Part shown: piece by piece, positions 1 through 64,000 of the stretch
Layout of the letters: the number at the start of each line of letters is the position of its first letter
How positions within the stretch are numbered: position 1 is the stretch's first letter
Source: Candidatus Latescibacterota bacterium
GTDB taxonomy: Bacteria; Latescibacterota; UBA2968
Direction: 5' to 3'
Length of the DNA: 64,000 nt
Assembly (NCBI GenBank): GCA_965207885.1
Contig: OZ242311.1
Location: 2,272,001 to 2,336,000, forward strand
The notes under the pieces: generated by a model
What the model saw: only the letters and a program-made list of their open reading frames with translations
Told to the model about the DNA's origin: nothing
The model's database searches: none
Made by a program: the position numbers and the translations under genes

Positions 1-178
1 GGAGTAAGCCATCGTCACCCAGTGCGCTCTCAAGCGCGGCAATCACTGTTCCCGCACCACCCTGGACCATACCCAGGCTCTTGAATGAGGAATGGATGAA
101 GAGTGTATCGCCGATTTCGACACCAAGGGTTTTTAGATTGTCACAAAGCTGCGCTGCGGTGTATCCAAAACCGGACAT
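1..178 (-). CDS. AAC(3)/YokD-family N-acetyltransferase, 5' part only (runs off window)
   Basis: Not in the ORF track. Manual translation from ATG at 178 gives MSGFGYTAAQLCDNLKTLGVEIGDTLFIHSSFKSLGMVQGGAGTVIAALESALGDDGLL, matching the LGV-GD-HSS-SLG-V-GG N-terminus of the Antibiotic_NAT family. Confidence 0.8.
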   Translation of the reverse strand, partial: MSGFGYTAAQLCDNLKTLGVEIGDTLFIHSSFKSLGMVQGGAGTVIAALESALGDDGLL

Positions 179-195
179 GTTATTGGTCTTTCTAT

Positions 196-240
196 AAAAA
201 AAGCGGAGAAATCCAGTAGATTTCTCCGCTCTCTTTTTTT
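196..240. terminator. Intrinsic terminator, probably bidirectional, ending the ACIII-oxidase operon
   Basis: 12-bp stem AGCGGAGAAATC / GATTTCTCCGCT (202-230) with a 5-nt loop, an A-tract on the left and a T-tract on the right, just past the subunit IV stop. Confidence 0.85.
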
Positions 241-250
241 GTTCATCTTG

Positions 251-568
251 TTACTGCAAATAGTGGCTTGCTGGCATGCCCAACCAACCGCGACTGACGT
301 AATCTGCCATTGCAAAGGCAAATAGGATCAGCAAAAACAAAATACCTGCACCCGCGAGCAACCAGGTCAGTCGGCTGGCGTATTTGACGTGCATAAAAAA
401 CAGAATCACAATCGTGGCTTTTGTGCAGGCGATACCCAGTGCTACCACGTCATTAAACATGCCCAATTCTTGATAAGCCACCCAAACGGTTAGCGCGGTT
501 AAAAACATCAAGGAGGCAAATACCGCCAGATAAATGCGTACAGTCGGGCCGTGGTGATCATCAGCCAT
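251..568 (-). CDS. ctaF: Cytochrome c oxidase subunit IV
   Basis: Three TM helices with KA-(x)-FFMHVKY motif. Start MADDHH at 568 overlaps the subunit III stop codon. Confidence 0.9.
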   Translation of the reverse strand: MADDHHGPTVRIYLAVFASLMFLTALTVWVAYQELGMFNDVVALGIACTKATIVILFFMHVKYASRLTWLLAGAGILFLLILFAFAMADYVSRGWLGMPASHYLQ

Positions 569-1239
569 CAGTGTCCTCCCTGTAAGCCGAGAAGATAGAG
601 CAGTGGAAATAGGAAAATCCAGACAATATCGACAAAGTGCCAATACAGACCAAATATTTCAATAGGGGCGTTGTATTCGGCCGTGTACGTCCCCTGTGCG
701 GTTTTAACAAATACCCAGATCAACAGGCCAATGCCAATAATCATATGCAGGGCATGCATTCCGGTCATTCCGAAATACAGCGAATAGAAGAGAGCCAGTT
801 GGGGCGAGTTTTCACCGTGCGGATGCCATGCCAGACCGGGAACCAAACCGTACTCGATTTTTGCGGAGTATTCAAAATATTTGACCACCAAAAAGGTGAG
901 CCCTAAGATTCCGGTTAGCGTCAGATAGACCAATATCCCTCTTTTATTGCCTTCGTGCGACTTGTGTACAGCCATCGCCATCGTCAGGCTGCTGACAATC
1001 AATACTATGGTATTAAATGCTCCCAGAGGAATATCCAGGTGACTACTACCTTCAAAAAATGCCTCGGGATAATAGGATCGGTAGATTAGATACGTCGCAA
1101 AGAAGCCTCCAAAAAACAAAATTTCTGTAATCAGGAAGCTCCACATGCCAATGACGGCGGATTCCTTCTGCTGCGGCATATCTTCGAACTGGTGGGCCAG
1201 TCCGTGCGGGTGATCGTGATGTAATGCGTGATCGGCCAT
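568..1239 (-). CDS. ctaE: Cytochrome c oxidase subunit III
   Basis: Motifs GMWSFLITEILFFGG, TGMHALH and YWHFVDIVW. Confidence 0.95.
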   Translation of the reverse strand: MADHALHHDHPHGLAHQFEDMPQQKESAVIGMWSFLITEILFFGGFFATYLIYRSYYPEAFFEGSSHLDIPLGAFNTIVLIVSSLTMAMAVHKSHEGNKRGILVYLTLTGILGLTFLVVKYFEYSAKIEYGLVPGLAWHPHGENSPQLALFYSLYFGMTGMHALHMIIGIGLLIWVFVKTAQGTYTAEYNAPIEIFGLYWHFVDIVWIFLFPLLYLLGLQGGH

Positions 1240-2870
1240 TAGTGCTCCTCAATCGGTCCGTACTCATAGGCTTCTTCTGTCACGACAGGCGTTTCTTCAA
1301 AATTAAATGTGGGCGGTGGGGAGGTCGTTTCCCACTCCAGTCCTTTGGCGCCCCAGGGGTTATCAGGTGCTTTTGGGCCCTTAAAGATCGACCAGGTCAA
1401 ATACGCGCCGGGAACGAGATACCCCAGAGCCAGAATTGACGCACCCATAGACGACGCGACATTCAAGACTTGAAATTCGTCGGGATAGACGTGATAACGC
1501 CTCGGCATGCCCATATACCCCAGAATGAACTGTGGGAAAAACGTCAGATTAAAACCGAGAAATACCAGCAGGGCCGAAACGCGTCCCCAAATATCGGGAA
1601 ACATTTTACCCGTAATTTTGGGCCACCAGAAGTGCATGCCCCCCAGATATCCCATCACCTGCCCGCCAACCATAATATAATGGAAGTGCGCCACTACAAA
1701 ATACGTGTCGTGCAGGTGAATGTCCAGGCCCATACTCGACAAAAACAGTCCGGTCAAACCACCGACTAAAAACAAACCGAGATACCCATACACGTAAAAC
1801 ATTGAGGTATCATATATAATTGACCCCTTGTATAAGGTCGCTGTCCAGTTGAATGTTTTGATCGCAGAGGGCACGGCCACCAGAAATGTGATAATGGAGA
1901 ATACCATGCCGGCATAAGTCGATTGGCTGCTCACAAACATGTGGTGGCCCCATACCAGGAATCCCAAAATTGCAATGGCTACACTTGAGAACGCGACAAA
2001 TTCATATCCAAAGACGCGCTTGCGCGCAACAGCGGCTACCATTTCGCTCATCACGCCCATTGAAGGCAAGATCATGATATAAACGGCTGGATGCGAATAG
2101 AACCAGAACAAATGCTGGAACAAAACGGGATCACCACCGAGATTCGGATCGAAAAACCCGAACCCAAATCCGCGCTCGAGCATTAGCAACACCAGCGTAA
2201 TTGCGATAACGGGTGTGCCCAATAGCATAATCAAGCTGGTGGCATAATGCGACCAGACAAATAGCGGCAGGCGGAACCAGGTCATCCCCGGCGCGCGCAT
2301 GGTGTGGATTGTCACCACAAAGTTGAGGCCCGTCAGAATGGACGAGAAACCCGCCATAAAAGCGGCCATAGCGGCCAGAATCACATTTGAGTTTGAATAG
2401 GTGCTACTATACGGCGTATAAAAAGTCCAACCTGTATCAACTCCGCCACCGACCACGGCAATTGTTCCCAAAATACCTGCGACTACATAAACATACCAGC
2501 TCAAAAGATTGACGCGTGGAAAAGCCAGATCTTTTGCGCCAACCATTATGGGGACTAAAAAGTTGCCGATGGTTGCGGGGATAGATGGCACCAAAAAGAA
2601 AAAGACCATGATGATGCCGTGCATTGAGAAAACTTTGTTATAAGTGTCCGAAGACATCAAATCGCCTTCGGGCGTCATCAGTTCAAAGCGAACCAGACTG
2701 GCAAATAACCCACCCAGAGCAAAAAAGATGGAAATTGAAATAATGTATAAAACGGCAATGCGCTTGTGGTCTCTGGTCAACAACCAGGACTTCAAGCCAT
2801 AACCGTTATTCAGATAATTGACGCTCGGCGCATCTTCAGACGCTTGAACGTCTTGCTCGGTGATTGCCAT
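1239..2870 (-). CDS. ctaD: Cytochrome c oxidase subunit I, heme-copper oxidase type A2
   Basis: WFYSHPAVY (YS motif of the A2 subfamily), WGHHMF, VAHFHY and GMPRRY. Confidence 0.97.
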
Positions 2871-2876
2871 AGCGCA

Positions 2877-3827
2877 TCACTCCATACTCGTGAGTTCGGG
2901 GGCTTTCAGCGATTTGATATAGGCGATTATTTGAATGATCCCTTCTTCGCTGATCTGACCTTTGAAAGTTGGCATAATGGGTTTGTATCCGGCCATGATC
3001 TTGGCGGAAGGGTTCAGAATTGATTCTCTAATATAGGCTTCGTCAACCAATGCAGTACCGCCGCCTTCCAGAGCCACTGTTTTGCCAAAAAGACCCGCCA
3101 GAGATGGTCCGCGTCCCGTCCCATCCATCTTGTGACAGGTATGACAGGCGTATTGTTCAAATAATCTTTCTCCGGCTACTTCCATTGGCTCATTCGCAGT
3201 TCCGCCAGTCAACCAGGCTTCGTAATCTTGAGGTTCCAGGACGTGTACTGTGCCAATCATACGCGAGTGCTCGGTGCCGCAAAATTCGGCGCAAAACAGA
3301 TGATACGAACCGACCTGCGTCGGTTTAAACCACAAATTGGTATATCGCCCGGGCACCACATCCTTTTTGACGCGAAAGGCGGGGATATAAAAACTGTGCA
3401 ACACATCTTCCGCTGTCATGGTCAGGCGTACCGATTCACCCAGAGGCACGTGTAATTCGTTAATCTCCTTTTTGCCTTCTGGATGTTGCAATTTCCACAT
3501 CCACTGTTTGCCCACCACATATATTTCCATGGCGTTTGGCGGGGGTGTAATTAGATGGAAATACAATACGGTTGCCCACACAAATACACCCAGTGCGAGC
3601 ACAGCCGGAATGGCAGTCCAAAATATCTCGAGACCGAGATGCCCCGCAATTTGTCGCGGCACTTCGTCGTCCGATTTGCGCTGATATTTAATCGCAAAGA
3701 TAACCACCAAAATAACAACTATGAGCGCGAAAAACACGCACAGTGCCAAGATGCCAAAATAAAGCGCGTCAACGTGAAAGGCAAAACTCGAAGCTTGATC
3801 TGGAAAAAGAGGAAAATCAGTCTGCAT
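2877..3827 (-). CDS. ctaC: Cytochrome c oxidase subunit II with C-terminal cytochrome c (caa3 type)
   Basis: CuA ligands HSF...CAEFCGTEHSRM plus a C-terminal CHTCH heme c motif. Confidence 0.96.
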   Translation of the reverse strand: MQTDFPLFPDQASSFAFHVDALYFGILALCVFFALIVVILVVIFAIKYQRKSDDEVPRQIAGHLGLEIFWTAIPAVLALGVFVWATVLYFHLITPPPNAMEIYVVGKQWMWKLQHPEGKKEINELHVPLGESVRLTMTAEDVLHSFYIPAFRVKKDVVPGRYTNLWFKPTQVGSYHLFCAEFCGTEHSRMIGTVHVLEPQDYEAWLTGGTANEPMEVAGERLFEQYACHTCHKMDGTGRGPSLAGLFGKTVALEGGGTALVDEAYIRESILNPSAKIMAGYKPIMPTFKGQISEEGIIQIIAYIKSLKAPELTSME

Positions 3828-3875
3828 GTGCCAACTCAGAAGTTAGAGGTCCAATGGACTTTTCTTGTTGAGGTG

Positions 3876-4679
3876 TTAATTCGCCTGTAATGGCGACCGC
3901 TCTCGGCGCACCATAAGAAAAATAAATGTTAAGATACAAATTACAGTAATCACGCCAGCAATGCGAACCAACCGATAAATTGCCAGCGTATATTTGCCAG
4001 TCAATGGATTGTACTGAAAACAATATAGCAAAATCGCATCAATCGGAGAACTGATCTGATCTTGTGCGGCTTCTAAAAGCCCCAGTTGCAAATCCCGCGG
4101 CGCAAATTCGACCCCAAACAGATACCGGGCGATCTTACCTTTGGGTGTCAAGATTGCAATCCCACTGGCGTGAACGTATTCATCTGTTTCGGGATCGTAT
4201 ATATAGCGATATCCAATGGCCCTGGTCAATGCGTCTATTGATGCCGGGTGTCCAGTGAGAAAATGCCATCCATTTTCTCCACCTTCTCGACCGTATCCAT
4301 CGACGTAATTCACCTTTTTTGCCGCTGCCAATTCTGGATATTCGTCGGGATCAATGCTAAATGTCACCACCATAAAATCTCGTCCGGCATTGAGCGATAC
4401 GGGACGCAATCCCGACAACAAGCCATTCAAAATCTGCGTACACAACATGGGGCATTCATAATATGCGGGCACTAAAATAACAGGATGCTCATCAAAATAC
4501 CGCGCCAGCATAATATCTGTGCCCGATTCATCGCGGAACTTCAAATTTACTGGCACAGATGCGCCCAATTTCTGGTCAATCCCAACGGAATCCAGCACTG
4601 TGGGATTCGGCGTGAAGTCTTGTGCCCACGCGATCCTGGTGAAGCACATCAGCGTGATACAAGCGAATAAGACGCGCAT
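3876..4679 (-). CDS. SCO/SenC-family copper chaperone
   Basis: CPMLC (CxxxC) motif, downstream His (YVHAS), signal peptide and C-terminal TM helix, next to subunit II. Confidence 0.9.
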   Translation of the reverse strand: MRVLFACITLMCFTRIAWAQDFTPNPTVLDSVGIDQKLGASVPVNLKFRDESGTDIMLARYFDEHPVILVPAYYECPMLCTQILNGLLSGLRPVSLNAGRDFMVVTFSIDPDEYPELAAAKKVNYVDGYGREGGENGWHFLTGHPASIDALTRAIGYRYIYDPETDEYVHASGIAILTPKGKIARYLFGVEFAPRDLQLGLLEAAQDQISSPIDAILLYCFQYNPLTGKYTLAIYRLVRIAGVITVICILTFIFLMVRRERSPLQAN

Positions 4680-4682
4680 GTT

Positions 4683-5060
4683 TTACTCTCGCACCGGGAA
4701 CCCGCGTTCGAGAACCAGGTCTATTGCCCGCTCAATTGGAAGATGCACAACCCCGGCATCCCTATCTATCCAACCGTATTCGGTAAGCGTGCGATTGGTT
4801 TCGGCACGCACTTGTGTCAGTTCAGCAGAAGGTACAGTCTGGATCAGCGGTCCCTGATAAGGCTTTTGATGAGCAGCCATGGGCGGCGGATCATCTGTCA
4901 TATAAATCACGGCTTGTTCCAGACCGAGAAACATGGCCCACATAGCGATAAAAGACAGAATGGCTACGGCTATGATTCCCGCAGTGGCAGCGAGAATTGG
5001 GCCAATTTTGAGATGATAGTCTTCGTAGCCCTTTTCGCGGGCATTGTGCTTTTCTGCCAT
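4683..5060 (-). CDS. ActG-like small membrane subunit of alternative complex III
   Basis: One TM helix and a YGWIDR...HLPIERAI motif, located between actF and SCO. Start assumed at MAEKH. Confidence 0.65.
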   Translation of the reverse strand: MAEKHNAREKGYEDYHLKIGPILAATAGIIAVAILSFIAMWAMFLGLEQAVIYMTDDPPPMAAHQKPYQGPLIQTVPSAELTQVRAETNRTLTEYGWIDRDAGVVHLPIERAIDLVLERGFPVRE

Positions 5061-5061
5061 A

Positions 5062-6255
5062 TCAGTGACCTTCTCCGGCAAAGGTTTCTTCCATGCGCGG
5101 ATCGTGCAATGGGATCAGCGGCACACCTTTTAGCTGCATCGCAAAAAATCCCAACCACAAGCCGCCAATACTGACGAGGACCAGCATATCCAGCAGAAAA
5201 CCATACCACATACCGTCAGAACCACCGTGCCCAAAAGCCGGTGTAATAAAATAATAAAGATCGACATAGCGCATAATCAACATAAAAATTGCAATAACCG
5301 TCATCAGCGCGGCGCGGCGTTTGATCGCCCGCTGCAATAGCAAAAAGAATGGCACGAAAAAGTGAAAAACAATCAACGCAGTTCCCACATATTGCCAACC
5401 GCCATGTGATCGGCGGATGTACCAGGGGGCTTCTTCGGCCAGGTTGCCAGACCACGTAATCAAAAACTGGGAAAAACTCACATAAGCCCACAGACATGTA
5501 AATGCAAACATTAGGGTGCCCAGATCGCTCAAATACTTAAATGCATCAACTTCTCGATAGACCTCGACATCCTTTAATTTAATCACCCACAAGATGCACA
5601 GTGCCATGGCACCCAATGCGCCGCCCACCACAAAAATTAAGCCATAGATCGTCGAAAACCAGTGCGGTTCCAAAGACATGACCCAATCGGTTGCCGCAAA
5701 GGTAACGGTTAAGATAAACATGGGAATTCCGGGACCGCTCAGGTTAATCATCCGGCTTTTTAGGCCCGGTTCGCCGGTTTCATCTTGCTCGCGCGACCAT
5801 TTTGTCAGCAAAAACATCCAGAGCAACCACAGGGCAAAATAAACGACTGCGCGAATATAAAATCCGGTCTCATTCAAATACGGTTTCTTAAAGGTCAAAA
5901 TTGGATCTTTGGCTACAACATCTGTATGCGTCCATTCGTACAAATGATGCATACCCAGAACCACAATGGGAATAAACAGGACGGCCATGAGCCACAGTGT
6001 GCGCGCGCCCGATTCCAATAACCGCCGAATGACAAATCCCCACCGTCCGCTGACCAGATGGTGCAACATCAACAACCCCAGACAGCCCAGAGAAATGACC
6101 AACCAGTAGATATAGCCAACGAGATACGATTGGAAAAATTGCTGAGAATCAGCAAAGGCACCAATAAATAAAACCACTATACCGCAGGCACCTGTCAGAA
6201 GGCCTCGTTGCTGTACTTTATCTACAAATGGATGGTCAAAGGATTTAGTAGCCAT
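5062..6255 (-). CDS. actF: Alternative complex III membrane subunit ActF
   Basis: About 10 TM helices, DWVMSLEPHWFSTIYG and WAYVSFSQFL motifs, operon position. Confidence 0.9.
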   Translation of the reverse strand: MATKSFDHPFVDKVQQRGLLTGACGIVVLFIGAFADSQQFFQSYLVGYIYWLVISLGCLGLLMLHHLVSGRWGFVIRRLLESGARTLWLMAVLFIPIVVLGMHHLYEWTHTDVVAKDPILTFKKPYLNETGFYIRAVVYFALWLLWMFLLTKWSREQDETGEPGLKSRMINLSGPGIPMFILTVTFAATDWVMSLEPHWFSTIYGLIFVVGGALGAMALCILWVIKLKDVEVYREVDAFKYLSDLGTLMFAFTCLWAYVSFSQFLITWSGNLAEEAPWYIRRSHGGWQYVGTALIVFHFFVPFFLLLQRAIKRRAALMTVIAIFMLIMRYVDLYYFITPAFGHGGSDGMWYGFLLDMLVLVSIGGLWLGFFAMQLKGVPLIPLHDPRMEETFAGEGH

Positions 6256-6261
6256 AATATC

Positions 6262-6894
6262 CTACTCATTTTCAAGCCGCTGACGCACATCGGCAGGGAC
6301 ATCGTCCAGTGTGGCGTTTTGGCTCAGTTGCAACGCCTGAATATAGGCTATAATAGCCCATCGATCTCGCGGTTTGATACGCGATGCGTAGCTATACATT
6401 GCGCCAAAACCATTGGTCATGACATCAAAAAAGTAACCCGGTGTCTCATTTTGCAGCCGCTCAATATGGTATGATGGGGGTTGCTTCATGCCGCGGCGCA
6501 CCACCATCCCACGCCCATCACCTTCCTGTCCATGGCAGGGGGAGCAGTAGATATTGTAGCGTTCTCTGCCGCGGAGAATCACATCGCGCGTAATGGGAAA
6601 GGGAAAAGTTTCCGCTGGTTTACCATCTATCATCCCGGTATATAAATGCGCGTCTGTACGCAAATGCCCGCGTGCAACCGTGCCTTTTATCCAGGGCCGA
6701 GAGGACCTTTGATCCGCGAAAAAAGTATTTTTTTCCAGCGGTTCAAATCTCGACTGGTTGTACATTTCTTGCCGCAAACGCTCGATATCTGTCGTGCCTT
6801 CACACCCCATTGCCATAAAGAGTGCGAGCACCACAAGCCATCTCGCGGGATGGGCAATTTTTATCCCACTCGCTAATTTACGGTTCGACATCAT
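6262..6894 (-). CDS. actE: Alternative complex III monoheme cytochrome c lipoprotein ActE
   Basis: Lipobox-like AMGC, CSPCH heme motif, GTVARG and DRWAIIAY. Confidence 0.9.
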   Translation of the reverse strand: MMSNRKLASGIKIAHPARWLVVLALFMAMGCEGTTDIERLRQEMYNQSRFEPLEKNTFFADQRSSRPWIKGTVARGHLRTDAHLYTGMIDGKPAETFPFPITRDVILRGRERYNIYCSPCHGQEGDGRGMVVRRGMKQPPSYHIERLQNETPGYFFDVMTNGFGAMYSYASRIKPRDRWAIIAYIQALQLSQNATLDDVPADVRQRLENE

Positions 6895-7411
6895 CTACCT
6901 TTTTTGCTTTCAGGCTTTCGAGAAATGTACGGGTTTCGGAAATATCAAATTTGGGATCTTCGGCTTCGATACACAAAAAGAAACCATCACCAGAGGCGCG
7001 TTCAAAATTGGGAACATTGAAAACCGGGTGATAGGGACGCGGCAAACCATTGAGGATGAGCATGCCAATCAATGCACCAAAAGCGGAAAATAGCACGCCG
7101 AGTTCAAATGTCACGGGAATAAAAGAGGGCCAGCTCAAAAGGGGCCGACCACCCACATTGAGCGGATAGTCGATTACAGATACCCAGTACTGAAGCCCAA
7201 AGCCTGAACAGGCACCGAGAATCGCACATATCAATACAATGATGGGCACGCGGTGCTTGTCATAACCCATTGATTCCGACAAATCGTGTATCGGCATTGG
7301 AGAATAAGCATCCATCTTGCGATACCCTTCTGCATATGAATCTTTCGCAGCTTTGAGCAATTCGTCGGGACCATCAAATTCGGCCAAAAGACCGTATAAA
7401 TTTTCAGCCAT
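6878..7411 (-). CDS. actD: Alternative complex III subunit ActD (DUF3341)
   Basis: DAYSPMPIH, GGRPLLSWPSFIPVTFE and two TM helices. Confidence 0.92.
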   Translation of the reverse strand: MAENLYGLLAEFDGPDELLKAAKDSYAEGYRKMDAYSPMPIHDLSESMGYDKHRVPIIVLICAILGACSGFGLQYWVSVIDYPLNVGGRPLLSWPSFIPVTFELGVLFSAFGALIGMLILNGLPRPYHPVFNVPNFERASGDGFFLCIEAEDPKFDISETRTFLESLKAKKVDDVEP

Positions 7412-7423
7412 AATCACACCCGT

Positions 7424-8824
7424 TTAATCATCGGCAGAAGCCGTTTCCGCATGTTTTCCGTGGTTTTTATTTGCCACCAACTGGCGGATTTCAAAAATGT
7501 TAATGACGGGCATCACCCGAATAAACAGGATCATCATAAAGAGGAAAAATCCAATTGTGCCTGCGTACAATCCCCAATCCCACGGCGTCGAGTGATACAT
7601 ATCCCAGGACGAAGGCATAAAGTCGCGGTGGAGACTCGTCACCACAATGATAAATCGCTCGAGCCACATTCCCACATTGATGAACATCGAAATGATGAAC
7701 AGCCCTATCGGACTCAGGCGCACCTTTTTAATCCACAACAATTGTGGGATAGCCACATTGCACAAGATCAATGACCAGTAAGTGCCGGAATAAGGACCAA
7801 ATGTGCGATTTTGCATCATATAGCCTTCATAGGGGCTGGCACTATACCAGGCGAAAAATTGCTCCATCACATAGCCATAAGCCACAATGAGTCCGGTGGC
7901 GAGCATCACTTTGCCCATATTGTTCAGGTGGCGGTCGGTGATGTAATCGTGCAATCCGTAAAAGTAGCGAATGGGTAGCCCCAGCGTCAGCACCATTGCA
8001 AAACCGGCATATACGGCACCCGCCACAAAATAGGGTGGAAAGATGGTTGCATGCCAGCCGGGAATCAGTCCTACGGAAAAGTCCAAACTCACGATGGAGT
8101 GTACGGATAGTACCAGCGGCGTCGATACACCCGCTAAGAGAAGCGCGGCCATTTCATAGTTAAACCAGTGCTTGGCGGATCCGCGCCATCCCATTGACAA
8201 TACGCCGTATATGATCTGTGAAATTTTGTGTTTGGCCTTGTCGCGCAGGGTGGCAAAATCGGGAATTAAGCCCAGATACCAGAAGATCAGAGATACTGTA
8301 AAGTAGGTGCCAACGGCAAATACATCCCATATTAGCGGACTACGGAACTGCGGCCACACAGACATTGTATTGGGATAGGGCAACAGCCAGTAAGCCGCTA
8401 CCCAGGGACGCCCCGTGTGCAACAGTGGAAACATACCGGCGCACATGACGGCAAAAATGGTCATGGCTTCGGCAAATCGGTTGATCGAATTGCGCCATTG
8501 CTGACGCATGAGTAACAAAATAGCCGAAATCAATGTGCCCGCGTGCCCAATACCGATCCACCAGACAAAGTTGATAATTGCCCAGCCCCAGCCAACGGGA
8601 ATATTTAAGCCCCAGATGCCAGTCCCTTTGATCAGCAGCCAGGTCGCAGATAACATCAACAACTGCAAAATACCACCTGCAATCAACAGTGCCGCAATCC
8701 ACCCCAAAGGCGTGCGATTGGTGATGAGCGCACTGAGTCTTTGTGTCACCGTTGTATAGGTCTGCCCCGGACCGAGCACCGGCGCCGGCATCGTCGGATC
8801 TTTTATAGGTGCAGGACTACCCAT
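7424..8824 (-). CDS. actC: Alternative complex III quinol-binding subunit ActC (NrfD family)
   Basis: NFVWWIGIGHAGTLIS, RFAEAMT and SPLIWDVFAV. Confidence 0.95.
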   Translation of the reverse strand: MGSPAPIKDPTMPAPVLGPGQTYTTVTQRLSALITNRTPLGWIAALLIAGGILQLLMLSATWLLIKGTGIWGLNIPVGWGWAIINFVWWIGIGHAGTLISAILLLMRQQWRNSINRFAEAMTIFAVMCAGMFPLLHTGRPWVAAYWLLPYPNTMSVWPQFRSPLIWDVFAVGTYFTVSLIFWYLGLIPDFATLRDKAKHKISQIIYGVLSMGWRGSAKHWFNYEMAALLLAGVSTPLVLSVHSIVSLDFSVGLIPGWHATIFPPYFVAGAVYAGFAMVLTLGLPIRYFYGLHDYITDRHLNNMGKVMLATGLIVAYGYVMEQFFAWYSASPYEGYMMQNRTFGPYSGTYWSLILCNVAIPQLLWIKKVRLSPIGLFIISMFINVGMWLERFIIVVTSLHRDFMPSSWDMYHSTPWDWGLYAGTIGFFLFMMILFIRVMPVINIFEIRQLVANKNHGKHAETASADD

Positions 8825-11813
8825 GCTGTGAAATCTCCGGATTGGGATTGGTCAACCGCGCGAGATACGTGGTGCGCGGTTTGGTATTTAACTCTGTCAA
8901 AATGCCGTAATTTCTCTGTTGGGCTTTGAGCTTGGCCACGCGGCTATTGGGGTCTTTGATATCGCCAAATACAATGGCATCTGAAGGACACGCTCCCTGA
9001 CAGGCGGTTGTAATATCGCCATCTTTCAATTCGCGATCCTCGACCTTGGCCTCAATTCGCGCTGCACTAATGCGCTGCACGCAATAGGTGCATTTTTCCA
9101 TTACGCCGCGACCGCGCACTGTCACATTGGGATTGCGCTGCAATTTGAAACTCGGTGTTTCTTCATCGGCATAGTGGAGGAAATTGAAGCGCCGCACCTT
9201 ATAAGGGCAGTTATTTGAACAATATCTCGTGCCCACACAGCGGTTATAGGCCATATCGTTCAAGCCCTCGGCACTGTGTACTGTTGCGCCAACGGGGCAT
9301 ACGAGTTCACAGGGCGCATTCTCGCACTGCATACAGGGTACGGGCTGGTTGTAAAGTTCGGGGTTGTCCAGATCGCCTTTGTAGTAGCGGTCGATGCGAA
9401 TCCAGTGCATTTCGCGTCCGTTGAGCACCTCATCTTTGCCCACTACCGGAATATTATTTTCCGACTGACAGGCGACTGTGCAGGCATTGCAGCCATTGCA
9501 TGAATTCAGATCAATTGCCATGCCCCAGGCTATGCCGTCGTTGTCGTGAATCCCATCAAAAAAGTTTGCATCGGGACCGGGGTCATGCCCCATTTCGTGT
9601 ACAAAATGCGGGTGTTTTTCATATTCATCGACTGTGCCAGATCGCACCAGCGCGCGGCCTTCCATGCTGTGGTGATCTTGCGTGCAGGCCAGGGGATACG
9701 TCTGTCCCGTCTTTGTCATTGACGCGTCCGATGCAACCCACGGCGAATCAGATGTCTGAAGAGCATAAGCATTGAAACCAACGCCATTACCCACGCGCCC
9801 GGCAGCGATGCGTCCAAAGCCAAGATGTACAGTAACGGCATTTGCGGGATGCCCGGGTGCGATCCAGACAGGTGCTTCCACAGAGCGATTATTCGCGCTC
9901 AATACGACCACATCGCCATTTTGAAGCCCCATCGCCTCGGCAGTTGCCGGTGCGATCAAAACCGCATTGTCCCAGGTGAGGCGCGTATGGGGTTTTGGCA
10001 ATTCTTGCAACCAGCCATTGTTGGCATATCGCCCATCGCCAATTGTGGGATCTAACCGGAAGTTCACTTCGAGTCCCTCACTCGCCTGCGATGGCGTGCC
10101 GTAATTTTCGGTCATGCTCACAGAACGCTCGGGCAAAGCCGTATCGGGAACCAATCCGTCGTGCAAATAGGTTTGCCAGATTGTTTCAAAATCGGTGCCT
10201 TTGTATTGTTCTTGCCAATATTCTTTGACCCGATCATAATCCGCGCGCCCATCCCCCAGCATCATAGCTACCAGTTCCGCGGCGGATTTGCCGCCGTAGA
10301 GCGGCTCAATCAATGGCTGGACAATAGACACGGTACCGTCGAATGCGCGTATATCGCCCCAGGCTTCTAATGCGTGTGCTTCGGGCAAATGCCAGTGAGA
10401 TAATCGCGCGGTTTCATCTTGAGATTGGCCCAGATGAATGCGCGTTGTCACTTCCTGGTAAGCGGCGGCAAAATTGAGGTCTGCTGGCGCATTGTAAACG
10501 GGATTGCCACCCAAAACCATCAGCAGTGAAACTCTGCCCTCTGACATATCAACGGTTAAATCTTTGAGGGAAGCGTATTGATTGGTCGGCTCGGCTTCTA
10601 CTGGATCTGTGTACGTCACGGTATTACCCACATTGCCTAACGCACTGTTGATGGCGTGTGCAAGTGCGTGAACAGCAGGCGGTTGATGATCGCCGGCAAT
10701 CACCAGCGATGTGCCGCGATGTGCCGCCAGGTCTTTGACCAGTGCATTGAGCCATGTATCGCGTCCGGCGCTATTGCCCCCCATCGCGTTTATTCCCAGT
10801 GCCGCAGCCACTGCTCGGGCAAATCCCTCGATCTGACTGGCTTTCAATGGCAGGCGGTGATCGGCAAAAGACCCCGTATTGGAGGGAGTAGATTCAATGA
10901 CGTAGAGCCGATTCATATCGGCCTTTTGGCCGTCGATAACCTTGCGACCGAGGGCAACGTGGCGAGCGTGTCGAATACTTGCCGCACCGCTTTCCATAAA
11001 ATCGGCGTCCAAAGACAAAATGCGTTTGGCTTTTTCGAAATGATACTGCGTTTCGACCACTTCTCCAAAAGCCATTCTGGCACCTTCACGCACGTTGTCG
11101 CGCGTACCTGGCTCAAATTGATGCCACCTTGCGTTGGGATATTTTTCCAATAGCGCGCGGATCTGGCTAACCAAAACTGGCGAGGTCACTGTTTCCGTCA
11201 ACAGACGCAATCCCTGCCCCTGATCCAAATCGAGTTTTGCCACTTCGGTGGCAAGGGTAGCAGAAAATCTCGTCCATGTACTCGCACGCCCGTTTGCTAT
11301 GGGTACCTGCGTGCGGTCAGGGTCGTAGAGGTCGAGTATTTGAGCCTGTGTAATTGCATCTGTGGGACCAAAAGTCGCATTGCCCGATCGAGGATTTGCA
11401 GGATGTGCGGGATTGCCCTCTATTTTGGTCGGACGCCCAGCATGACTTTCGACCAGTACGCCCCGGGCGAATCCGCCTTGAGAGAGAGCCGAAGCAAAGA
11501 ACAGGGGTTTACCGGGTATGATCTGCTCGGGCGCACGTATATAGGGGACGATTTTTTCCGGCGGCTGGCGCGTGCACGATGTCAAGCCGGCAAACGCCAG
11601 AGACGCGCCCATTACCTGTAGAAACTTGCGGCGACCGACTTTGTCGCTCCATTCGGAAGCCCCTTCGGGAAATTCGCGGTGCAAATAGTCGCGAAATTCT
11701 TCCGTATCAGCCAATTCATTCAGGCTGCGCCAATAATCCTGCCCCTCGCGCTTAGATAGGCGTTCGCGAATCGCAGAGAGGTCCAAACCGTCTTTATGTG
11801 CTGTGCGTGTCAT
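8817..11813 (-). CDS. actB: Alternative complex III subunit ActB (molybdopterin-oxidoreductase-like plus Fe-S domain)
   Basis: YWRSL...EF, TAT motif RRKFL followed by a lipidated Cys, C-terminal CNGCNAC / CMQCENAPC / CVGTRYC / KCTYC clusters. ATGA overlap with actA. Confidence 0.95.
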   Translation of the reverse strand: MTRTAHKDGLDLSAIRERLSKREGQDYWRSLNELADTEEFRDYLHREFPEGASEWSDKVGRRKFLQVMGASLAFAGLTSCTRQPPEKIVPYIRAPEQIIPGKPLFFASALSQGGFARGVLVESHAGRPTKIEGNPAHPANPRSGNATFGPTDAITQAQILDLYDPDRTQVPIANGRASTWTRFSATLATEVAKLDLDQGQGLRLLTETVTSPVLVSQIRALLEKYPNARWHQFEPGTRDNVREGARMAFGEVVETQYHFEKAKRILSLDADFMESGAASIRHARHVALGRKVIDGQKADMNRLYVIESTPSNTGSFADHRLPLKASQIEGFARAVAAALGINAMGGNSAGRDTWLNALVKDLAAHRGTSLVIAGDHQPPAVHALAHAINSALGNVGNTVTYTDPVEAEPTNQYASLKDLTVDMSEGRVSLLMVLGGNPVYNAPADLNFAAAYQEVTTRIHLGQSQDETARLSHWHLPEAHALEAWGDIRAFDGTVSIVQPLIEPLYGGKSAAELVAMMLGDGRADYDRVKEYWQEQYKGTDFETIWQTYLHDGLVPDTALPERSVSMTENYGTPSQASEGLEVNFRLDPTIGDGRYANNGWLQELPKPHTRLTWDNAVLIAPATAEAMGLQNGDVVVLSANNRSVEAPVWIAPGHPANAVTVHLGFGRIAAGRVGNGVGFNAYALQTSDSPWVASDASMTKTGQTYPLACTQDHHSMEGRALVRSGTVDEYEKHPHFVHEMGHDPGPDANFFDGIHDNDGIAWGMAIDLNSCNGCNACTVACQSENNIPVVGKDEVLNGREMHWIRIDRYYKGDLDNPELYNQPVPCMQCENAPCELVCPVGATVHSAEGLNDMAYNRCVGTRYCSNNCPYKVRRFNFLHYADEETPSFKLQRNPNVTVRGRGVMEKCTYCVQRISAARIEAKVEDRELKDGDITTACQGACPSDAIVFGDIKDPNSRVAKLKAQQRNYGILTELNTKPRTTYLARLTNPNPEISQHG

Positions 11814-12478
11814 CGATGACATGTCGAGCAATCCGTGGAAGGGTTAATATCGTAGTCTTGAACCAGTTGTGCGCCCAGCAGGGCTTGAGAGACCGCATGT
11901 CCGCGTTCATCCATTGGTTTCCAGGCCATATTGAAAACTTCTTCGCGGGGACGCACATATTTTTCGGGTGCCCGGTGACATTCCAGACACCATTCCATAT
12001 TGAGGGTGTTCACTTTCCACATCAGCGGCATTTGATCGACCTGCCCGTGACAGGTTTGACATCCGATGCCTTTGTGAACGTGAATGCTGTGATTGAAATA
12101 GACAAAATCGGGGAGATCGTGAATGCGAACCCACTCTATGGGATTACCCGTGCGATAACTTTCGCGGATGGGTTCGAGAAGGGGGCTTTCTGTCCAGATT
12201 TGAGAATGGCAGGTCATGCAGGTTTCAACAGGGGGGATATTGGCGAAGGAAGATTCTTCTACAGAAGTGTGACAATAGCGACAGTCGAGGCCCACGCCGG
12301 CCACGTGGTGTTTGTGACTGAAGGGAACCGGCTGTTTTTTTGCGACCAGGACATCGGATGTGTAGTGTAATCGGTTGGTGTTGAGCAGAATGGTGAGGCC
12401 CGTTCCAACAACAACCAGAACCACGACAATACTGATTCTGGCATACGCGTTACTGCCACGCGGAAAAAGCTGCGCCAT
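11810..12478 (-). CDS. actA: Alternative complex III pentaheme cytochrome c ActA
   Basis: N-terminal TM helix and five CxxCH motifs (CRYCH, CMTCH, CQTCH, CLECH, CSTCH). Confidence 0.95.
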   Translation of the reverse strand: MAQLFPRGSNAYARISIVVVLVVVGTGLTILLNTNRLHYTSDVLVAKKQPVPFSHKHHVAGVGLDCRYCHTSVEESSFANIPPVETCMTCHSQIWTESPLLEPIRESYRTGNPIEWVRIHDLPDFVYFNHSIHVHKGIGCQTCHGQVDQMPLMWKVNTLNMEWCLECHRAPEKYVRPREEVFNMAWKPMDERGHAVSQALLGAQLVQDYDINPSTDCSTCHR

Positions 12479-12539
12479 TTATGAATCCTGTGAAGTGAGA
12501 TGAGACAAAATGAGATCAGGTCGAGCCTACGAAGGGCTT

Positions 12540-12567
12540 AATATACACGAATCCACATGCGAGTCAA
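12540..12567 (-). promoter_or_regulatory. Putative sigma70 promoter of the act-cta operon
   Basis: TTGACT-N16-TATATT on the minus strand, about 60 bp upstream of actA. Confidence 0.55.
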
Positions 12568-12635
12568 GCAATAAGTTTTGCTCATATAAACTGTACATTA
12601 TTATCTACTTTGTTTGGCATACAAAACACAACTTT

Positions 12636-13763
12636 TTAATTGCGGGTATCCGCTGTATGTTGTTCTATATCGCGCCGATTGTCGCCTGTGGGCAGTTCGG
12701 CAATGTACTGGTAATTGGAGTCACGCGCCTGTCTGTCCAAAATCTCAGCAATTTGTTTCCACGTTTCGCGCAAGCCGCGGGGACAGTGAGGCATTTCGTG
12801 TTTGATCAGCCTGTGTAGCCGACCGAGTTTGTAGCATGGAACCGCAGCGTACATGTGGTGCTCGGTGTGGTAATTCATATGCCAGTAGAGAAATTGGAGC
12901 AGGGGATTGAGGTAAATCGTGCGGCAGCAGAGGCGAAAATCCGGTACTTCGTCTTGCAGCCCAACGTGCTGTGCGGAGTTGCAAAGGGATTGCAACCACG
13001 ATCCGAACATTTTCGGAAATGTGATGACCAGCGGGACAATCCAGTACCCATATACCAGAGATATACCCGCGATCGAGAGGTGGCCGATGAGCAAGGTGCG
13101 CTCCCATCTGGTGTAGGCGCGACACCGCTCTTGATCGCTTTCGGGAAAGAGCATTCCAATCCAGGAATTTTTCCTGTTGATATAGCCGGTAAAGTTTCGA
13201 AACCTTTCTTTTAGCAGTGTGTAGGGATACTTGTGGTTTACAATGGCCCGCTTCCACAGACCTTTGAGATCGATTTTTTGAGGGAGTACGACTTCCTGAT
13301 CGTCGGGTGCGTGCAGGGTGTATTTGTGGTGTTCGGTATGGCTGGCCCAGAATAGATGGTGGTTGTGCCAGCCGAGGAAGGATAAAATGCGGAGGAAGAA
13401 GCGATTGAGCCACCGGGTCTTGAAGACCGAATCGTGTACCAGTTCATGAAAGCCGTTGACCAGAAAATGCCAGAAGTGTCCGTTGATGAAGACCAGTAGC
13501 GCAGTGATATACCAGGGCCAGTGGCGCGATGAGTAAATGGCCGCTCCCGCAGCAACAGTTAGCACGCCCAGGAAACCGAGTGTCTGAGCAAAGCCAAGGA
13601 AATCACTTCGCTTGTTGAGTTCGCGCAATGTCTCGCGGGAGACGCGGCAGCGGTACCATTTGATGCGCGTCTTTCTGGGCGGTTTATTGTATTTTGGGCC
13701 TTCTGTGAACACGTCTCGATCAGAGAGCGTGCCCTGGCCGATATTTTCGGTTTGTGTGTTCAA
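12636..13763 (-). CDS. Membrane fatty-acid desaturase/hydroxylase family protein (MocD-like)
   Basis: His boxes HELVH, HTEHH and HMNYHTEHH with TM segments. Confidence 0.85.
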   Translation of the reverse strand: MNTQTENIGQGTLSDRDVFTEGPKYNKPPRKTRIKWYRCRVSRETLRELNKRSDFLGFAQTLGFLGVLTVAAGAAIYSSRHWPWYITALLVFINGHFWHFLVNGFHELVHDSVFKTRWLNRFFLRILSFLGWHNHHLFWASHTEHHKYTLHAPDDQEVVLPQKIDLKGLWKRAIVNHKYPYTLLKERFRNFTGYINRKNSWIGMLFPESDQERCRAYTRWERTLLIGHLSIAGISLVYGYWIVPLVITFPKMFGSWLQSLCNSAQHVGLQDEVPDFRLCCRTIYLNPLLQFLYWHMNYHTEHHMYAAVPCYKLGRLHRLIKHEMPHCPRGLRETWKQIAEILDRQARDSNYQYIAELPTGDNRRDIEQHTADTRN

Positions 13764-13803
13764 GGTCTATGATCCACTTGTTGGAAATTTAGAATCAGCG
13801 ACC

Positions 13804-13831
13804 AAGATACGCGAATCCTCTTGTGCGTCAA
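13804..13831 (-). promoter_or_regulatory. Putative sigma70 promoter of the desaturase
   Basis: TTGACG-N16-TATCTT on the minus strand, 40 bp upstream of the start. Confidence 0.55.
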
Positions 13832-13859
13832 GTGAGTTCGCGGGACCTCTCTGCGCTTG

Positions 13860-15178
13860 CTATCCACTTGTCTTGCCAAAATTTGAGGTAAATATCAAAA
13901 AGTCGTTAAAATCCACGTCGCCATCCTGATCCAGATCACCGATTAAACCGCTTGGCGTGCCACCACCTCCGGTCGGTCTTATTTCAGAAGACCATCGAAG
14001 GATCTGATTTTGTCCCCGGGTCTCTGCGACTCCATTGCCCGTAGAATCTATATAAGCACGATATAAGCACGGAATTTGCCGCCTTCAATTCCCAATACAC
14101 CGTTGCCCGCTTCATCGGCTGCCATAGCTGCAATGGGCCGCCCAGAGGCGTTGAGAATGCCCATTATACCGTGCCCATTTTCATCGACACCCAATACGGA
14201 AGCCAAAACACCCTCTCTATTTGTTAACAGTACTGCTGCATCGCCAGCCTCATCAATTCCCAAATCAACTATTGAACCCGAGGCACTGACGGCACTGACT
14301 GAGCCATTGCCAACATCATCTACACCCAGAATGACTACGCCTGTACCCGATTCAGATGCAGTGCCTACGATCAGTCCAGCATTTCCAGAATCATCGGCGC
14401 CGAGAAGCGTGAGCGAACCCGAGCTACTGACAGTACTCACCAGTCCATTACCAGTTTCATCTAAGCCCAGAATGACCGCACCTGTGCCCGATTCGGCGCT
14501 ACCGCTCACGATCAGCCCCGCATTTCCAGAATCATCGGCACCGAGAAGCGTAAAGCTCGAACCCAATGCATTTGATGCAGCTACCACACCATTGCCAGCT
14601 TGATCTACGCCCATCCCCGCAACAGAGGCATTATTTTCTATCAAACTAATATCTCCATTTCCAGCTTGATCGGCTGATATAGCCGCAACTGCCGCACCTG
14701 CTACGTTCCCTACGAGCAAAATACCGTTTCCAGCGGGATCCGATCCGATTATGGCGACGACGCCCCCCGCTGCATTTACAATCTGCAGTGTTCTTGTCTG
14801 TAGTGTTTGTACCCGCAATGTGTCGGATAAAATCTGCAGTTCTCCTGCTTGAGCTTGTTTTCCCAATCTCGGCGTCCCATTCTGGTGCGAGAGAATATTA
14901 TTGATAAATTCTGTCTTGTCTCTATCCAGGCCAAGTCCTGGTGCATGTATTCGGCGTGCCAGAATTTCTTCCCGATGCGACCAGTTATGGCGAAAATCCG
15001 TATCATTTACATTTATAGAGGTCAATTTGGGTGGAAGTAGTCTGTGAAACCACTTTGACGTAAAAGCGGGCGATGTGTTAAATAGAAATACAATGATTAA
15101 TCCGATAATCGCCCGCATTTGCCAGCGCACTCTTTTTTCCAGCGTTTCTACCTTTTTTTCTACGATTTCCCTATTCAT
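13860..15178 (-). pseudogene. Membrane-anchored repeat protein with C-terminal dockerin/EF-hand-like motif, frameshifted by an 11-bp tandem duplication
   Basis: The ORF stops at 14048. Removing one ATATAAGCACG copy (14050-14060 = 14061-14071) restores a 435-aa frame ending ...GLIGDLDQDGDVDFNDFLIFTSNFGKTSG* at 13860. AGGAGA RBS precedes the ATG at 15178. Confidence 0.8.
14326..14551. repeat. Intragenic direct repeat, period 141 nt (47 aa)
   Basis: 14326-14410 is nearly identical to 14467-14551; both encode TLLGADDSGNAGLIVxxxxESGTGxVILG. Confidence 0.85.
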
Positions 15179-15347
15179 TCTATCTCCTTGAATTGGTGGT
15201 TGTGTCGTTTCCTTTAATATAAAGCATTTGTCCAGCAATAATTACTTAATCCGAGATAAGCGGCCATGGGTTCCCCTTGCTTTGATAAAATGAAACGGCT
15301 ATTATGGACCATTCCACCGTGAATGTAGAGAATGGAGGCGCACAGCG

Positions 15348-16748
15348 ATGAATTTGCCAGATCCACTTATCGCATCCAACGATCGCCAACTCTTTGTCGA
15401 TAACCATCTCATCGACAGCTTCGAACACGTGCATATTCACCAGCACACGCCCATCCCGCGCGAAACGTGTCTCACTTTCAATCGCCCCTGGGAAGGTGAG
15501 ACGAGTTGGTGTCCCGTTGTTATCAAAGATGGCGGTAAATACAGGATGTGGTACCGATCTCAAGATGAACAACAAGACACAGGTGGTTTTAACCACACGT
15601 TCACTGCTTATGCCGAGAGCGAAGACGGCATTTGTTGGCAACGGCCCAATCTCGGTTTGTTCAATTTCAATGGTTCAACCGATAACAATATTTGCGTTGA
15701 CAATCCCGATACCAAGAATATTGCGGTTTTTGTGGATGAGCGTCCCGGTGTGCCAGAATCCGAGCGGTACAAGGCAGCGGGGCGCTGGAGCGGTGGCAAA
15801 CCCGCTCGTATCTACGGTCTCGTCTCTCCCGATGGCATTCACTGGCAAAACGCAGGAGACGGGCCGCTCATCGTCGCCTCTGAAGACGATCCCAATTTTG
15901 ACAGTCCGGTTAGTGCTTTTTGGGATGCGCGTCAGGGGTGTTATGTCCTGTACGCGCGTGGCTGGTTTCCCGATGGCAATGAGCCGGGTATGCGCGCCAT
16001 TCGAATGACGACTTCGCGGGATTTTATACATTGGGATGCATGGCAATATATCCGCATTGACGGCAAAACGCGCTTTGATTATCAACTTTATACAAATGCC
16101 GTTCATCCCTACGCAGGTGCGCCCTATTATTTTGCTTTTCCCAAGCGCTTTATTGCAACGCGCCAGGCTCTGCCCGAGTGGGGTCACGAAGGTCTTTCCG
16201 ATATTCTCTTTCTCGCCAGTAGAGATGGTTTGAATTTCACCCAGCCCTATGCCGATGCGTTTATGCGTCCCGGTCTGGACCAAAATAACTGGCACGAGCG
16301 CTCCATTTTTATCGGACCGCGTGTCGTTTCTACCGCGCCCGGCGAACTCTCGCTTTATTCTGTGCAAAATTATCGCACGCCCAATGCACACATTCGGCGT
16401 TTTACTCTGCGCGAAGATGGGTTTGTTTCTGTTCGCGCTGATGCCAGAACGGGTATTCTTACGACCAGACCGTTTACTTTTACAGGCACCCAGTTGGAAG
16501 TCAATTATTCTACGAGTGTTGCCGGATCGGTTCGCATCGCATTGCTCGACGAAGCGGGGAATTCTCTTCCAAAATTCGCGCTCGGTGACTGTCCCCATAT
16601 TTTTGGCGATGAAATCGCGCGCACTGTTCGCTGGGAAAATGTCAATGCTATCGATGTCGCCCCGAACCAACCCATTCGCTTGCAATTTGAACTAACCGAG
16701 GCAGACCTTTTTTCTTTTCGATTCTTCAGTCCCGGAGAAATATCATGA
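15348..16748 (+). CDS. Hypothetical beta-propeller, glycoside-hydrolase-like protein
   Basis: RQLFVD N-terminus, Asp-box-like repeats (AESEDGICW, VSPDGIHW, TTSRDFIHW, ASRDGLNF), LREDGFVS and a C-terminal beta-sandwich. A TTGCTT-N17-TATTAT promoter-like site lies at 15277-15305. Confidence 0.65.
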   Translation: MNLPDPLIASNDRQLFVDNHLIDSFEHVHIHQHTPIPRETCLTFNRPWEGETSWCPVVIKDGGKYRMWYRSQDEQQDTGGFNHTFTAYAESEDGICWQRPNLGLFNFNGSTDNNICVDNPDTKNIAVFVDERPGVPESERYKAAGRWSGGKPARIYGLVSPDGIHWQNAGDGPLIVASEDDPNFDSPVSAFWDARQGCYVLYARGWFPDGNEPGMRAIRMTTSRDFIHWDAWQYIRIDGKTRFDYQLYTNAVHPYAGAPYYFAFPKRFIATRQALPEWGHEGLSDILFLASRDGLNFTQPYADAFMRPGLDQNNWHERSIFIGPRVVSTAPGELSLYSVQNYRTPNAHIRRFTLREDGFVSVRADARTGILTTRPFTFTGTQLEVNYSTSVAGSVRIALLDEAGNSLPKFALGDCPHIFGDEIARTVRWENVNAIDVAPNQPIRLQFELTEADLFSFRFFSPGEIS

Positions 16749-17890
16749 AAATCGCTAAAATCGAACAATTCTTTCCCCGCCGAAGGATGCGCTTGATCAA
16801 AATTACGACCGATACCGGTATTGTAGGCTGGGGCGAAACCACCCTTGAAGGCAAACCCAGGAGCACATGGGCTGCCGTAGAAGAGCTCGCGGATTATCTT
16901 ATTGGGAAAGACCCTCTGCGGATTGAGCACCACTGGCAACATATTTACCGATCTGCTTTTTATCGCGGGGGCAATGTGCTTATGACGGCTCTTTCGGGTA
17001 TTGACCAGGCACTTTGGGATATTGCGGGCAAATACTTCAATGTGCCGACCTATCAGCTTCTCGGCGGACCGGTGCGCGGTCGCATTCGCGTTTATGCCCA
17101 TTGGGGGATTCGCGACAGTTCAGAACGCGGATTGAATGCTGCGCGCGAACGTCTCGAAATGCTTCAAGAAAAGGGGGGATACAAAGCTTTTAAATCGGGA
17201 CCGGGCGGCAAGTGGCGCGCCCACGAACCTCCCGCTGTGATTGACCACTTTGTCAAATGTGCCTATACCATGCGCGAGTGGGTTGGCGATGACTGCGAAC
17301 TCTGTTTTGATTTTCACGGCAAGATGACGCCTGCGCTCGCCGTGGAAATTTGCCACGAGATCAAAGGCATGCGTCCCATGTTTGTCGAAGAACCCGTGCC
17401 GCAGGAAAATGTCGATGCGCTCAAACACGTTTCCGACCATGTGCCTTTTCCCATTGCCACGGGTGAACGCCTGCTTTCGCGTTGGGAATTTCGCACTGTG
17501 TTTGAAAAAAATGCCGTTGCCTATATCCAGCCCGACGGCTCGCATGCAGGTGGTATTTCCGAACTCAAGCGCATTGCGAACATGGCCGAAGTGTATTATA
17601 TGCATATTATGCCGCATTGCGCTATTGGGCCAGTCGCTTTTTCCGCGTGTATGCAGGTTGATGCCGTTGTGCCCAATTTTCTCATTCAAGAGCAAGTCGA
17701 TGCGGGTTTGGGTGAGGATCTGCTGCAAGACCCCTGGGTTGTCAGAGATGGACATATTGATTTGCCCATCAGACCCGGCCTGGGTTTTGACCTCATTCCC
17801 ACAGAAGCCGAACAAAATATCGGGGTTTACGAAGAAGAACTCGGTGGGGAATATTTTTACGAAAACGATGGCAGTGTTGCGGATTGGTGA
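16745..17890 (+). CDS. dgoD: Galactonate dehydratase-like enolase-superfamily enzyme
   Basis: GWGETTLEG, FYRGG, GIDQALWDIAGK, DFHG, EEP, ATGERL and PHC; ATGA overlap with the upstream gene. Confidence 0.8.
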   Translation: MKIAKIEQFFPRRRMRLIKITTDTGIVGWGETTLEGKPRSTWAAVEELADYLIGKDPLRIEHHWQHIYRSAFYRGGNVLMTALSGIDQALWDIAGKYFNVPTYQLLGGPVRGRIRVYAHWGIRDSSERGLNAARERLEMLQEKGGYKAFKSGPGGKWRAHEPPAVIDHFVKCAYTMREWVGDDCELCFDFHGKMTPALAVEICHEIKGMRPMFVEEPVPQENVDALKHVSDHVPFPIATGERLLSRWEFRTVFEKNAVAYIQPDGSHAGGISELKRIANMAEVYYMHIMPHCAIGPVAFSACMQVDAVVPNFLIQEQVDAGLGEDLLQDPWVVRDGHIDLPIRPGLGFDLIPTEAEQNIGVYEEELGGEYFYENDGSVADW

Positions 17891-17891
17891 T

Positions 17892-18785
17892 ATGAACGAA
17901 ATAACAGAACAAACCGATAAAATGGGCAAGGCGTTTCTCGACCTCGCCAACCGGGGTGAAACGCGCTGGATACGATATATTTTAACACTGCTGATTGTTA
18001 TTGCCACCTGGACTTTTGGCAGTGGTGTAGTCCTGTTCAGTGTTTATGGTTCTGAACCCGAAGGGTTGCCCATGGATGGCACAAATCCTTTTCTGGATTT
18101 TATTGCCCTCAACTTGCTCTTTGTCACGGTGCTGGTCGGTCTGTGGATTGGTATTAGAAACGCGCACAAACGCTCTTTCTGCACACTTATTACGCCGCGC
18201 GATCACATCCGCTGGGGCCGCATATTGCAGGGCTTTGGTTTGCAAATGGGTCTGGGTATTGTTTTCGCCGCTATTGACGCTCTGATTTTTCCCGATAACT
18301 ACTCTTATTCCCTGGATCCCGAACGCTTTTACAAATTCGCCATTCTCGTCCTGCTCCTCACGCCTTTCCAGACCACTACCGAAGAGCTTCTCACGCGCAG
18401 TTATTTTTTGCAAATGCTCGGGCACTTCACGCGTCACCCCATTGTTCTCGTTATTCTCAATGCCCTGCCCTTTGCCCTGTTCCATTTGATGAATCCCGAG
18501 ATCGCAGCGTATGGTGTAGTGCCCATGCTGGTTTCCTACTTTGTCGTCGGTGCATTTCTCGCTCTTGTCACGCTCAAAGATAACGGGGCGGAACTCGCCA
18601 TTGGCATTCATGCCGCGAATAACATGTTTGCAGCGGTCCTCGTCAATTACGAAGGCTCTGCGCTATCTACCAACGCCATTTTTATGATACATGAGGTCAA
18701 TGTTTGGTCCGGTACGGTTGCCTACATCGTCTCAGCAGCTATTATGTATTGGATATTGTTCCGCAGTAAACGACCAGTCCCTTGA
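17892..18785 (+). CDS. CPBP (CAAX/Abi) intramembrane metalloprotease
   Basis: EELLTR, FALFH and HAANN motifs. The likely start is ATG 17892, not the 17382 extension overlapping dgoD. Confidence 0.88.
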   Translation: MNEITEQTDKMGKAFLDLANRGETRWIRYILTLLIVIATWTFGSGVVLFSVYGSEPEGLPMDGTNPFLDFIALNLLFVTVLVGLWIGIRNAHKRSFCTLITPRDHIRWGRILQGFGLQMGLGIVFAAIDALIFPDNYSYSLDPERFYKFAILVLLLTPFQTTTEELLTRSYFLQMLGHFTRHPIVLVILNALPFALFHLMNPEIAAYGVVPMLVSYFVVGAFLALVTLKDNGAELAIGIHAANNMFAAVLVNYEGSALSTNAIFMIHEVNVWSGTVAYIVSAAIMYWILFRSKRPVP

Positions 18786-18890
18786 TCTCTTATGGACTGC
18801 GATTTTTTGGCCAATGATTGAGTGTAGATCTGGGGTTGCTCAATACCATAGGAGACAGAGCATTTTCCCCCTGAAGCACTATACCGACAG

Positions 18891-19979
18891 ATGAAAGGGC
18901 TTGCCGTGCCTAAATTTCAAGCGAAGACTTTGCGCCGGATTGGTTACGAGCTTTTCGAAGCTGCCGGGTGTACGCCCGAGGACACGAGGACCGTCGTGGA
19001 CCACCTTGTCGAGTCGAATCTCTTCGGTCACGACTCTCACGGCGCCATCCGGTTCTACGAGTATGCCCGGGCGGTCCGGGAAGGGCGGTTCCAGCCCCGG
19101 GCGGTTCCGGTGGTCGTCGAGGAGTATCCCTGCTTGGCTGTTGTGGATGCGAAGGGGGCGATGGGACAGGTGGGCGCGACCTTTGCAGCAAAGCTGGCCA
19201 GTGAGAAGGCCCGGATACACGGCGTCGGTTGCGTCGCGCTGCGGAATACCAGCCATATAGGCCGGGCTGGTGCGTATCCGCTCATGGTCGCCCGGGAAGG
19301 ATTGATTGGTCTGATCTTTGTGAATGCCGGGCACCTGGGTTATCAGATCGCCCCTTTTGGGGGAATCGACGGACGCCTGAGCACCAATCCGATCGCATTT
19401 GCTGCCCCCCGACGGGAGGCAGAGCCGATTCTGGTGGACCTGACGACTTCGGTGGTGGCAGAAGGGAAGGTGCGGGTGGCGACCAACAGCGGGCACCAGG
19501 TCCCCGAGGGTTGGCTGATCGATTCGGAGGGGAATCCGACCGTGGATCCGGGAGATTTTTCGGCCGATCCGCCGGGCGCAATTCTCCCTATGGGCGGCGT
19601 GGTTGCCCACAAAGGCTTTGCGTTGAGCCTGGTGGTGGAGCTTTTGGGAGGCACTCTCAGCGGGCAGGGATGCGCTGCCGGCGAGCGCCAGATGATCAGC
19701 AACGGCGTGTTTTTGACGGTGTACGACATTGCGCACTTTACCGACCAGGAGGCCTACTACGACGAGGTGGAAGCATTGATCCGGCACGTGAAGTCGAGCC
19801 GCGTGGCCCCTGGATTTGAGGAAATCCTGCTGCCCGGAGAGCCGGAGTTCCGCAGCGCGACGCAGCGGAAGATGGAGGGGATCGAGGTAGATGATACGAC
19901 CTGGTCGATGATCTGCGAGGAAGCGCGCGCCGTCGGGCTGGAACCCCAGCGGTGGGAAGCCGAGCGGTGTGTCGGTTGA
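18891..19979 (+). CDS. Ldh_2-family (malate/L-lactate/ureidoglycolate-like) dehydrogenase
   Basis: GHDSHG, HIGR, STNPIAF, HKGFAL and LPGEPE. The start may be GTG 18906. Confidence 0.9.
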   Translation: MKGLAVPKFQAKTLRRIGYELFEAAGCTPEDTRTVVDHLVESNLFGHDSHGAIRFYEYARAVREGRFQPRAVPVVVEEYPCLAVVDAKGAMGQVGATFAAKLASEKARIHGVGCVALRNTSHIGRAGAYPLMVAREGLIGLIFVNAGHLGYQIAPFGGIDGRLSTNPIAFAAPRREAEPILVDLTTSVVAEGKVRVATNSGHQVPEGWLIDSEGNPTVDPGDFSADPPGAILPMGGVVAHKGFALSLVVELLGGTLSGQGCAAGERQMISNGVFLTVYDIAHFTDQEAYYDEVEALIRHVKSSRVAPGFEEILLPGEPEFRSATQRKMEGIEVDDTTWSMICEEARAVGLEPQRWEAERCVG

Positions 19980-20009
19980 GCGCGCTGGCTCCGGGAATGA
20001 AAAAGACAA

Positions 20010-20048
20010 ATGGGAGATATGGCCTTTAGCCGTGTCTCCCATTTTTTT
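20010..20048 (+). terminator. Intrinsic terminator after the Ldh_2 gene
   Basis: Stem ATGGGAGATATGGC / GCCGTGTCTCCCAT (with G-U pairs) followed by a T run. Confidence 0.8.
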
Positions 20049-20159
20049 AGCGATTAGAAAAGGCCAATAGCGTGTCCAGTTTTCAGATATACATCAGCTA
20101 TAGCTTTGCGAGGATCGGATTCGACAGGGTGAAGTTTGGGAAATGTCTCGGATTATAAT

Positions 20160-20188
20160 TTGCACCTTAAAACAAATTAGAGTATCTT
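20160..20188 (+). promoter_or_regulatory. Putative sigma70 promoter of the sigma54 activator gene
   Basis: TTGCAC-N17-TATCTT, then an AAGGA RBS before ATG 20213. Confidence 0.55.
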
Positions 20189-20525
20189 AAAAAACAAATA
20201 AGGAAAAGTGCTATGAATGCGATTTATCCTGAAACCGAATACAACTTCGTAATAGGCAAAAGTCCGCAAATGCGGGAAGTCTATCGCCAGATGCAAACGG
20301 CTGCTAAAGGGGCGGGAAGCGTGCTAATTGCGGGAGAGAGCGGCACCGGCAAAGACCTGATCGCTCAGTACATCCACCACAAAAGTGGTCGCGCCCCGAA
20401 TCCTTTTGTGCCCGTGAATTGCGGCGCTATTCCCAAAGAACTCTTTGAAAGCGAACTGTTCGGACACAAAAAAGGTTCTTTTACCGGCGCCGTAAACGAA
20501 ACCGCGGGCCTTTTCAGATCTGCTA

Positions 20526-21462
20526 GGTAGTGTCTGAAAAGTCGTAAAGTATGTATTTTAGTTGCAGCATACGCCCTAAACCAAGGAGTATGATATGCAA
20601 CGGAGATATGAACTGCGCGACGAGGCTTGGCATCTGATCCAAGACCTGTTCCCACCGCCGAAGAAGATGGGTCGTCCCCGTCGGGATGATCGTACATTAT
20701 TCAACGGGATCTTCTGGATATTGTGTTCAGGTGCAGCTTGGCGCGACCTGCCAGAACGATATGGTCCTTGGCAGACAGCCTTTGACCGATTCTGCAAATG
20801 GAAACAGGATGGCACCTTTGATCGCATTGTAGAAAAGCTACATCTCAAATTGGGTGAAGATGGTCTTTTAGATTATGCGACCTGGATGATGGATGCAACC
20901 CATATTCGAGCCACACAAGCCGCGGCAGGAGCGAAAAAAAAAGGGCAAAAAGGGTGAAGAAGAGCCCCCAGATCACGCTTTAGGACGCTCTCGTGGCGGT
21001 TTGACCACGAAAATCCATCTTCTTTGCGATGCAGTCGGGCATCCTTTAGCAGTGGATCTTCTCCCTGGTAACCAGTCAGAATCCACACAGGCTGAAAGGC
21101 TACTGTCAAAGGTATGCATACCCACCAAACGAGGGCGTCCAAGAAACCGACCCAAGTATCTGGTAGCTGATAAATCTTATGATGTCTCACGCATCAGAGT
21201 CTATCTACGCAAACGGGGTATCAAGGCTGCTATCCCAAACAAGGCGATTCCCAAAGGCAGAAAACGGCGTAAGAGAGGACCACGGCCTAAGTGTGATAAA
21301 AGATTATATGCCAAACGCAATATCGTGGAGCGTCTCTTTGGTTGGCTTAAACACTGCCGACGGATTGTGACCCGATTTGAAAAAAAGGCGACTCATTTTC
21401 TCACTATGGTCAAGCTGGCCTGTATCAGACAACTCTTCAAAGCTTACTTTTCAGACACTACC
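20526..21462 (+). mobile_element. IS5-family insertion sequence (IS427-like), 937 bp
   Basis: Perfect 17-bp terminal inverted repeats GGTAGTGTCTGAAAAGT, TA duplicated on both sides (20524-25 and 21463-64), two-ORF transposase. Confidence 0.93.
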
Positions 21463-21465
21463 TAA
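20595..21465 (+). CDS. IS5-family transposase split over two frames (orfA 20595-20957, orfB to 21465) at an A9 run
   Basis: orfA has WRDLPERYGPW and DATHIRA; orfB has GRSRGGLTTKIH, ADKSYD and RNIVERLFGWLK. GCG-A9-GGG lies at 20931-20945. Confidence 0.88.
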
Positions 21466-22923
21466 TACAGGGACCATCTTTCTGGATGAGATTACCGAAA
21501 TCCCGCTCGAGACCCAGGTCAAACTTTTGCGCGTTCTTCAAGAGAAGCGCATTCGACCTCTCGGAAGCACGGAAGAAATTCCCCTGGACGTCCAGGTCAT
21601 TGCAGCCACCAACCGCGACCTGGAGCAGGTGCTCTGGAACAGGAGCTTCCGGGAAGATCTCTATTACCGGCTCGGGGCAGTCACCATCTATATCCCACCC
21701 CTGCGGGAACATTTAGAAGATATTCCGGACCTGGTCGCCGCTTTCATCCAGAAGCTCAATCGACGCCTTAAACGCAACATCCTGGGCGTCCACCCGACCA
21801 TAATAGAACAGCTTACCAACTATTCCTGGCCCGGCAATGTGCGTCAGCTTGAAAACGTCATTGAAAATGCATATTTGTTTTCCAAAGGGAAGTGGATTAC
21901 CCGGCTGGGGGTGAAACTCGAAGAGGATATCCAATCTCTTGTGCGATCCACAGGACAAATTAGCATATCCCTGGACCCAGACGAATTTTATCTGCCGTCC
22001 AAAGTGATGTCAACCTCCTTGAGACGGAAAATTCAAAGTGCAGCAAAAAGTCCGACAGGCGTGTTGATCCAGGGAGAAGAAGGGACCGGATCCCTGATGG
22101 TTGGACGGGAAATCCACCGTCAGAGCTTCTATGCAAAAGGGCCTTTCGTCATCGTCAACTGCGATACGATTCCACCCGAACTTTTTGAAAAAGAGCTGTT
22201 CGGAAATTCTATTTTTGAAGATACACAAGGACATTTTGAAGGATATATGCACCAGGCCGAAAGCGGCACGCTCTATCTCAACGAAGTTACGGCCATACCG
22301 TACCGGATTCAGATGCTGCTGCTTAGCTTGTTCGAAGGAGACAGGATGCGTCCGACCGGGTTTTCCAGGGATCTTCCAAAAAATCTTTGCGTCATTGCCT
22401 ATACGTCGCAAGATCTGCATCGGGCCATGAAAGAGAAAAGCCTGTCTGTCGGATTCTATACCCGATTGAGTGGGTTTGTCATTCACATTCCGACTTTGCG
22501 GGAACAAAAAGAGAAAATTCCAGAATTCGCAGATTATTTTGTCAAATTATTCGCCACTCGGCAACAACGTCCGGCTCCTCGAATTCACGACGATGCACTG
22601 GCATCTCTTACGGCCTATCCCTGGCCGGGCAATCTACTGGAACTGCGCTTTGTTATCCAGGGTGCTCTTACTGCGGCGAACTTCGGCACAATTCAAAAAC
22701 ACCACCTGCCAGACCAACTGGGAATACACTGGCAGACGGATGGACACACAGACACACGGGGCAAACTCTACGATGTAGAGCAGGCTTTACTTCAAGAAGC
22801 ACTCCAAAAAGCCGATGGAAACAAAACCCAGGCTGCTCGACTTCTCGGTATCTCTCGGAAAAAGGTTTACAAAATGCTGGAAAGCGCAACCCTTCATTAT
22901 GAATCCGGGGTTTAATCTCTCAG

Positions 22924-22959
22924 TGTTTCTTTTCGAAACAACTGTATCCTGAGGGAACG
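22924..22959. promoter_or_regulatory. Candidate upstream activating sequences (enhancer) for the sigma54 activator
   Basis: Palindrome TGTTTC-N5-GAAACA (TGT-N11-ACA) at 22924-22940 and a degenerate copy at 22943-22959. About 150 bp from the -24 element once the IS is removed. Confidence 0.55.
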
Positions 22960-23037
22960 TACCAGATGCTTCTCGCCAAACTGGAATTCTCAAACCCTAT
23001 AGGAATTCTCCCTTCAATTCTATTTACATAAATATAT

Positions 23038-24235
23038 CATAGTACACGACAAAAAATAAAAGACCTGTGAAAAAAGCTAAAAAGAGTTAGGTTTGAATGT
23101 CCCAAGACAAACCTTTCTCATCTTAACAAGGCACAGGTCTATGTCTCCTGAAACTATTGAACTTCAAACGATTATGCAAGGATATTTTCACTGGCATAAA
23201 GCCCGAATAACGTTTACCGCTGCGTTCATATTGTCGCTGATAAAATTGCGTAGCGTCAATTTTATGAAACTGGCAAACGCACTCAATGGAACCGTCAAGC
23301 AGAAATCTAATTATCGTCGTATCCAACGCTTCTTTGCCCACTTTGCCTTACCCTATGCGTGTGTGAGACAATTGATCTTGCACTTATTACCTATAAAGTC
23401 GGATTTTATAGTCTCAATAGATCGCACCAATTGGAAGTTGGGAAAATTCAATATCAACATCCTAACCGCAGGCATTATCTATGAAGGGGTCGCCTTTCCT
23501 ATCTGTTGGCACTTGTTAAAAAAACGGGGCAATTCCAATAGTGATGAGCGTATCCATTTGATGCAAGAAATGCTCAACTGCATCTGCAAATCGCATATCC
23601 GCGTTGTCGTCGCAGACAGAGAATTTATTGGAAGAGAATGGTTTAGGTGGTTAGACACACAAAATATACCCTTTGTTATTCGCATCAAGGAAAACGCTCT
23701 TGTCTCATCAGGCGGTAGAGAGATCCCCATAAGAAAACGGTTTGAAAATCTTAATATCCATCAGCAGGTCAACTTGTGCAAACGCCACCGCGTTTATGAC
23801 CTGCCTGTATATCTGTCTGCACTAAGATTGAAGGACCAATACCTCATTCTTGCCAGCAACCAAAAAGGTCAAGCCGCATTGGATACCTATAAAAAACGAT
23901 GGGGCATTGAAGTCCTTTTTGCCAATCTTAAAAGTCGAGGATTTAATCTGGAAGAGACCCATCTTATACATCAAGACCGCATTGAGAAACTCATCGCGCT
24001 TTTGGCCATTGCCTGCATCTGGGCGCATATCATCGGCGAATGGATAGCAAAAACAAATCCTTTGACGATCAAAAATCACGGGCGGATGGAGAAAAGTCTC
24101 TTCCGATATGGGTTGGACTATTTGCAGTATGTCCTGCTCAATATAAACCAACAAACCCAACAGTTCCTCATATGCATTCGTTTACTGAGTAATCCGCCAC
24201 TGTTTAAAACAATTTAAGTTTTGTCGTGTACCATG
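23038..24235 (+). mobile_element. IS4-family insertion sequence (ISAba1/IS10-like), copy 1, 1198 bp
   Basis: Terminal inverted repeats CAT(A/G)GTACACGACAAAA; 9-bp TSD TAAATATAT at 23029-23037 and 24236-24244. Confidence 0.95.
23093..24217 (+). CDS. IS4-family DDE transposase
   Basis: IDRTNW, ADREF and Y-KRWGIE-LF-LK (YREK signature). The start may be ATG 23141. Confidence 0.93.
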   Translation: MNVPRQTFLILTRHRSMSPETIELQTIMQGYFHWHKARITFTAAFILSLIKLRSVNFMKLANALNGTVKQKSNYRRIQRFFAHFALPYACVRQLILHLLPIKSDFIVSIDRTNWKLGKFNINILTAGIIYEGVAFPICWHLLKKRGNSNSDERIHLMQEMLNCICKSHIRVVVADREFIGREWFRWLDTQNIPFVIRIKENALVSSGGREIPIRKRFENLNIHQQVNLCKRHRVYDLPVYLSALRLKDQYLILASNQKGQAALDTYKKRWGIEVLFANLKSRGFNLEETHLIHQDRIEKLIALLAIACIWAHIIGEWIAKTNPLTIKNHGRMEKSLFRYGLDYLQYVLLNINQQTQQFLICIRLLSNPPLFKTI

Positions 24236-24299
24236 TAAATATATATAAAATAACAGTCTAATTGTGCCAGACAAACTGATCTTCATTTTTTTCGTTGTC

Positions 24300-24315
24300 T
24301 GGCACTTTTTTTGCT
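24300..24315 (+). promoter_or_regulatory. Sigma54 (-24/-12) promoter for the uptake/catabolic operon
   Basis: TGGCAC-TTTTT-TTGCT with GG at 24301-02 and GC at 24313-14 (canonical spacing), in an AT-rich context downstream of a sigma54 activator gene. Confidence 0.8.
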
Positions 24316-24440
24316 TATATATTATATTAGATGAAAGAAAGTAATTTTTAGTGAATTGATTCAGCTACCTTAAAATTACACTTAATCCCTGCCAAATCTA
24401 CTGCCTCAATTTCTGTCCCGATTATCGCGAGGGATATACT

Positions 24441-24842
24441 TTGGACAGACGCATCTTGATTGTCTCCGAAGATTCCCGGCTGGTCTGGGACGTGAAAAAT
24501 CTTCTGTCTGGCGAACCTGTGGAACAGACTCAAGTGCGTTCCGGGCAGGCATGTCTGGATATGATTGTGAGTACTCCTGTAGAAATTGCCGTGATAGACG
24601 ACCGTCTCCAGGATATGCAGGCAGTGGATCTAATCAGAAATATCAAATCCACAGTGCCAGATATAATCGTCATCCTGGCTGCCTATAAACATTCTATCCA
24701 GCGGGAAATAGAGGCCAGGCGAGTTGGGGCTTTCTACTGTATCATCGGTCCCGGCGAATACGATACCCTCTACCAGTTTTTGCTACAGGCCATTGCGTTA
24801 GAAAGCAGACATCTTTTGAGGAAACATAGACAAAGGAGGTGA
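24441..24842 (+). CDS. Stand-alone atypical receiver (REC) domain protein
   Basis: RILIVSED...IAVIDDRLQDM...DLIRNIK...GAFYCIIGP pattern; TTG start with a GAGGGA RBS. Confidence 0.7.
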   Translation: MDRRILIVSEDSRLVWDVKNLLSGEPVEQTQVRSGQACLDMIVSTPVEIAVIDDRLQDMQAVDLIRNIKSTVPDIIVILAAYKHSIQREIEARRVGAFYCIIGPGEYDTLYQFLLQAIALESRHLLRKHRQRR

Positions 24843-24921
24843 TATCGCGTTTAACATAGCTACAATAGTCGCGATAGATGTGGACTCATCCTGATTACAC
24901 CAAATCCGAGAGGAGGCGTTT

Positions 24922-25632
24922 ATGATTCGATTCCGAAGTATTTTGTTTGGCGGAGTTCTCGTGTTGGCCCTGGGGGGAATCTCATTCGCCCAGGACTTTA
25001 CCCCTCGAGTGGGCGTCGCGGGGAATATTAGCGTGAACCTGCCTGTACTGGGACTCCGAACCTGGTTTACACAGGCCCCGCAATTCGGGGTCAATATTGT
25101 GTATCATCGCCATGCGCGGATAGAGGTGGAGTACGAATACCACCACGCCCGGTTTGACGGTGGGACTCTGGAGGATGCCGAGTTTATGTGGGCGCCTACC
25201 GGTACCACAGATCTTCAGTCTTACAAAAGTCCCAACGCGCAATCCAAGATGCGTTTTCACAGCTTTCTGGTCAACGGCGTCTTCTTTTTTGGCAAGCAAC
25301 TCAACGACCAAAAGGCTCGGCCTTATTTCACATTCGGGAGCGGTATGTATCACTATCGTACTACTGAAACAGGGCTGATCTTTCCAGGCCAAACGGGTAA
25401 TTCGTTGAACACCAGCATTGTTCTGGAATCCGACGGGGATGTCCGAACAACTGTCGGTATCAATTTCGGTCTGGGCGTTGCTTTCTATACATCCGATCGA
25501 TTCGCCCTTGATTTGCGTGGTCGATACCACATTATCATAGGTCAGTTGCGCCCCATGGAGGCGTGGGGATTGAAGCAGGTCTTTCCCTTCCATGCGCTGG
25601 ATCTGGGCATTCGCGTGAAGACCTACTTTTAG
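24922..25632 (+). CDS. Small outer-membrane beta-barrel protein
   Basis: Signal peptide, alternating beta-strands (RPYFTFGSG, GINFGLG, LDLRGRYH) and C-terminal Phe. Confidence 0.8.
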   Translation: MIRFRSILFGGVLVLALGGISFAQDFTPRVGVAGNISVNLPVLGLRTWFTQAPQFGVNIVYHRHARIEVEYEYHHARFDGGTLEDAEFMWAPTGTTDLQSYKSPNAQSKMRFHSFLVNGVFFFGKQLNDQKARPYFTFGSGMYHYRTTETGLIFPGQTGNSLNTSIVLESDGDVRTTVGINFGLGVAFYTSDRFALDLRGRYHIIIGQLRPMEAWGLKQVFPFHALDLGIRVKTYF

Positions 25633-27745
25633 GGGGAACACAATATGCGAGAATCAAAACGAATTCTCCTGTGGTGCATGACGCTGAGTCTGGTTCTGTT
25701 TGGCGCTGATTTGACATTCGCTGCCACTACGGGAAAGATTTCCGGTACTGTCAGAGATGCGCAGGGACAACCGCTTCCCGGAGCCAATGTGGTCGTCAAA
25801 GGGATGCGTTTGGGGGCTACCACAGACGCCGAAGGAATCTATTTTATTCTTACTGTACCACCCGGATTGCACACACTGACTGCATCTCTGGTGGGCTATG
25901 GAACGATCTCTCAAACCGATGTAAAAGTCGCCGTTGACCTGACTACGACGGTCGATTTCGCGCTGGAGGAAATAGCTCTACAGGCCACAGAACTGATTGT
26001 GATTGCCGAGCGTCCACCCGTGGAGCCGGACAAAACCACCAGCAAATACATCATGGGATCAGAGGATATCGAGTCACTTCCCATCATCAGAAGCGTCTCT
26101 GAACTCCTCGCTTTACAGCCCGGCGTTTTGCCGGAGGGAAACGACATGATTCGCGGAACTGGTGCCGCGGATGTGACCTATTACATAGATGGAATCCCCA
26201 TTGTGACCACCGATGGCGTGGGTGCATTTGACCGTTTCCAGTTTCAAAACACATCGGCTGTCCAGGAACTCACCATATTGACCGGAGGATGGGAGGCAGA
26301 ATATGGCAATGCCCAGGCCGGTATCATCAACCTGGTCACGCGGGAGGCAGGGGAAAACTATTCGGGACGATTGGAGTACAAGTTTGATCCTTCGGGCAAA
26401 AAACACTGGGGCAACGACGTTTACGACGCCCCTCAGTTTAGAGATAACTTGAAGTGGGGAGATGCCGCCTGGGAAAATGAGACAGATCCCGAAACGGGAC
26501 AAACTATTCACCAGCGGATCGATTATACCGATGCAGCAGGCCATTTCATAGAGGCGAATCTATCTGGACCACTTACGCCTGACGCCGGGCTATTCGTCAG
26601 TACGCGCTTTGATCGGTCCTCCCGTTCGTTTCCTTCCTCTTCCTCGCACACTCCTGGAAATACCCGCAATACAGTCAAGCTAAATTACAATATGTCAGAC
26701 AATGTAAAGTTCAAGCTCGGCGGATTCTACCATTGGAGCAAAGGGTGGAACAACGGCACCAGTTTGGGCAGAAGCGCCACGGCCGGTGCTATCCGAGGCC
26801 TGGGAGACGGTGGGAGAAACGTCTTTCTACCGGAAGGAAGTTCTGCGGGACGGTTCACGGATAGTGAGAGTTTGATCTACGTCTCTTTGACCCATACCCT
26901 GAGTCCAAAGACATTCTATGAAGCCAAAATATCGCGCTCTTTTTCCAAACAGGATACCAGCGATATTCCCGTAGCGACCCAGCCCCTGCGCAGGGATGCG
27001 GCCGGGTACTTCAACCTGTCGCGCGACGTGCGTGCCTACGAAATTTCAGCGCGCGCGCGTTACAACGTCAAGTTCGATATTTCCAGCCAGATCACGAGGG
27101 GACATCTGGTCAAGACCGGGATTGACTTCACCTATTCCGACGCCTGGGCATTTGGGGAGATTGGAGAAAACGAATCTCGCCGCGTCGTTGCCTTTTACTC
27201 AAAAGATGGGGCTTCAGATGGAAACTTTCAGCGGGGAATCAACCCTTTTCAGTGGGGACTCTATTTGCAAGATAAGATGGAATTCAGCGGCATGATCGTC
27301 AATGCAGGCGTTCGTCTGGATGGATTCCACAATGGAGAAAAAGGCTCCGCAGTTCCATCTTTTGAAACATCACCTATGTACAACAAACTCCGACATTTTC
27401 GAAACGCACCACGGGCAGACGCCGATGCCAAAATCGCGTTCAGCCCTCGATTGGGTGTTTCACATCCCATCACCGCTGCAAGCACCATCCGGTTTTTCTA
27501 TGGGAGATTTTACAAATTTCCGAATCTCTGGACGATGAATCGGCAGGTCTGGGTGGGGAGCTTTCCCGACATCGACATCAACGACAACGGACAGATCGAT
27601 CCCGAGGAGAGGTTCAATGATCTCGGAAAGGAAAACCAGATCGGCGTTGGAAACATGGCGACACCGCCCGAGAAAACCACCAGTTTTGAAGTGGGAACCG
27701 ACTGGAACGTGGTTTCGGACTATACCCTGTCGCTAACCGCCTACT

Positions 27746-28943
27746 CATGGTACACGACAAAACTTAAATTGTTTTAAACAGTGGCGGATTACTCAGTAAA
27801 CGAATGCATATGAGGAACTGTTGGGTTTGTTGGTTTATATTGAGCAGGACATACTGCAAATAGTCCAACCCATATCGGAAGAGACTTTTCTCCATCCGCC
27901 CGTGATTTTTGATCGTCAAAGGATTTGTTTTTGCTATCCATTCGCCGATGATATGCGCCCAGATGCAGGCAATGGCCAAAAGCGCGATGAGTTTCTCAAT
28001 GCGGTCTTGATGTATAAGATGGGTCTCTTCCAGATTAAATCCTCGACTTTTAAGATTGGCAAAAAGGACTTCAATGCCCCATCGTTTTTTATAGGTATCC
28101 AATGCGGCTTGACCTTTTTGGTTGCTGGCAAGAATGAGGTATTGGTCCTTCAATCTTAGTGCAGACAGATATACAGGCAGGTCATAAACGCGGTGGCGTT
28201 TGCACAAGTTGACCTGCTGATGGATATTAAGATTTTCAAACCGTTTTCTTATGGGGATCTCTCTACCGCCTGATGAGACAAGAGCGTTTTCCTTGATGCG
28301 AATAACAAAGGGTATATTTTGTGTGTCTAACCACCTAAACCATTCTCTTCCAATAAATTCTCTGTCTGCGACGACAACGCGGATATGCGATTTGCAGATG
28401 CAGTTGAGCATTTCTTGCATCAAATGGATACGCTCATCACTATTGGAATTGCCCCGTTTTTTTAACAAGTGCCAACAGATAGGAAAGGCGACCCCTTCAT
28501 AGATAATGCCTGCGGTTAGGATGTTGATATTGAATTTTCCCAACTTCCAATTGGTGCGATCTATTGAGACTATAAAATCCGACTTTATAGGTAATAAGTG
28601 CAAGATCAATTGTCTCACACACGCATAGGGTAAGGCAAAGTGGGCAAAGAAGCGTTGGATACGACGATAATTAGATTTCTGCTTGACGGTTCCATTGAGT
28701 GCGTTTGCCAGTTTCATAAAATTGACGCTACGCAATTTTATCAGCGACAATATGAACGCAGCGGTAAACGTTATTCGGGCTTTATGCCAGTGAAAATATC
28801 CTTGCATAATCGTTTGAAGTTCAATAGTTTCAGGAGACATAGACCTGTGCCTTGTTAAGATGAGAAAGGTTTGTCTTGGGACATTCAAACCTAACTCTTT
28901 TTAGCTTTTTTCACAGGTCTTTTATTTTTTGTCGTGTACTATG
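27746..28943 (-). mobile_element. IS4-family insertion sequence, copy 2 (inverted relative to copy 1), 1198 bp
   Basis: Same terminal repeats and identical transposase translation; 9-bp TSD CCGCCTACT at 27737-27745 and 28944-28952. Confidence 0.95.
27764..28888 (-). CDS. IS4-family DDE transposase
   Basis: Translation identical to 23093..24217. Confidence 0.93.
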   Translation of the reverse strand: MNVPRQTFLILTRHRSMSPETIELQTIMQGYFHWHKARITFTAAFILSLIKLRSVNFMKLANALNGTVKQKSNYRRIQRFFAHFALPYACVRQLILHLLPIKSDFIVSIDRTNWKLGKFNINILTAGIIYEGVAFPICWHLLKKRGNSNSDERIHLMQEMLNCICKSHIRVVVADREFIGREWFRWLDTQNIPFVIRIKENALVSSGGREIPIRKRFENLNIHQQVNLCKRHRVYDLPVYLSALRLKDQYLILASNQKGQAALDTYKKRWGIEVLFANLKSRGFNLEETHLIHQDRIEKLIALLAIACIWAHIIGEWIAKTNPLTIKNHGRMEKSLFRYGLDYLQYVLLNINQQTQQFLICIRLLSNPPLFKTI

Positions 28944-29919
28944 CCGCCTACTACAAAACGGTAGATAATCAGTTATCTACTGGTACAACGGGCGGCGAGA
29001 CGACGATCTGGCAGGACCCCGGCACGGGGAGAACCGAGCAGATCCGTGTCAACTTGAGTATTAGATATGAGGATATCAAGGGAATTGAACTGGGTTTCCA
29101 GAAGCGATTCAGCAATAACTTCGCGTTTCAGACTTCCTTTAACGCGCAGTGGCTATCGGGAGGGCGTGCAGGGGGAGCAGGAGACCGGTTCTTCCCGGAT
29201 TCAACGTGGGTCGCCGCTGGAAATTACTGGCTTGGCTATGAGATTCGAAACGGGCAGGAGGTTCCAATTCCACTGACCCAGGATGAGCTCCGAGAAATCG
29301 GATCCAAAGCGAATCAACTCCTTCGCGACATCCAGGCAGGTGGTGGTCCCAGCAAGGGGGCGGCAGGACCGAATGAACATTTTCTGGCGGCTATTGAAAA
29401 GGAACCCGGCATCTGGGCTATCACTCCCATTCTTTCCGAGTTGAATATTGGCGGCATACGAGGCAGGGACAGAACGGCATTTGGGAGCGTGGCGTTTCTC
29501 TATCGAACGCCGAGCGATTGGGGTCCAATGGTTGGCGAAGCGGGTTTGTTCGGGAATATTCAGGCCAACATGATTTATCGCATGCAGACCGGCAGCCGGT
29601 TCGAATACTCGCTTCCAGAAGGTGGCGTGGAGGAACGAAATGAGCCACTTCGCACCTGGGTTGATTTGAATGCCCAAAAGACGTTCTACGGCCTGGGGGA
29701 CCGCTTCGATGTCACGTTGTTCGTCGAAACATACAATCTGTTCAATCAGAAAGATCGGCGGGTAAACAACTTCGATTATATTCAATGGGGTTTGAGAAGA
29801 CCCGTACCAACAGACCAGCTCTACAGGGATTTCGGAGATCCGAACGACAGGGCCTTTCTGGGCTCCCCAAGGCAGGTGCATTTGGGATTGAGACTCAGCT
29901 TCTAAGAGGATAAGACAAC

Positions 29920-32181
29920 ATGATTACTATAAAAAGAAGAAGCATCTTGTTTCTGCTTTTTCCATTGCTGGCGACCCTCTTGCTAACTTCGGAATTGTGG
30001 GCGCAGTCGAGTCCCTTCCAGAGGAAATTTCGACACATGACGCGGGGGAAGGTCTGGCATACGTACAGAAACGGACTCACAGGTCGGGTTCACCGACAGG
30101 TGATGAGGGATATAGCCGGTATGCAATATCCGGGTTCTATCATTCCGCTGGAACCCACCGAGTTTGAGCAATACTGGAGCTTTGTCAACTATCACTGGTT
30201 TCCGCGGTTTACCCGCCGATACGACACCTCTCGGGGCGAGGGTGTAATGATTCTAACAAGAGATCACGGCACCTCGGCAGTTGGCCCGAGTCAGGAAACC
30301 GAGGATATTCGGGAAAAGGTCTATGACATTGTCAATAGCCCGGAAAAAGATCTGGGATTTATGACCGCCTCCCACTTTACCGGGTTCAGCCCGATGTCCA
30401 ACTACTGGCCCGGAGCACCTCCAATTGTGGGTGAGCCTGTGGAAATCCACAACCACGACTATGGGCGGTATATCGGGGACGATTCTCAAGGTGAGGAAAT
30501 TCTCATCACGGCATGGTCCTCCAAAACGGGTATCAGTGTGTCGCAAAAAGCCTTTTCCTGGAGCTATCCCGACTTTGACGACTTCATCATTTACGAATAT
30601 ACTTTCCACAACAATGGAGACGCCAACGGAGATGGCCAGCCGGACCCGCCCGGTATGCCCGTGCAACTCAACGACGTCTATTTTGCGTTCGTAAACATCA
30701 TGACCATCTCTCAGGCGGGGTGCTTTATTTCAAGCCCGGGTGCGTGGTGGGTCGATTTCCCCGAATTGAGGGACGATTTCTACAGATACACCGGTGCAGC
30801 TAACTACGACGGTCCGGCCGAATACGCTGACCTGAAGCTCAGCTACCACTACGACGGGGACGCGCCTTCTACTTTGTGGAATGACGTTGGTGGACCCTAC
30901 GTTTCGGCGCGTCACCATTCACTGTTCAAAGGCACGGCGCGAGTCGATGGAGAACTGACAGACTTCCAGTACTTTGGGTTTGCCCCTCTGGATTATACCC
31001 CACCCTTTACAAACGATTCGGAAAACTACGTTGCGCCAAAAGTCGCGGATCAGCCGGTGTCGGTAAAGTGGTGGGAAATCTTCAGCAGAAATAACTACAC
31101 ATATCCGGATCCCAGTAATGATGGTGATGAGCAACTGTGGAATAAACTCGTCGAAGACCAGGGATTCCAATCCAATCCCACCGACATCGGTGATTACGCC
31201 CACAGTCAGACGTATGGACCATACGATATTGGTCCTGGTGAAAAAGTGAAAATCGTGGCGGTTTTTGCCGGGGGAACAGCTGCCGACGCCAAGGGTACGG
31301 GCATCATCGAATGGGCGCAAACGGGCAATCAAGACGAGGTTTCACTGGGCAGGGAGGCCCTCGTGGATCATGTGCGCCGTGCTCAATTCGCCTACGATAG
31401 CGGCTACGATCTGCCCGACCCGCCTCCGGATGTGCGATTTTCAGTGGGAAATAGCGAACGTGGGCGGGTTCTCCTCACATGGCCAGATGATGCCGATCGC
31501 GCGTTGGATCCAGACTATGGTCAGGCCGACGTAAGAGCCTACCGGGTCTATCGTACAGCGACCAAGGAAGCGGGGCCTTACAAGTTGCTGAAAGAGATTC
31601 CCGTAGGAGATGCCGCGCATTTGAGTGGCGGCATCTATTCCTTCGAGGATGAGACTTCCGCTCCCGGCTTCAACTACTGGTACTCGGTCCGCTCGGTCGA
31701 TTCCGGGCATTCATCCTGGACTAATAACGACGGTACCAAGACGCTTGCAGACCTGCCCGACAAGGTGCGGCAGAATGTCCAGAGTGGCATGGAAAGCGGA
31801 CATTCCTCGCCTGAGCAGCGGATGCAGGTCTTCACCAGTCCGAAGATCCCCGCAACGGATACCAAAGACAATTTCGGCGATGAAATCCTGGTTGTGCCCA
31901 ATCCCTATCGGGATGATGGCACACACAGGTATCCGGGATCCAGAAAGATTCGATTTACAAATATTCCCAGAAAGGCCCAGATCAAGATCTATTCTCCATC
32001 TGGAGACCTGATCTGGACGATCAATCACGATTCGCCCTTGGGAGAGGCAGAATGGAATCAGGCGCCGCGATCCTTCGCGAGGCCGGAAGTACAGTCAGGC
32101 ATCTACTTCTACTCTGTAGAGTCTCTTGTGGGCTCATCTCAGGGGGAGATGCGGTTCGGTTCATTTGTAATCATCAAATAG
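29920..32181 (+). CDS. Secreted protein with an FN3/Ig-like domain and a T9SS-sorting-like C-terminal domain
   Basis: Cleavable signal peptide (LWA-Q, no lipobox), P-PP...LTW...YRVYR...YWYSV-S-D Ig-like segment, and VVPNPY...IKIYSPSG-LI...W...SGIYFY...FVIIK at the C-terminus. Confidence 0.7.
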   Translation: MITIKRRSILFLLFPLLATLLLTSELWAQSSPFQRKFRHMTRGKVWHTYRNGLTGRVHRQVMRDIAGMQYPGSIIPLEPTEFEQYWSFVNYHWFPRFTRRYDTSRGEGVMILTRDHGTSAVGPSQETEDIREKVYDIVNSPEKDLGFMTASHFTGFSPMSNYWPGAPPIVGEPVEIHNHDYGRYIGDDSQGEEILITAWSSKTGISVSQKAFSWSYPDFDDFIIYEYTFHNNGDANGDGQPDPPGMPVQLNDVYFAFVNIMTISQAGCFISSPGAWWVDFPELRDDFYRYTGAANYDGPAEYADLKLSYHYDGDAPSTLWNDVGGPYVSARHHSLFKGTARVDGELTDFQYFGFAPLDYTPPFTNDSENYVAPKVADQPVSVKWWEIFSRNNYTYPDPSNDGDEQLWNKLVEDQGFQSNPTDIGDYAHSQTYGPYDIGPGEKVKIVAVFAGGTAADAKGTGIIEWAQTGNQDEVSLGREALVDHVRRAQFAYDSGYDLPDPPPDVRFSVGNSERGRVLLTWPDDADRALDPDYGQADVRAYRVYRTATKEAGPYKLLKEIPVGDAAHLSGGIYSFEDETSAPGFNYWYSVRSVDSGHSSWTNNDGTKTLADLPDKVRQNVQSGMESGHSSPEQRMQVFTSPKIPATDTKDNFGDEILVVPNPYRDDGTHRYPGSRKIRFTNIPRKAQIKIYSPSGDLIWTINHDSPLGEAEWNQAPRSFARPEVQSGIYFYSVESLVGSSQGEMRFGSFVIIK

Positions 32182-32196
32182 TCAAGGAGCTTTGCT

Positions 32197-33186
32197 ATGA
32201 TGACCAGGATATACGCATCGATCTGCGTATTCGCGATTGTGATTTTGCTGCAATCGCCCGCCCAGGGACAGGGATATGTGGAAATCAAGGATGAGGACAT
32301 TTACTCCTCAACCGCTGCTTCGCGAATTGGGCTTACAGGATTTGCATTTCTGAAGATTTCCCAGGGGGCGCGATCGGTGGGAATGGGGGATGCGTACACG
32401 GCCATATCCAATGATATCAATGCGGCATTCAAGAATCCTGCCGGCTTGACTCATATGAAACGGATTGAGTACGTGTTCTCTTACAACCGATGGTTGGTAA
32501 ACAGCACGGTTGCTTCCGGAGCTGTTGCGGCGAATACGCCGTATGGCGTGGTGGGCGTTACCTTTATCGGTTTCTACCCTGAGAAGAGCAAGGAAACCAC
32601 CATACTCCAGCCGCTCGGAACGGGAGAGATGGTGAATGCTGGGGATGTCGCCATCGGATTTCTTTACGCGAAGAAAATGACCGATAGGCTCTCCTTCGGC
32701 GTTCACGGTCGCTGGATTCAGGAAACGCTGCACGACAAAAAAATTTCCAGTTACGATGTCTCACTTGGCACGCTGTTCTACACGGGATTTGGCTCCAGCA
32801 GGTTGGCGATGACATTGCAGAATTTTGGCAAAGACGTAACGCCGGAAGCGGTCACTTTCGCCATGCCAATGGTCTTCAATATCGCCGCTGCTATGGAGGT
32901 TTACGGAACGATAGAAGATCCCACCTACCTCACAGCCGCAGTCGATTTCAGCTATGCCACTGATTTCGGTGAGCGGTTACATTTTGGCGGTGAACTCTGG
33001 GTCGCAAGGGTGCTCGCGCTTCGAGCTGGATACAAGACCAATTACGACATCGAGAGTTATTCACTTGGTGCCGGTGTTCGCGTGAACTATGTGGGAGGTA
33101 GGCAGGTCTCTGTCGATTTTGCCTATTCGGCGATTGAGGGTGGCTTCGATCCTCCGCTGCGCGTGTCTCTAAGCGGGAGTTTTTAG
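32197..33186 (+). CDS. PorV/PorQ-family (UPF0164-like) outer-membrane beta-barrel
   Basis: FLKISQGARSVGMGDAY-A...NPAGL, LALRAGY, DFAY and C-terminal Phe. Confidence 0.85.
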   Translation: MMTRIYASICVFAIVILLQSPAQGQGYVEIKDEDIYSSTAASRIGLTGFAFLKISQGARSVGMGDAYTAISNDINAAFKNPAGLTHMKRIEYVFSYNRWLVNSTVASGAVAANTPYGVVGVTFIGFYPEKSKETTILQPLGTGEMVNAGDVAIGFLYAKKMTDRLSFGVHGRWIQETLHDKKISSYDVSLGTLFYTGFGSSRLAMTLQNFGKDVTPEAVTFAMPMVFNIAAAMEVYGTIEDPTYLTAAVDFSYATDFGERLHFGGELWVARVLALRAGYKTNYDIESYSLGAGVRVNYVGGRQVSVDFAYSAIEGGFDPPLRVSLSGSF

Positions 33187-33210
33187 ACCGAAAGGATTGC
33201 GAGGAGAGAT

Positions 33211-35199
33211 TTGTCCTCTCTGCAAGATCCCATCGTTAGCCATCCAGTGCCTTCCCCCGCAGAGGAGCGGGGGATCACGTTGCGTTCGTTTCTGATTGGG
33301 TTGGGTGTGGTCTGTCTGGTCAACCTGTGGGTCACGTGGTCGGATTTCATAATTCATTCCTCGGCCTGGAATCTGAGCCACTTCCCCATGGTGAATTTCA
33401 TTCCGTTTGTCATCCTCACAGTCTTATCATCGGTTTCAGACAGATTATTTGGACCGCGCTGGTCTTTTTCATCTGCCGAACTCGCCACCGTTCTGGCCAT
33501 GGGGCTGGTGGGCAGCGTCGTGCCGACCAACGGATTTATGGGATATGTGCTCGGCATTTTGGCCATGCCGTATTACCTGGCCACCCCCGAGAATGGTTGG
33601 GCGCTCTACTTTCACCCCCACCTTGCCGACTGGATGGCGCCGCGAGATGAAAACGACGCCGTGCGCTACTTTTTCGAAGGCCTACCCAAAGGTGTGCACA
33701 TCCCCTGGGAAACCTGGGCAAGCCCGCTTTTCTGGTGGCTTACATTTGCAGCGTCGATCACGCTGATCTCGGCCTGCACGGTTGTCATTTTGCGCAAGCA
33801 ATGGACGGAGAACGAACGGCTCGATTATCCCATCATCAGCGTAGGCATCGACATGGCGCTGCGCTCGAATCCCCGGAACTGGCTGCCGGAATACATGAAA
33901 GGCAAGCTGTTCTGGGGTGGTTTTTCGGTCGCCTGCGGAATCGTTTGTTGGAATATTCCCAGTTACTTCATACCCGGCCTGCCCGAATTCCCGCTGCTTC
34001 CCAGGTGGTTTACGCTGGCCGCTGGTTTTCCCACAATTGACTTCCACATCAGCTTTTTTGCACTGGCTTTTGCATTTTTTGCCAGGCTTGAAGCCCTGTT
34101 CAGCGTCTGGTTCTTCTTCCTGATTTTTCTAATCCAGAGCGCGGTATTCAACCGATTTGGGTTCACCATCGGCACCTCGGGAGATCCCTGGTCTTCCCAC
34201 AACCCCGCAGTTGGCTGGCAAAGCTGGGGGTCTCTCTGCTTCATCGTGGCCTGGGGGATCTGGGTTGCTCGCCACCATCTGCGCGACGTTTTTTCAAAGG
34301 CCATCTGGGGGGTACCGGGTGAAGGCAGAGCTGAAGAAATGATGTCTTACCGGATGGCTCTTACCGGCCTGATCAGTGGACTGGTTTATGCCATTGGATT
34401 TCTGTACTGTGCGGGTATGAGCTATACCATGGCCATCGCGCTCTTGCTTTCCACGCTCATCGGCTACCTGGGGGTATCCCGCATCCTGGTGGAAACCGGG
34501 TTGCTCTACGTGGTCGTACCGGTAACGGGTCAGTCCTCCACCGTATATTTTCTGGGATCGCGTGGCCTGCCGGAATCCTCGATGACAGCCATGGCATTCA
34601 CCTATATCCTCGTCACGAGGGGTGCCGGTATGTTCATGCCTTCGCTGACCCATCTGGGCAAGCTGGCAGATCAGATTCCCCAGATACGAAGGCGTCTGAT
34701 CTACGCGCTTGGTGCCTCAATTGTGGTCGGAGTTCTGGTTGCCGCCATTGTAACCCTGTATCTGGGCTACACGCATGGGGCATACAACTTCAACGTATGG
34801 GTGTTGGGCGGGGGCGGCAGTCAGCGTCCTTTCATCGATACGCTGGTCAAGATGCAGTCGCCATTCACAACAGACTGGTATCGCATCTCCTTTTTTTTAT
34901 TCGGGGCGCTGGTCTCGGCCGCGCTGGTGGCTTTGCGCTATCGCTTTCCCTGGTGGCCCCTGTCACCCATTGGATTTCCCCTGGCCACTTCCTGGCCCAT
35001 GCGCAGAGTCGGGTTCACTATCTTTCTGGCCTGGTTCATCAAGGCCGTCATCATGAAACTGGGGGGTGCCGTGCTCTACCGTCGGTGCCAGCCCTTTGCA
35101 GTCGGGCTCCTGGTCGGTTGGGCAGCCGGAGTTGGCATCTCTTTCCTGATCGATATCTTCTACTTTCCCGGCAACGGACACGGGATCCACTCGTATTGA
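33211..35199 (+). CDS. DUF6785/DUF6784-type polytopic membrane protein (putative transporter), paralog 1
   Basis: Many TM helices; G-T-RS-L-G, ATPENGW, LRKQW-E-ERL-YP, WWPLSPIG and IMKLGG-LYRR-PF-GL-G motifs; TTG start with a strong RBS. Confidence 0.75.
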   Translation: MSSLQDPIVSHPVPSPAEERGITLRSFLIGLGVVCLVNLWVTWSDFIIHSSAWNLSHFPMVNFIPFVILTVLSSVSDRLFGPRWSFSSAELATVLAMGLVGSVVPTNGFMGYVLGILAMPYYLATPENGWALYFHPHLADWMAPRDENDAVRYFFEGLPKGVHIPWETWASPLFWWLTFAASITLISACTVVILRKQWTENERLDYPIISVGIDMALRSNPRNWLPEYMKGKLFWGGFSVACGIVCWNIPSYFIPGLPEFPLLPRWFTLAAGFPTIDFHISFFALAFAFFARLEALFSVWFFFLIFLIQSAVFNRFGFTIGTSGDPWSSHNPAVGWQSWGSLCFIVAWGIWVARHHLRDVFSKAIWGVPGEGRAEEMMSYRMALTGLISGLVYAIGFLYCAGMSYTMAIALLLSTLIGYLGVSRILVETGLLYVVVPVTGQSSTVYFLGSRGLPESSMTAMAFTYILVTRGAGMFMPSLTHLGKLADQIPQIRRRLIYALGASIVVGVLVAAIVTLYLGYTHGAYNFNVWVLGGGGSQRPFIDTLVKMQSPFTTDWYRISFFLFGALVSAALVALRYRFPWWPLSPIGFPLATSWPMRRVGFTIFLAWFIKAVIMKLGGAVLYRRCQPFAVGLLVGWAAGVGISFLIDIFYFPGNGHGIHSY

Positions 35200-35211
35200 A
35201 AGAGAGGCACC

Positions 35212-36561
35212 ATGGCAAATGCAATAGAAATCGGCATTGCCCGCACCGACATCACCCCTGCGGTTGGCATCCCCATGGTCGGATTTGCGGGGCGGGGACC
35301 TTCAACGCGTGTAAATGACCCGTTATATGCCACGGCTATGGCAGTTTCCTGCGCGGGGGAGCAAGCCGTATTGATCGCCTCGGATCTCCTCCAGTTTAAG
35401 GCGGAAACAGTCGCCGAGTTTCGCGAGATCATCCAGGCTGCATCGGGAATCTCCGCCTATCGGATTACTCTGGCATGTAGCCACACGCATTATGGGCCTG
35501 ATATCGATCGCGCAGGTAGGCGATCTCCTTCGCCTGGTCCGAGTTCGACCGAAGGTTCCGAACTGGTCGATGCCTATCGGATTCACCTCGGATTCAAACT
35601 ATCGGGCCTGGTACAGGAGGCACAGCAAAATCTGAAGCCGGCGCGAATGGGTATCGGCTGGGGCAGTTCCGATATCGGTATCAACCGCAGGGAGAAGACC
35701 CCTGATGGACGGATCATTCTCGGCAACAACTACGATGGGCCTGTTGACCGCGAGGTCGGCATCGCGCGGATTGAAGATACAGAGGGAAACCCTATCGCCT
35801 GTCTGGTCAATTTTGCGACGCATCCCGTTGCACAGACTTCTCAGCAACGCGCCATTTCCGCCGGGTTTCCCGGCAAGATGACCCAGGTGGTAGAAGGTCT
35901 TACGGGTGCGTATTGTCTTTTTCTACAGGGGGCGGCGGGCGATATCAATCCCGCTCTGGGATTCCGCGGACCGGATCAGCGACCAGAAGATCTTCACAAG
36001 CCATCGGACAGTCTGGGCATTCGACTGGGCTGCGAAGTGGTGCGCGTTTGGGAAACCATCAGCGTTGGTGAGGCGCAAGGCTTGAATATCGCTTCAAAAA
36101 CTATAAACCTGCCCCGCTACATGTACGGCGACTTAAAAAGCGCGGAACAGCTCGATGGGGAATTCGATCAGGAGTTGAAAGCGAGAAATCTTTCAGATGG
36201 GCAGCGATATTGGACAGAGCTGAGGCAAAGTCGGGTGCGGGAAGCAATTAGTAGCCATCAGACAGGGGTTCCACTCGATCCCGTTGAGACGGAATTGCAG
36301 GCATGGCGAATAGGTGATCTCGCCTTTGTGACTGCACCGGCGGAGATTTTTACTGAAAACGGCACGCTTGTAAAAAATCAATCGCCGTTTGATCACACTT
36401 TCTTCGTGGGCTATACGAATGGCTCCATTGGGTATGTCCCTACCGTGGATGCCTACCCCGAGGGAGGATACGAAGTCACCCACGCCTGCCAGGTCGATCC
36501 CGAGGCGGGCGGTCTGATCAATGAGAATTGCCTGGCACTGCTCCGGCAGGTCGTGGCATAA
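35212..36561 (+). CDS. Neutral/alkaline ceramidase-like amidohydrolase
   Basis: DITP, DPLYA-A, SHTHYGP, INRR, NFATHP, GAAGD-NP and GYVPT...GGYE. Confidence 0.8.
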   Translation: MANAIEIGIARTDITPAVGIPMVGFAGRGPSTRVNDPLYATAMAVSCAGEQAVLIASDLLQFKAETVAEFREIIQAASGISAYRITLACSHTHYGPDIDRAGRRSPSPGPSSTEGSELVDAYRIHLGFKLSGLVQEAQQNLKPARMGIGWGSSDIGINRREKTPDGRIILGNNYDGPVDREVGIARIEDTEGNPIACLVNFATHPVAQTSQQRAISAGFPGKMTQVVEGLTGAYCLFLQGAAGDINPALGFRGPDQRPEDLHKPSDSLGIRLGCEVVRVWETISVGEAQGLNIASKTINLPRYMYGDLKSAEQLDGEFDQELKARNLSDGQRYWTELRQSRVREAISSHQTGVPLDPVETELQAWRIGDLAFVTAPAEIFTENGTLVKNQSPFDHTFFVGYTNGSIGYVPTVDAYPEGGYEVTHACQVDPEAGGLINENCLALLRQVVA

Positions 36562-36575
36562 CGGAGGGGATTCAT

Positions 36576-38048
36576 ATGGCAGATAGACCCAATATTCTGG
36601 TGATCATGTCCGATCAACACAGCAAATTTCACATCGGATGTTATGGCGATGAAGTGGTTCGAACCCCACATATGGACCGGCTTGCTGCCGAAGGCATACG
36701 GTTCAACAACGCCTATTGCGCAGCGCCGCTTTGCGTACCCAGCCGGATGGCTTTTATGACATCCAGAACGCCCACCGCGAACCGCGTCTGGACAAATAGC
36801 CATATTCTCTCTTCTGCCATCCCCACCTGGGCACATGGCATGGGCGCAGCCGGCTATGAAACTGCCCTGATTGGACGTATGCACTTTGTTGGATCGGATC
36901 AGAGGCACGGATTTGAGCGACGGCCCATTGGCGAATGGGGCGCACATCACCCCGGTGTTTCTTTGCAGGGCGCTCCCCTGTTTCGCAAAATGCCCCTGGG
37001 TGTATCTGGGCAGAGCCGCGTGAGCGTAGAATATGCCGGTTATGGGATGTGTACCTATCAGGCGTATGATGACATGGTCGTTGCGTCTGCCCTTGATTAT
37101 TTGGACGAGAAGGCCCATGATGAGGGAGATCGTCCCTTTGCCGCTGTGGCTGGCTTTGTTCTCCCGCACTGCCCCTATATCGCCGCTACAAAGGAACTTT
37201 TCGAATATTATTACGATAGGGTAGATGTTCCTCAGCCAACGCCGGAAGAGGCACAGAGAGCACCGGCGGCTATCCGCAAGTTGAAACGCCTGCGCGATCT
37301 GGACAGAACATTCCCCGAAGAACGCATTCGCGTGGCCCGGGCAGCCTATTTTGCTATGTGCGAGTACTTTGACAGCATCGTCGGCCAGATGCTCCAGAAG
37401 CTGGATGAGACGGGGCTGGCTGAAAACACGCTGGTCATCTACTGCTCTGACCACGGCGAAATGGCCGGAGAACACGGACTGTGGTCCAAGAGCAACTACT
37501 ACGAAGCATCTGTTTCCGTGCCCCTCATTGCCCGTTTGCCCGGGGTCATCCCCGCGGGTGGAATCAGCGATAGTATCTGCAACCTCATGGATATTGGACC
37601 GACTCTGATCGAGATGGCTGGCGCTCCTCCGATGCCTGCTACTGACGGCCAGTCGCTGTGGCCCCAAATGTGCGGAGAGAACGATCCGAACTGGGTCGAT
37701 GAAACCTTCAGCGAACATCTCTGGGTAGCCAACGAAGTGCCTTCCCGCATGATCCGCAAGGGAGCATGGAAGCTCTACAAGTACAACGAACCCACCCCTC
37801 CAGCGCTCTTTAACCTGGAGGAAGATCCCGGAGAACTCAATGATCTGGGACTGGACACGCGGTACCAGGATGTGCGAGAGAAGCTCTTGAAACGCCTCTA
37901 CGAAGACTGGGATCCCGCAGATATCATCAGTGAAACAGCTATTCTGGATCGGGATTATCGCACCATTTCGGCATGGGGCCAGGTTGTCCAGCCCATACAC
38001 GAAGACACTGTAGCCGTGCCGGATGTTGAAGATATCGAACTTCGATAG
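36576..38048 (+). CDS. Cys-type sulfatase-family hydrolase (choline-sulfatase-like)
   Basis: RPNILVIMSDQH, CVPSR (CxPxR), GRMH, SDHGEM-GEHG-W-K and LFNLEEDP-E. Start at MADRP. Confidence 0.9.
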   Translation: MADRPNILVIMSDQHSKFHIGCYGDEVVRTPHMDRLAAEGIRFNNAYCAAPLCVPSRMAFMTSRTPTANRVWTNSHILSSAIPTWAHGMGAAGYETALIGRMHFVGSDQRHGFERRPIGEWGAHHPGVSLQGAPLFRKMPLGVSGQSRVSVEYAGYGMCTYQAYDDMVVASALDYLDEKAHDEGDRPFAAVAGFVLPHCPYIAATKELFEYYYDRVDVPQPTPEEAQRAPAAIRKLKRLRDLDRTFPEERIRVARAAYFAMCEYFDSIVGQMLQKLDETGLAENTLVIYCSDHGEMAGEHGLWSKSNYYEASVSVPLIARLPGVIPAGGISDSICNLMDIGPTLIEMAGAPPMPATDGQSLWPQMCGENDPNWVDETFSEHLWVANEVPSRMIRKGAWKLYKYNEPTPPALFNLEEDPGELNDLGLDTRYQDVREKLLKRLYEDWDPADIISETAILDRDYRTISAWGQVVQPIHEDTVAVPDVEDIELR

Positions 38049-38076
38049 ATGGTGAATTCAAATTAAGTGTGATCAC

Positions 38077-40065
38077 GTGTCCCAACCATTAGAAACTCCA
38101 CGCGACCGTCAAGACCAGGTGCCCGACTCTTCTCGAGATAGGGGGTTGACCCTTCGCTCGGTACTCATTGGGCTTTGCTTTGCTGGTCTGGCCAACTTCT
38201 GGGTGACCTGGTCCGACTACATCATACATTCCTCGACATGGAATCTGAGCCATTTTCCGATGGTCAACTTTATTCTTTTTCTATTGTTGACCGTCTTTTT
38301 AGCTGTGGCCGGACGAGTATTTGGCCCCCGATTTGCGCTTGCACCTTCGGAATTGGCAACAGTAATGAGCATGGGGCTGGTCGGCAGTGTCGTGCCCACC
38401 AATGGATTCATCGGATATGTTCTCGGCATTCTGGCGACGCCGTATTATCTGGCGACGCCGGAAAACGGGTGGGGTATCTATTTTCATCCCTACATTCCCG
38501 ATTGGATGGCACCATCGAACTCCGGCGATTCCATGCGGTATCTCTTTGAGGGATTGCCCGGTGGTATGCGGATTCCCTGGCAGGTCTGGATAGGTCCTCT
38601 TCTCTGGTGGCTGAGTTTTGCCGGGGGTATTGCCCTGGTCTCGGCATGTATTGTCGTATGCATGAGAAAACAATGGACTGATTACGAACGCCTCGATTAT
38701 CCCATCATCGGAGTAGGGATCGATATGGCAATGAGGTCGCGAGCTGTGGGTTGGTTGCCGGAATATATGCACGGTCGCATTTTCTGGGGTGGATTCGCGG
38801 TTTCTTGTGGCATCGTTTGCTGGAATATCCCAGGCTACTTCATGCCCGGTATTCCCGCTTTCCCACTCTTGCCTCAGTGGTTTACCTTTGCAACCGGTTT
38901 TCCAACAATTGATTTCCACATCAGCTTTTTCGCCTTTGCCTTCGCCTTCTTCGTCAATCTCGAGGCCCTGTTCAGTACCTGGTTCTTTTTTTTACTTTTC
39001 ATTTTACAAAGCGGCGTTTTCAACCGGTTTGGGTACACCATAGGCACCCGTGGTGATCCCTGGTCCTCTCTAAATCCCGCAGTGGGTTGGCAAAGCTGGG
39101 GGGCGATGTGTTTTATCGTCTTCTGGGGACTCTGGGTTGGGCGAAATCACATCAAGCAAGTCTTCTACCAGGCCTTCCGTTCCGCCCAAGCTGGTCGTTC
39201 AGAAGAAATGATGTCCTACCGCATAGCTATTTTCGGGTTGGTCTTCGGGCTCGTCTATGTGATCGGTTTTCTGCACCATGCGGGGATGAGTTATAAGATG
39301 GCCATCGTCCTGATTTCCTGTACTCTCGTCGGATACCTTGGTGTTGCCCGTATCGTAGCGGAGACGGGCCTTCTTTATGTCGTCGTACCGGTGACGGGCC
39401 AGTCGGCCACCATATATCTTCTGGGGTCATATGGTATGCCTCCAGAAAGTATGACGGCCATGGTATTCACCTATATGCTCGTTACCCGGGGGGCAGCTAT
39501 GTTCATGCCCTCGTTCACGCAAATGGGCAAGCTCGCGGATCGAATTCCCCAGGTTCGACGAGGACTGATGTCGGCACTGGGTGGTGCGATCATTGCTGGA
39601 GTCGTGATTTCCATTGTGGTTACCTTCTATCTGGGATACAGCCAGGGCGCCTACAACTTCAATATCTGGGTATTTGGCCTGGGAAGTCAGGTTCCCTTTA
39701 TCGACACACTCACAAAAATCCGAACGCCCTTTTCCACGGACTGGAATCGCCTGTCTTTCTTTGGAATCGGAGTGGCTGTCTCTGCCCTGTTGACCTTTCT
39801 GCGTTACAGGTTTCCAGGGTGGCCCCTTTCTCCGATCGGCTTTCCGCTTTCCACCTCATGGCCAATGAGGAGGATCGGTTTCACAATTTTTCTGGCCTGG
39901 TTGGTAAAGGCGCTGGTTATGAAGATCGGAGGCGTTGTCCTCTACAGGCGATTTCAGCCCTTTGCACTGGGCCTGGTTGTCGGTTGGGCCGTCGGTGTGG
40001 GAATATCTTTTGCGGTAGATATCATCTGGTTTCCCGGTCAAGGCCACATGATTCACTGGTATTGA
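38077..40065 (+). CDS. DUF6785/DUF6784-type polytopic membrane protein, paralog 2
   Basis: Same length (662 aa) and near-collinear with 33211..35199. Confidence 0.75.
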   Translation: MSQPLETPRDRQDQVPDSSRDRGLTLRSVLIGLCFAGLANFWVTWSDYIIHSSTWNLSHFPMVNFILFLLLTVFLAVAGRVFGPRFALAPSELATVMSMGLVGSVVPTNGFIGYVLGILATPYYLATPENGWGIYFHPYIPDWMAPSNSGDSMRYLFEGLPGGMRIPWQVWIGPLLWWLSFAGGIALVSACIVVCMRKQWTDYERLDYPIIGVGIDMAMRSRAVGWLPEYMHGRIFWGGFAVSCGIVCWNIPGYFMPGIPAFPLLPQWFTFATGFPTIDFHISFFAFAFAFFVNLEALFSTWFFFLLFILQSGVFNRFGYTIGTRGDPWSSLNPAVGWQSWGAMCFIVFWGLWVGRNHIKQVFYQAFRSAQAGRSEEMMSYRIAIFGLVFGLVYVIGFLHHAGMSYKMAIVLISCTLVGYLGVARIVAETGLLYVVVPVTGQSATIYLLGSYGMPPESMTAMVFTYMLVTRGAAMFMPSFTQMGKLADRIPQVRRGLMSALGGAIIAGVVISIVVTFYLGYSQGAYNFNIWVFGLGSQVPFIDTLTKIRTPFSTDWNRLSFFGIGVAVSALLTFLRYRFPGWPLSPIGFPLSTSWPMRRIGFTIFLAWLVKALVMKIGGVVLYRRFQPFALGLVVGWAVGVGISFAVDIIWFPGQGHMIHWY

Positions 40066-40081
40066 GAGAGGAGATGTTTCA

Positions 40082-41512
40082 ATGGACTTATCAGGTTTTT
40101 TTATCGTAGCCCCATCTGTGGTCGGAATCGGCGAGCCGTTTGAGCTGAAGCTCAAGCTGCTCGGAGAGGTTCGGGAGATTCCTCCCGAATGCTTCCCTCT
40201 CAACCAGACCGAACCACAACTGAGCAGCCGGTACAATCTGTCTCCAAGGGGATTGGCCTTCAAGGACAACGTCCTGCCCGAATTCGAGGGTTCGATTGAC
40301 CTCTCCGGTGGTGACGGCTATGAAGGACCGGCCACCTATACATTTGAAGGGGGGCGGCGGCCTATTGCCGCTATACCGGGAATTCGCTATACTCAGGAAG
40401 GCTTCCACTATATTACCGTTACGGCCAATGGAAAGCAGGCCCGCAGCAATCCCATTCGCGTCTGTCAGGCTCCCCCGGTAGAACGCCTCTTCTGGGGAGA
40501 CACCCACGCCCACACCATTTTTAGCGACGCTATTCGTTCTCCCGAGGAAGTCTATGGTTTTGCCCGCGACGAAGGATTTCTGGACCTGTTTTCAATGACC
40601 GATCACGCCGAAGCCCTGACTGATCGGCAGTGGGACTACTTTGTCAGCGTCGCGAACGACCACTATGAACCGGGCCGGTTTGCCACACTCGTGGCGCTTG
40701 AGTGGACCAATTTCGAAGTCGGCCATAGAAACGTTTACTACCCGGGAGACTACGGTCCTATTCTTCGCGCTACGGACTCGCCCTATCAGGACCTGGAAGG
40801 TCTCTATCGAGCCGCCAGAGAGCACGGCGCCCTCCTCGTCCCGCACCATTCGGCCAATACCCAGATGGGCGTCAAATGGCACGCGGGGCACGATCCCGAA
40901 ATGGAACGCCTTGTAGAAATTCACTCTGTGTGGGCATGCAGCGAAAGGGCCGAACACCAGGGCAACCCCTATCCCATCAGAGTTCAGGATGGTGAGACAG
41001 ACGGCCAGCACGTCATCGATGCTCTGAACTTGGGCTACCGGTTCGGCATCATTGGTAGCGGAGACATCCACGATGGAAGGCCCGGAGACGACCTTTCCAG
41101 CCTGCAAAACATGGCGCAATCCCACCTCACCGCACGGCAGGGCATCATGGGTTTCTGGGCGAAGGAACTCACCCGTGAAGCCGCATTCGAAGCCATGTGG
41201 AACCGCCGCGTTTTTGGTACCATGAATGTCCGCGTGTACCTCCGCTTCGAAGTCTGTGGCGCTTTTATGGGATCCACCGTCAGGCACGACGGCCCCCGGC
41301 ATATTCGCCTGGAAGCTGCCAGCGAGTCCCCCTTTACGCTTATTGAAATTGTGCGAAACGGCGAAACCGTCCAGAAGATTGAACCCGGCGAATGCGAAAT
41401 TCTCTGGGAGACGCAAGACGGAGGCTCGGGAGGCATGGACTATTATTATGGTCGCCTCATGCGAGAAGACGGTCAAATGGCCTGGTCCAGCCCGGTGTGG
41501 GTCGAGTCCTGA
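40082..41512 (+). CDS. PHP-fold metallohydrolase (CehA/McbA or DUF3604-like)
   Basis: WGDTHAHT-FSD, TDH, EW...GH-NV, PHH, G-GD-H and AWSSP-W. Confidence 0.78.
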   Translation: MDLSGFFIVAPSVVGIGEPFELKLKLLGEVREIPPECFPLNQTEPQLSSRYNLSPRGLAFKDNVLPEFEGSIDLSGGDGYEGPATYTFEGGRRPIAAIPGIRYTQEGFHYITVTANGKQARSNPIRVCQAPPVERLFWGDTHAHTIFSDAIRSPEEVYGFARDEGFLDLFSMTDHAEALTDRQWDYFVSVANDHYEPGRFATLVALEWTNFEVGHRNVYYPGDYGPILRATDSPYQDLEGLYRAAREHGALLVPHHSANTQMGVKWHAGHDPEMERLVEIHSVWACSERAEHQGNPYPIRVQDGETDGQHVIDALNLGYRFGIIGSGDIHDGRPGDDLSSLQNMAQSHLTARQGIMGFWAKELTREAAFEAMWNRRVFGTMNVRVYLRFEVCGAFMGSTVRHDGPRHIRLEAASESPFTLIEIVRNGETVQKIEPGECEILWETQDGGSGGMDYYYGRLMREDGQMAWSSPVWVES

Positions 41513-41541
41513 TTCGCTCTGCGCCGCCTATGGAGAAAATC

Positions 41542-43038
41542 ATGGATAGAGTGATCATTGCAGAGTGCAAGCAGGAAGTCTCGACGTTTAATCCCGTATC
41601 CAGTCAGTATGACGATTTTCGAATCGTGCGTGGGCCTGATATGCTCGATTTCCATCGCGGCGTCGGTCACGAAGTCGGCGGTGCCCTGAGCGTTTTGGAC
41701 CGGAAAGAATCGTTTCACCTCGTGCCCACATACGGAGCATGTGCGAACACGTCTGGAGGTGTGCTTTCAAAAGAAGGCTTTGACCGTTTGAGCGATGAGT
41801 TTCTCGAAAGTATCCGGGATGCTGGTGAAGTGGATGGAGCTTATTTCTCGCTTCACGGTGCCATGCAGGCCGAGAGCGAAAATGATCCCGAAGGCTACTT
41901 GCTACAGGAAGCCCGTCGCATCCTCGGTGACCAGATTCCGATTGTGGTATCCCTGGACCTGCACGGTATCCTCACTGATCGGATGCTCGAGCATTGTGAC
42001 GCTGTCGTCACGTACCACACCTATCCGCATATAGACTTCGTCGCAACAGGAAAGCGCGCGGCCTTTCTGTTGACCAGGATGCTGGATGGAAATATTCGTC
42101 CCGTGACTGCAAGGGTCAAGATCCCGGCGCTGGTGCGTGGCGATGAAATGATTACTGAGACCGGGGCGATTCGCGAATGTATTCAACTGGCGAAGCAGAT
42201 CGAAACCAGCGAAGTGGGTCTTTCTGCCGGCGTGATGTGGGGAAACCCGTTCACCGATGTTCCGGAGCTTCGAACAAATAGTATCGTTGTCATGGACGGC
42301 GATGAAGCCGCCGCCATGCAATACGCGGTGGATCTGGCAAACCGGTTCTGGAAGCATCACGAAAAGATGCAGGTGCCCCTGACTGGCCTCGGAGAAGGCG
42401 TCCGGCTCGCTGCAGAAGTCGATTCCGGAACCGTCGTCATGATGGATGCAGCCGACGCGACCAGCTCCGGTGCATCGGGTGATAGCAATGCCATTGTGCG
42501 AGAACTGATGCGTCAGGAATATCCCGGGTGGGTCCTTGCACCGGTCGTGGATCCCGCTGCCGTCCAGAAAGCTTTCGACGCGGGCATAGGCGCCACCATT
42601 CGCACTACCGTAGGCGGTGCGTTCGACAGGGCCAGGTATGAACCTCTGGAAATAGAGGCCCGGGTTCACCTGCTTTCAGATGGCGTTTTTCGCAGCGAGA
42701 CCTTCGGCTGGCACTGGAATTCGGGAAATACTGCCGTTCTCAAGGTGGATAATTATACTCTTGTGGTCGGTACAAGGCCAGTCAGCCTGTTTGACCGATC
42801 GTGGTTTTACGCTCACGGGCAGGATCCTGAGAAATTCGATCTGGTTGTCGTAAAGTCGCCTCATTGCGAACCCCACATGTTTGCCGACTGGTGCGCGAAA
42901 CTGATCAATGTTGACGCCCCCGGGGCGACGAGCGCGAACTTGCAGAGCCTCGGACATACGATTTGTAATCGACCGATTTTTCCGCTGGATGATGTCATGG
43001 CATTTTCTCCGAAAGCGGATGTATTCCGTCGGAATTGA
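41542..43038 (+). CDS. M81-family metallopeptidase (MlrC-like)
   Basis: QE-STFNP, LHGAM, DLHG, YHTYPHID, VVKS and RPIFPLD; ATG 41542 with a GGAGAA RBS. Confidence 0.9.
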   Translation: MDRVIIAECKQEVSTFNPVSSQYDDFRIVRGPDMLDFHRGVGHEVGGALSVLDRKESFHLVPTYGACANTSGGVLSKEGFDRLSDEFLESIRDAGEVDGAYFSLHGAMQAESENDPEGYLLQEARRILGDQIPIVVSLDLHGILTDRMLEHCDAVVTYHTYPHIDFVATGKRAAFLLTRMLDGNIRPVTARVKIPALVRGDEMITETGAIRECIQLAKQIETSEVGLSAGVMWGNPFTDVPELRTNSIVVMDGDEAAAMQYAVDLANRFWKHHEKMQVPLTGLGEGVRLAAEVDSGTVVMMDAADATSSGASGDSNAIVRELMRQEYPGWVLAPVVDPAAVQKAFDAGIGATIRTTVGGAFDRARYEPLEIEARVHLLSDGVFRSETFGWHWNSGNTAVLKVDNYTLVVGTRPVSLFDRSWFYAHGQDPEKFDLVVVKSPHCEPHMFADWCAKLINVDAPGATSANLQSLGHTICNRPIFPLDDVMAFSPKADVFRRN

Positions 43039-43119
43039 ATGGGGCATGTCATCACCAACACATATATTGGATCACCCTCGCTTCCATCCAGCATTGGGAC
43101 TGATACAGAAAGAACGCCT

Positions 43120-44850
43120 ATGCCACACGCCAACCAGATTGATCCCATCCGATTTGAGGTCATCCGCAATGCGCTGTCCGAAGCCACGGAAGAAATGGCG
43201 ATTGCCCTGCGCCGCAGTGCTTACTCCACCAATATCAAAACCCGAGCCGACTTCTCCTGTGTCCTTTTTGACAGCCGGGTTCGGGTCGTCGCCCAGGCTT
43301 TCGCGCAGCCCGTCCACCTCGGCTCCCTGTCCTTACTTGTCCCCAGGATGGTGGAAGCATACGGGGCTGAAAATCTCGGCCCGGGTGACGCCATTTTGGC
43401 CAACGACCCCTATCTGGGTGGCGTACACCTGAATGACATCACCCTCATTTCACCCGTGTACCACAACAACATTTGCCTGGGATATGTTGCCAACCTGGCT
43501 CACCATGTAGATGTAGGTGGAGGGGCCCCTGCGAGTATCGGTGCTTTCAGGGAAGTCTTTCAAGAGGGTGTCATCATCCCGCCGGTCAAGCTCGTTGAGC
43601 GGGGCGAACTCGTCCCCAATATCTTCGATCTCATCCTCGCGCAAATTCGTTCGAAACGCGAAATGGCAGGCGATCTGCGTGCCCAAATCGCAGCCAACAA
43701 CACAGGTGTTCGCCGCTTATGTGCCCTCGCCGATCGCATGGGCAGCGACACGGTGTCGTTCTATATTCGCGAATTGATTGCCTACACGGAACGGCGCACG
43801 CGCGTGGAAATTGGAAATTTGCCGAATGGCGATTTTTCGGCGGATGGACAGGTGGATAACGACGGTTTTTCGGACCGACCAGTACACCTTGCCGCGCGAG
43901 TCAGTATTCAGAATGATCAGATATGCTTCGATTTTACCGGCTCTGACGTTCAGCGTAGCGCTCCGGTGAATTCAACCGTGGCGATGACTTTTTCCGCCTG
44001 TGCCTATGTTCTCAAGTGCCTCATTGATCCGGATGTGCCGGTCAATGCAGGTTTCTATAATGCGGTTCAAATGGTCGCGCCCGAGGGAACGGTTGTCAAC
44101 TGCTCTCCCCACGCACCGGTTGTCGGAGGCTGGGAGACCCAATTGCGGCTGACAGATGTCATGCTAAGGGCTTTGGCCCCCGCATTTCCCGATCACATTC
44201 CAGCAGGTACCAAAGCCATGGTATGTCATGCGGGGTTCGGCGGAATTATCGCCAGCACAGGCGAGTATTACTGCTTTTTGGAAACCCTGGCCGGTGGCTA
44301 TGGTGGTCGTGCCACGAGCGATGGGCCGGACGCCGTTCAGACCCATGGGCAGAACACCGAAAACGCACCCATTGAGGAAACAGAAATCAACTACCCTGTG
44401 CGCATTGCGCGCTACGAACTGGTCGAAAACTCCGAAGGTCCTGGTAAATTCCGGGGCGGATTGGGCCTCCGGCGTGATTACCTCTTCCCCGACTATGAAA
44501 CCTCCTTCACCATCCTCGCTGACCGGGATAGGATGGGCCCCAGGGGCCTATTCGGCGGCAAACCTGGTCGCACAGCCAGTTATTTCCTCAAATCGAATGG
44601 AGAAACCGTCCGACTTGGTTCGAAAACTACCGTTCAGCTCCAACCGGGAGACATTGTCAGCTATCGCACCTGCGGTGGCGGCGGCTACGGTCTGCCCGCG
44701 AAACGGGATCCCGAACGCGTGTTGCGCGATGTTCGAAACGGTATGGTCAGCCGGGAACGAGCAAGGGAGATCTACCGAACGGAGATCGATACGGAGGCCT
44801 GGCGTGTGAACGATGGAGAAACGATGAGGTTGCGGAGCGAGATTACCTGA
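43120..44850 (+). CDS. Hydantoinase B/oxoprolinase-family subunit (pair 1)
   Basis: DPI-FEV, NDPYLGGVHLND, HHVDVGG, QEG and GGGGYG-P--R. Confidence 0.92.
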   Translation: MPHANQIDPIRFEVIRNALSEATEEMAIALRRSAYSTNIKTRADFSCVLFDSRVRVVAQAFAQPVHLGSLSLLVPRMVEAYGAENLGPGDAILANDPYLGGVHLNDITLISPVYHNNICLGYVANLAHHVDVGGGAPASIGAFREVFQEGVIIPPVKLVERGELVPNIFDLILAQIRSKREMAGDLRAQIAANNTGVRRLCALADRMGSDTVSFYIRELIAYTERRTRVEIGNLPNGDFSADGQVDNDGFSDRPVHLAARVSIQNDQICFDFTGSDVQRSAPVNSTVAMTFSACAYVLKCLIDPDVPVNAGFYNAVQMVAPEGTVVNCSPHAPVVGGWETQLRLTDVMLRALAPAFPDHIPAGTKAMVCHAGFGGIIASTGEYYCFLETLAGGYGGRATSDGPDAVQTHGQNTENAPIEETEINYPVRIARYELVENSEGPGKFRGGLGLRRDYLFPDYETSFTILADRDRMGPRGLFGGKPGRTASYFLKSNGETVRLGSKTTVQLQPGDIVSYRTCGGGGYGLPAKRDPERVLRDVRNGMVSRERAREIYRTEIDTEAWRVNDGETMRLRSEIT

Positions 44851-44884
44851 TCATCCATCCACCCGGTTTTGGAGAAACATAAAA

Positions 44885-46966
44885 ATGGCGTACCGGCTGG
44901 GCATTGACATTGGTGGAACATTCACAGATGCAACGCTCATCGATGAAGAAACAGGAGAGATCCGCGTCGGTAAGGTGTCGTCCACGCCGCGGGATCCTTC
45001 CCTCGGATTTATGGAAGCCACCCGTCGAATTTTGGGCGAAGCAGAAATTGAACCGGCTGACGTGGGCTATATCGTACACGGAACCACAGTGGTCACTAAT
45101 GCGATTATCGAAGGCAAAACCGCTCGGACGGGTTTTATCACCACAGGTGGCTTCCGCGATCTGCTTGAAATCGCGCGCCAGACCCGTCCATCGCTTTACG
45201 ACCTGCAGTTTGAAAAGCCCCGACCGCTGGTACCGCGCTACCTCTGTTTCGGTGTGCCGGAGCGTCTGGATGCGAGGGGAAATATTCTCGAGCCTCTCGA
45301 TGAAAAAGCCGTCTCCGCCGCGGCGAGCCAACTGCGCCGGGAGGGTGTGGAATCGATCGCGGTCTGCCTACTTCACGCCTACACCAATCCCGTTCACGAG
45401 CAGCGAGTCGGAGAGATTCTGAGGAGGGACTTTCCCGAAGCGATGGTGTCGCTGTCTTCGGAAGTATCACCGGAATTCCGGGAGTATTTCCGGGCCAGCA
45501 CCACCGTCATCAACGCCTGTATTCGGCCTGTTGCTGCGCGCTATTTGGAAAACATCCAGGCCCGGTTGCGAGAAGAAGGGTTAATGGCGCAACTTTTGGT
45601 TATGCAAAGCAGTGGGGGAGTTCTGACCTTTGGAGCGGCAGCTAAAAAACCGGTTTTTCTCGTCGAATCAGGTCCCGCGGCTGGCGTGATCGCAGCTACC
45701 TATCTGGGCGATATACTGGGGCATCCCAATGTGATCTCTTTTGATATGGGAGGGACAACGGCCAAAGCGGGCCTCGTACAGGATGGGCGGCCCCAGGTGA
45801 CTAAGGATTACGAGGTGGGGGCTATTGCTCAGGCGGGCGCAGCAAGAGGCGGGGGATATCCCATCCGCACACCCGTCATCGACCTGGTGGAAATCGGCGC
45901 CGGTGGTGGGTCGATCGCCTGGATAGACCCGGGTGGTGTGTTGCGGGTGGGACCGCACAGCGCGGGAGCCGATCCCGGTCCGGTGTGCTACGGAAAGGGC
46001 GGCGATGATCCCACGATCACCGATGCCAACCTGGTGCTGGGGCGCCTCAACCCGGATTACTTTTTAGGCGGTGAGATCGCACTGGACGCAGAAGCCGCTC
46101 AAATGGCGATTCAGCAGAAATGCGCTGATCCGCTGGGACTGGATCCCGTAGAAGCCGCCCACGGGATTGTGGAAATCGCCAACGCGGCCATGGTCAACGC
46201 CCTTCGGCTGGTTTCTGTTCAGCGGGGATACGATCCGAGAGAATTCGTGCTGGTGGCCTTCGGCGGGGCAGGCCCGGTACATGCCAATCGCCTGATGGCA
46301 GAAATGGAGATTCCGACTACCCTGATTCCGATGAGTCCGGGAACCACTTCGGCGATGGGCCTGCTCGTGACAGATCTCAAGCACGATTATTCGACAACAT
46401 TCATATGCCAGGTAGATAAGCTGGATCTCAAAGAGGTGGCGACAGCGTTCCGCAATATGGAACAACAGGGGAGGGCGATACTGGAGGAAGAAGGGGTGCA
46501 GGACAAGGACAAGGACTTCCTGCGCCAGGTAGATATGCGCTATGTAGGCCAGAGCTATGAACTGACCGTGCCTCTTTCTGGAACTGAATTCACACCAGCC
46601 GGGATTGAAGCCCTGCTGATCTACTTTCATCGGGAACACGACCGGGCCTACGGATACAGCGCCCCTGAAGAACCTGCGGAATTTGTCAATCTTCGCCTTT
46701 CAGCAATTGGTCGAATCGCAAAACCCCGACTCCGTAGCCTCGATTCAAATTCAGACGTTCCGGCTCTCAAAACCAGCCGGCCCGTTTACTTTTCCGAGCG
46801 CAACGAATTTGTGGATTGTCCGATTTACGACCGCTATAACCTCGCCGCGGGGAATATTTTGGATGGACCTGCGATCGTTGAAGAAATTGATTCCACGACC
46901 GTTATCCACCCCGGATATCGGGGAACCGTAGATACGTACGGGAACCTGATTTTGACCCGGGTATAG
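44885..46966 (+). CDS. Hydantoinase A/oxoprolinase-family ATP-binding subunit (pair 1)
   Basis: DIGGTFTD, HGTT, ESGPAAG, DMGGTTAK and IGAGGGS. Confidence 0.93.
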   Translation: MAYRLGIDIGGTFTDATLIDEETGEIRVGKVSSTPRDPSLGFMEATRRILGEAEIEPADVGYIVHGTTVVTNAIIEGKTARTGFITTGGFRDLLEIARQTRPSLYDLQFEKPRPLVPRYLCFGVPERLDARGNILEPLDEKAVSAAASQLRREGVESIAVCLLHAYTNPVHEQRVGEILRRDFPEAMVSLSSEVSPEFREYFRASTTVINACIRPVAARYLENIQARLREEGLMAQLLVMQSSGGVLTFGAAAKKPVFLVESGPAAGVIAATYLGDILGHPNVISFDMGGTTAKAGLVQDGRPQVTKDYEVGAIAQAGAARGGGYPIRTPVIDLVEIGAGGGSIAWIDPGGVLRVGPHSAGADPGPVCYGKGGDDPTITDANLVLGRLNPDYFLGGEIALDAEAAQMAIQQKCADPLGLDPVEAAHGIVEIANAAMVNALRLVSVQRGYDPREFVLVAFGGAGPVHANRLMAEMEIPTTLIPMSPGTTSAMGLLVTDLKHDYSTTFICQVDKLDLKEVATAFRNMEQQGRAILEEEGVQDKDKDFLRQVDMRYVGQSYELTVPLSGTEFTPAGIEALLIYFHREHDRAYGYSAPEEPAEFVNLRLSAIGRIAKPRLRSLDSNSDVPALKTSRPVYFSERNEFVDCPIYDRYNLAAGNILDGPAIVEEIDSTTVIHPGYRGTVDTYGNLILTRV

Positions 46967-47014
46967 GGCAGAGCGAGACTTCTGGAATACACTGCCATGG
47001 CAGAGGAGCAAAGG

Positions 47015-48925
47015 ATGTCTCATACTGAAGCTGAATACGGAATCGTCCTGTCGAAAAACGTCATGGTCTCCATGCGGGACGGTACTCGTCTGGCCACAGA
47101 TATTTACCGCCCGGCACGCGATGGAGATCCACTGCCGGGACCCTTTCCCACAATTCTGTGTCGCACCCCGTATGACAAATCCGATGCACGCTATGAGGAA
47201 ATAGGAGACTTCTTTACGCCACACGGGTATGTGACTGTGCTCCAGGACCTGCGAGGCCGACACCTTTCTGAAGGTTTGGGTCAGTACTTCCACGTTGCCA
47301 ACATCAATGACGGTCTGGACGGCTATGATACTGTTGAATGGATCGCTGCCCAACCATGGTCAAACAAACGCGTGGGGGCTGTTGGCAGTTCTTTCGCGGC
47401 TCTGGTGCAGACACGAATGGCGTTTCACCGTCCGCCGCATCTCACCGCCATCTGGCCAGACGTAACACCTATTAACAGCTATCACCACCAGTCACGAGAA
47501 GGCGGAGCCATGCAGATGCACATGTTCTGGGCGCTTTACCTCCATGCTCAGGACGCACAGGAAATCCAGAATGACCCTGAAGCGCAGGACGCTGTCTGGA
47601 ACGATCTCCGCGGGATTCGCGAGCTTCTCGTTTCGATGCCGTTTCAGCCCGGTCAAACTGCTCTATCCGCAATTCCCAATCTCGAAAAAACGCTTTTTGA
47701 CTACTATCATCGGGGAGAATACGATAGTTTCTGGGAGCGGGAATACAACGATTTCGAGCGGAATTTCGAACGCCACGCAGATATTCCTGGCACCTATTCA
47801 AGCGGCTGGTACGACCCGTACGCGGTAGCCGTCACGGGCTATTTTGCCGCAATGGCCAAACAAAACTCTTCGCCGCAGCGACTGGTGATGGGCCCCTGGA
47901 ATCACGTGGGGATGAGAGGGGATTCTTCTTTCACGGGAGATGTAGATTTTGGATCTGATAGTGTTTGGGGTGTAAGCCGCTACTTCGAAGAGCAACACCG
48001 GTTTTTTGACGCGTGGCTAAGAGACGAGTCTTCGGGAAAGGAAGACGGTCCACCTGTGAGTATATTTGTGATGGGCGGGGGAACAGGGCGCAAAACAGAC
48101 GAGGGAAAATACCATCACGGAGGAAGATGGCGTCGTGAGTGGGAGTGGCCGTTGACCCGTACCCGTTCCATTCAGTACCACTTTCATTCGCAAGGCCTGC
48201 TGAGTACGGATGAGCCTGATGAGGAAAGCTCTCCCTTGTCCTTCACCTACGATCCCACCAATCCGGTACCCACGATTGGAGGCAGTCTGTGCGGTATCAT
48301 GGAACTCCCGGAGGATGATGGAGACCTGGACCAGATGTGGAGCCGGTTTCTCTCTCCTGTCACGCGACTGCGCAACATCGTCATTCCCGGGCCCGCCCAT
48401 CAAAAGGAATCTGCCGACGTATTTGGCGCGAATCCTCCCTACCAGCTTTTGGCGGATCGACCGGATGTGCTGGTCTTTCAGACGTTTCCTCTGGAGGAGG
48501 ATCTGGAAGTAACCGGATCCGCCATCGTTACATTGTGGATTTCTTCCTCGGCTCCCGATACCGATTTCACTGCGAAGCTCATTGACCTTGCGCCGGCCAA
48601 CGATGACTATCCGGATGGATATGCAATGAACCTCGTGGATTCCGTGATTCGCACGCGGTATCGAAATAGCTGGGAACAGGAAGAACTCATGGAACCCGGT
48701 GCAGTCTATCGGGTTCAGATTCCTCTGCCCCCAACCAGTAATTTGTTTCAAGCCGGGCATCGGATTCGAATCGATATATCCAGTAGCAATTTCCCCCGCC
48801 TGGACCTGAATCCCAATACGGGCGAACCGATGGGGAGACATACACAGATGGTACCCGCACGCAACACGGTATATATGGACAAGCAGTGCCCGTCGGGCGT
48901 ACTTCTGCCGACGATCCCGGTCTAA
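47015..48925 (+). CDS. CocE/NonD-family serine hydrolase (S15-like)
   Basis: MRDG-RLATDIYRP, RTPY, QDLRGR-SEG, G-S-F nucleophile motif, GWYD, GPWNH and SSSNFPR. Confidence 0.92.
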   Translation: MSHTEAEYGIVLSKNVMVSMRDGTRLATDIYRPARDGDPLPGPFPTILCRTPYDKSDARYEEIGDFFTPHGYVTVLQDLRGRHLSEGLGQYFHVANINDGLDGYDTVEWIAAQPWSNKRVGAVGSSFAALVQTRMAFHRPPHLTAIWPDVTPINSYHHQSREGGAMQMHMFWALYLHAQDAQEIQNDPEAQDAVWNDLRGIRELLVSMPFQPGQTALSAIPNLEKTLFDYYHRGEYDSFWEREYNDFERNFERHADIPGTYSSGWYDPYAVAVTGYFAAMAKQNSSPQRLVMGPWNHVGMRGDSSFTGDVDFGSDSVWGVSRYFEEQHRFFDAWLRDESSGKEDGPPVSIFVMGGGTGRKTDEGKYHHGGRWRREWEWPLTRTRSIQYHFHSQGLLSTDEPDEESSPLSFTYDPTNPVPTIGGSLCGIMELPEDDGDLDQMWSRFLSPVTRLRNIVIPGPAHQKESADVFGANPPYQLLADRPDVLVFQTFPLEEDLEVTGSAIVTLWISSSAPDTDFTAKLIDLAPANDDYPDGYAMNLVDSVIRTRYRNSWEQEELMEPGAVYRVQIPLPPTSNLFQAGHRIRIDISSSNFPRLDLNPNTGEPMGRHTQMVPARNTVYMDKQCPSGVLLPTIPV

Positions 48926-48945
48926 GCATTTATAGGAGAGAACAT

Positions 48946-50247
48946 ATGGGAACTCGATTACAGGCCGGATTTGCACGAACGGATATTACCCCAGATCTGG
49001 GATGTCTGCTGCTGGGCTACCCGGCCCCAGACCGCAGAGCCGAATCCGTACGTGACCGACTCTACGCGAATGCGCTCTACCTGGAACAAAATAGCGTGAG
49101 AGCCGTTATCTTGAGCCTTGATGTGTGCATTGTAGATGATGTCGAAGTCGAGTCCATTCGTCGGGGAATCCTCGATCGAACAGGCATTCCTTCGGATCAT
49201 ATCACTGTCTGTGCTATCCAGACTCACAGTGGACCCTGCACCATTGATTGCTGGGGATGGAGCGAAAAGGACAAACCGTATATCGATAGGCTCGTCGAGA
49301 GAAGCATTGAAGCCGCCGTCACCGCTGCTCAATCACCCATACCTGTAACTGTAGGCATCGGCACAACGCAGAGTGACGTGGGAGTCAACCGACGGGAGGT
49401 CCTTGAAAACCACGAGGTTGCACTGGGTGTCAATTCCTGGGGGCCTTATGATCCCGAGATGACCCTTTTGCGATTTGAAGGAAAAGATGGGCCGCTTGTC
49501 TCATTGATCCACTACGGCGCGCATCCAACCGTTTTCTCCAGTGCCAACAGGGCAGTGTCCCGCGATTGGCCAGGTGTCATGATCGACCGGGTGGAACACC
49601 TCACGGGCGCTCCGGTTTTCTTTGTCAACGGTGCCGTAGGTGATATCGCCCCCCGCACCAATAGCCTCCGCGCCGTCGGAGATGGCGAAATGGCACTCAT
49701 GGAAGTCGGTTTGCGAGCCGGAATGGATGCGATGCGTGCGTACCGGTCCATCAAGACGTTCCAGGACCTGCCGTTGTCCATCATTAACGGGGACATCATG
49801 ATGCCCTACCGGTCGCTGCCGCCACTGGAAGAAGCCGAGCGGGAGTTCGCCTTGACTAAATCCGAAAAGGATGAGCCAGGGAAGGGCATGTGCGAGTACA
49901 AACACTGGGAAGCCGTTATTCATGCCCACAAAACCGAACCGTTACCTGGCAAAACCTACCGGCAGGTGATCACCGCGCTCGGACCGATTGCGTTCGTCCC
50001 TTTTCCCGGCGAGCCATTCGCAGAAATCGTACTTCGATTGCGCCAGTACAGTCCCTTTCAATATACGCTTTGCGCCAGTACTTCGTGTGGCAGCTATGGC
50101 TATTTCGTCACGCGGGATTCGCTGCACCGCGGCGGGTACGAAGTTTGGGTGGCCAAAGCCTTTGGCGCGTACATTCTGGCGGAGAACATCGACGATGTTC
50201 TGGTCGAAGAAAATCTGGCTCTCCTGCGCAATCTGCACGACCTGTAG
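48946..50247 (+). CDS. Neutral/alkaline ceramidase-like amidohydrolase
   Basis: DITP, QTHSGP, VNRR, YGAHP, SRDWPG, PGEPF and GGYE; AGGAGA RBS. Confidence 0.8.
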   Translation: MGTRLQAGFARTDITPDLGCLLLGYPAPDRRAESVRDRLYANALYLEQNSVRAVILSLDVCIVDDVEVESIRRGILDRTGIPSDHITVCAIQTHSGPCTIDCWGWSEKDKPYIDRLVERSIEAAVTAAQSPIPVTVGIGTTQSDVGVNRREVLENHEVALGVNSWGPYDPEMTLLRFEGKDGPLVSLIHYGAHPTVFSSANRAVSRDWPGVMIDRVEHLTGAPVFFVNGAVGDIAPRTNSLRAVGDGEMALMEVGLRAGMDAMRAYRSIKTFQDLPLSIINGDIMMPYRSLPPLEEAEREFALTKSEKDEPGKGMCEYKHWEAVIHAHKTEPLPGKTYRQVITALGPIAFVPFPGEPFAEIVLRLRQYSPFQYTLCASTSCGSYGYFVTRDSLHRGGYEVWVAKAFGAYILAENIDDVLVEENLALLRNLHDL

Positions 50248-50325
50248 GCCATCACATTCAGGTTTCACCTATGGATATCCTCCAGGAGAATCAACTTCCG
50301 GGCTGTTGACTCTTCGCCTTAGAGG

Positions 50326-51882
50326 TCAACCCCTGCGTTCGGCGGCTGAGCCAAAGCCGCCACCGCCGGCCTCGCGCATCGAAATCCGATCACCGGGTGA
50401 CAGCTCGACACGCGATTTGGGGTCGACCAGTTGACCATTGACTTCGTACCGGCGAAGTGCTCCGTCGTCGCCGCCTTGTAGCCCCTTGGCTGCAAATTCG
50501 GTTCGCTGACCCATTAGGGCGATCTCGAGGAGATGGCCGGTGTCATTACGAAAGACCACTTCCTGGCCGTCGCCGCCGCGCCACTTCCCGTCGCCGCCTG
50601 TGTCGGGTAGGATCTCACGCTTTTCGATGGTGATGGACGAGCGGTTTTCCCAGACCTCCGTGGGGATCACAGTCATGTTGGACGGCGCCGGTGTGGCGGC
50701 GCGGCCATCCTGCCCCAGCATAGCACCGAGCCCGCCGGCGAGAAAGAAGAGTGAGGAGATTTCCTCGCCGTCACGGTGACGTCCCTGGACGCTGAAGACA
50801 TTCATCATGGCGGCGTCGGCCTGGACACGGTCCGGCAGGGCCGGCGCCATGGCACCCATCAAGAGCGGGACAACGAAGTGACCCACCGAATGTCGCCCAC
50901 CGGTCGCCCACGGCGGTTGTGCATTGAGGATGCAATGATCGGGTGCCGAGATATCGATCGGCCGTGCCGCGCCGGCATTGTTCGGCAGATTGGGGATCGT
51001 CAGACACTTGATCACGTAGTTGGCCTGGGCGCGGGTGTAACAGAACGGCACGTTAATTGAGGCCCGCACAGGGCCTTCAGTGCCGGTGAAATCTATGGCG
51101 ACATGACTGCCGTTTACTCTGACGTTGGCGGCCAGTTGAATTGGCCGGCCCGGCCCCTCAATTACAATGGCATTGGCATAAGAGCCGTCAGGGATCTCGG
51201 CGATGCGTTCGCACATTGCGGCCTCGGCGTGATCGTTGATGGCGTCGGAGAGTGTTTCGATCTCATCGAGACCGTACTCGTCCATGAACTCCAGCAAGGC
51301 CCGCCCTCCGACTTCGTTACAAGCGACGTTCGCCATCAAATCGCCAACCGTCTGTTCCGGAACGCGGACGTTGGTGCGAACGATATTGAGGAGGAGTTCA
51401 TTTAGCTGCCCACCGTCGCTTAGCTTGCACACGGGAAGGCGCAGGCCCTCGTGGTACACCTCTGTGCAGTCAGACGCCATGCCTTTGCCGCCGATATCTG
51501 GCAGATGCGTGACACTCATGGTGAACCCTGTCAGGCGATCGCCACGAAATACCGGACGCATGACATTGATGTCGAATAAGTGACCGGTGCCCATCCATGG
51601 ATCGTTGGTGGCGATGACATCGCCGGGTTTCAACGTGTTGGCCGGAAACGCACGCAGCATGTGAGCGATGGTCTGTGGTGCCGTTCCGGTGAAGGACGGC
51701 ACCGAGTAGCTGCCCTGCGCCACGAGGTGTGCCCTGGCGTCAAAGATCATACATGACAGGTCGTAGCCCTCTCGAACATTCATGGAGAACGATGTGCGGA
51801 CGAGCGACAGGACGAGTTCGTCGGCAATCGAGACCAGGCGGTCCCATAAGATCTTGAGACTGACGGGATCGTACTGGGTCAT
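50326..51882 (-). CDS. Hydantoinase B/oxoprolinase-family subunit (pair 2)
   Basis: DPVSL, NDPWMGTGHLFD, HLPDIGG, HEG and GGGGFG. Confidence 0.9.
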   Translation of the reverse strand: MTQYDPVSLKILWDRLVSIADELVLSLVRTSFSMNVREGYDLSCMIFDARAHLVAQGSYSVPSFTGTAPQTIAHMLRAFPANTLKPGDVIATNDPWMGTGHLFDINVMRPVFRGDRLTGFTMSVTHLPDIGGKGMASDCTEVYHEGLRLPVCKLSDGGQLNELLLNIVRTNVRVPEQTVGDLMANVACNEVGGRALLEFMDEYGLDEIETLSDAINDHAEAAMCERIAEIPDGSYANAIVIEGPGRPIQLAANVRVNGSHVAIDFTGTEGPVRASINVPFCYTRAQANYVIKCLTIPNLPNNAGAARPIDISAPDHCILNAQPPWATGGRHSVGHFVVPLLMGAMAPALPDRVQADAAMMNVFSVQGRHRDGEEISSLFFLAGGLGAMLGQDGRAATPAPSNMTVIPTEVWENRSSITIEKREILPDTGGDGKWRGGDGQEVVFRNDTGHLLEIALMGQRTEFAAKGLQGGDDGALRRYEVNGQLVDPKSRVELSPGDRISMREAGGGGFGSAAERRG

Positions 51883-53963
51883 GACGTCTCTCCGGCCAAT
51901 GTCGCAATCAAGTTTCCCATGTCATCAACTTCGATCGTGTCGCCAACGCTCAGGACGGTTGTTGCCTCATTCTCCTGGACGAGGGCAGGACCCGTTATGC
52001 GCTGCCCCTGGTCCAGGGCGTAACGATCGTAGACAGGACAATTGGCAAGTCCCGTTGCGTCGTCGCAGAAGATACCGGCCTCACCAATCTGGTCTTGTGA
52101 GGTCAGTGCGCCGCTGAATGGGCGATAGCGATCTGCGAATTCCGGCTCAGGTCCGCTCGCCTCCACTTTCCAATTGACGATCTCAATTCCGGTATCGATT
52201 GGCGTGGCGGCAAAAATCCTGGCATAGGTTTCGCGAAAGAGATCGGCGATGCCATTGCGGTCAATGCCCGGCGGAAGCGGCACTTCAACCTCGTGGCCCT
52301 GGCCGCAATACCGCATGTCAAGCCGCCTGTCAATTTGAATCTGCGCGTCGTCAATGCCGGCCTCTGCAAGGAGGCAACGTGCCTGGCGTTCAACCAGATT
52401 GAATCCGGCGTCGAGGCCATCTGCATCCAATTCTTCGAGATTGACCCGCCCAGAGCGCAAGGTTGCATAGGAGATCGGAGTCATCAAGAGTCCAATCGCC
52501 GACATCACGCCAGCACCGACGGGGAAAACCACCTTTGGGATTCGCAGCTTTCGAGCAATACGAATGGCGTGTGCCGGACCGGATCCGCCAAACGCGATCA
52601 TTGTGCAGCGGCGGTAGTCGAAGCCGATTTCCGCAGCATGGGTGCGGAATGCCCGCGCAACGTCCTCATTGATGACCTCATGAACACCCCAGGCGGCTCG
52701 GATCGTGTCGACCCGAAGTGGTTCGGTGACATTCCGGTCAATTGCATGATGTGCGGCTTCGCTGTCCAGGATCATATTCCCACCAAGAAATGCCTCTGGA
52801 ACCAGATAGCCGAGGGTCAGGTTGGCATCCGTCAACGTTGCGTTGTCGCCGCCCTGGCTATAACAGGCTGGACCGGGCTCCGCGCCGGCGCTCTTGGGTC
52901 CAACGGCCAAAAGATTGCGTTCGTCAACATTGGCGATCGACCCGCCACCGGCACCAATCTCAATCATGTCGATCACTGGGATACGGAGTGGGAGACCGCT
53001 GCCTTGCTTGAAGTCATGCTCTCGCGCCACCTCGAACTCGTAGCGGCGCAGGGGGCGGCCATTGCGGATCAGGGCGCCCTTTGCCGTCGTCCCGCCCATG
53101 TCAAATGCCAGTAGATTGGGTTCGCCAATTCGCTGTCCCAAATTGGCCGCCATGAGGGCACCGGCGGCCGGCCCCGACTCGATAAGCCGCACCGGATAGC
53201 GCCGCGCGATTTCAGGCGTGACCATGCCGCCAGACGATGTCATCACCAGAAAACGACCATCAAATCCCATGGTGGACAGTCCGGTCTCCAGGCGTTCGAG
53301 ATAGCGATCGGTCAGCGGGCGCACATACGCGTTGATCGTGGTTGTCGACCAGCGTTCGTATTCCCGCATGAAGGGCAGTACGTCGGACGAGGTGCTAACA
53401 TGCAGGTCGGGAAATGCCTTCGCGACAGTGTCTCGGGCCTGGTTTTCGTGATTCGGATTGGCATAGGCATGCAAGAAACAGACGGCCAGAGCCTCTATCC
53501 CATGCGCAGAAACCAGGTGTGCGACGGCCGCCTGGACCTCTTTTTCATTCAAGGGTGTCTCAACCTGCCCATCAAATAGGATGCGTTCCGAAAGCTCGGC
53601 GCGCAGATCCCGCGGGACGACTGGCTCTGCAAAACCCAGTCGCAGGTCGAACAAATCGTAGCGACGCTCCATGGCGATATCCAGGACATCGCGGAAGCCC
53701 CTGGTGACCAACATGCCGGTCGTCGCGCCGCGGCGTTCGATGACGGCATTCGTGACGAGCGTCGTGCCATGTGACAGGACGGTGACGTCGGAGATATCGA
53801 CGCTGGTTCGGCTGAGTAGTGCTGCAATTCCGGTCAGAACGCTGAGCGATGGATCGGACGGTGTGGTCAATTGCTTGTGTGTTGAGAGTTCGCCGGAGTC
53901 GTTATCCACCAGTGCGAAATCGGTAAAGGTGCCGCCGATATCGACGCCAAGCCTATGGGCCAT
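51879..53963 (-). CDS. Hydantoinase A/oxoprolinase-family subunit (pair 2)
   Basis: DIGGTFTD, HGTT, ESGPAAG and DMGGTTAK; ATGA overlap with the B subunit. Confidence 0.92.
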   Translation of the reverse strand: MAHRLGVDIGGTFTDFALVDNDSGELSTHKQLTTPSDPSLSVLTGIAALLSRTSVDISDVTVLSHGTTLVTNAVIERRGATTGMLVTRGFRDVLDIAMERRYDLFDLRLGFAEPVVPRDLRAELSERILFDGQVETPLNEKEVQAAVAHLVSAHGIEALAVCFLHAYANPNHENQARDTVAKAFPDLHVSTSSDVLPFMREYERWSTTTINAYVRPLTDRYLERLETGLSTMGFDGRFLVMTSSGGMVTPEIARRYPVRLIESGPAAGALMAANLGQRIGEPNLLAFDMGGTTAKGALIRNGRPLRRYEFEVAREHDFKQGSGLPLRIPVIDMIEIGAGGGSIANVDERNLLAVGPKSAGAEPGPACYSQGGDNATLTDANLTLGYLVPEAFLGGNMILDSEAAHHAIDRNVTEPLRVDTIRAAWGVHEVINEDVARAFRTHAAEIGFDYRRCTMIAFGGSGPAHAIRIARKLRIPKVVFPVGAGVMSAIGLLMTPISYATLRSGRVNLEELDADGLDAGFNLVERQARCLLAEAGIDDAQIQIDRRLDMRYCGQGHEVEVPLPPGIDRNGIADLFRETYARIFAATPIDTGIEIVNWKVEASGPEPEFADRYRPFSGALTSQDQIGEAGIFCDDATGLANCPVYDRYALDQGQRITGPALVQENEATTVLSVGDTIEVDDMGNLIATLAGETS

Positions 53964-55032
53964 GGGATGCTCCACTGAGAACTGAGTGAAACGCCCTCAG
54001 TGTGATCTCAACGGCGTTCTCAGTGATTTCGTGGTGGGTCACAAGACGCACGTCATCTCCGAACGGCAAAACCAGCACGCCCTCACGTTCAAGCGCGGCG
54101 GCAAGGGTTTCGGGGCGCATTGTGTCTGGACGTGCGAGCACGATGTTCGACTCCACCTGGGACTTGTCAATACTAAGAGTTGGCTGGGAAGACAGACCAT
54201 TTGCCAGTTGTCGCGCAGTGGTGTGATCTATGTGCAGTCGTTCGATCATCGTCTCGAGCGCAACGATACCTGCCGCGGCAACAATGCCGGCCGGTCGCCA
54301 ACCGCCGCCGAACATTTGTCTGATGCGCACCGCCTCGGCGATGAACCCATCGGGTCCGGCAAGGATCGCGCCGAGTGGCGCACCAAGTCCTTTGTTGAGA
54401 TTGAAGGAAACGGTATCGCATGTCATGGCGATGTCACGCGCCGGGATTCCTGAGGCGACGGCTGCATTGAAGATCCGCGCGCCGTCAAGGTGCACCGGTA
54501 CCTCCTGACTGCTGGCGATGTCGTAAATAGCTGTCATGTGTGCCGTGGGCACGACACGACCTCCAGAACGCACGTGCGTGTTTTCCTGGGCGACTGCGGC
54601 GGGGCGCGGGTGCTGTGCATCGCTGTGTCGGAGGGAATCACGCAAAGCGTCGAGGTCAAGCGCACCGGCCTGGGCCGGGATCATCTTCGGCATGGCACCG
54701 GACAGCGCGGCGGTGGCGGCAGACTCCGATGTCACCACGTGGGCGTAGGCTTCCGTTACGAACAACTCACCGGGCCTGCAATGAATATGTAGCGCAATTT
54801 GGTTGGCCATCGTGCAAGTCGGCACAAAAAGAGCGTCGTCCTTTCCGATGACCTCCGCCGCGCGATTTTCGAGGTCGGCAACGATCGTGTCTTCGCGCAG
54901 CCCGAAGCCGCAGGGTTGCCTCGCAGCACGCAGCCTGGCTTCAACCATGGCCGGAGTTGGTCGGGCAACAAAGTCCGATCTGAGATCGACGACCTGATCT
55001 GCACCGCCGTCAGCAATGTTCTCGCACATCAT
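53953..55032 (-). CDS. Low-specificity L-threonine aldolase family PLP enzyme
   Basis: DLRSD, TMANQ, ENTH, HLDGARIFNAA and KGLGAP-G. Confidence 0.88.
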   Translation of the reverse strand: MMCENIADGGADQVVDLRSDFVARPTPAMVEARLRAARQPCGFGLREDTIVADLENRAAEVIGKDDALFVPTCTMANQIALHIHCRPGELFVTEAYAHVVTSESAATAALSGAMPKMIPAQAGALDLDALRDSLRHSDAQHPRPAAVAQENTHVRSGGRVVPTAHMTAIYDIASSQEVPVHLDGARIFNAAVASGIPARDIAMTCDTVSFNLNKGLGAPLGAILAGPDGFIAEAVRIRQMFGGGWRPAGIVAAAGIVALETMIERLHIDHTTARQLANGLSSQPTLSIDKSQVESNIVLARPDTMRPETLAAALEREGVLVLPFGDDVRLVTHHEITENAVEITLRAFHSVLSGASHGP

Positions 55033-55062
55033 GTTCCTATCACCACCTGATGGCCATGGGCG

Positions 55063-56622
55063 TCAGCAGCTATGGTCTTTCCTCCCTGCAAGGTCTTCTT
55101 TATCCAGCCACTGTCGCAACTCAGTTTTCAGGATCTTTCCGTAGTTGTTTTTGGGCAAACTATCCACAAAGAAATAGGCCCTGGGGCGCTTGAAGCGAGC
55201 GATATGATCGAGACAGAGCACATCCAACTCGTCCTCCATCTTTTCACGGCCATCCTCCGCCACAACAAAAGCAACAACCTCCTCCCCCCATTCTGGATGT
55301 GGCCGGCCGATCACCGATACCTCCTGGACGGCTCCATGCATCAGCAGGATCTCCTCCACCTCCCGGGGATAGATGTTGGAACCCCCACTGATAATGAGAT
55401 CCTTTGAGCGATCCTTCAACGTCAAAAACCCGTCCTCGTCGAACGTACCCATGTCGCCCGTATGCAGCCAGCCGTTTCGCATGGTCGTTTCGGTTGCTTC
55501 CGGATTTTCCCAGTATCCACACATGACAACATCACCCCTGACAATCACTTCGCCTATTTCGCCAGGAGGGAGCACCCGGTCATTCGAATCGACCACCCTG
55601 ACTTCGACCACCGACTGAGGGACCCCCACCGATTGAAGCCGTTCTTCAAACCGAGCATGATCTTTCTCGGCATGCAGCCCTTTCGACAACGCCGTAATCG
55701 TCATCGGGCTTTCGCCTAAACCGTAGATCTGAACCAGCTTGTTGCCAAATAGATTTATGGCCTGCTTCAGATCGGCTACATACATCGGCGCACCGCCGTA
55801 CACGATCGTTTTTAAGTTTGACGTATTGGCGCTGCGGCTGGTGGGATGATCGACCAGTCGTTTCACCATTGTCGGCGCTGCGAAAATCGTCATCCCTTCG
55901 TGGGAGACAATCAGGTCGAAAACTTCATCAGGATTGAACCGGCCACTCGCCGGGATGACCTGTTTTGCCGCAACAGCGACGTGGGAGAGGTTGTACAGAC
56001 CCGAGCCGTGGGAGAGGGGAGCTGCATGCAGGATGCAATCTTCTGATGAGACCGCATCGACATCGACAAAGTAATTCAGCGTCAACGCCATCAAGTTGCG
56101 ATGACTCAACACAGCTCCCTTGGGGCGACCCGTCGTACCACTCGTGTAGAATATCCAGGCGGGATCGTCGGACGAACGTTCTGCCATCCGAACCGATTTG
56201 CCCTGTCGCAGGGATTTGTAATCGGATGAGGATACACAGCCCACATACTCGAGCGAAGGTATCAGATCGCGAAGCGAATCAATCGTCTCAAGCAAGTCAG
56301 CGGTGACAAAACAGCAGCGGGCGCCTGAGTTCTCGAGGATATACTGAAACTCACGCGCATGCAGCCTGGCGTTGATCGGGACTGTACACAGCCCGGCATG
56401 CCAGGCAGCGTACATCACTTCGAGGAATTCCGCACAGTTCTGCATGGCGAGTGCGATGCGGTCCCCGGGTTTGAGATGGAGTTGATCGAGGAATCGACCT
56501 GCCATGGTCGATACGCGGCTGTAGAGGTCTCCGTAGGAACAGTACGCATTCTTACCAATTGCGATCGCGGGCTTTTCGCTGAAAGCGGTCCCCGCTCTAG
56601 CCACCAGATGAGCGACATTCAA
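55063..56622 (-). CDS. AMP-dependent acyl-CoA synthetase/ligase
   Basis: YTSGTTGRPKG, YGLGE, GWLHTGD, SGG-NIYP-EVE and LPKN-YGK. TTG start at 56622 behind GAGGAGG. Confidence 0.9.
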   Translation of the reverse strand: MNVAHLVARAGTAFSEKPAIAIGKNAYCSYGDLYSRVSTMAGRFLDQLHLKPGDRIALAMQNCAEFLEVMYAAWHAGLCTVPINARLHAREFQYILENSGARCCFVTADLLETIDSLRDLIPSLEYVGCVSSSDYKSLRQGKSVRMAERSSDDPAWIFYTSGTTGRPKGAVLSHRNLMALTLNYFVDVDAVSSEDCILHAAPLSHGSGLYNLSHVAVAAKQVIPASGRFNPDEVFDLIVSHEGMTIFAAPTMVKRLVDHPTSRSANTSNLKTIVYGGAPMYVADLKQAINLFGNKLVQIYGLGESPMTITALSKGLHAEKDHARFEERLQSVGVPQSVVEVRVVDSNDRVLPPGEIGEVIVRGDVVMCGYWENPEATETTMRNGWLHTGDMGTFDEDGFLTLKDRSKDLIISGGSNIYPREVEEILLMHGAVQEVSVIGRPHPEWGEEVVAFVVAEDGREKMEDELDVLCLDHIARFKRPRAYFFVDSLPKNNYGKILKTELRQWLDKEDLAGRKDHSC

Positions 56623-56704
56623 TGGCAAATCCTCCTCGGGACCGTCGTGTAAAGACCCAATCGGGGTCCGGCATGCCCCTGCAATCATAAACCCGCACAA
56701 TCCT

Positions 56705-58126
56705 TTAGGTCCCAATCTCGTCCAGCAACCTCACCGCCTCCTCCACGATCTTCTCCAGACACCCCGGCTCCACCTTTGCCCACTTCGCCGGCTTGTTACG
56801 AATCTCATGCCCGCCCCGCGGGTAACTGTGGCGCGGGGCGATGTAGCCGGCGAAGTCGGTTGTGTTGTGGGCGACGAAAGTATAGGGGAAGGGCGACCGG
56901 ACTTTGATCTCCAGTTGGCCTTCGACGAAGGGCTCGCCGGGGAGTCCGACGAGGGCGATGTCGCCGATGCGCATGACTTGAATCTCATAGGCGAGCTCTG
57001 GGGAGCGCTCGCGCTCAAGCTCCACGCTCATCAGCATGGCCGCATCCATCCAATCGGCGTTCACGCGGCGAGGCGTACTATCTTCATCCCAGCGTGGCTC
57101 GGGGTGCTCGGCAAGGAGCTTCTCGGCGGCTGCGCGGTCGGCGGAATCGGCCTTCTTCAAGGGGAGCGGGACGAGCTTCACTCGTGCGTCCAGCGTGGCC
57201 TCTTCTTCGAAGGTGAGTGCATTGAGGATGTGCCGTGAGGTCTCGGCCAGCGCGCGCCCCATGCGCCGGTGGTCCGGGACGAAATCGGCGTGGAATGCGG
57301 GCCACGGGTTTATGTTGCCGCAGCAACCGTTGAGCACCAGGGGAACGCACGTTTCACCGCATTCCTCCTGCATCCCGGCGCACCAAACGCCCGGCCAGTC
57401 CGGCGAGACGGTGTAGTGCTGCGTGGCGAACACATTGACCGGATGGCACGTGAAGTGAAGGAGCATAGCGCTCATCTTCATTTTCTCATTGCGCAGACAC
57501 ACCATCCCCACCTCGGGGTCCGTCGGACCTTCGAGGAAGGCGATGTCCGTGGGGCCCAGCGGCCTGGACGCCCTGGAGAACTGTCCCGGCATCACTATGC
57601 CCCCGTCGCGAGTTACTCCCCTCCGGTTAAAGGCCAGATCATCACGGACCGCCCGGCCCGCGCCGAGTTGGACCGGATGCAAGGCTTTGTCCGCGGCTTC
57701 AACGCACGAAAGGATTTTGCCGACGGCGTACTCGCAGTACTCAGATTGGGAGCCGCGGAGGTACTCTAGTTCAGGCGGAATGTTGGGCAGCGCCTCGTCG
57801 ATGACAAAGTTGCCGAGGGGCGGCGTGGAATGGGATTGCGGAAGATGTACCATGATGTCGTCGGGCGCGATTCCACAGCGGCGCTCAATGCCCTGGCGAA
57901 TCTTCTGCGTCCACGGAAGCGTGGCGATTTCCAGGTCTGGTTGGACGATACAGAGTTTCCGTGTGCGGGATTCCAGCACGAGAGCCCGGGTGTATAGCGG
58001 TTCCGCCACCGTGCGCGCATCGCGTAACACGCCCCACGTGCCGCCCAAGTGTGTGCCTGCGTTCGGCGTTATGTCAATCAGCGCACCGCCGGCCCGGAGG
58101 ACATTGGGTCGGTCGGATGTAGTCAT
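56705..58126 (-). CDS. Neutral/alkaline ceramidase-like amidohydrolase
   Basis: DITP, QSHSTP, FNRR, GP-DPE, HFTCHP, SPDWPG, GCCGNINP and PGEPF. Confidence 0.78.
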   Translation of the reverse strand: MTTSDRPNVLRAGGALIDITPNAGTHLGGTWGVLRDARTVAEPLYTRALVLESRTRKLCIVQPDLEIATLPWTQKIRQGIERRCGIAPDDIMVHLPQSHSTPPLGNFVIDEALPNIPPELEYLRGSQSEYCEYAVGKILSCVEAADKALHPVQLGAGRAVRDDLAFNRRGVTRDGGIVMPGQFSRASRPLGPTDIAFLEGPTDPEVGMVCLRNEKMKMSAMLLHFTCHPVNVFATQHYTVSPDWPGVWCAGMQEECGETCVPLVLNGCCGNINPWPAFHADFVPDHRRMGRALAETSRHILNALTFEEEATLDARVKLVPLPLKKADSADRAAAEKLLAEHPEPRWDEDSTPRRVNADWMDAAMLMSVELERERSPELAYEIQVMRIGDIALVGLPGEPFVEGQLEIKVRSPFPYTFVAHNTTDFAGYIAPRHSYPRGGHEIRNKPAKWAKVEPGCLEKIVEEAVRLLDEIGT

Positions 58127-58241
58127 AGCGTCTCCTTCTAAAACAAAAGAATCTGTCGGCTGATCAATGAGAAATTCTGTACGAACGATTCTCGCTGCAT
58201 ACAGTGCTAACGATGGCGCTGGACACTATCTTCGAGAAGCA

Positions 58242-61184
58242 CTACTGACCGGACAACGCAAGGTTGCCCACTATCTTCCGGAATCGGTTTGCTGCCTCCT
58301 GTATGGTCTTTTCGGTACCGCCGAACATGAGCCTCACATGGTCTCCGAACCCGTACGGTCCGCCGGGCTCGACAGCGACGCCGTATTCTGAAAGCAGCGC
58401 TTCGGCAAATTCCGCGCTGGGAAGGCCGAGTCCGCGTATGTTCAGAAATAGAAATGGCGCTCCTGCCGGGACGGCAAAGGAAATCCCCGGTGCCCGGTCC
58501 AGGCCCTCTATCATCAGGTCACGGTACTGCTGGTACCGCCTGGCAATCTCGTGCACCCAGTCCTGCGGTCCCTCCAATGCCGCCTGCGCTGCCCGCTGGG
58601 CGATATGGCTGCAGGTGAGCACATTCCACTCAAGCACCTTCCGGCAAGCAGCTATCAGGTCCGGGGGCCCGACAATATACCCCAACCGCCACGGCTGCAT
58701 CGCATAGCTCTTGGTAAAACTGCACAATGTCAGCAGCCGGTCCCGGATCTCTGGAATGGAGGCCGCCCTCAAGTGCTTTCGCCCGTCATAGACCATCTTG
58801 TCGTAGCACTCGTCAGAGAGAATCAAGAGATTGTGCCTGAGGGCCAGCTCCGCGGCCGCCTCGAGATCTCTCTTTGACGCCACATATCCTGTCGGATTTC
58901 CGGGCGAATTCAGGATCACCATGCGGGTCCTTGACGAACAGACCGCTTCCATGGCCTCGAGGTCCCAGCGCCAGTTCTGTTCCTGGTGAGTCGGCACGCA
59001 GACCGCGACGGCGCCGGCGAGGTGAAGCGGTCCGCCAAATTGAAATCCCGGACTGAACATCAGAACCTCGTCGCCCGGCGCGAGCAGCGCCAGAAACGCG
59101 GTGCTCATGGCATGCATGGCGCCGTGCGTGATCAGGATCTCCGTATCCGAGTCCGGTCGGATCCCGTCATCGGTTTCCCATCTTGCCGCGATGGCTTTCC
59201 GAAGTTCGGGGAAGCCGTTGGAAGGGGCCATTGCATTCTCGCCTATGGCCTGTTCGGCGGCGGCCAGGACATGTTCCGGCGGCGGCCAGGCGGGCGAACC
59301 CTTGAGCGACAGGACTTCGCTTCCCACGACATGGAACGAGGCGACGCGGTCCGCCATTTCCTTCGAGCTGACCCTGCCGGCCAGGGCCGCCCGACTCGGT
59401 ATCCTGGAAAGGTCTTCTGCAGAGAGATCCGCCGATGCCCTATTTTCATGTTCGCCTGCTACCAGCATCCTCTGCCGGGTCGTGGCTGTTGCCTCTTCAT
59501 CCATACTCAGTGTTAGGGGGTCGATCACCACACCATAAACTTCCCTGGCCTGCTCGAGGCTGACCTTATCATTCCGTGCATCTTCCAGGACCATTTGAGG
59601 ATTCCGTTCCACAGGCGTGCCCCAGCCGCCGCCGCCTGCCTGAAGATGGCGCAGGATCTCTCCTTTCCTTAACACGATCGCTTCGCTTGGAAGCACAGGA
59701 AGAAGTGATTGGTTCGGACCGGAATAGAGAGTATTGCAGGTTGGAGACCCGGAAAGGCCGCCCTGTAGCCCGTACGGCCGATGCGCCCGTCGGTCCGATC
59801 GCATGCTCAAAACGGCTTCCTCCGCGAGGATCCTGTATTCTCTCATGAGTGCCAACCCGCCCCGGTATTTTCCCGGTCCGCCGGAATCCATGACCAGGCC
59901 GTACTGCAATATCTCAATGGGGTGACGTGCTTCGATGAGTTCGACGGGCTGGTTAGATTGATTGGCGCCGGGATTGGGAACGCCTTCGGCACCGTCGCGA
60001 TCCGGCCGACCGCCTGAACAGCCGAGAACGGATTCTGTAAAGACAAATGGCTCGCCCTCGTGATAACCGCCAATCGAGGGAAACGTTGCGCCGCCCTCCC
60101 CTGCCGCCGGCACACGGTCCGGAACGGCCCCGGCCAGCGCGCCCAGAAGGGTGTCCAGCATCCGAAAGCCCGTAATCCCGCGGGTTGAGCAGGCGGCAGG
60201 CAGGACGGGGTTCATAATTGTACCCTCCGGTGCGAGAACCCGGATGGGCCGCATATAACCCTCATTGTTGGGGATATCACGCCCTCCCAGACATCGGAAA
60301 GCAAGGTAGGATGCTGAGAGAGTCATCGGGAAGGGCGCATTAATGCCGCCTTTCACCTGCGGCGCGCTCCCGCTCCAGTCCACGACTGCCTCCTCGCCGG
60401 CAATCGTGATGGTCACCTGAAACCGGATCGGTTCCGGTTCGCTGCCCAGACCGTCGATGAAATCCGTGAACTCATAGCTGCCGTCTGGGATGGCCTGAAT
60501 CTCTTCCCGCATCATGCGTTCGGCGAGTTCGAGAAGTTGGTTGAGATAATGCCCCAGCGAATCCGATCCATATTTCTCCAGAAGCTGCATATAGGCCTGT
60601 TCAGCCTGGCGGCAGGCAGCGAGCTGGGCGCGCATATCGCCCGCGACTTCCACAGGTACCCTGACATTTTTTTCAATAAATTTGAATACCGTATCATTGG
60701 GTGTTCCCCGGTCGTAAAGTTTGACGAGTGGAATGCGGAGACCTTCCTGGTAGATCTCGGTGGAGAACGACGTATTGCTCCCGGGTGCGATCCCGCCAAC
60801 GTCTGCATGGTGGACAAGGGCAACCGCAAAGCCCTCCAGTACGCCAGCAAAAAATATGGGCAGGGTGAGATAGATATCCGGCAGATGCATGCCGCCGGCA
60901 CCATAAGGGTCATTGGTAATAAACACGTCGTCCGGATGTATTCTGTCTTCATATGCCCGGGTGAGTTCTGCGATGGCCACGGGAAACGAGCCGAGATGCA
61001 GCGCGGTCGTGAGACCCTGGGCGATCATTCTGCCTTTTGCGTCAAACAGCGCGGTGGAATAGTCCATGGAATCTCGCACCACTGATGAATAGGCACTGCG
61101 CATCAGCACAAGCGCCATTGTATCAGCGATCATTTCCAGGGCGTTGCGAATGACTTCAAGAGTTACAGGGTCTGTCTTGTTCAT
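58242..61184 (-). CDS. Hydantoinase B/oxoprolinase subunit fused to a class I/II PLP aminotransferase (pair 3)
   Basis: N-terminal ~575 aa with NDPY-GGMHLPD, HHADVGG and GGGGWG-P; C-terminal ~385 aa with NSPGNPTG, SDECY and SFTKSYAM--WRLG; one uninterrupted frame. Confidence 0.88.
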   Translation of the reverse strand: MNKTDPVTLEVIRNALEMIADTMALVLMRSAYSSVVRDSMDYSTALFDAKGRMIAQGLTTALHLGSFPVAIAELTRAYEDRIHPDDVFITNDPYGAGGMHLPDIYLTLPIFFAGVLEGFAVALVHHADVGGIAPGSNTSFSTEIYQEGLRIPLVKLYDRGTPNDTVFKFIEKNVRVPVEVAGDMRAQLAACRQAEQAYMQLLEKYGSDSLGHYLNQLLELAERMMREEIQAIPDGSYEFTDFIDGLGSEPEPIRFQVTITIAGEEAVVDWSGSAPQVKGGINAPFPMTLSASYLAFRCLGGRDIPNNEGYMRPIRVLAPEGTIMNPVLPAACSTRGITGFRMLDTLLGALAGAVPDRVPAAGEGGATFPSIGGYHEGEPFVFTESVLGCSGGRPDRDGAEGVPNPGANQSNQPVELIEARHPIEILQYGLVMDSGGPGKYRGGLALMREYRILAEEAVLSMRSDRRAHRPYGLQGGLSGSPTCNTLYSGPNQSLLPVLPSEAIVLRKGEILRHLQAGGGGWGTPVERNPQMVLEDARNDKVSLEQAREVYGVVIDPLTLSMDEEATATTRQRMLVAGEHENRASADLSAEDLSRIPSRAALAGRVSSKEMADRVASFHVVGSEVLSLKGSPAWPPPEHVLAAAEQAIGENAMAPSNGFPELRKAIAARWETDDGIRPDSDTEILITHGAMHAMSTAFLALLAPGDEVLMFSPGFQFGGPLHLAGAVAVCVPTHQEQNWRWDLEAMEAVCSSRTRMVILNSPGNPTGYVASKRDLEAAAELALRHNLLILSDECYDKMVYDGRKHLRAASIPEIRDRLLTLCSFTKSYAMQPWRLGYIVGPPDLIAACRKVLEWNVLTCSHIAQRAAQAALEGPQDWVHEIARRYQQYRDLMIEGLDRAPGISFAVPAGAPFLFLNIRGLGLPSAEFAEALLSEYGVAVEPGGPYGFGDHVRLMFGGTEKTIQEAANRFRKIVGNLALSGQ

Positions 61185-61205
61185 GTCCACTCTCTCACAC
61201 CGTGG

Positions 61206-63314
61206 TCAGGCATGTCGAAGAATGATGTTCTGGAAGCCGTCCAAAGATGCCTGCCAACCTGGCGGCACGACGGTGGTTGAGTCCAATTCTTCGATGATCA
61301 AAGGTCCTCCAGTGGGCGCAGCGCAGAGGGATTGCCGTGAACAAACCACGGTTTTCAGGTCATCGCCGGCCGGCCCGAAAAAGGTTCTTCTGCAGCCGTT
61401 TTTTACGACGTTCTCTTCCCGGTGATCCGCACGGAACAGGTCCCGGGTCTCATCCACTCCGAACTCCCGAATGACGCTCGAGACAATCCTGAGGTTGACC
61501 AGTTCGATGGGGTCATGGTTTGCCCGGTGGCCGTAGGTCGTGAGGTGCTCCTGCTCGAATGCCTCCGCCAATGTCGTTAGTTCCCCGGGTCCAAGCGGAA
61601 CGCCGGGTGCAGGCACGGTCAGCTCGGTGGTCTGGTTGACATAGCGCAAATCGGCAAGCCGCCGTACTCGAATCTGTTCGGGGCGATATCCTTCGGCAAC
61701 GAGCGTCTCCACCGCCTGCGACTCGAGTTCGCTATAGAGCCGGTTCAAGTCTTCGGGCCTGACCTCTTCCAGTCTGCGACACCAGGTTCGGACGGATTCA
61801 TGCTCGGGTTCGGACACAAGCAGCCCGAAGGCACTGAACAGGCCGGGATGCGGCGGAATAATCACCTCTCGCATGCCCAGGGCCTGTGCAAGGGTTGTGG
61901 CTACGAGGGGCCCGCACCCTCCGAACGCCAGCAGGGCGGCCTCACGCGGATCTCTTCCGCGATACGTAGAGACGGACTTCACGGCCCGGATCATGGTCGC
62001 ACAGGCCAGTGTAAAAGCCCCAAAGGCGGCCTTCATCAGGCATTGTTGCATCGGTCTGGCCACTTTCTCCTCGAATATCCTCCTCGCTTGATCTGTCTCC
62101 AGTTTCATCTTCCCGCAAAGCAGAGCATCGGGACTGAGATAGCCAAGAAGGACGGCGGCGTCCGTGAAGGTCGGCTCATCGCCTCCAAGCCCGTAGCAGA
62201 CGGGTCCGGGGTCAGCGCCGGCACTTTCCGGCCCGACCCGGAGCCGGCCGTGCCGGTCAACCGAAACGATACTCCCGCCGCCGGCTCCGATCTCCGCGAT
62301 ATCGATGACCGGCAGCTTGAGCGCATATCCTGCGCCTTTGACCAGGCGGCTGCTCAGGTTGATACCGGCACCGACTTCATATTCGGAAGTCCGGGCAACG
62401 GTTCCGTTCTCAACTATGGCGGTTTTGGCGGTTGTGCCGCCCATGTCCAGGGTAATCACGTTTGTGTAGCCTGCTTTGCCGGCCATCCAGGCTGCGGCCA
62501 TCACCCCGGCCGCGGGTCCGGATTCAATCAGGTGGGCGGGCTTCTTCTGCGCCGAGTCGGCTGTCATCACTCCGCCCCCTGAATGCAGAACCTCCAGCGG
62601 CGCGCGAATGCCCATTGACTGGAGTTGTTCGCTCAGGGAATTCAGATATCGCTGCACGACCGGCCCGAGGTAGGCATTAATCACTGTCGTGCTCGTACGC
62701 TCATATTCGCGGATTTCAGGAAGGACCTCGCAGGAGGCGGTGACAAATATATCGGGAAGCGACTCCCGGGCCGCGGCGACCGCCCGGAGTTCGTGCTCCG
62801 GGTTGGCGTAGGAATGGAGCAGACAGATCGCCAGTGCTTCGATCTCCTGCTGCTGCACGGTGTTCAGGACATTTTCCAGGGACACCTGCTGGAGAGGTTC
62901 CCGCACCCCGCCGCGAGAATCCATTCGTTCATCCAATTCGAATCGCAGGCGGCGTGGAACAAGAGGACTGGGCGGGCTGTAAAAAAGGTTGTAAAGCTCG
63001 GGGATCCGAATCCGTCGCATCTCGAGAACGTCTCGGAATCCCTTTGTCGTGATCAGGGCCGTCCGGGCTCCCTTGCCTTCCAGGATCGCATTTGTGGCAA
63101 CAGTCGTGGCATGTGCGATTCTCTCAATGGAAACCTCTGAAATCCGGCGATCTTCAATCAATCCGCGAAGCCCCTGAATGATACCCCGGGCGTAGTCCTC
63201 CGGCGTGGAAAGGACCTTCCGGACAGCGAGCGAACCGTCACTGCCCAAGACAGCAATGTCGGTAAATGTTCCGCCGATATCGATGCCGATATGAGATGAT
63301 GGCGGTGATATCAT
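61206..63314 (-). CDS. Hydantoinase A/oxoprolinase-family subunit (pair 3)
   Basis: DIGGTFTD, HATT, ESGPAAG, DMGGTTAK and IGAGGGS. Confidence 0.92.
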   Translation of the reverse strand: MISPPSSHIGIDIGGTFTDIAVLGSDGSLAVRKVLSTPEDYARGIIQGLRGLIEDRRISEVSIERIAHATTVATNAILEGKGARTALITTKGFRDVLEMRRIRIPELYNLFYSPPSPLVPRRLRFELDERMDSRGGVREPLQQVSLENVLNTVQQQEIEALAICLLHSYANPEHELRAVAAARESLPDIFVTASCEVLPEIREYERTSTTVINAYLGPVVQRYLNSLSEQLQSMGIRAPLEVLHSGGGVMTADSAQKKPAHLIESGPAAGVMAAAWMAGKAGYTNVITLDMGGTTAKTAIVENGTVARTSEYEVGAGINLSSRLVKGAGYALKLPVIDIAEIGAGGGSIVSVDRHGRLRVGPESAGADPGPVCYGLGGDEPTFTDAAVLLGYLSPDALLCGKMKLETDQARRIFEEKVARPMQQCLMKAAFGAFTLACATMIRAVKSVSTYRGRDPREAALLAFGGCGPLVATTLAQALGMREVIIPPHPGLFSAFGLLVSEPEHESVRTWCRRLEEVRPEDLNRLYSELESQAVETLVAEGYRPEQIRVRRLADLRYVNQTTELTVPAPGVPLGPGELTTLAEAFEQEHLTTYGHRANHDPIELVNLRIVSSVIREFGVDETRDLFRADHREENVVKNGCRRTFFGPAGDDLKTVVCSRQSLCAAPTGGPLIIEELDSTTVVPPGWQASLDGFQNIILRHA

Positions 63315-63430
63315 TTTCAGCCTCCTGATTCGGGCTCAGCTATCTTGATAGAGCGGCGGTGGCGGCAGACTTCCCGAGATAAGACGATCGGACTGAACGT
63401 TCAGCCGGTCCTTCATCCTCGAGACCGTCT

Positions 63431-64000
63431 TCACCACCTGATGGACACGGGCGTCAGCAGCCCGGCGGCCTGGCGTTCCCGTCGGGCCGTCGCGGCTTTC
63501 CCTTTCAGGAAGAGCTCAGGCTGGTTCAAACCCAATAGGTTCGTCGCGCAACTCGTGACCTCCAACTCGATCTCGTTCGGCCCCGGCAACACGAGATCGG
63601 TAAGGTCGAACGTGTAGGGGCGCCAGAGGCGCGGTGCGAGACGATGCCCGTTGACAATCAGTGCTGCCACTGCGGCGACCTCCTCTGCATGAGCCCAGAC
63701 GCGGCCCCCCAGTGGCGGCAACTCGCATCGCCAGCGGTACCGGGCCGTGCCTGTGTAGTTTGGAAAGCCCGCCTCAGCCCATGACCCGGGGCCGAGACGC
63801 CCTCGTGTCTTGACCAGGCACCCGTCGTCCACGCAGAAATCGCCGCGGATCGCTGTGAGTGGCGGCGTGTGAGGCCCATCCCATCCGGGTGTGCGGCTCC
63901 GGAACGTGACCACATTCTCGCCCGGCACGACCAGAGCACGGATGTCTGCCCGCAGGTTGCGCCAATCCCAGATCCGCGCCCGCTCGAAGCCGGTGAGCGG
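63431..64000 (-). CDS. C-terminal beta-sandwich part of a large glycoside-hydrolase-like protein (GH2/GH106-like); 5' end outside the window
   Basis: Frame is open to the window edge; G-W...G-P-Y-G...VNG...W-PY-FDLT...G-N-IE-EV...GLL-PV pattern. Confidence 0.65.
   Translation of the reverse strand, partial: PLTGFERARIWDWRNLRADIRALVVPGENVVTFRSRTPGWDGPHTPPLTAIRGDFCVDDGCLVKTRGRLGPGSWAEAGFPNYTGTARYRWRCELPPLGGRVWAHAEEVAAVAALIVNGHRLAPRLWRPYTFDLTDLVLPGPNEIELEVTSCATNLLGLNQPELFLKGKAATARRERQAAGLLTPVSIRW

Follow-up and report, generated by a model that had tools for sequence, protein, structure and literature searches.

A repeated outer-membrane gene set, probably for modular nutrient uptake, in a sponge-associated Latescibacterota bacterium

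In this study, we analysed a window of 64,000 nucleotides (the whole stretch of DNA under consideration) from the 6.2-Mb genome of an uncultured, sponge-associated Candidatus Latescibacterota bacterium, and found that it carries one copy of a repeated outer-membrane gene set, which is probably a modular nutrient-uptake system of Latescibacterota. The locus is not a single special one: its front end belongs to a family of ~19 paralogous front ends in the genome, whose back ends differ. We favour, with a probability of roughly 0.6, a modular uptake system in which a front end where a secreted 753-aa protein has a SusD-like job works together with a back end of permeases and enzymes. Our literature search found no published description of a cassette of receptor, tail protein and barrel, in agreement with the earlier view that this architecture is undescribed. 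The features of the locus are the following:

~20525..21446, strand not given: insertion sequence (IS) with a second kind of DDE transposase, 922 nt, inside the sigma54 activator gene
21447..22915, + strand: sigma54-dependent activator, 3′ remainder (AAA+ domains, Fis-type HTH)
23038..24235, + strand: IS4-family element, copy 1, between the activator gene and the promoter; 9-bp duplication TAAATATAT
24300..24314, + strand: sigma54 (-24/-12) promoter consensus TGGCACTTTTTTTGC, sole exact match in the 64-kb window
24441..24842, + strand: receiver-only response regulator (PF00072, 33.5 bits), first gene behind the promoter
24922..25632, + strand: small outer-membrane beta-barrel with signal peptide (OMP_b-brl, weak)
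25645..27745 (ORF to 27777), + strand: TonB-dependent receptor, 5′ part (signal peptide, CarboxypepD_reg, plug, barrel start)
27746..28943, - strand: IS4-family element, copy 2, 1198 nt, splitting the receptor; 9-bp target duplication CCGCCTACT
28944..29905 (ORF from 28934), + strand: TonB-dependent receptor, 3′ part
29920..32181, + strand: 753-aa secreted protein (signal peptide, beta-supersandwich, Fn3, private tail)
32197..33186, + strand: private PorV/PorQ-family outer-membrane barrel, 329 aa (NF033709, 145.4 bits, cut-off 90)
33211..35199, + strand: DUF6785/DUF6784 polytopic inner-membrane protein 1, OPT/Yellow-Stripe fold (Pfam, model, structure comparison)
35212..36561, + strand: neutral-ceramidase-like amidase 1, N-terminal domain only, no signal peptide (Pfam)
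36576..38048 (ORF from 36528; likely start ATG 36576), + strand: choline-sulfatase-like sulfatase, no signal peptide (TIGR03417)
38077..40065, + strand: DUF6785/DUF6784 OPT-fold permease 2, 69% identical to the first
40082..41512, + strand: CehA/McbA-family PHP metallohydrolase, DUF3604 (NF038032, 95.9 bits, cut-off 80)
41530..43038 (ORF from 41392; likely start 41530), + strand: M81/MlrC-like metallopeptidase
43039..44850, + strand: hydantoinase/oxoprolinase B subunit
44885..46966, + strand: hydantoinase/oxoprolinase A subunit, ATP-dependent family (best model caprolactamase alpha, below cut-off)
46997..48925, + strand: CocE/NonD (S15) serine hydrolase
48946..50247 (ORF from 48886; likely start 48946), + strand: neutral-ceramidase-like amidase 2

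All gene products named in the original prediction are present where it placed them, as judged from ORFs, Pfam and NCBIfam. Its co-oriented, packed run behind a sigma54 promoter stands for the genes and the exact consensus, but an IS4-family element interrupts the run inside the receptor. From the ORF coordinates, neighbouring genes of this 16-gene run are ~12-35 nt apart. Inside positions 31500-51000, the predicted sigma70 promoters (14 vs 12.6 expected by chance) and terminators (18 vs 19.0) are at chance level, so that a single operon is deduced solely from these short gaps. Expression would start from the sigma54 promoter with the help of the upstream activator. When up to two mismatches are tolerated, the sigma54 consensus is matched 81 times in the 64-kb window, with 69 matches expected. 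As a weak hint, contigs from the RNA libraries of two runs start ~40 nt downstream of the promoter, while a DNA run extends upstream.

Three IS have inserted in the assembly: one in the activator gene, one upstream of the promoter, and one in the receptor gene. The first was seen by blastn against a sister genome, in which the activator gene is intact (587 aa, two AAA+ sigma54 domains); a 5′ piece of the gene is found at ~20213-20524, and the ORF 20893-21465 is a DDE_Tnp_1. The two IS4-family copies are 100% identical. Removal of the IS and of one copy of the duplication joins the two parts of the receptor in a single reading frame, and an intact orthologue of 1017 aa is encoded in a sister genome (L045:6829-9882). 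The empty receptor site (junction 27736/28944) was recovered in contigs of 4/4 public runs examined, two of which are sponge metatranscriptome libraries. The IS-free form occurs in four sister genomes as well as in public runs from sponges. Contigs from sponge RNA libraries span positions 24354-33978, a kind of contig that cannot prove transcription. With one IS inside its activator gene and another inside its receptor gene, the copy of the locus in the assembly is probably off.

The gene set is a repeated unit, as its paralogues show. A blastp search against the genome's own ORFs retrieved paralogues of the 753-aa protein (19), the PorV-like barrel (20) and the small barrel (12), side by side, with every small-barrel paralogue just upstream of a cassette receptor. 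A profile restricted to the tail matches 19 ORFs in 6.2 Mb, all of them cassette proteins and nothing else; 18/19 have a PorV-like ORF at most 59 nt away and 19/19 a receptor at most 242 nt away. The genome holds 22 PorV-family matches above the curated cut-off. Across the phylum, the family occurs in 99/151 sampled genomes. The gene order, whose conservation the original prediction required, is kept for the core (receptor, tail protein, barrel) in 7/8 loci from four distant families and for the whole 16-gene locus in 4/4 sister genomes, where the receptor is an intact 1017-aa protein. Other cassettes are flanked by quite different genes. The receptor itself has a SusC-like domain order (CarboxypepD_reg and Plug) and scores 68.5 bits against the SusC/RagA model (cut-off 368), its N-terminus alone being aligned.

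The 753-aa protein is a secreted non-lipoprotein with a signal peptide and no cysteine; its translation ends in the VVPNPY...SGIYFY tail. It is composed of a galactose-mutarotase-like beta-supersandwich (~31-500), an Fn3 domain (~505-595) and a C-terminal beta-sandwich tail (~655-753), in a model with pLDDT 85.5 and pTM 0.87. Structure comparison aligns residues 31-553 with galactose mutarotases and with the beta-supersandwich that makes up the non-catalytic N-terminal domain of GH94, GH15 and GH65 enzymes, for example 8rf9_A (Z 19.0, rmsd 3.1, 253 aligned), 5nz7_A (Z 18.6) and 2cqs_A (Z 18.1). The Foldseek matches include Fn3 and PorZ (5m11). Pfam and NCBIfam searches gave no enzyme match, and no catalytic domain could be recognised. 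A SusD/TPR identity is ruled out by the Pfam search and the predicted fold. The claim of a SusD-less locus thus holds for this protein, which domain searches, model and structure comparison place neither with SusD/TPR proteins nor with recognisable enzymes. The tail does not match Por_Secre_tail at E 0.01, and it remains under the cut-offs of CHU_C (17.7 bits, cut-off 27) and PorZ (24.6 bits, cut-off 260), the latter being the sole NCBIfam match of the protein. The VVPNP motif is invariant, as are, over 34 sequences, many polar or acidic residues, including N178, E192, N231, D285, N295, D312 and D366.

The neighbouring barrel belongs to the PorV/PorQ family, and its family profile matches the solved PorV 6h3i_F (E 3e-24). 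It stays below the equivalog cut-offs of both PorQ (56.7 vs 220) and PorV (51.3 vs 250), and shows weak matches to Toluene_X/FadL in Pfam (E 5e-4) and to BamG (E 0.0076). The tail is predicted to dock on this barrel, as the original prediction had proposed for a barrel paralog holding the tail protein: the complex of the barrel with residues 500-753 reached an ipSAE of 0.91 in 3/3 runs, with 0.00 for the best of 3 controls, a mark attained by 116/157 solved complexes and 2/215 mismatched pairs. The runs share at least 90% of their contacts (partner pLDDT 81-82), and both the invariant VVPNP motif and the ten C-terminal residues take part in the predicted interface. Contacts between C-terminal domains (CTD) and PorV have already been solved structurally, according to passages of PMC10994853, so that this score may stem from resemblance to known structures and not from binding of this very pair. 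In the parts tested, none of the three outcomes named beforehand as adverse (a SusD/TPR or enzyme fold, a missing interface with barrel or receptor, an unconserved gene order) was found. For the type IX machinery, the suggested check of the genome for sprA revealed SprA (624 bits) and, below cut-off, a PorU-like ORF. The GldL, GldM and GldN models gave no match and GldK only FGE-like matches below cut-off, in searches whose controls were silent or uninformative.

Downstream of the front end, the two DUF6785/DUF6784 proteins have, as modelled, the OPT/Yellow-Stripe transporter fold. Indeed, the model of the first (pLDDT 90.3) aligns with barley Yellow Stripe 1 (7wsr_A) at Z 23.1 and rmsd 4.0 over 552/600 residues, the next match having a Z of 5.0, and Foldseek also returns Yellow Stripe (E 1e-8, TM 0.61/0.67). 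By sequence, 0/41 DUF6785 members match the OPT Pfam family. The genome contains 50 DUF6785 paralogues, many beside sulfatases, and 12/17 other cassettes have a DUF6785 gene inside their 20-kb stretch.

Signal peptides, read by eye, are confined to the four outer-membrane products and found in 0/9 enzymes, so that breakdown should be cytoplasmic. With no exported enzyme, we expect a small, sulfated substrate with many amide or lactam bonds, and not a polymer. The sulfatase scores 339.9 bits against TIGR03417, below its cut-off of 433, and no solved relative of the PHP metallohydrolase was found by sequence. The original prediction had the cassette feed C-N hydrolases: the enzyme set is kept in same-genus loci but is absent from 27/27 other related loci, of which 4 have no more than a CocE paralogue. 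An amide or peptide substrate is a reasonable guess that is backed within the genus only. The back end points to amides or peptides and the supersandwich to carbohydrates; as modelled, this carbohydrate-associated fold does not favour a peptide ligand.

Altogether, we propose the following working model. The front end, at the outer membrane, would consist of the small barrel, the TonB receptor, the secreted binding-type protein and its own PorV/PorQ-family barrel, and the back end would work at the inner membrane and in the cytoplasm. After Sec export, the 753-aa protein would cross the outer membrane via the type IX translocon, and its uncleaved tail would dock on the extracellular face of the private barrel, as PorZ does on PorQ. 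By analogy, the barrel may keep the binding domain beside the receptor, so that captured ligand is handed over for TonB-powered import. The two OPT/Yellow-Stripe-fold permeases would then carry the compound, possibly a modified oligopeptide, into the cytoplasm, where the sulfatase, both ceramidase-like amidases, the PHP hydrolase, the M81 peptidase, the hydantoinase/oxoprolinase pair and the CocE/NonD hydrolase would break it down. Replacement of SusD by the 753-aa protein is plausible but unproven, the lid role being suggested by gene order and analogy.

We also considered that cassette and enzyme block are two independent functional units that merely happen to be adjacent. The cassette would then import something else, for instance a fragment of a sulfated glycan, and the hydrolases would use periplasmic compounds brought in by the permeases. 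The restriction of the enzyme set to the orthologous locus of the same genus, the different neighbours of other cassettes and the carbohydrate-associated fold of the binding-type domain all speak for it, as does the number of DUF6785 paralogues, which implies that many have no cassette. We nonetheless regard it as rather unlikely: the tight gaps across 16 genes, without terminator signal above chance, the identical order in the sister genomes, the one exact sigma54 promoter at the head of the run and the DUF6785 genes near most other cassettes argue for a functional link.

More doubtful still is that the 753-aa protein acts as a surface enzyme or adhesin, with the barrel only as its export and anchor device and the receptor importing whatever it releases or binds. 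The galactose-mutarotase fold can also be catalytic (aldose epimerases at Z 11-13, the GH174 fucanase 9k1g_B at Z 13.7) and many polar and acidic residues are invariant, but the best matches (Z 17-19) are non-catalytic N-terminal domains, here without a catalytic domain behind them and without Pfam or NCBIfam enzyme matches, and the pairing with a receptor in all 19 copies fits a partner role. PorV belongs to the FadL family, and with the weak Toluene_X/FadL match and two ceramidase-like amidases in the locus, the barrel might be read as a FadL-type channel for a hydrophobic substrate such as an N-acyl lipid. This seems very improbable for a barrel that passes the PorV/PorQ family cut-off, accompanies a private tail in nearly every case and forms with it a complex predicted with high confidence against null controls. 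The modular uptake system that we favour can be compared with several known ones.

As in the PorQ-PorZ and PorV-PorU pairs, where, in the passages of PMC10202324, a PorV-family barrel is proposed to retain an uncleaved C-terminal domain and holds the protein at the surface, the cassette joins a barrel to a tail, and the only NCBIfam match of this tail is to the PorZ tail region, PorZ being also among the Foldseek matches. Unlike PorQ and PorV, the barrel fails the equivalog cut-offs, and the pair exists in ~18 copies that go with TonB receptors and not with the secretion machinery. The same passages describe PorP/SprF and type B CTD cargo (SprB) as clustered genes, the cognate barrel being a proposed anchor that retains the tail; the cassette differs by its barrel family, by its tail (CHU_C/type B below cut-off), by the lack of a motility link and by the TonB receptor next to every copy. 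A structural precedent for a tether barrel beside a larger one is offered by BamG-BamH of the Bacteroidota BAM complex, in which, according to passages of PMC12578637, a FadL/PorV-like barrel packs against a second barrel, its loops holding an extracellular protein. There, the protein BamH is a lipoprotein, BamA serves as the partner barrel, and the sequence link is limited to the weak BamG match.

For the permeases, the fold match with OPT/Yellow Stripe-like transporters (barley YS1, PDB 7wsr/7wst) covers the whole chain, and one database record names a DUF6785 relative an OPT/YSL family transporter; sequence identity is only 12-14%, and the OPT Pfam family is not matched.

Finally, SusC/SusD (RagA/RagB) pairs are part of Bacteroidota polysaccharide utilisation loci. 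Like them, the locus has a large TonB receptor with an N-terminal carboxypeptidase-regulatory-like domain and a plug, encoded directly before a surface accessory protein, in many paralogous copies per genome that are followed by substrate-specific genes. Unlike them, its receptor fails the SusC/RagA model, its partner is a beta-rich secreted tail protein instead of a helical TPR lipoprotein, the set also comprises a private PorV-like barrel and, in many cases, a small barrel, and both glycoside hydrolases and exported enzymes are absent. If the replacement is real, the 753-aa protein and its private barrel would do the job that SusD performs in Bacteroidota.

The run of genes between 24300 and 50247 on the plus strand holds all the products that the original prediction listed, as recovered from ORFs, Pfam and NCBIfam. 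Behind the promoter, a receiver-only gene comes first, then the genes for the small barrel, the TonB-dependent receptor, the secreted 753-aa protein and the PorV/PorQ-family barrel; downstream of these, two DUF6785/6784 membrane proteins and nine enzymes are interleaved. With likely start codons used, the genes are separated by about 12-35 nt, and a consensus scan of the run gave no internal promoter or terminator above chance. The tightly packed, co-oriented run that had been proposed thus stands, except at the receptor, which is split by an insertion element (IS).

Features of the front of the locus and its insertions
about 20525-21446: third insertion, a different IS, inside the activator gene (from comparison with a sister genome)
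23038-24235: IS4-family copy between the activator gene and the promoter, with 9-bp duplication TAAATATAT
24300-24314, plus strand: sigma54 -24/-12 element TGGCAC-N5-TTGC (TGGCACTTTTTTTGC), the sole exact consensus match in the window
24922-25632, plus strand: small barrel
25645-29905, plus strand: TonB-dependent receptor, IS-split
27746-28943: IS4-family copy in the receptor, inverted relative to the other copy, with 9-bp duplication CCGCCTACT
29920-32181, plus strand: 753-aa protein
32197-33186, plus strand: PorV-like barrel

At the level of sequence, control by sigma54 is suggested by the exact -24/-12 element together with an AAA+ activator gene upstream, which is IS-cut here and intact in a sister genome. 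There, the activator (L045:3547-5310 in the sister-genome locus) is an uninterrupted protein of 587 aa with two tandem AAA+ sigma54-interaction domains and an HTH. It carries no receiver domain, and a separate receiver-only protein is the first gene behind the promoter (window 24441-24842). Contigs from RNA libraries span 24354-33978 and start about 40 nt past the -12 element, and those from a DNA run extend upstream. These contig ends hint, weakly, at a transcript from the sigma54 promoter: start sites cannot be read off contigs, and such libraries may contain DNA. In the same libraries, contig depth, which cannot rank genes, is thinner over 34245-44239. The stretch is also present in sponge metagenomes of several studies.

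The IS4-family element is 1198 nt long, and its two copies in the window are 100% identical and in opposite orientation. An inversion between them was considered and excluded, because either copy is bordered by a matching 9-bp duplication of its own and the flanking DNA runs in the same order as in the sister genome; both are simple insertions. Contigs from four of four public runs, two sponge metatranscriptome libraries among them, join 27736 directly to 28944, and one public-run contig of 11.8 kb shows 0-3 other letters. Since the receptor is intact in the sister genomes and these contigs show the empty site, the receptor insertion is of recent date and intact copies occur naturally. Among the matches listed, no public-run piece spans the receptor flank into the IS, which is uninformative on the occupied allele. 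Genome-wide, 22 copies of the element have 99.7% protein identity to the window copy (the one-residue difference stems from start-codon notation) and 17 have 81%. Of the 18 mapped cassettes, 5 have the element at most about 550 nt upstream (window 23038-24235, and at the loci L026:18122-19246, L030:17849-18973, L031:17986-19110 and L029:18091-19206), as if it preferred AT-rich promoter regions.

The cassette of receptor, 753-aa protein and barrel recurs within the genome. Among the genome's own ORFs, we found 19 matches to the 753-aa protein, 20 to the PorV-like barrel and 12 to the small barrel, adjoining each other. A profile built on the C-terminal tail alone matched 19 ORFs and no others in 6.2 Mb; a PorV-like ORF lies within 59 nt of 18 of these 19 and a receptor within 242 nt of every one, and 22 PorV-family matches in the genome exceed the curated cut-off. 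Across the phylum, the family of the 753-aa protein occurs in 99 of 151 sampled genomes. The conserved gene order that had been anticipated was indeed observed: four of four sister genomes (Candidatus Latescibacterota MAGs) carry 16 genes in the same order at 89-99% amino-acid identity, with the receptor as an uninterrupted 1017-aa ORF, and seven of eight loci fetched from four distant families of the phylum keep the order receptor, tail protein, barrel. The small barrel is found in none of these eight.

Apparent cross-phylum support came from L075, a locus of a MAG titled 'uncultured Gemmatimonas sp.' (G151). We dropped it, and with it any cross-phylum synteny of our own, because its matches fall at the same places as those of G102, a genome of the same class as the source genome, and the MAG is probably mislabelled. 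L075 has no barrel gene between the tail protein and DUF6785. Look-alike clusters in the ESM Atlas, labelled Bacteroidota or Ignavibacteriota (score 0.98), are leads only, and a related-locus search with 11 closer alignment rows reached only Latescibacterota-type records. Several relatives show what looks like decay of the locus: the PorV-like orthologue of G039 aligns as two overlapping pieces (a possible frameshift), an additional 1.6 kb or so separates the second permease from the PHP gene in G039 and G070, and only the last 109 residues of CocE were found in G086.

No Pfam family matches the 753-aa protein, and each of its 30 relatives in the databases either has no name or is labelled hypothetical. 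In its predicted structure (pLDDT 85.5, pTM 0.87), residues 31-553 match the beta-supersandwich of galactose mutarotases, which is also the non-catalytic N-terminal domain of GH94, GH15 and GH65 enzymes (Z 19.0, 18.6 and 18.1; rmsd 3.1-3.6; 253-271 residues aligned); an Fn3 domain and the beta-sandwich tail follow. By these fold matches, the protein is not SusD-like and has no recognisable catalytic domain. A SusD identity is ruled out by Pfam, by the model fold and by the structure matches. The locus had been described as lacking SusD, and this is what we found: none of 21 products searched has a Pfam match to the SusD family at E 0.01, and the 753-aa protein has no lipobox Cys and a beta-rich fold. 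The genome's one SusD_RagB match lies outside the locus (G000:C1:5491846-5492211, 33.1 bits, with an in-frame TAG), next to a 970-aa TonB receptor ORF at 5487969-5490881. The receptor of the locus has a SusC-like domain order; its intact orthologue (L045:6829-9882) scores 68.5 bits against SusC/RagA TIGR04056 (cut-off 368.25), over residues 31-248 only.

The tail had also been read as resembling a type IX secretion system (T9SS) signal, a claim that holds in part. Profiles do not place it in a known class: there is no match at E 0.01 to the type A models Por_Secre_tail (PF18962 / TIGR04183) in Pfam or NCBIfam, the type B model CHU_C PF13585 gives 17.7 bits (cut-off 27), the tail did not qualify as a TIGR04131-type C-terminal domain, and its only NCBIfam match is the PorZ tail region at 24.6 bits against a cut-off of 260. 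What favours the claim is predicted docking on the adjacent barrel. The PorV/PorQ-like nature of this barrel was upheld, since it scores 145.4 bits against the family model NF033709 (cut-off 90) and its family profile matches the solved PorV 6h3i_F at E 3e-24; it stays below the equivalog cut-offs of NF033710 (PorV proper, 51.3 vs 250) and NF033711 (PorQ proper, 56.7 vs 220). By sequence, it is a PorV homologue. Complex prediction of the barrel with residues 500-753 scored 0.91 in three runs, with at least 90% contact agreement and a partner pLDDT of 81-82, and the best of three controls scored 0.00; the mark used in this test is one that 116 of 157 solved complexes attained, as did 2 of 215 mismatched pairs. 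The predicted interface involves the invariant VVPNP motif and the C-terminal strand. Since CTD-PorV contacts are already solved (PMC10994853), the score may in part be memory of known structures.

The presence of SprA, raised as a check by the original prediction, was confirmed: SprA/Sov TIGR04189 gives 501.6 and 117.3 bits in one 2097-aa frame, 624.1 together (cut-off 200). The PorU model gives 244, 73 and 28 bits in one 1896-aa frame (cut-off 420), and the GldK model FGE-like matches alone, under its cut-off. The GldL, GldM and GldN models have no match in the genome, and control genomes are likewise silent.

At the back end, the DUF6785/6784 model (pLDDT 90.3) matches only barley Yellow Stripe 1 (7wsr_A, Z 23.1, rmsd 4.0, 552 of 600 residues aligned; next Z 5.0), with a Foldseek E of 1e-8, which makes it by fold an OPT/YSL-type secondary transporter. 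By sequence, none of 41 DUF6785 members matched the Pfam OPT model at E 1, and neither DUF6785 nor the PHP hydrolase had a useful match to solved structures. The enzymes include a choline-sulfatase-like sulfatase (339.9 bits, cut-off 433), two distant neutral-ceramidase-like amidases (PDB 2zws, E 2.5e-6), a CocE/NonD hydrolase matching cocaine esterase (E 1e-69), a CehA/McbA PHP hydrolase, an M81 MlrC-like peptidase and a hydantoinase A/B pair. No glycoside hydrolase or lyase was found by Pfam or NCBIfam among the products of 24441-50247. Signal peptides are predicted on the four outer-membrane products only; because the nine enzymes have none, they are probably cytoplasmic. The hydantoinase/oxoprolinase family is, moreover, ATP-dependent. 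With all nine enzymes in the cytoplasm, the imported compound would therefore have to be small.

Enzymes and putative OPT-fold permeases would suit a small sulfated molecule with many amide or lactam bonds, for instance a modified oligopeptide. The amide, lactam or peptide substrate predicted for the locus thus fits the enzyme set. It is weakened by the carbohydrate-associated fold of the binding-type domain and by an enzyme set that is tied to the cassette only within the genus; indeed, 27 other related loci have none of it save a CocE paralogue in four. The genome's 17 other cassettes neighbour sulfatases, PhyH dioxygenases, oxidoreductases, M20 and M60 peptidases, a phosphotriesterase and metallo-beta-lactamase-fold proteins, with no classic glycoside hydrolase family among them, and in 12 of the 17, the 20-kb stretch includes a DUF6785 gene. 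From these varied neighbours, the front end is generic and the back end copy-specific. The 6.2-Mb genome holds 193 sulfatase-family ORF matches and 50 DUF6785 paralogues. On the minus strand, 50326-63314 looks like a larger island for organic nitrogen compounds, with two further hydantoinase A/B pairs (one B subunit fused to a class I/II aminotransferase, 58242-61190), a beta-eliminating lyase, an AMP-binding enzyme and a ceramidase-like paralogue (56705-58126). Also on the minus strand, genes at 568-12478 for cytochrome c oxidase subunits I-III and alternative complex III (ActD, an NrfD-like protein and an Fe-S/molybdopterin-like protein) point to aerobic respiration.

Cognate PorV-like barrels have been proposed to keep uncleaved tails and so anchor cargo, as in PorQ-PorZ and in PorP/SprF with type B cargo (PMC10202324). 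This idea agrees with a tail and a barrel that are both private to the cassette and with the complex predicted for them: the tail of the 753-aa protein would stay on its own PorV-like barrel and anchor the protein. A receptor adjoins all 19 copies, which suggests that the tethered binding domain may serve that receptor, as SusD serves SusC. The most far-reaching reading, to which we give a probability of roughly 40%, is that TonB importers of Latescibacterota (and, by unverified leads, of other Bacteroidota relatives) may be built around a T9SS-exported binding protein tethered by its own PorV paralogue, a second and independent solution to the role of SusD. In this copy, OPT-fold permeases would complete the path from the cell exterior into the cytoplasm, without exported enzymes, for the harvest of small sulfated host-sponge metabolites rich in amides. 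If true, the roles of type IX families would extend from secretion and attachment to nutrient import, with a partner present in about 19 copies in one genome, and the feeding of sulfatase-rich, uncultured sponge symbionts would be explained. The OPT/Yellow-Stripe fold assignment gives DUF6785/6784, with its 50 genome copies, a testable function.

No characterised system of this architecture had been known to the original prediction. In agreement, our literature search, with subscription journals and supplements outside its coverage, found neither an account of a TonB receptor that comes with a tail protein and its own PorV paralogue nor a paper naming DUF6785. We regard as new the OPT-fold assignment of DUF6785/6784, the tail type exclusive to cassette proteins, the wholly cytoplasmic enzyme set (as predicted), and the three insertions with an IS-free allele in public runs.

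The cassette combines known themes, TonB import with a surface partner and PorV-family anchoring. TonB-dependent uptake with surface partners underlies Bacteroidota foraging, with SusD as the textbook partner. This locus differs from a SusC/SusD-type PUL in that its receptor falls below TIGR04056 and that it has neither a SusD lipoprotein nor glycoside hydrolases or lyases. In the available portion of the Latescibacteria genome paper, TonB receptors are treated as B12 and iron importers only (PMC4454575). For a PorV-like barrel tethering a protein beside a receptor, a structural precedent is BamG-BamH of Bacteroidota (PMC12578637), where a FadL-like barrel sits beside another barrel and carries a surface protein.
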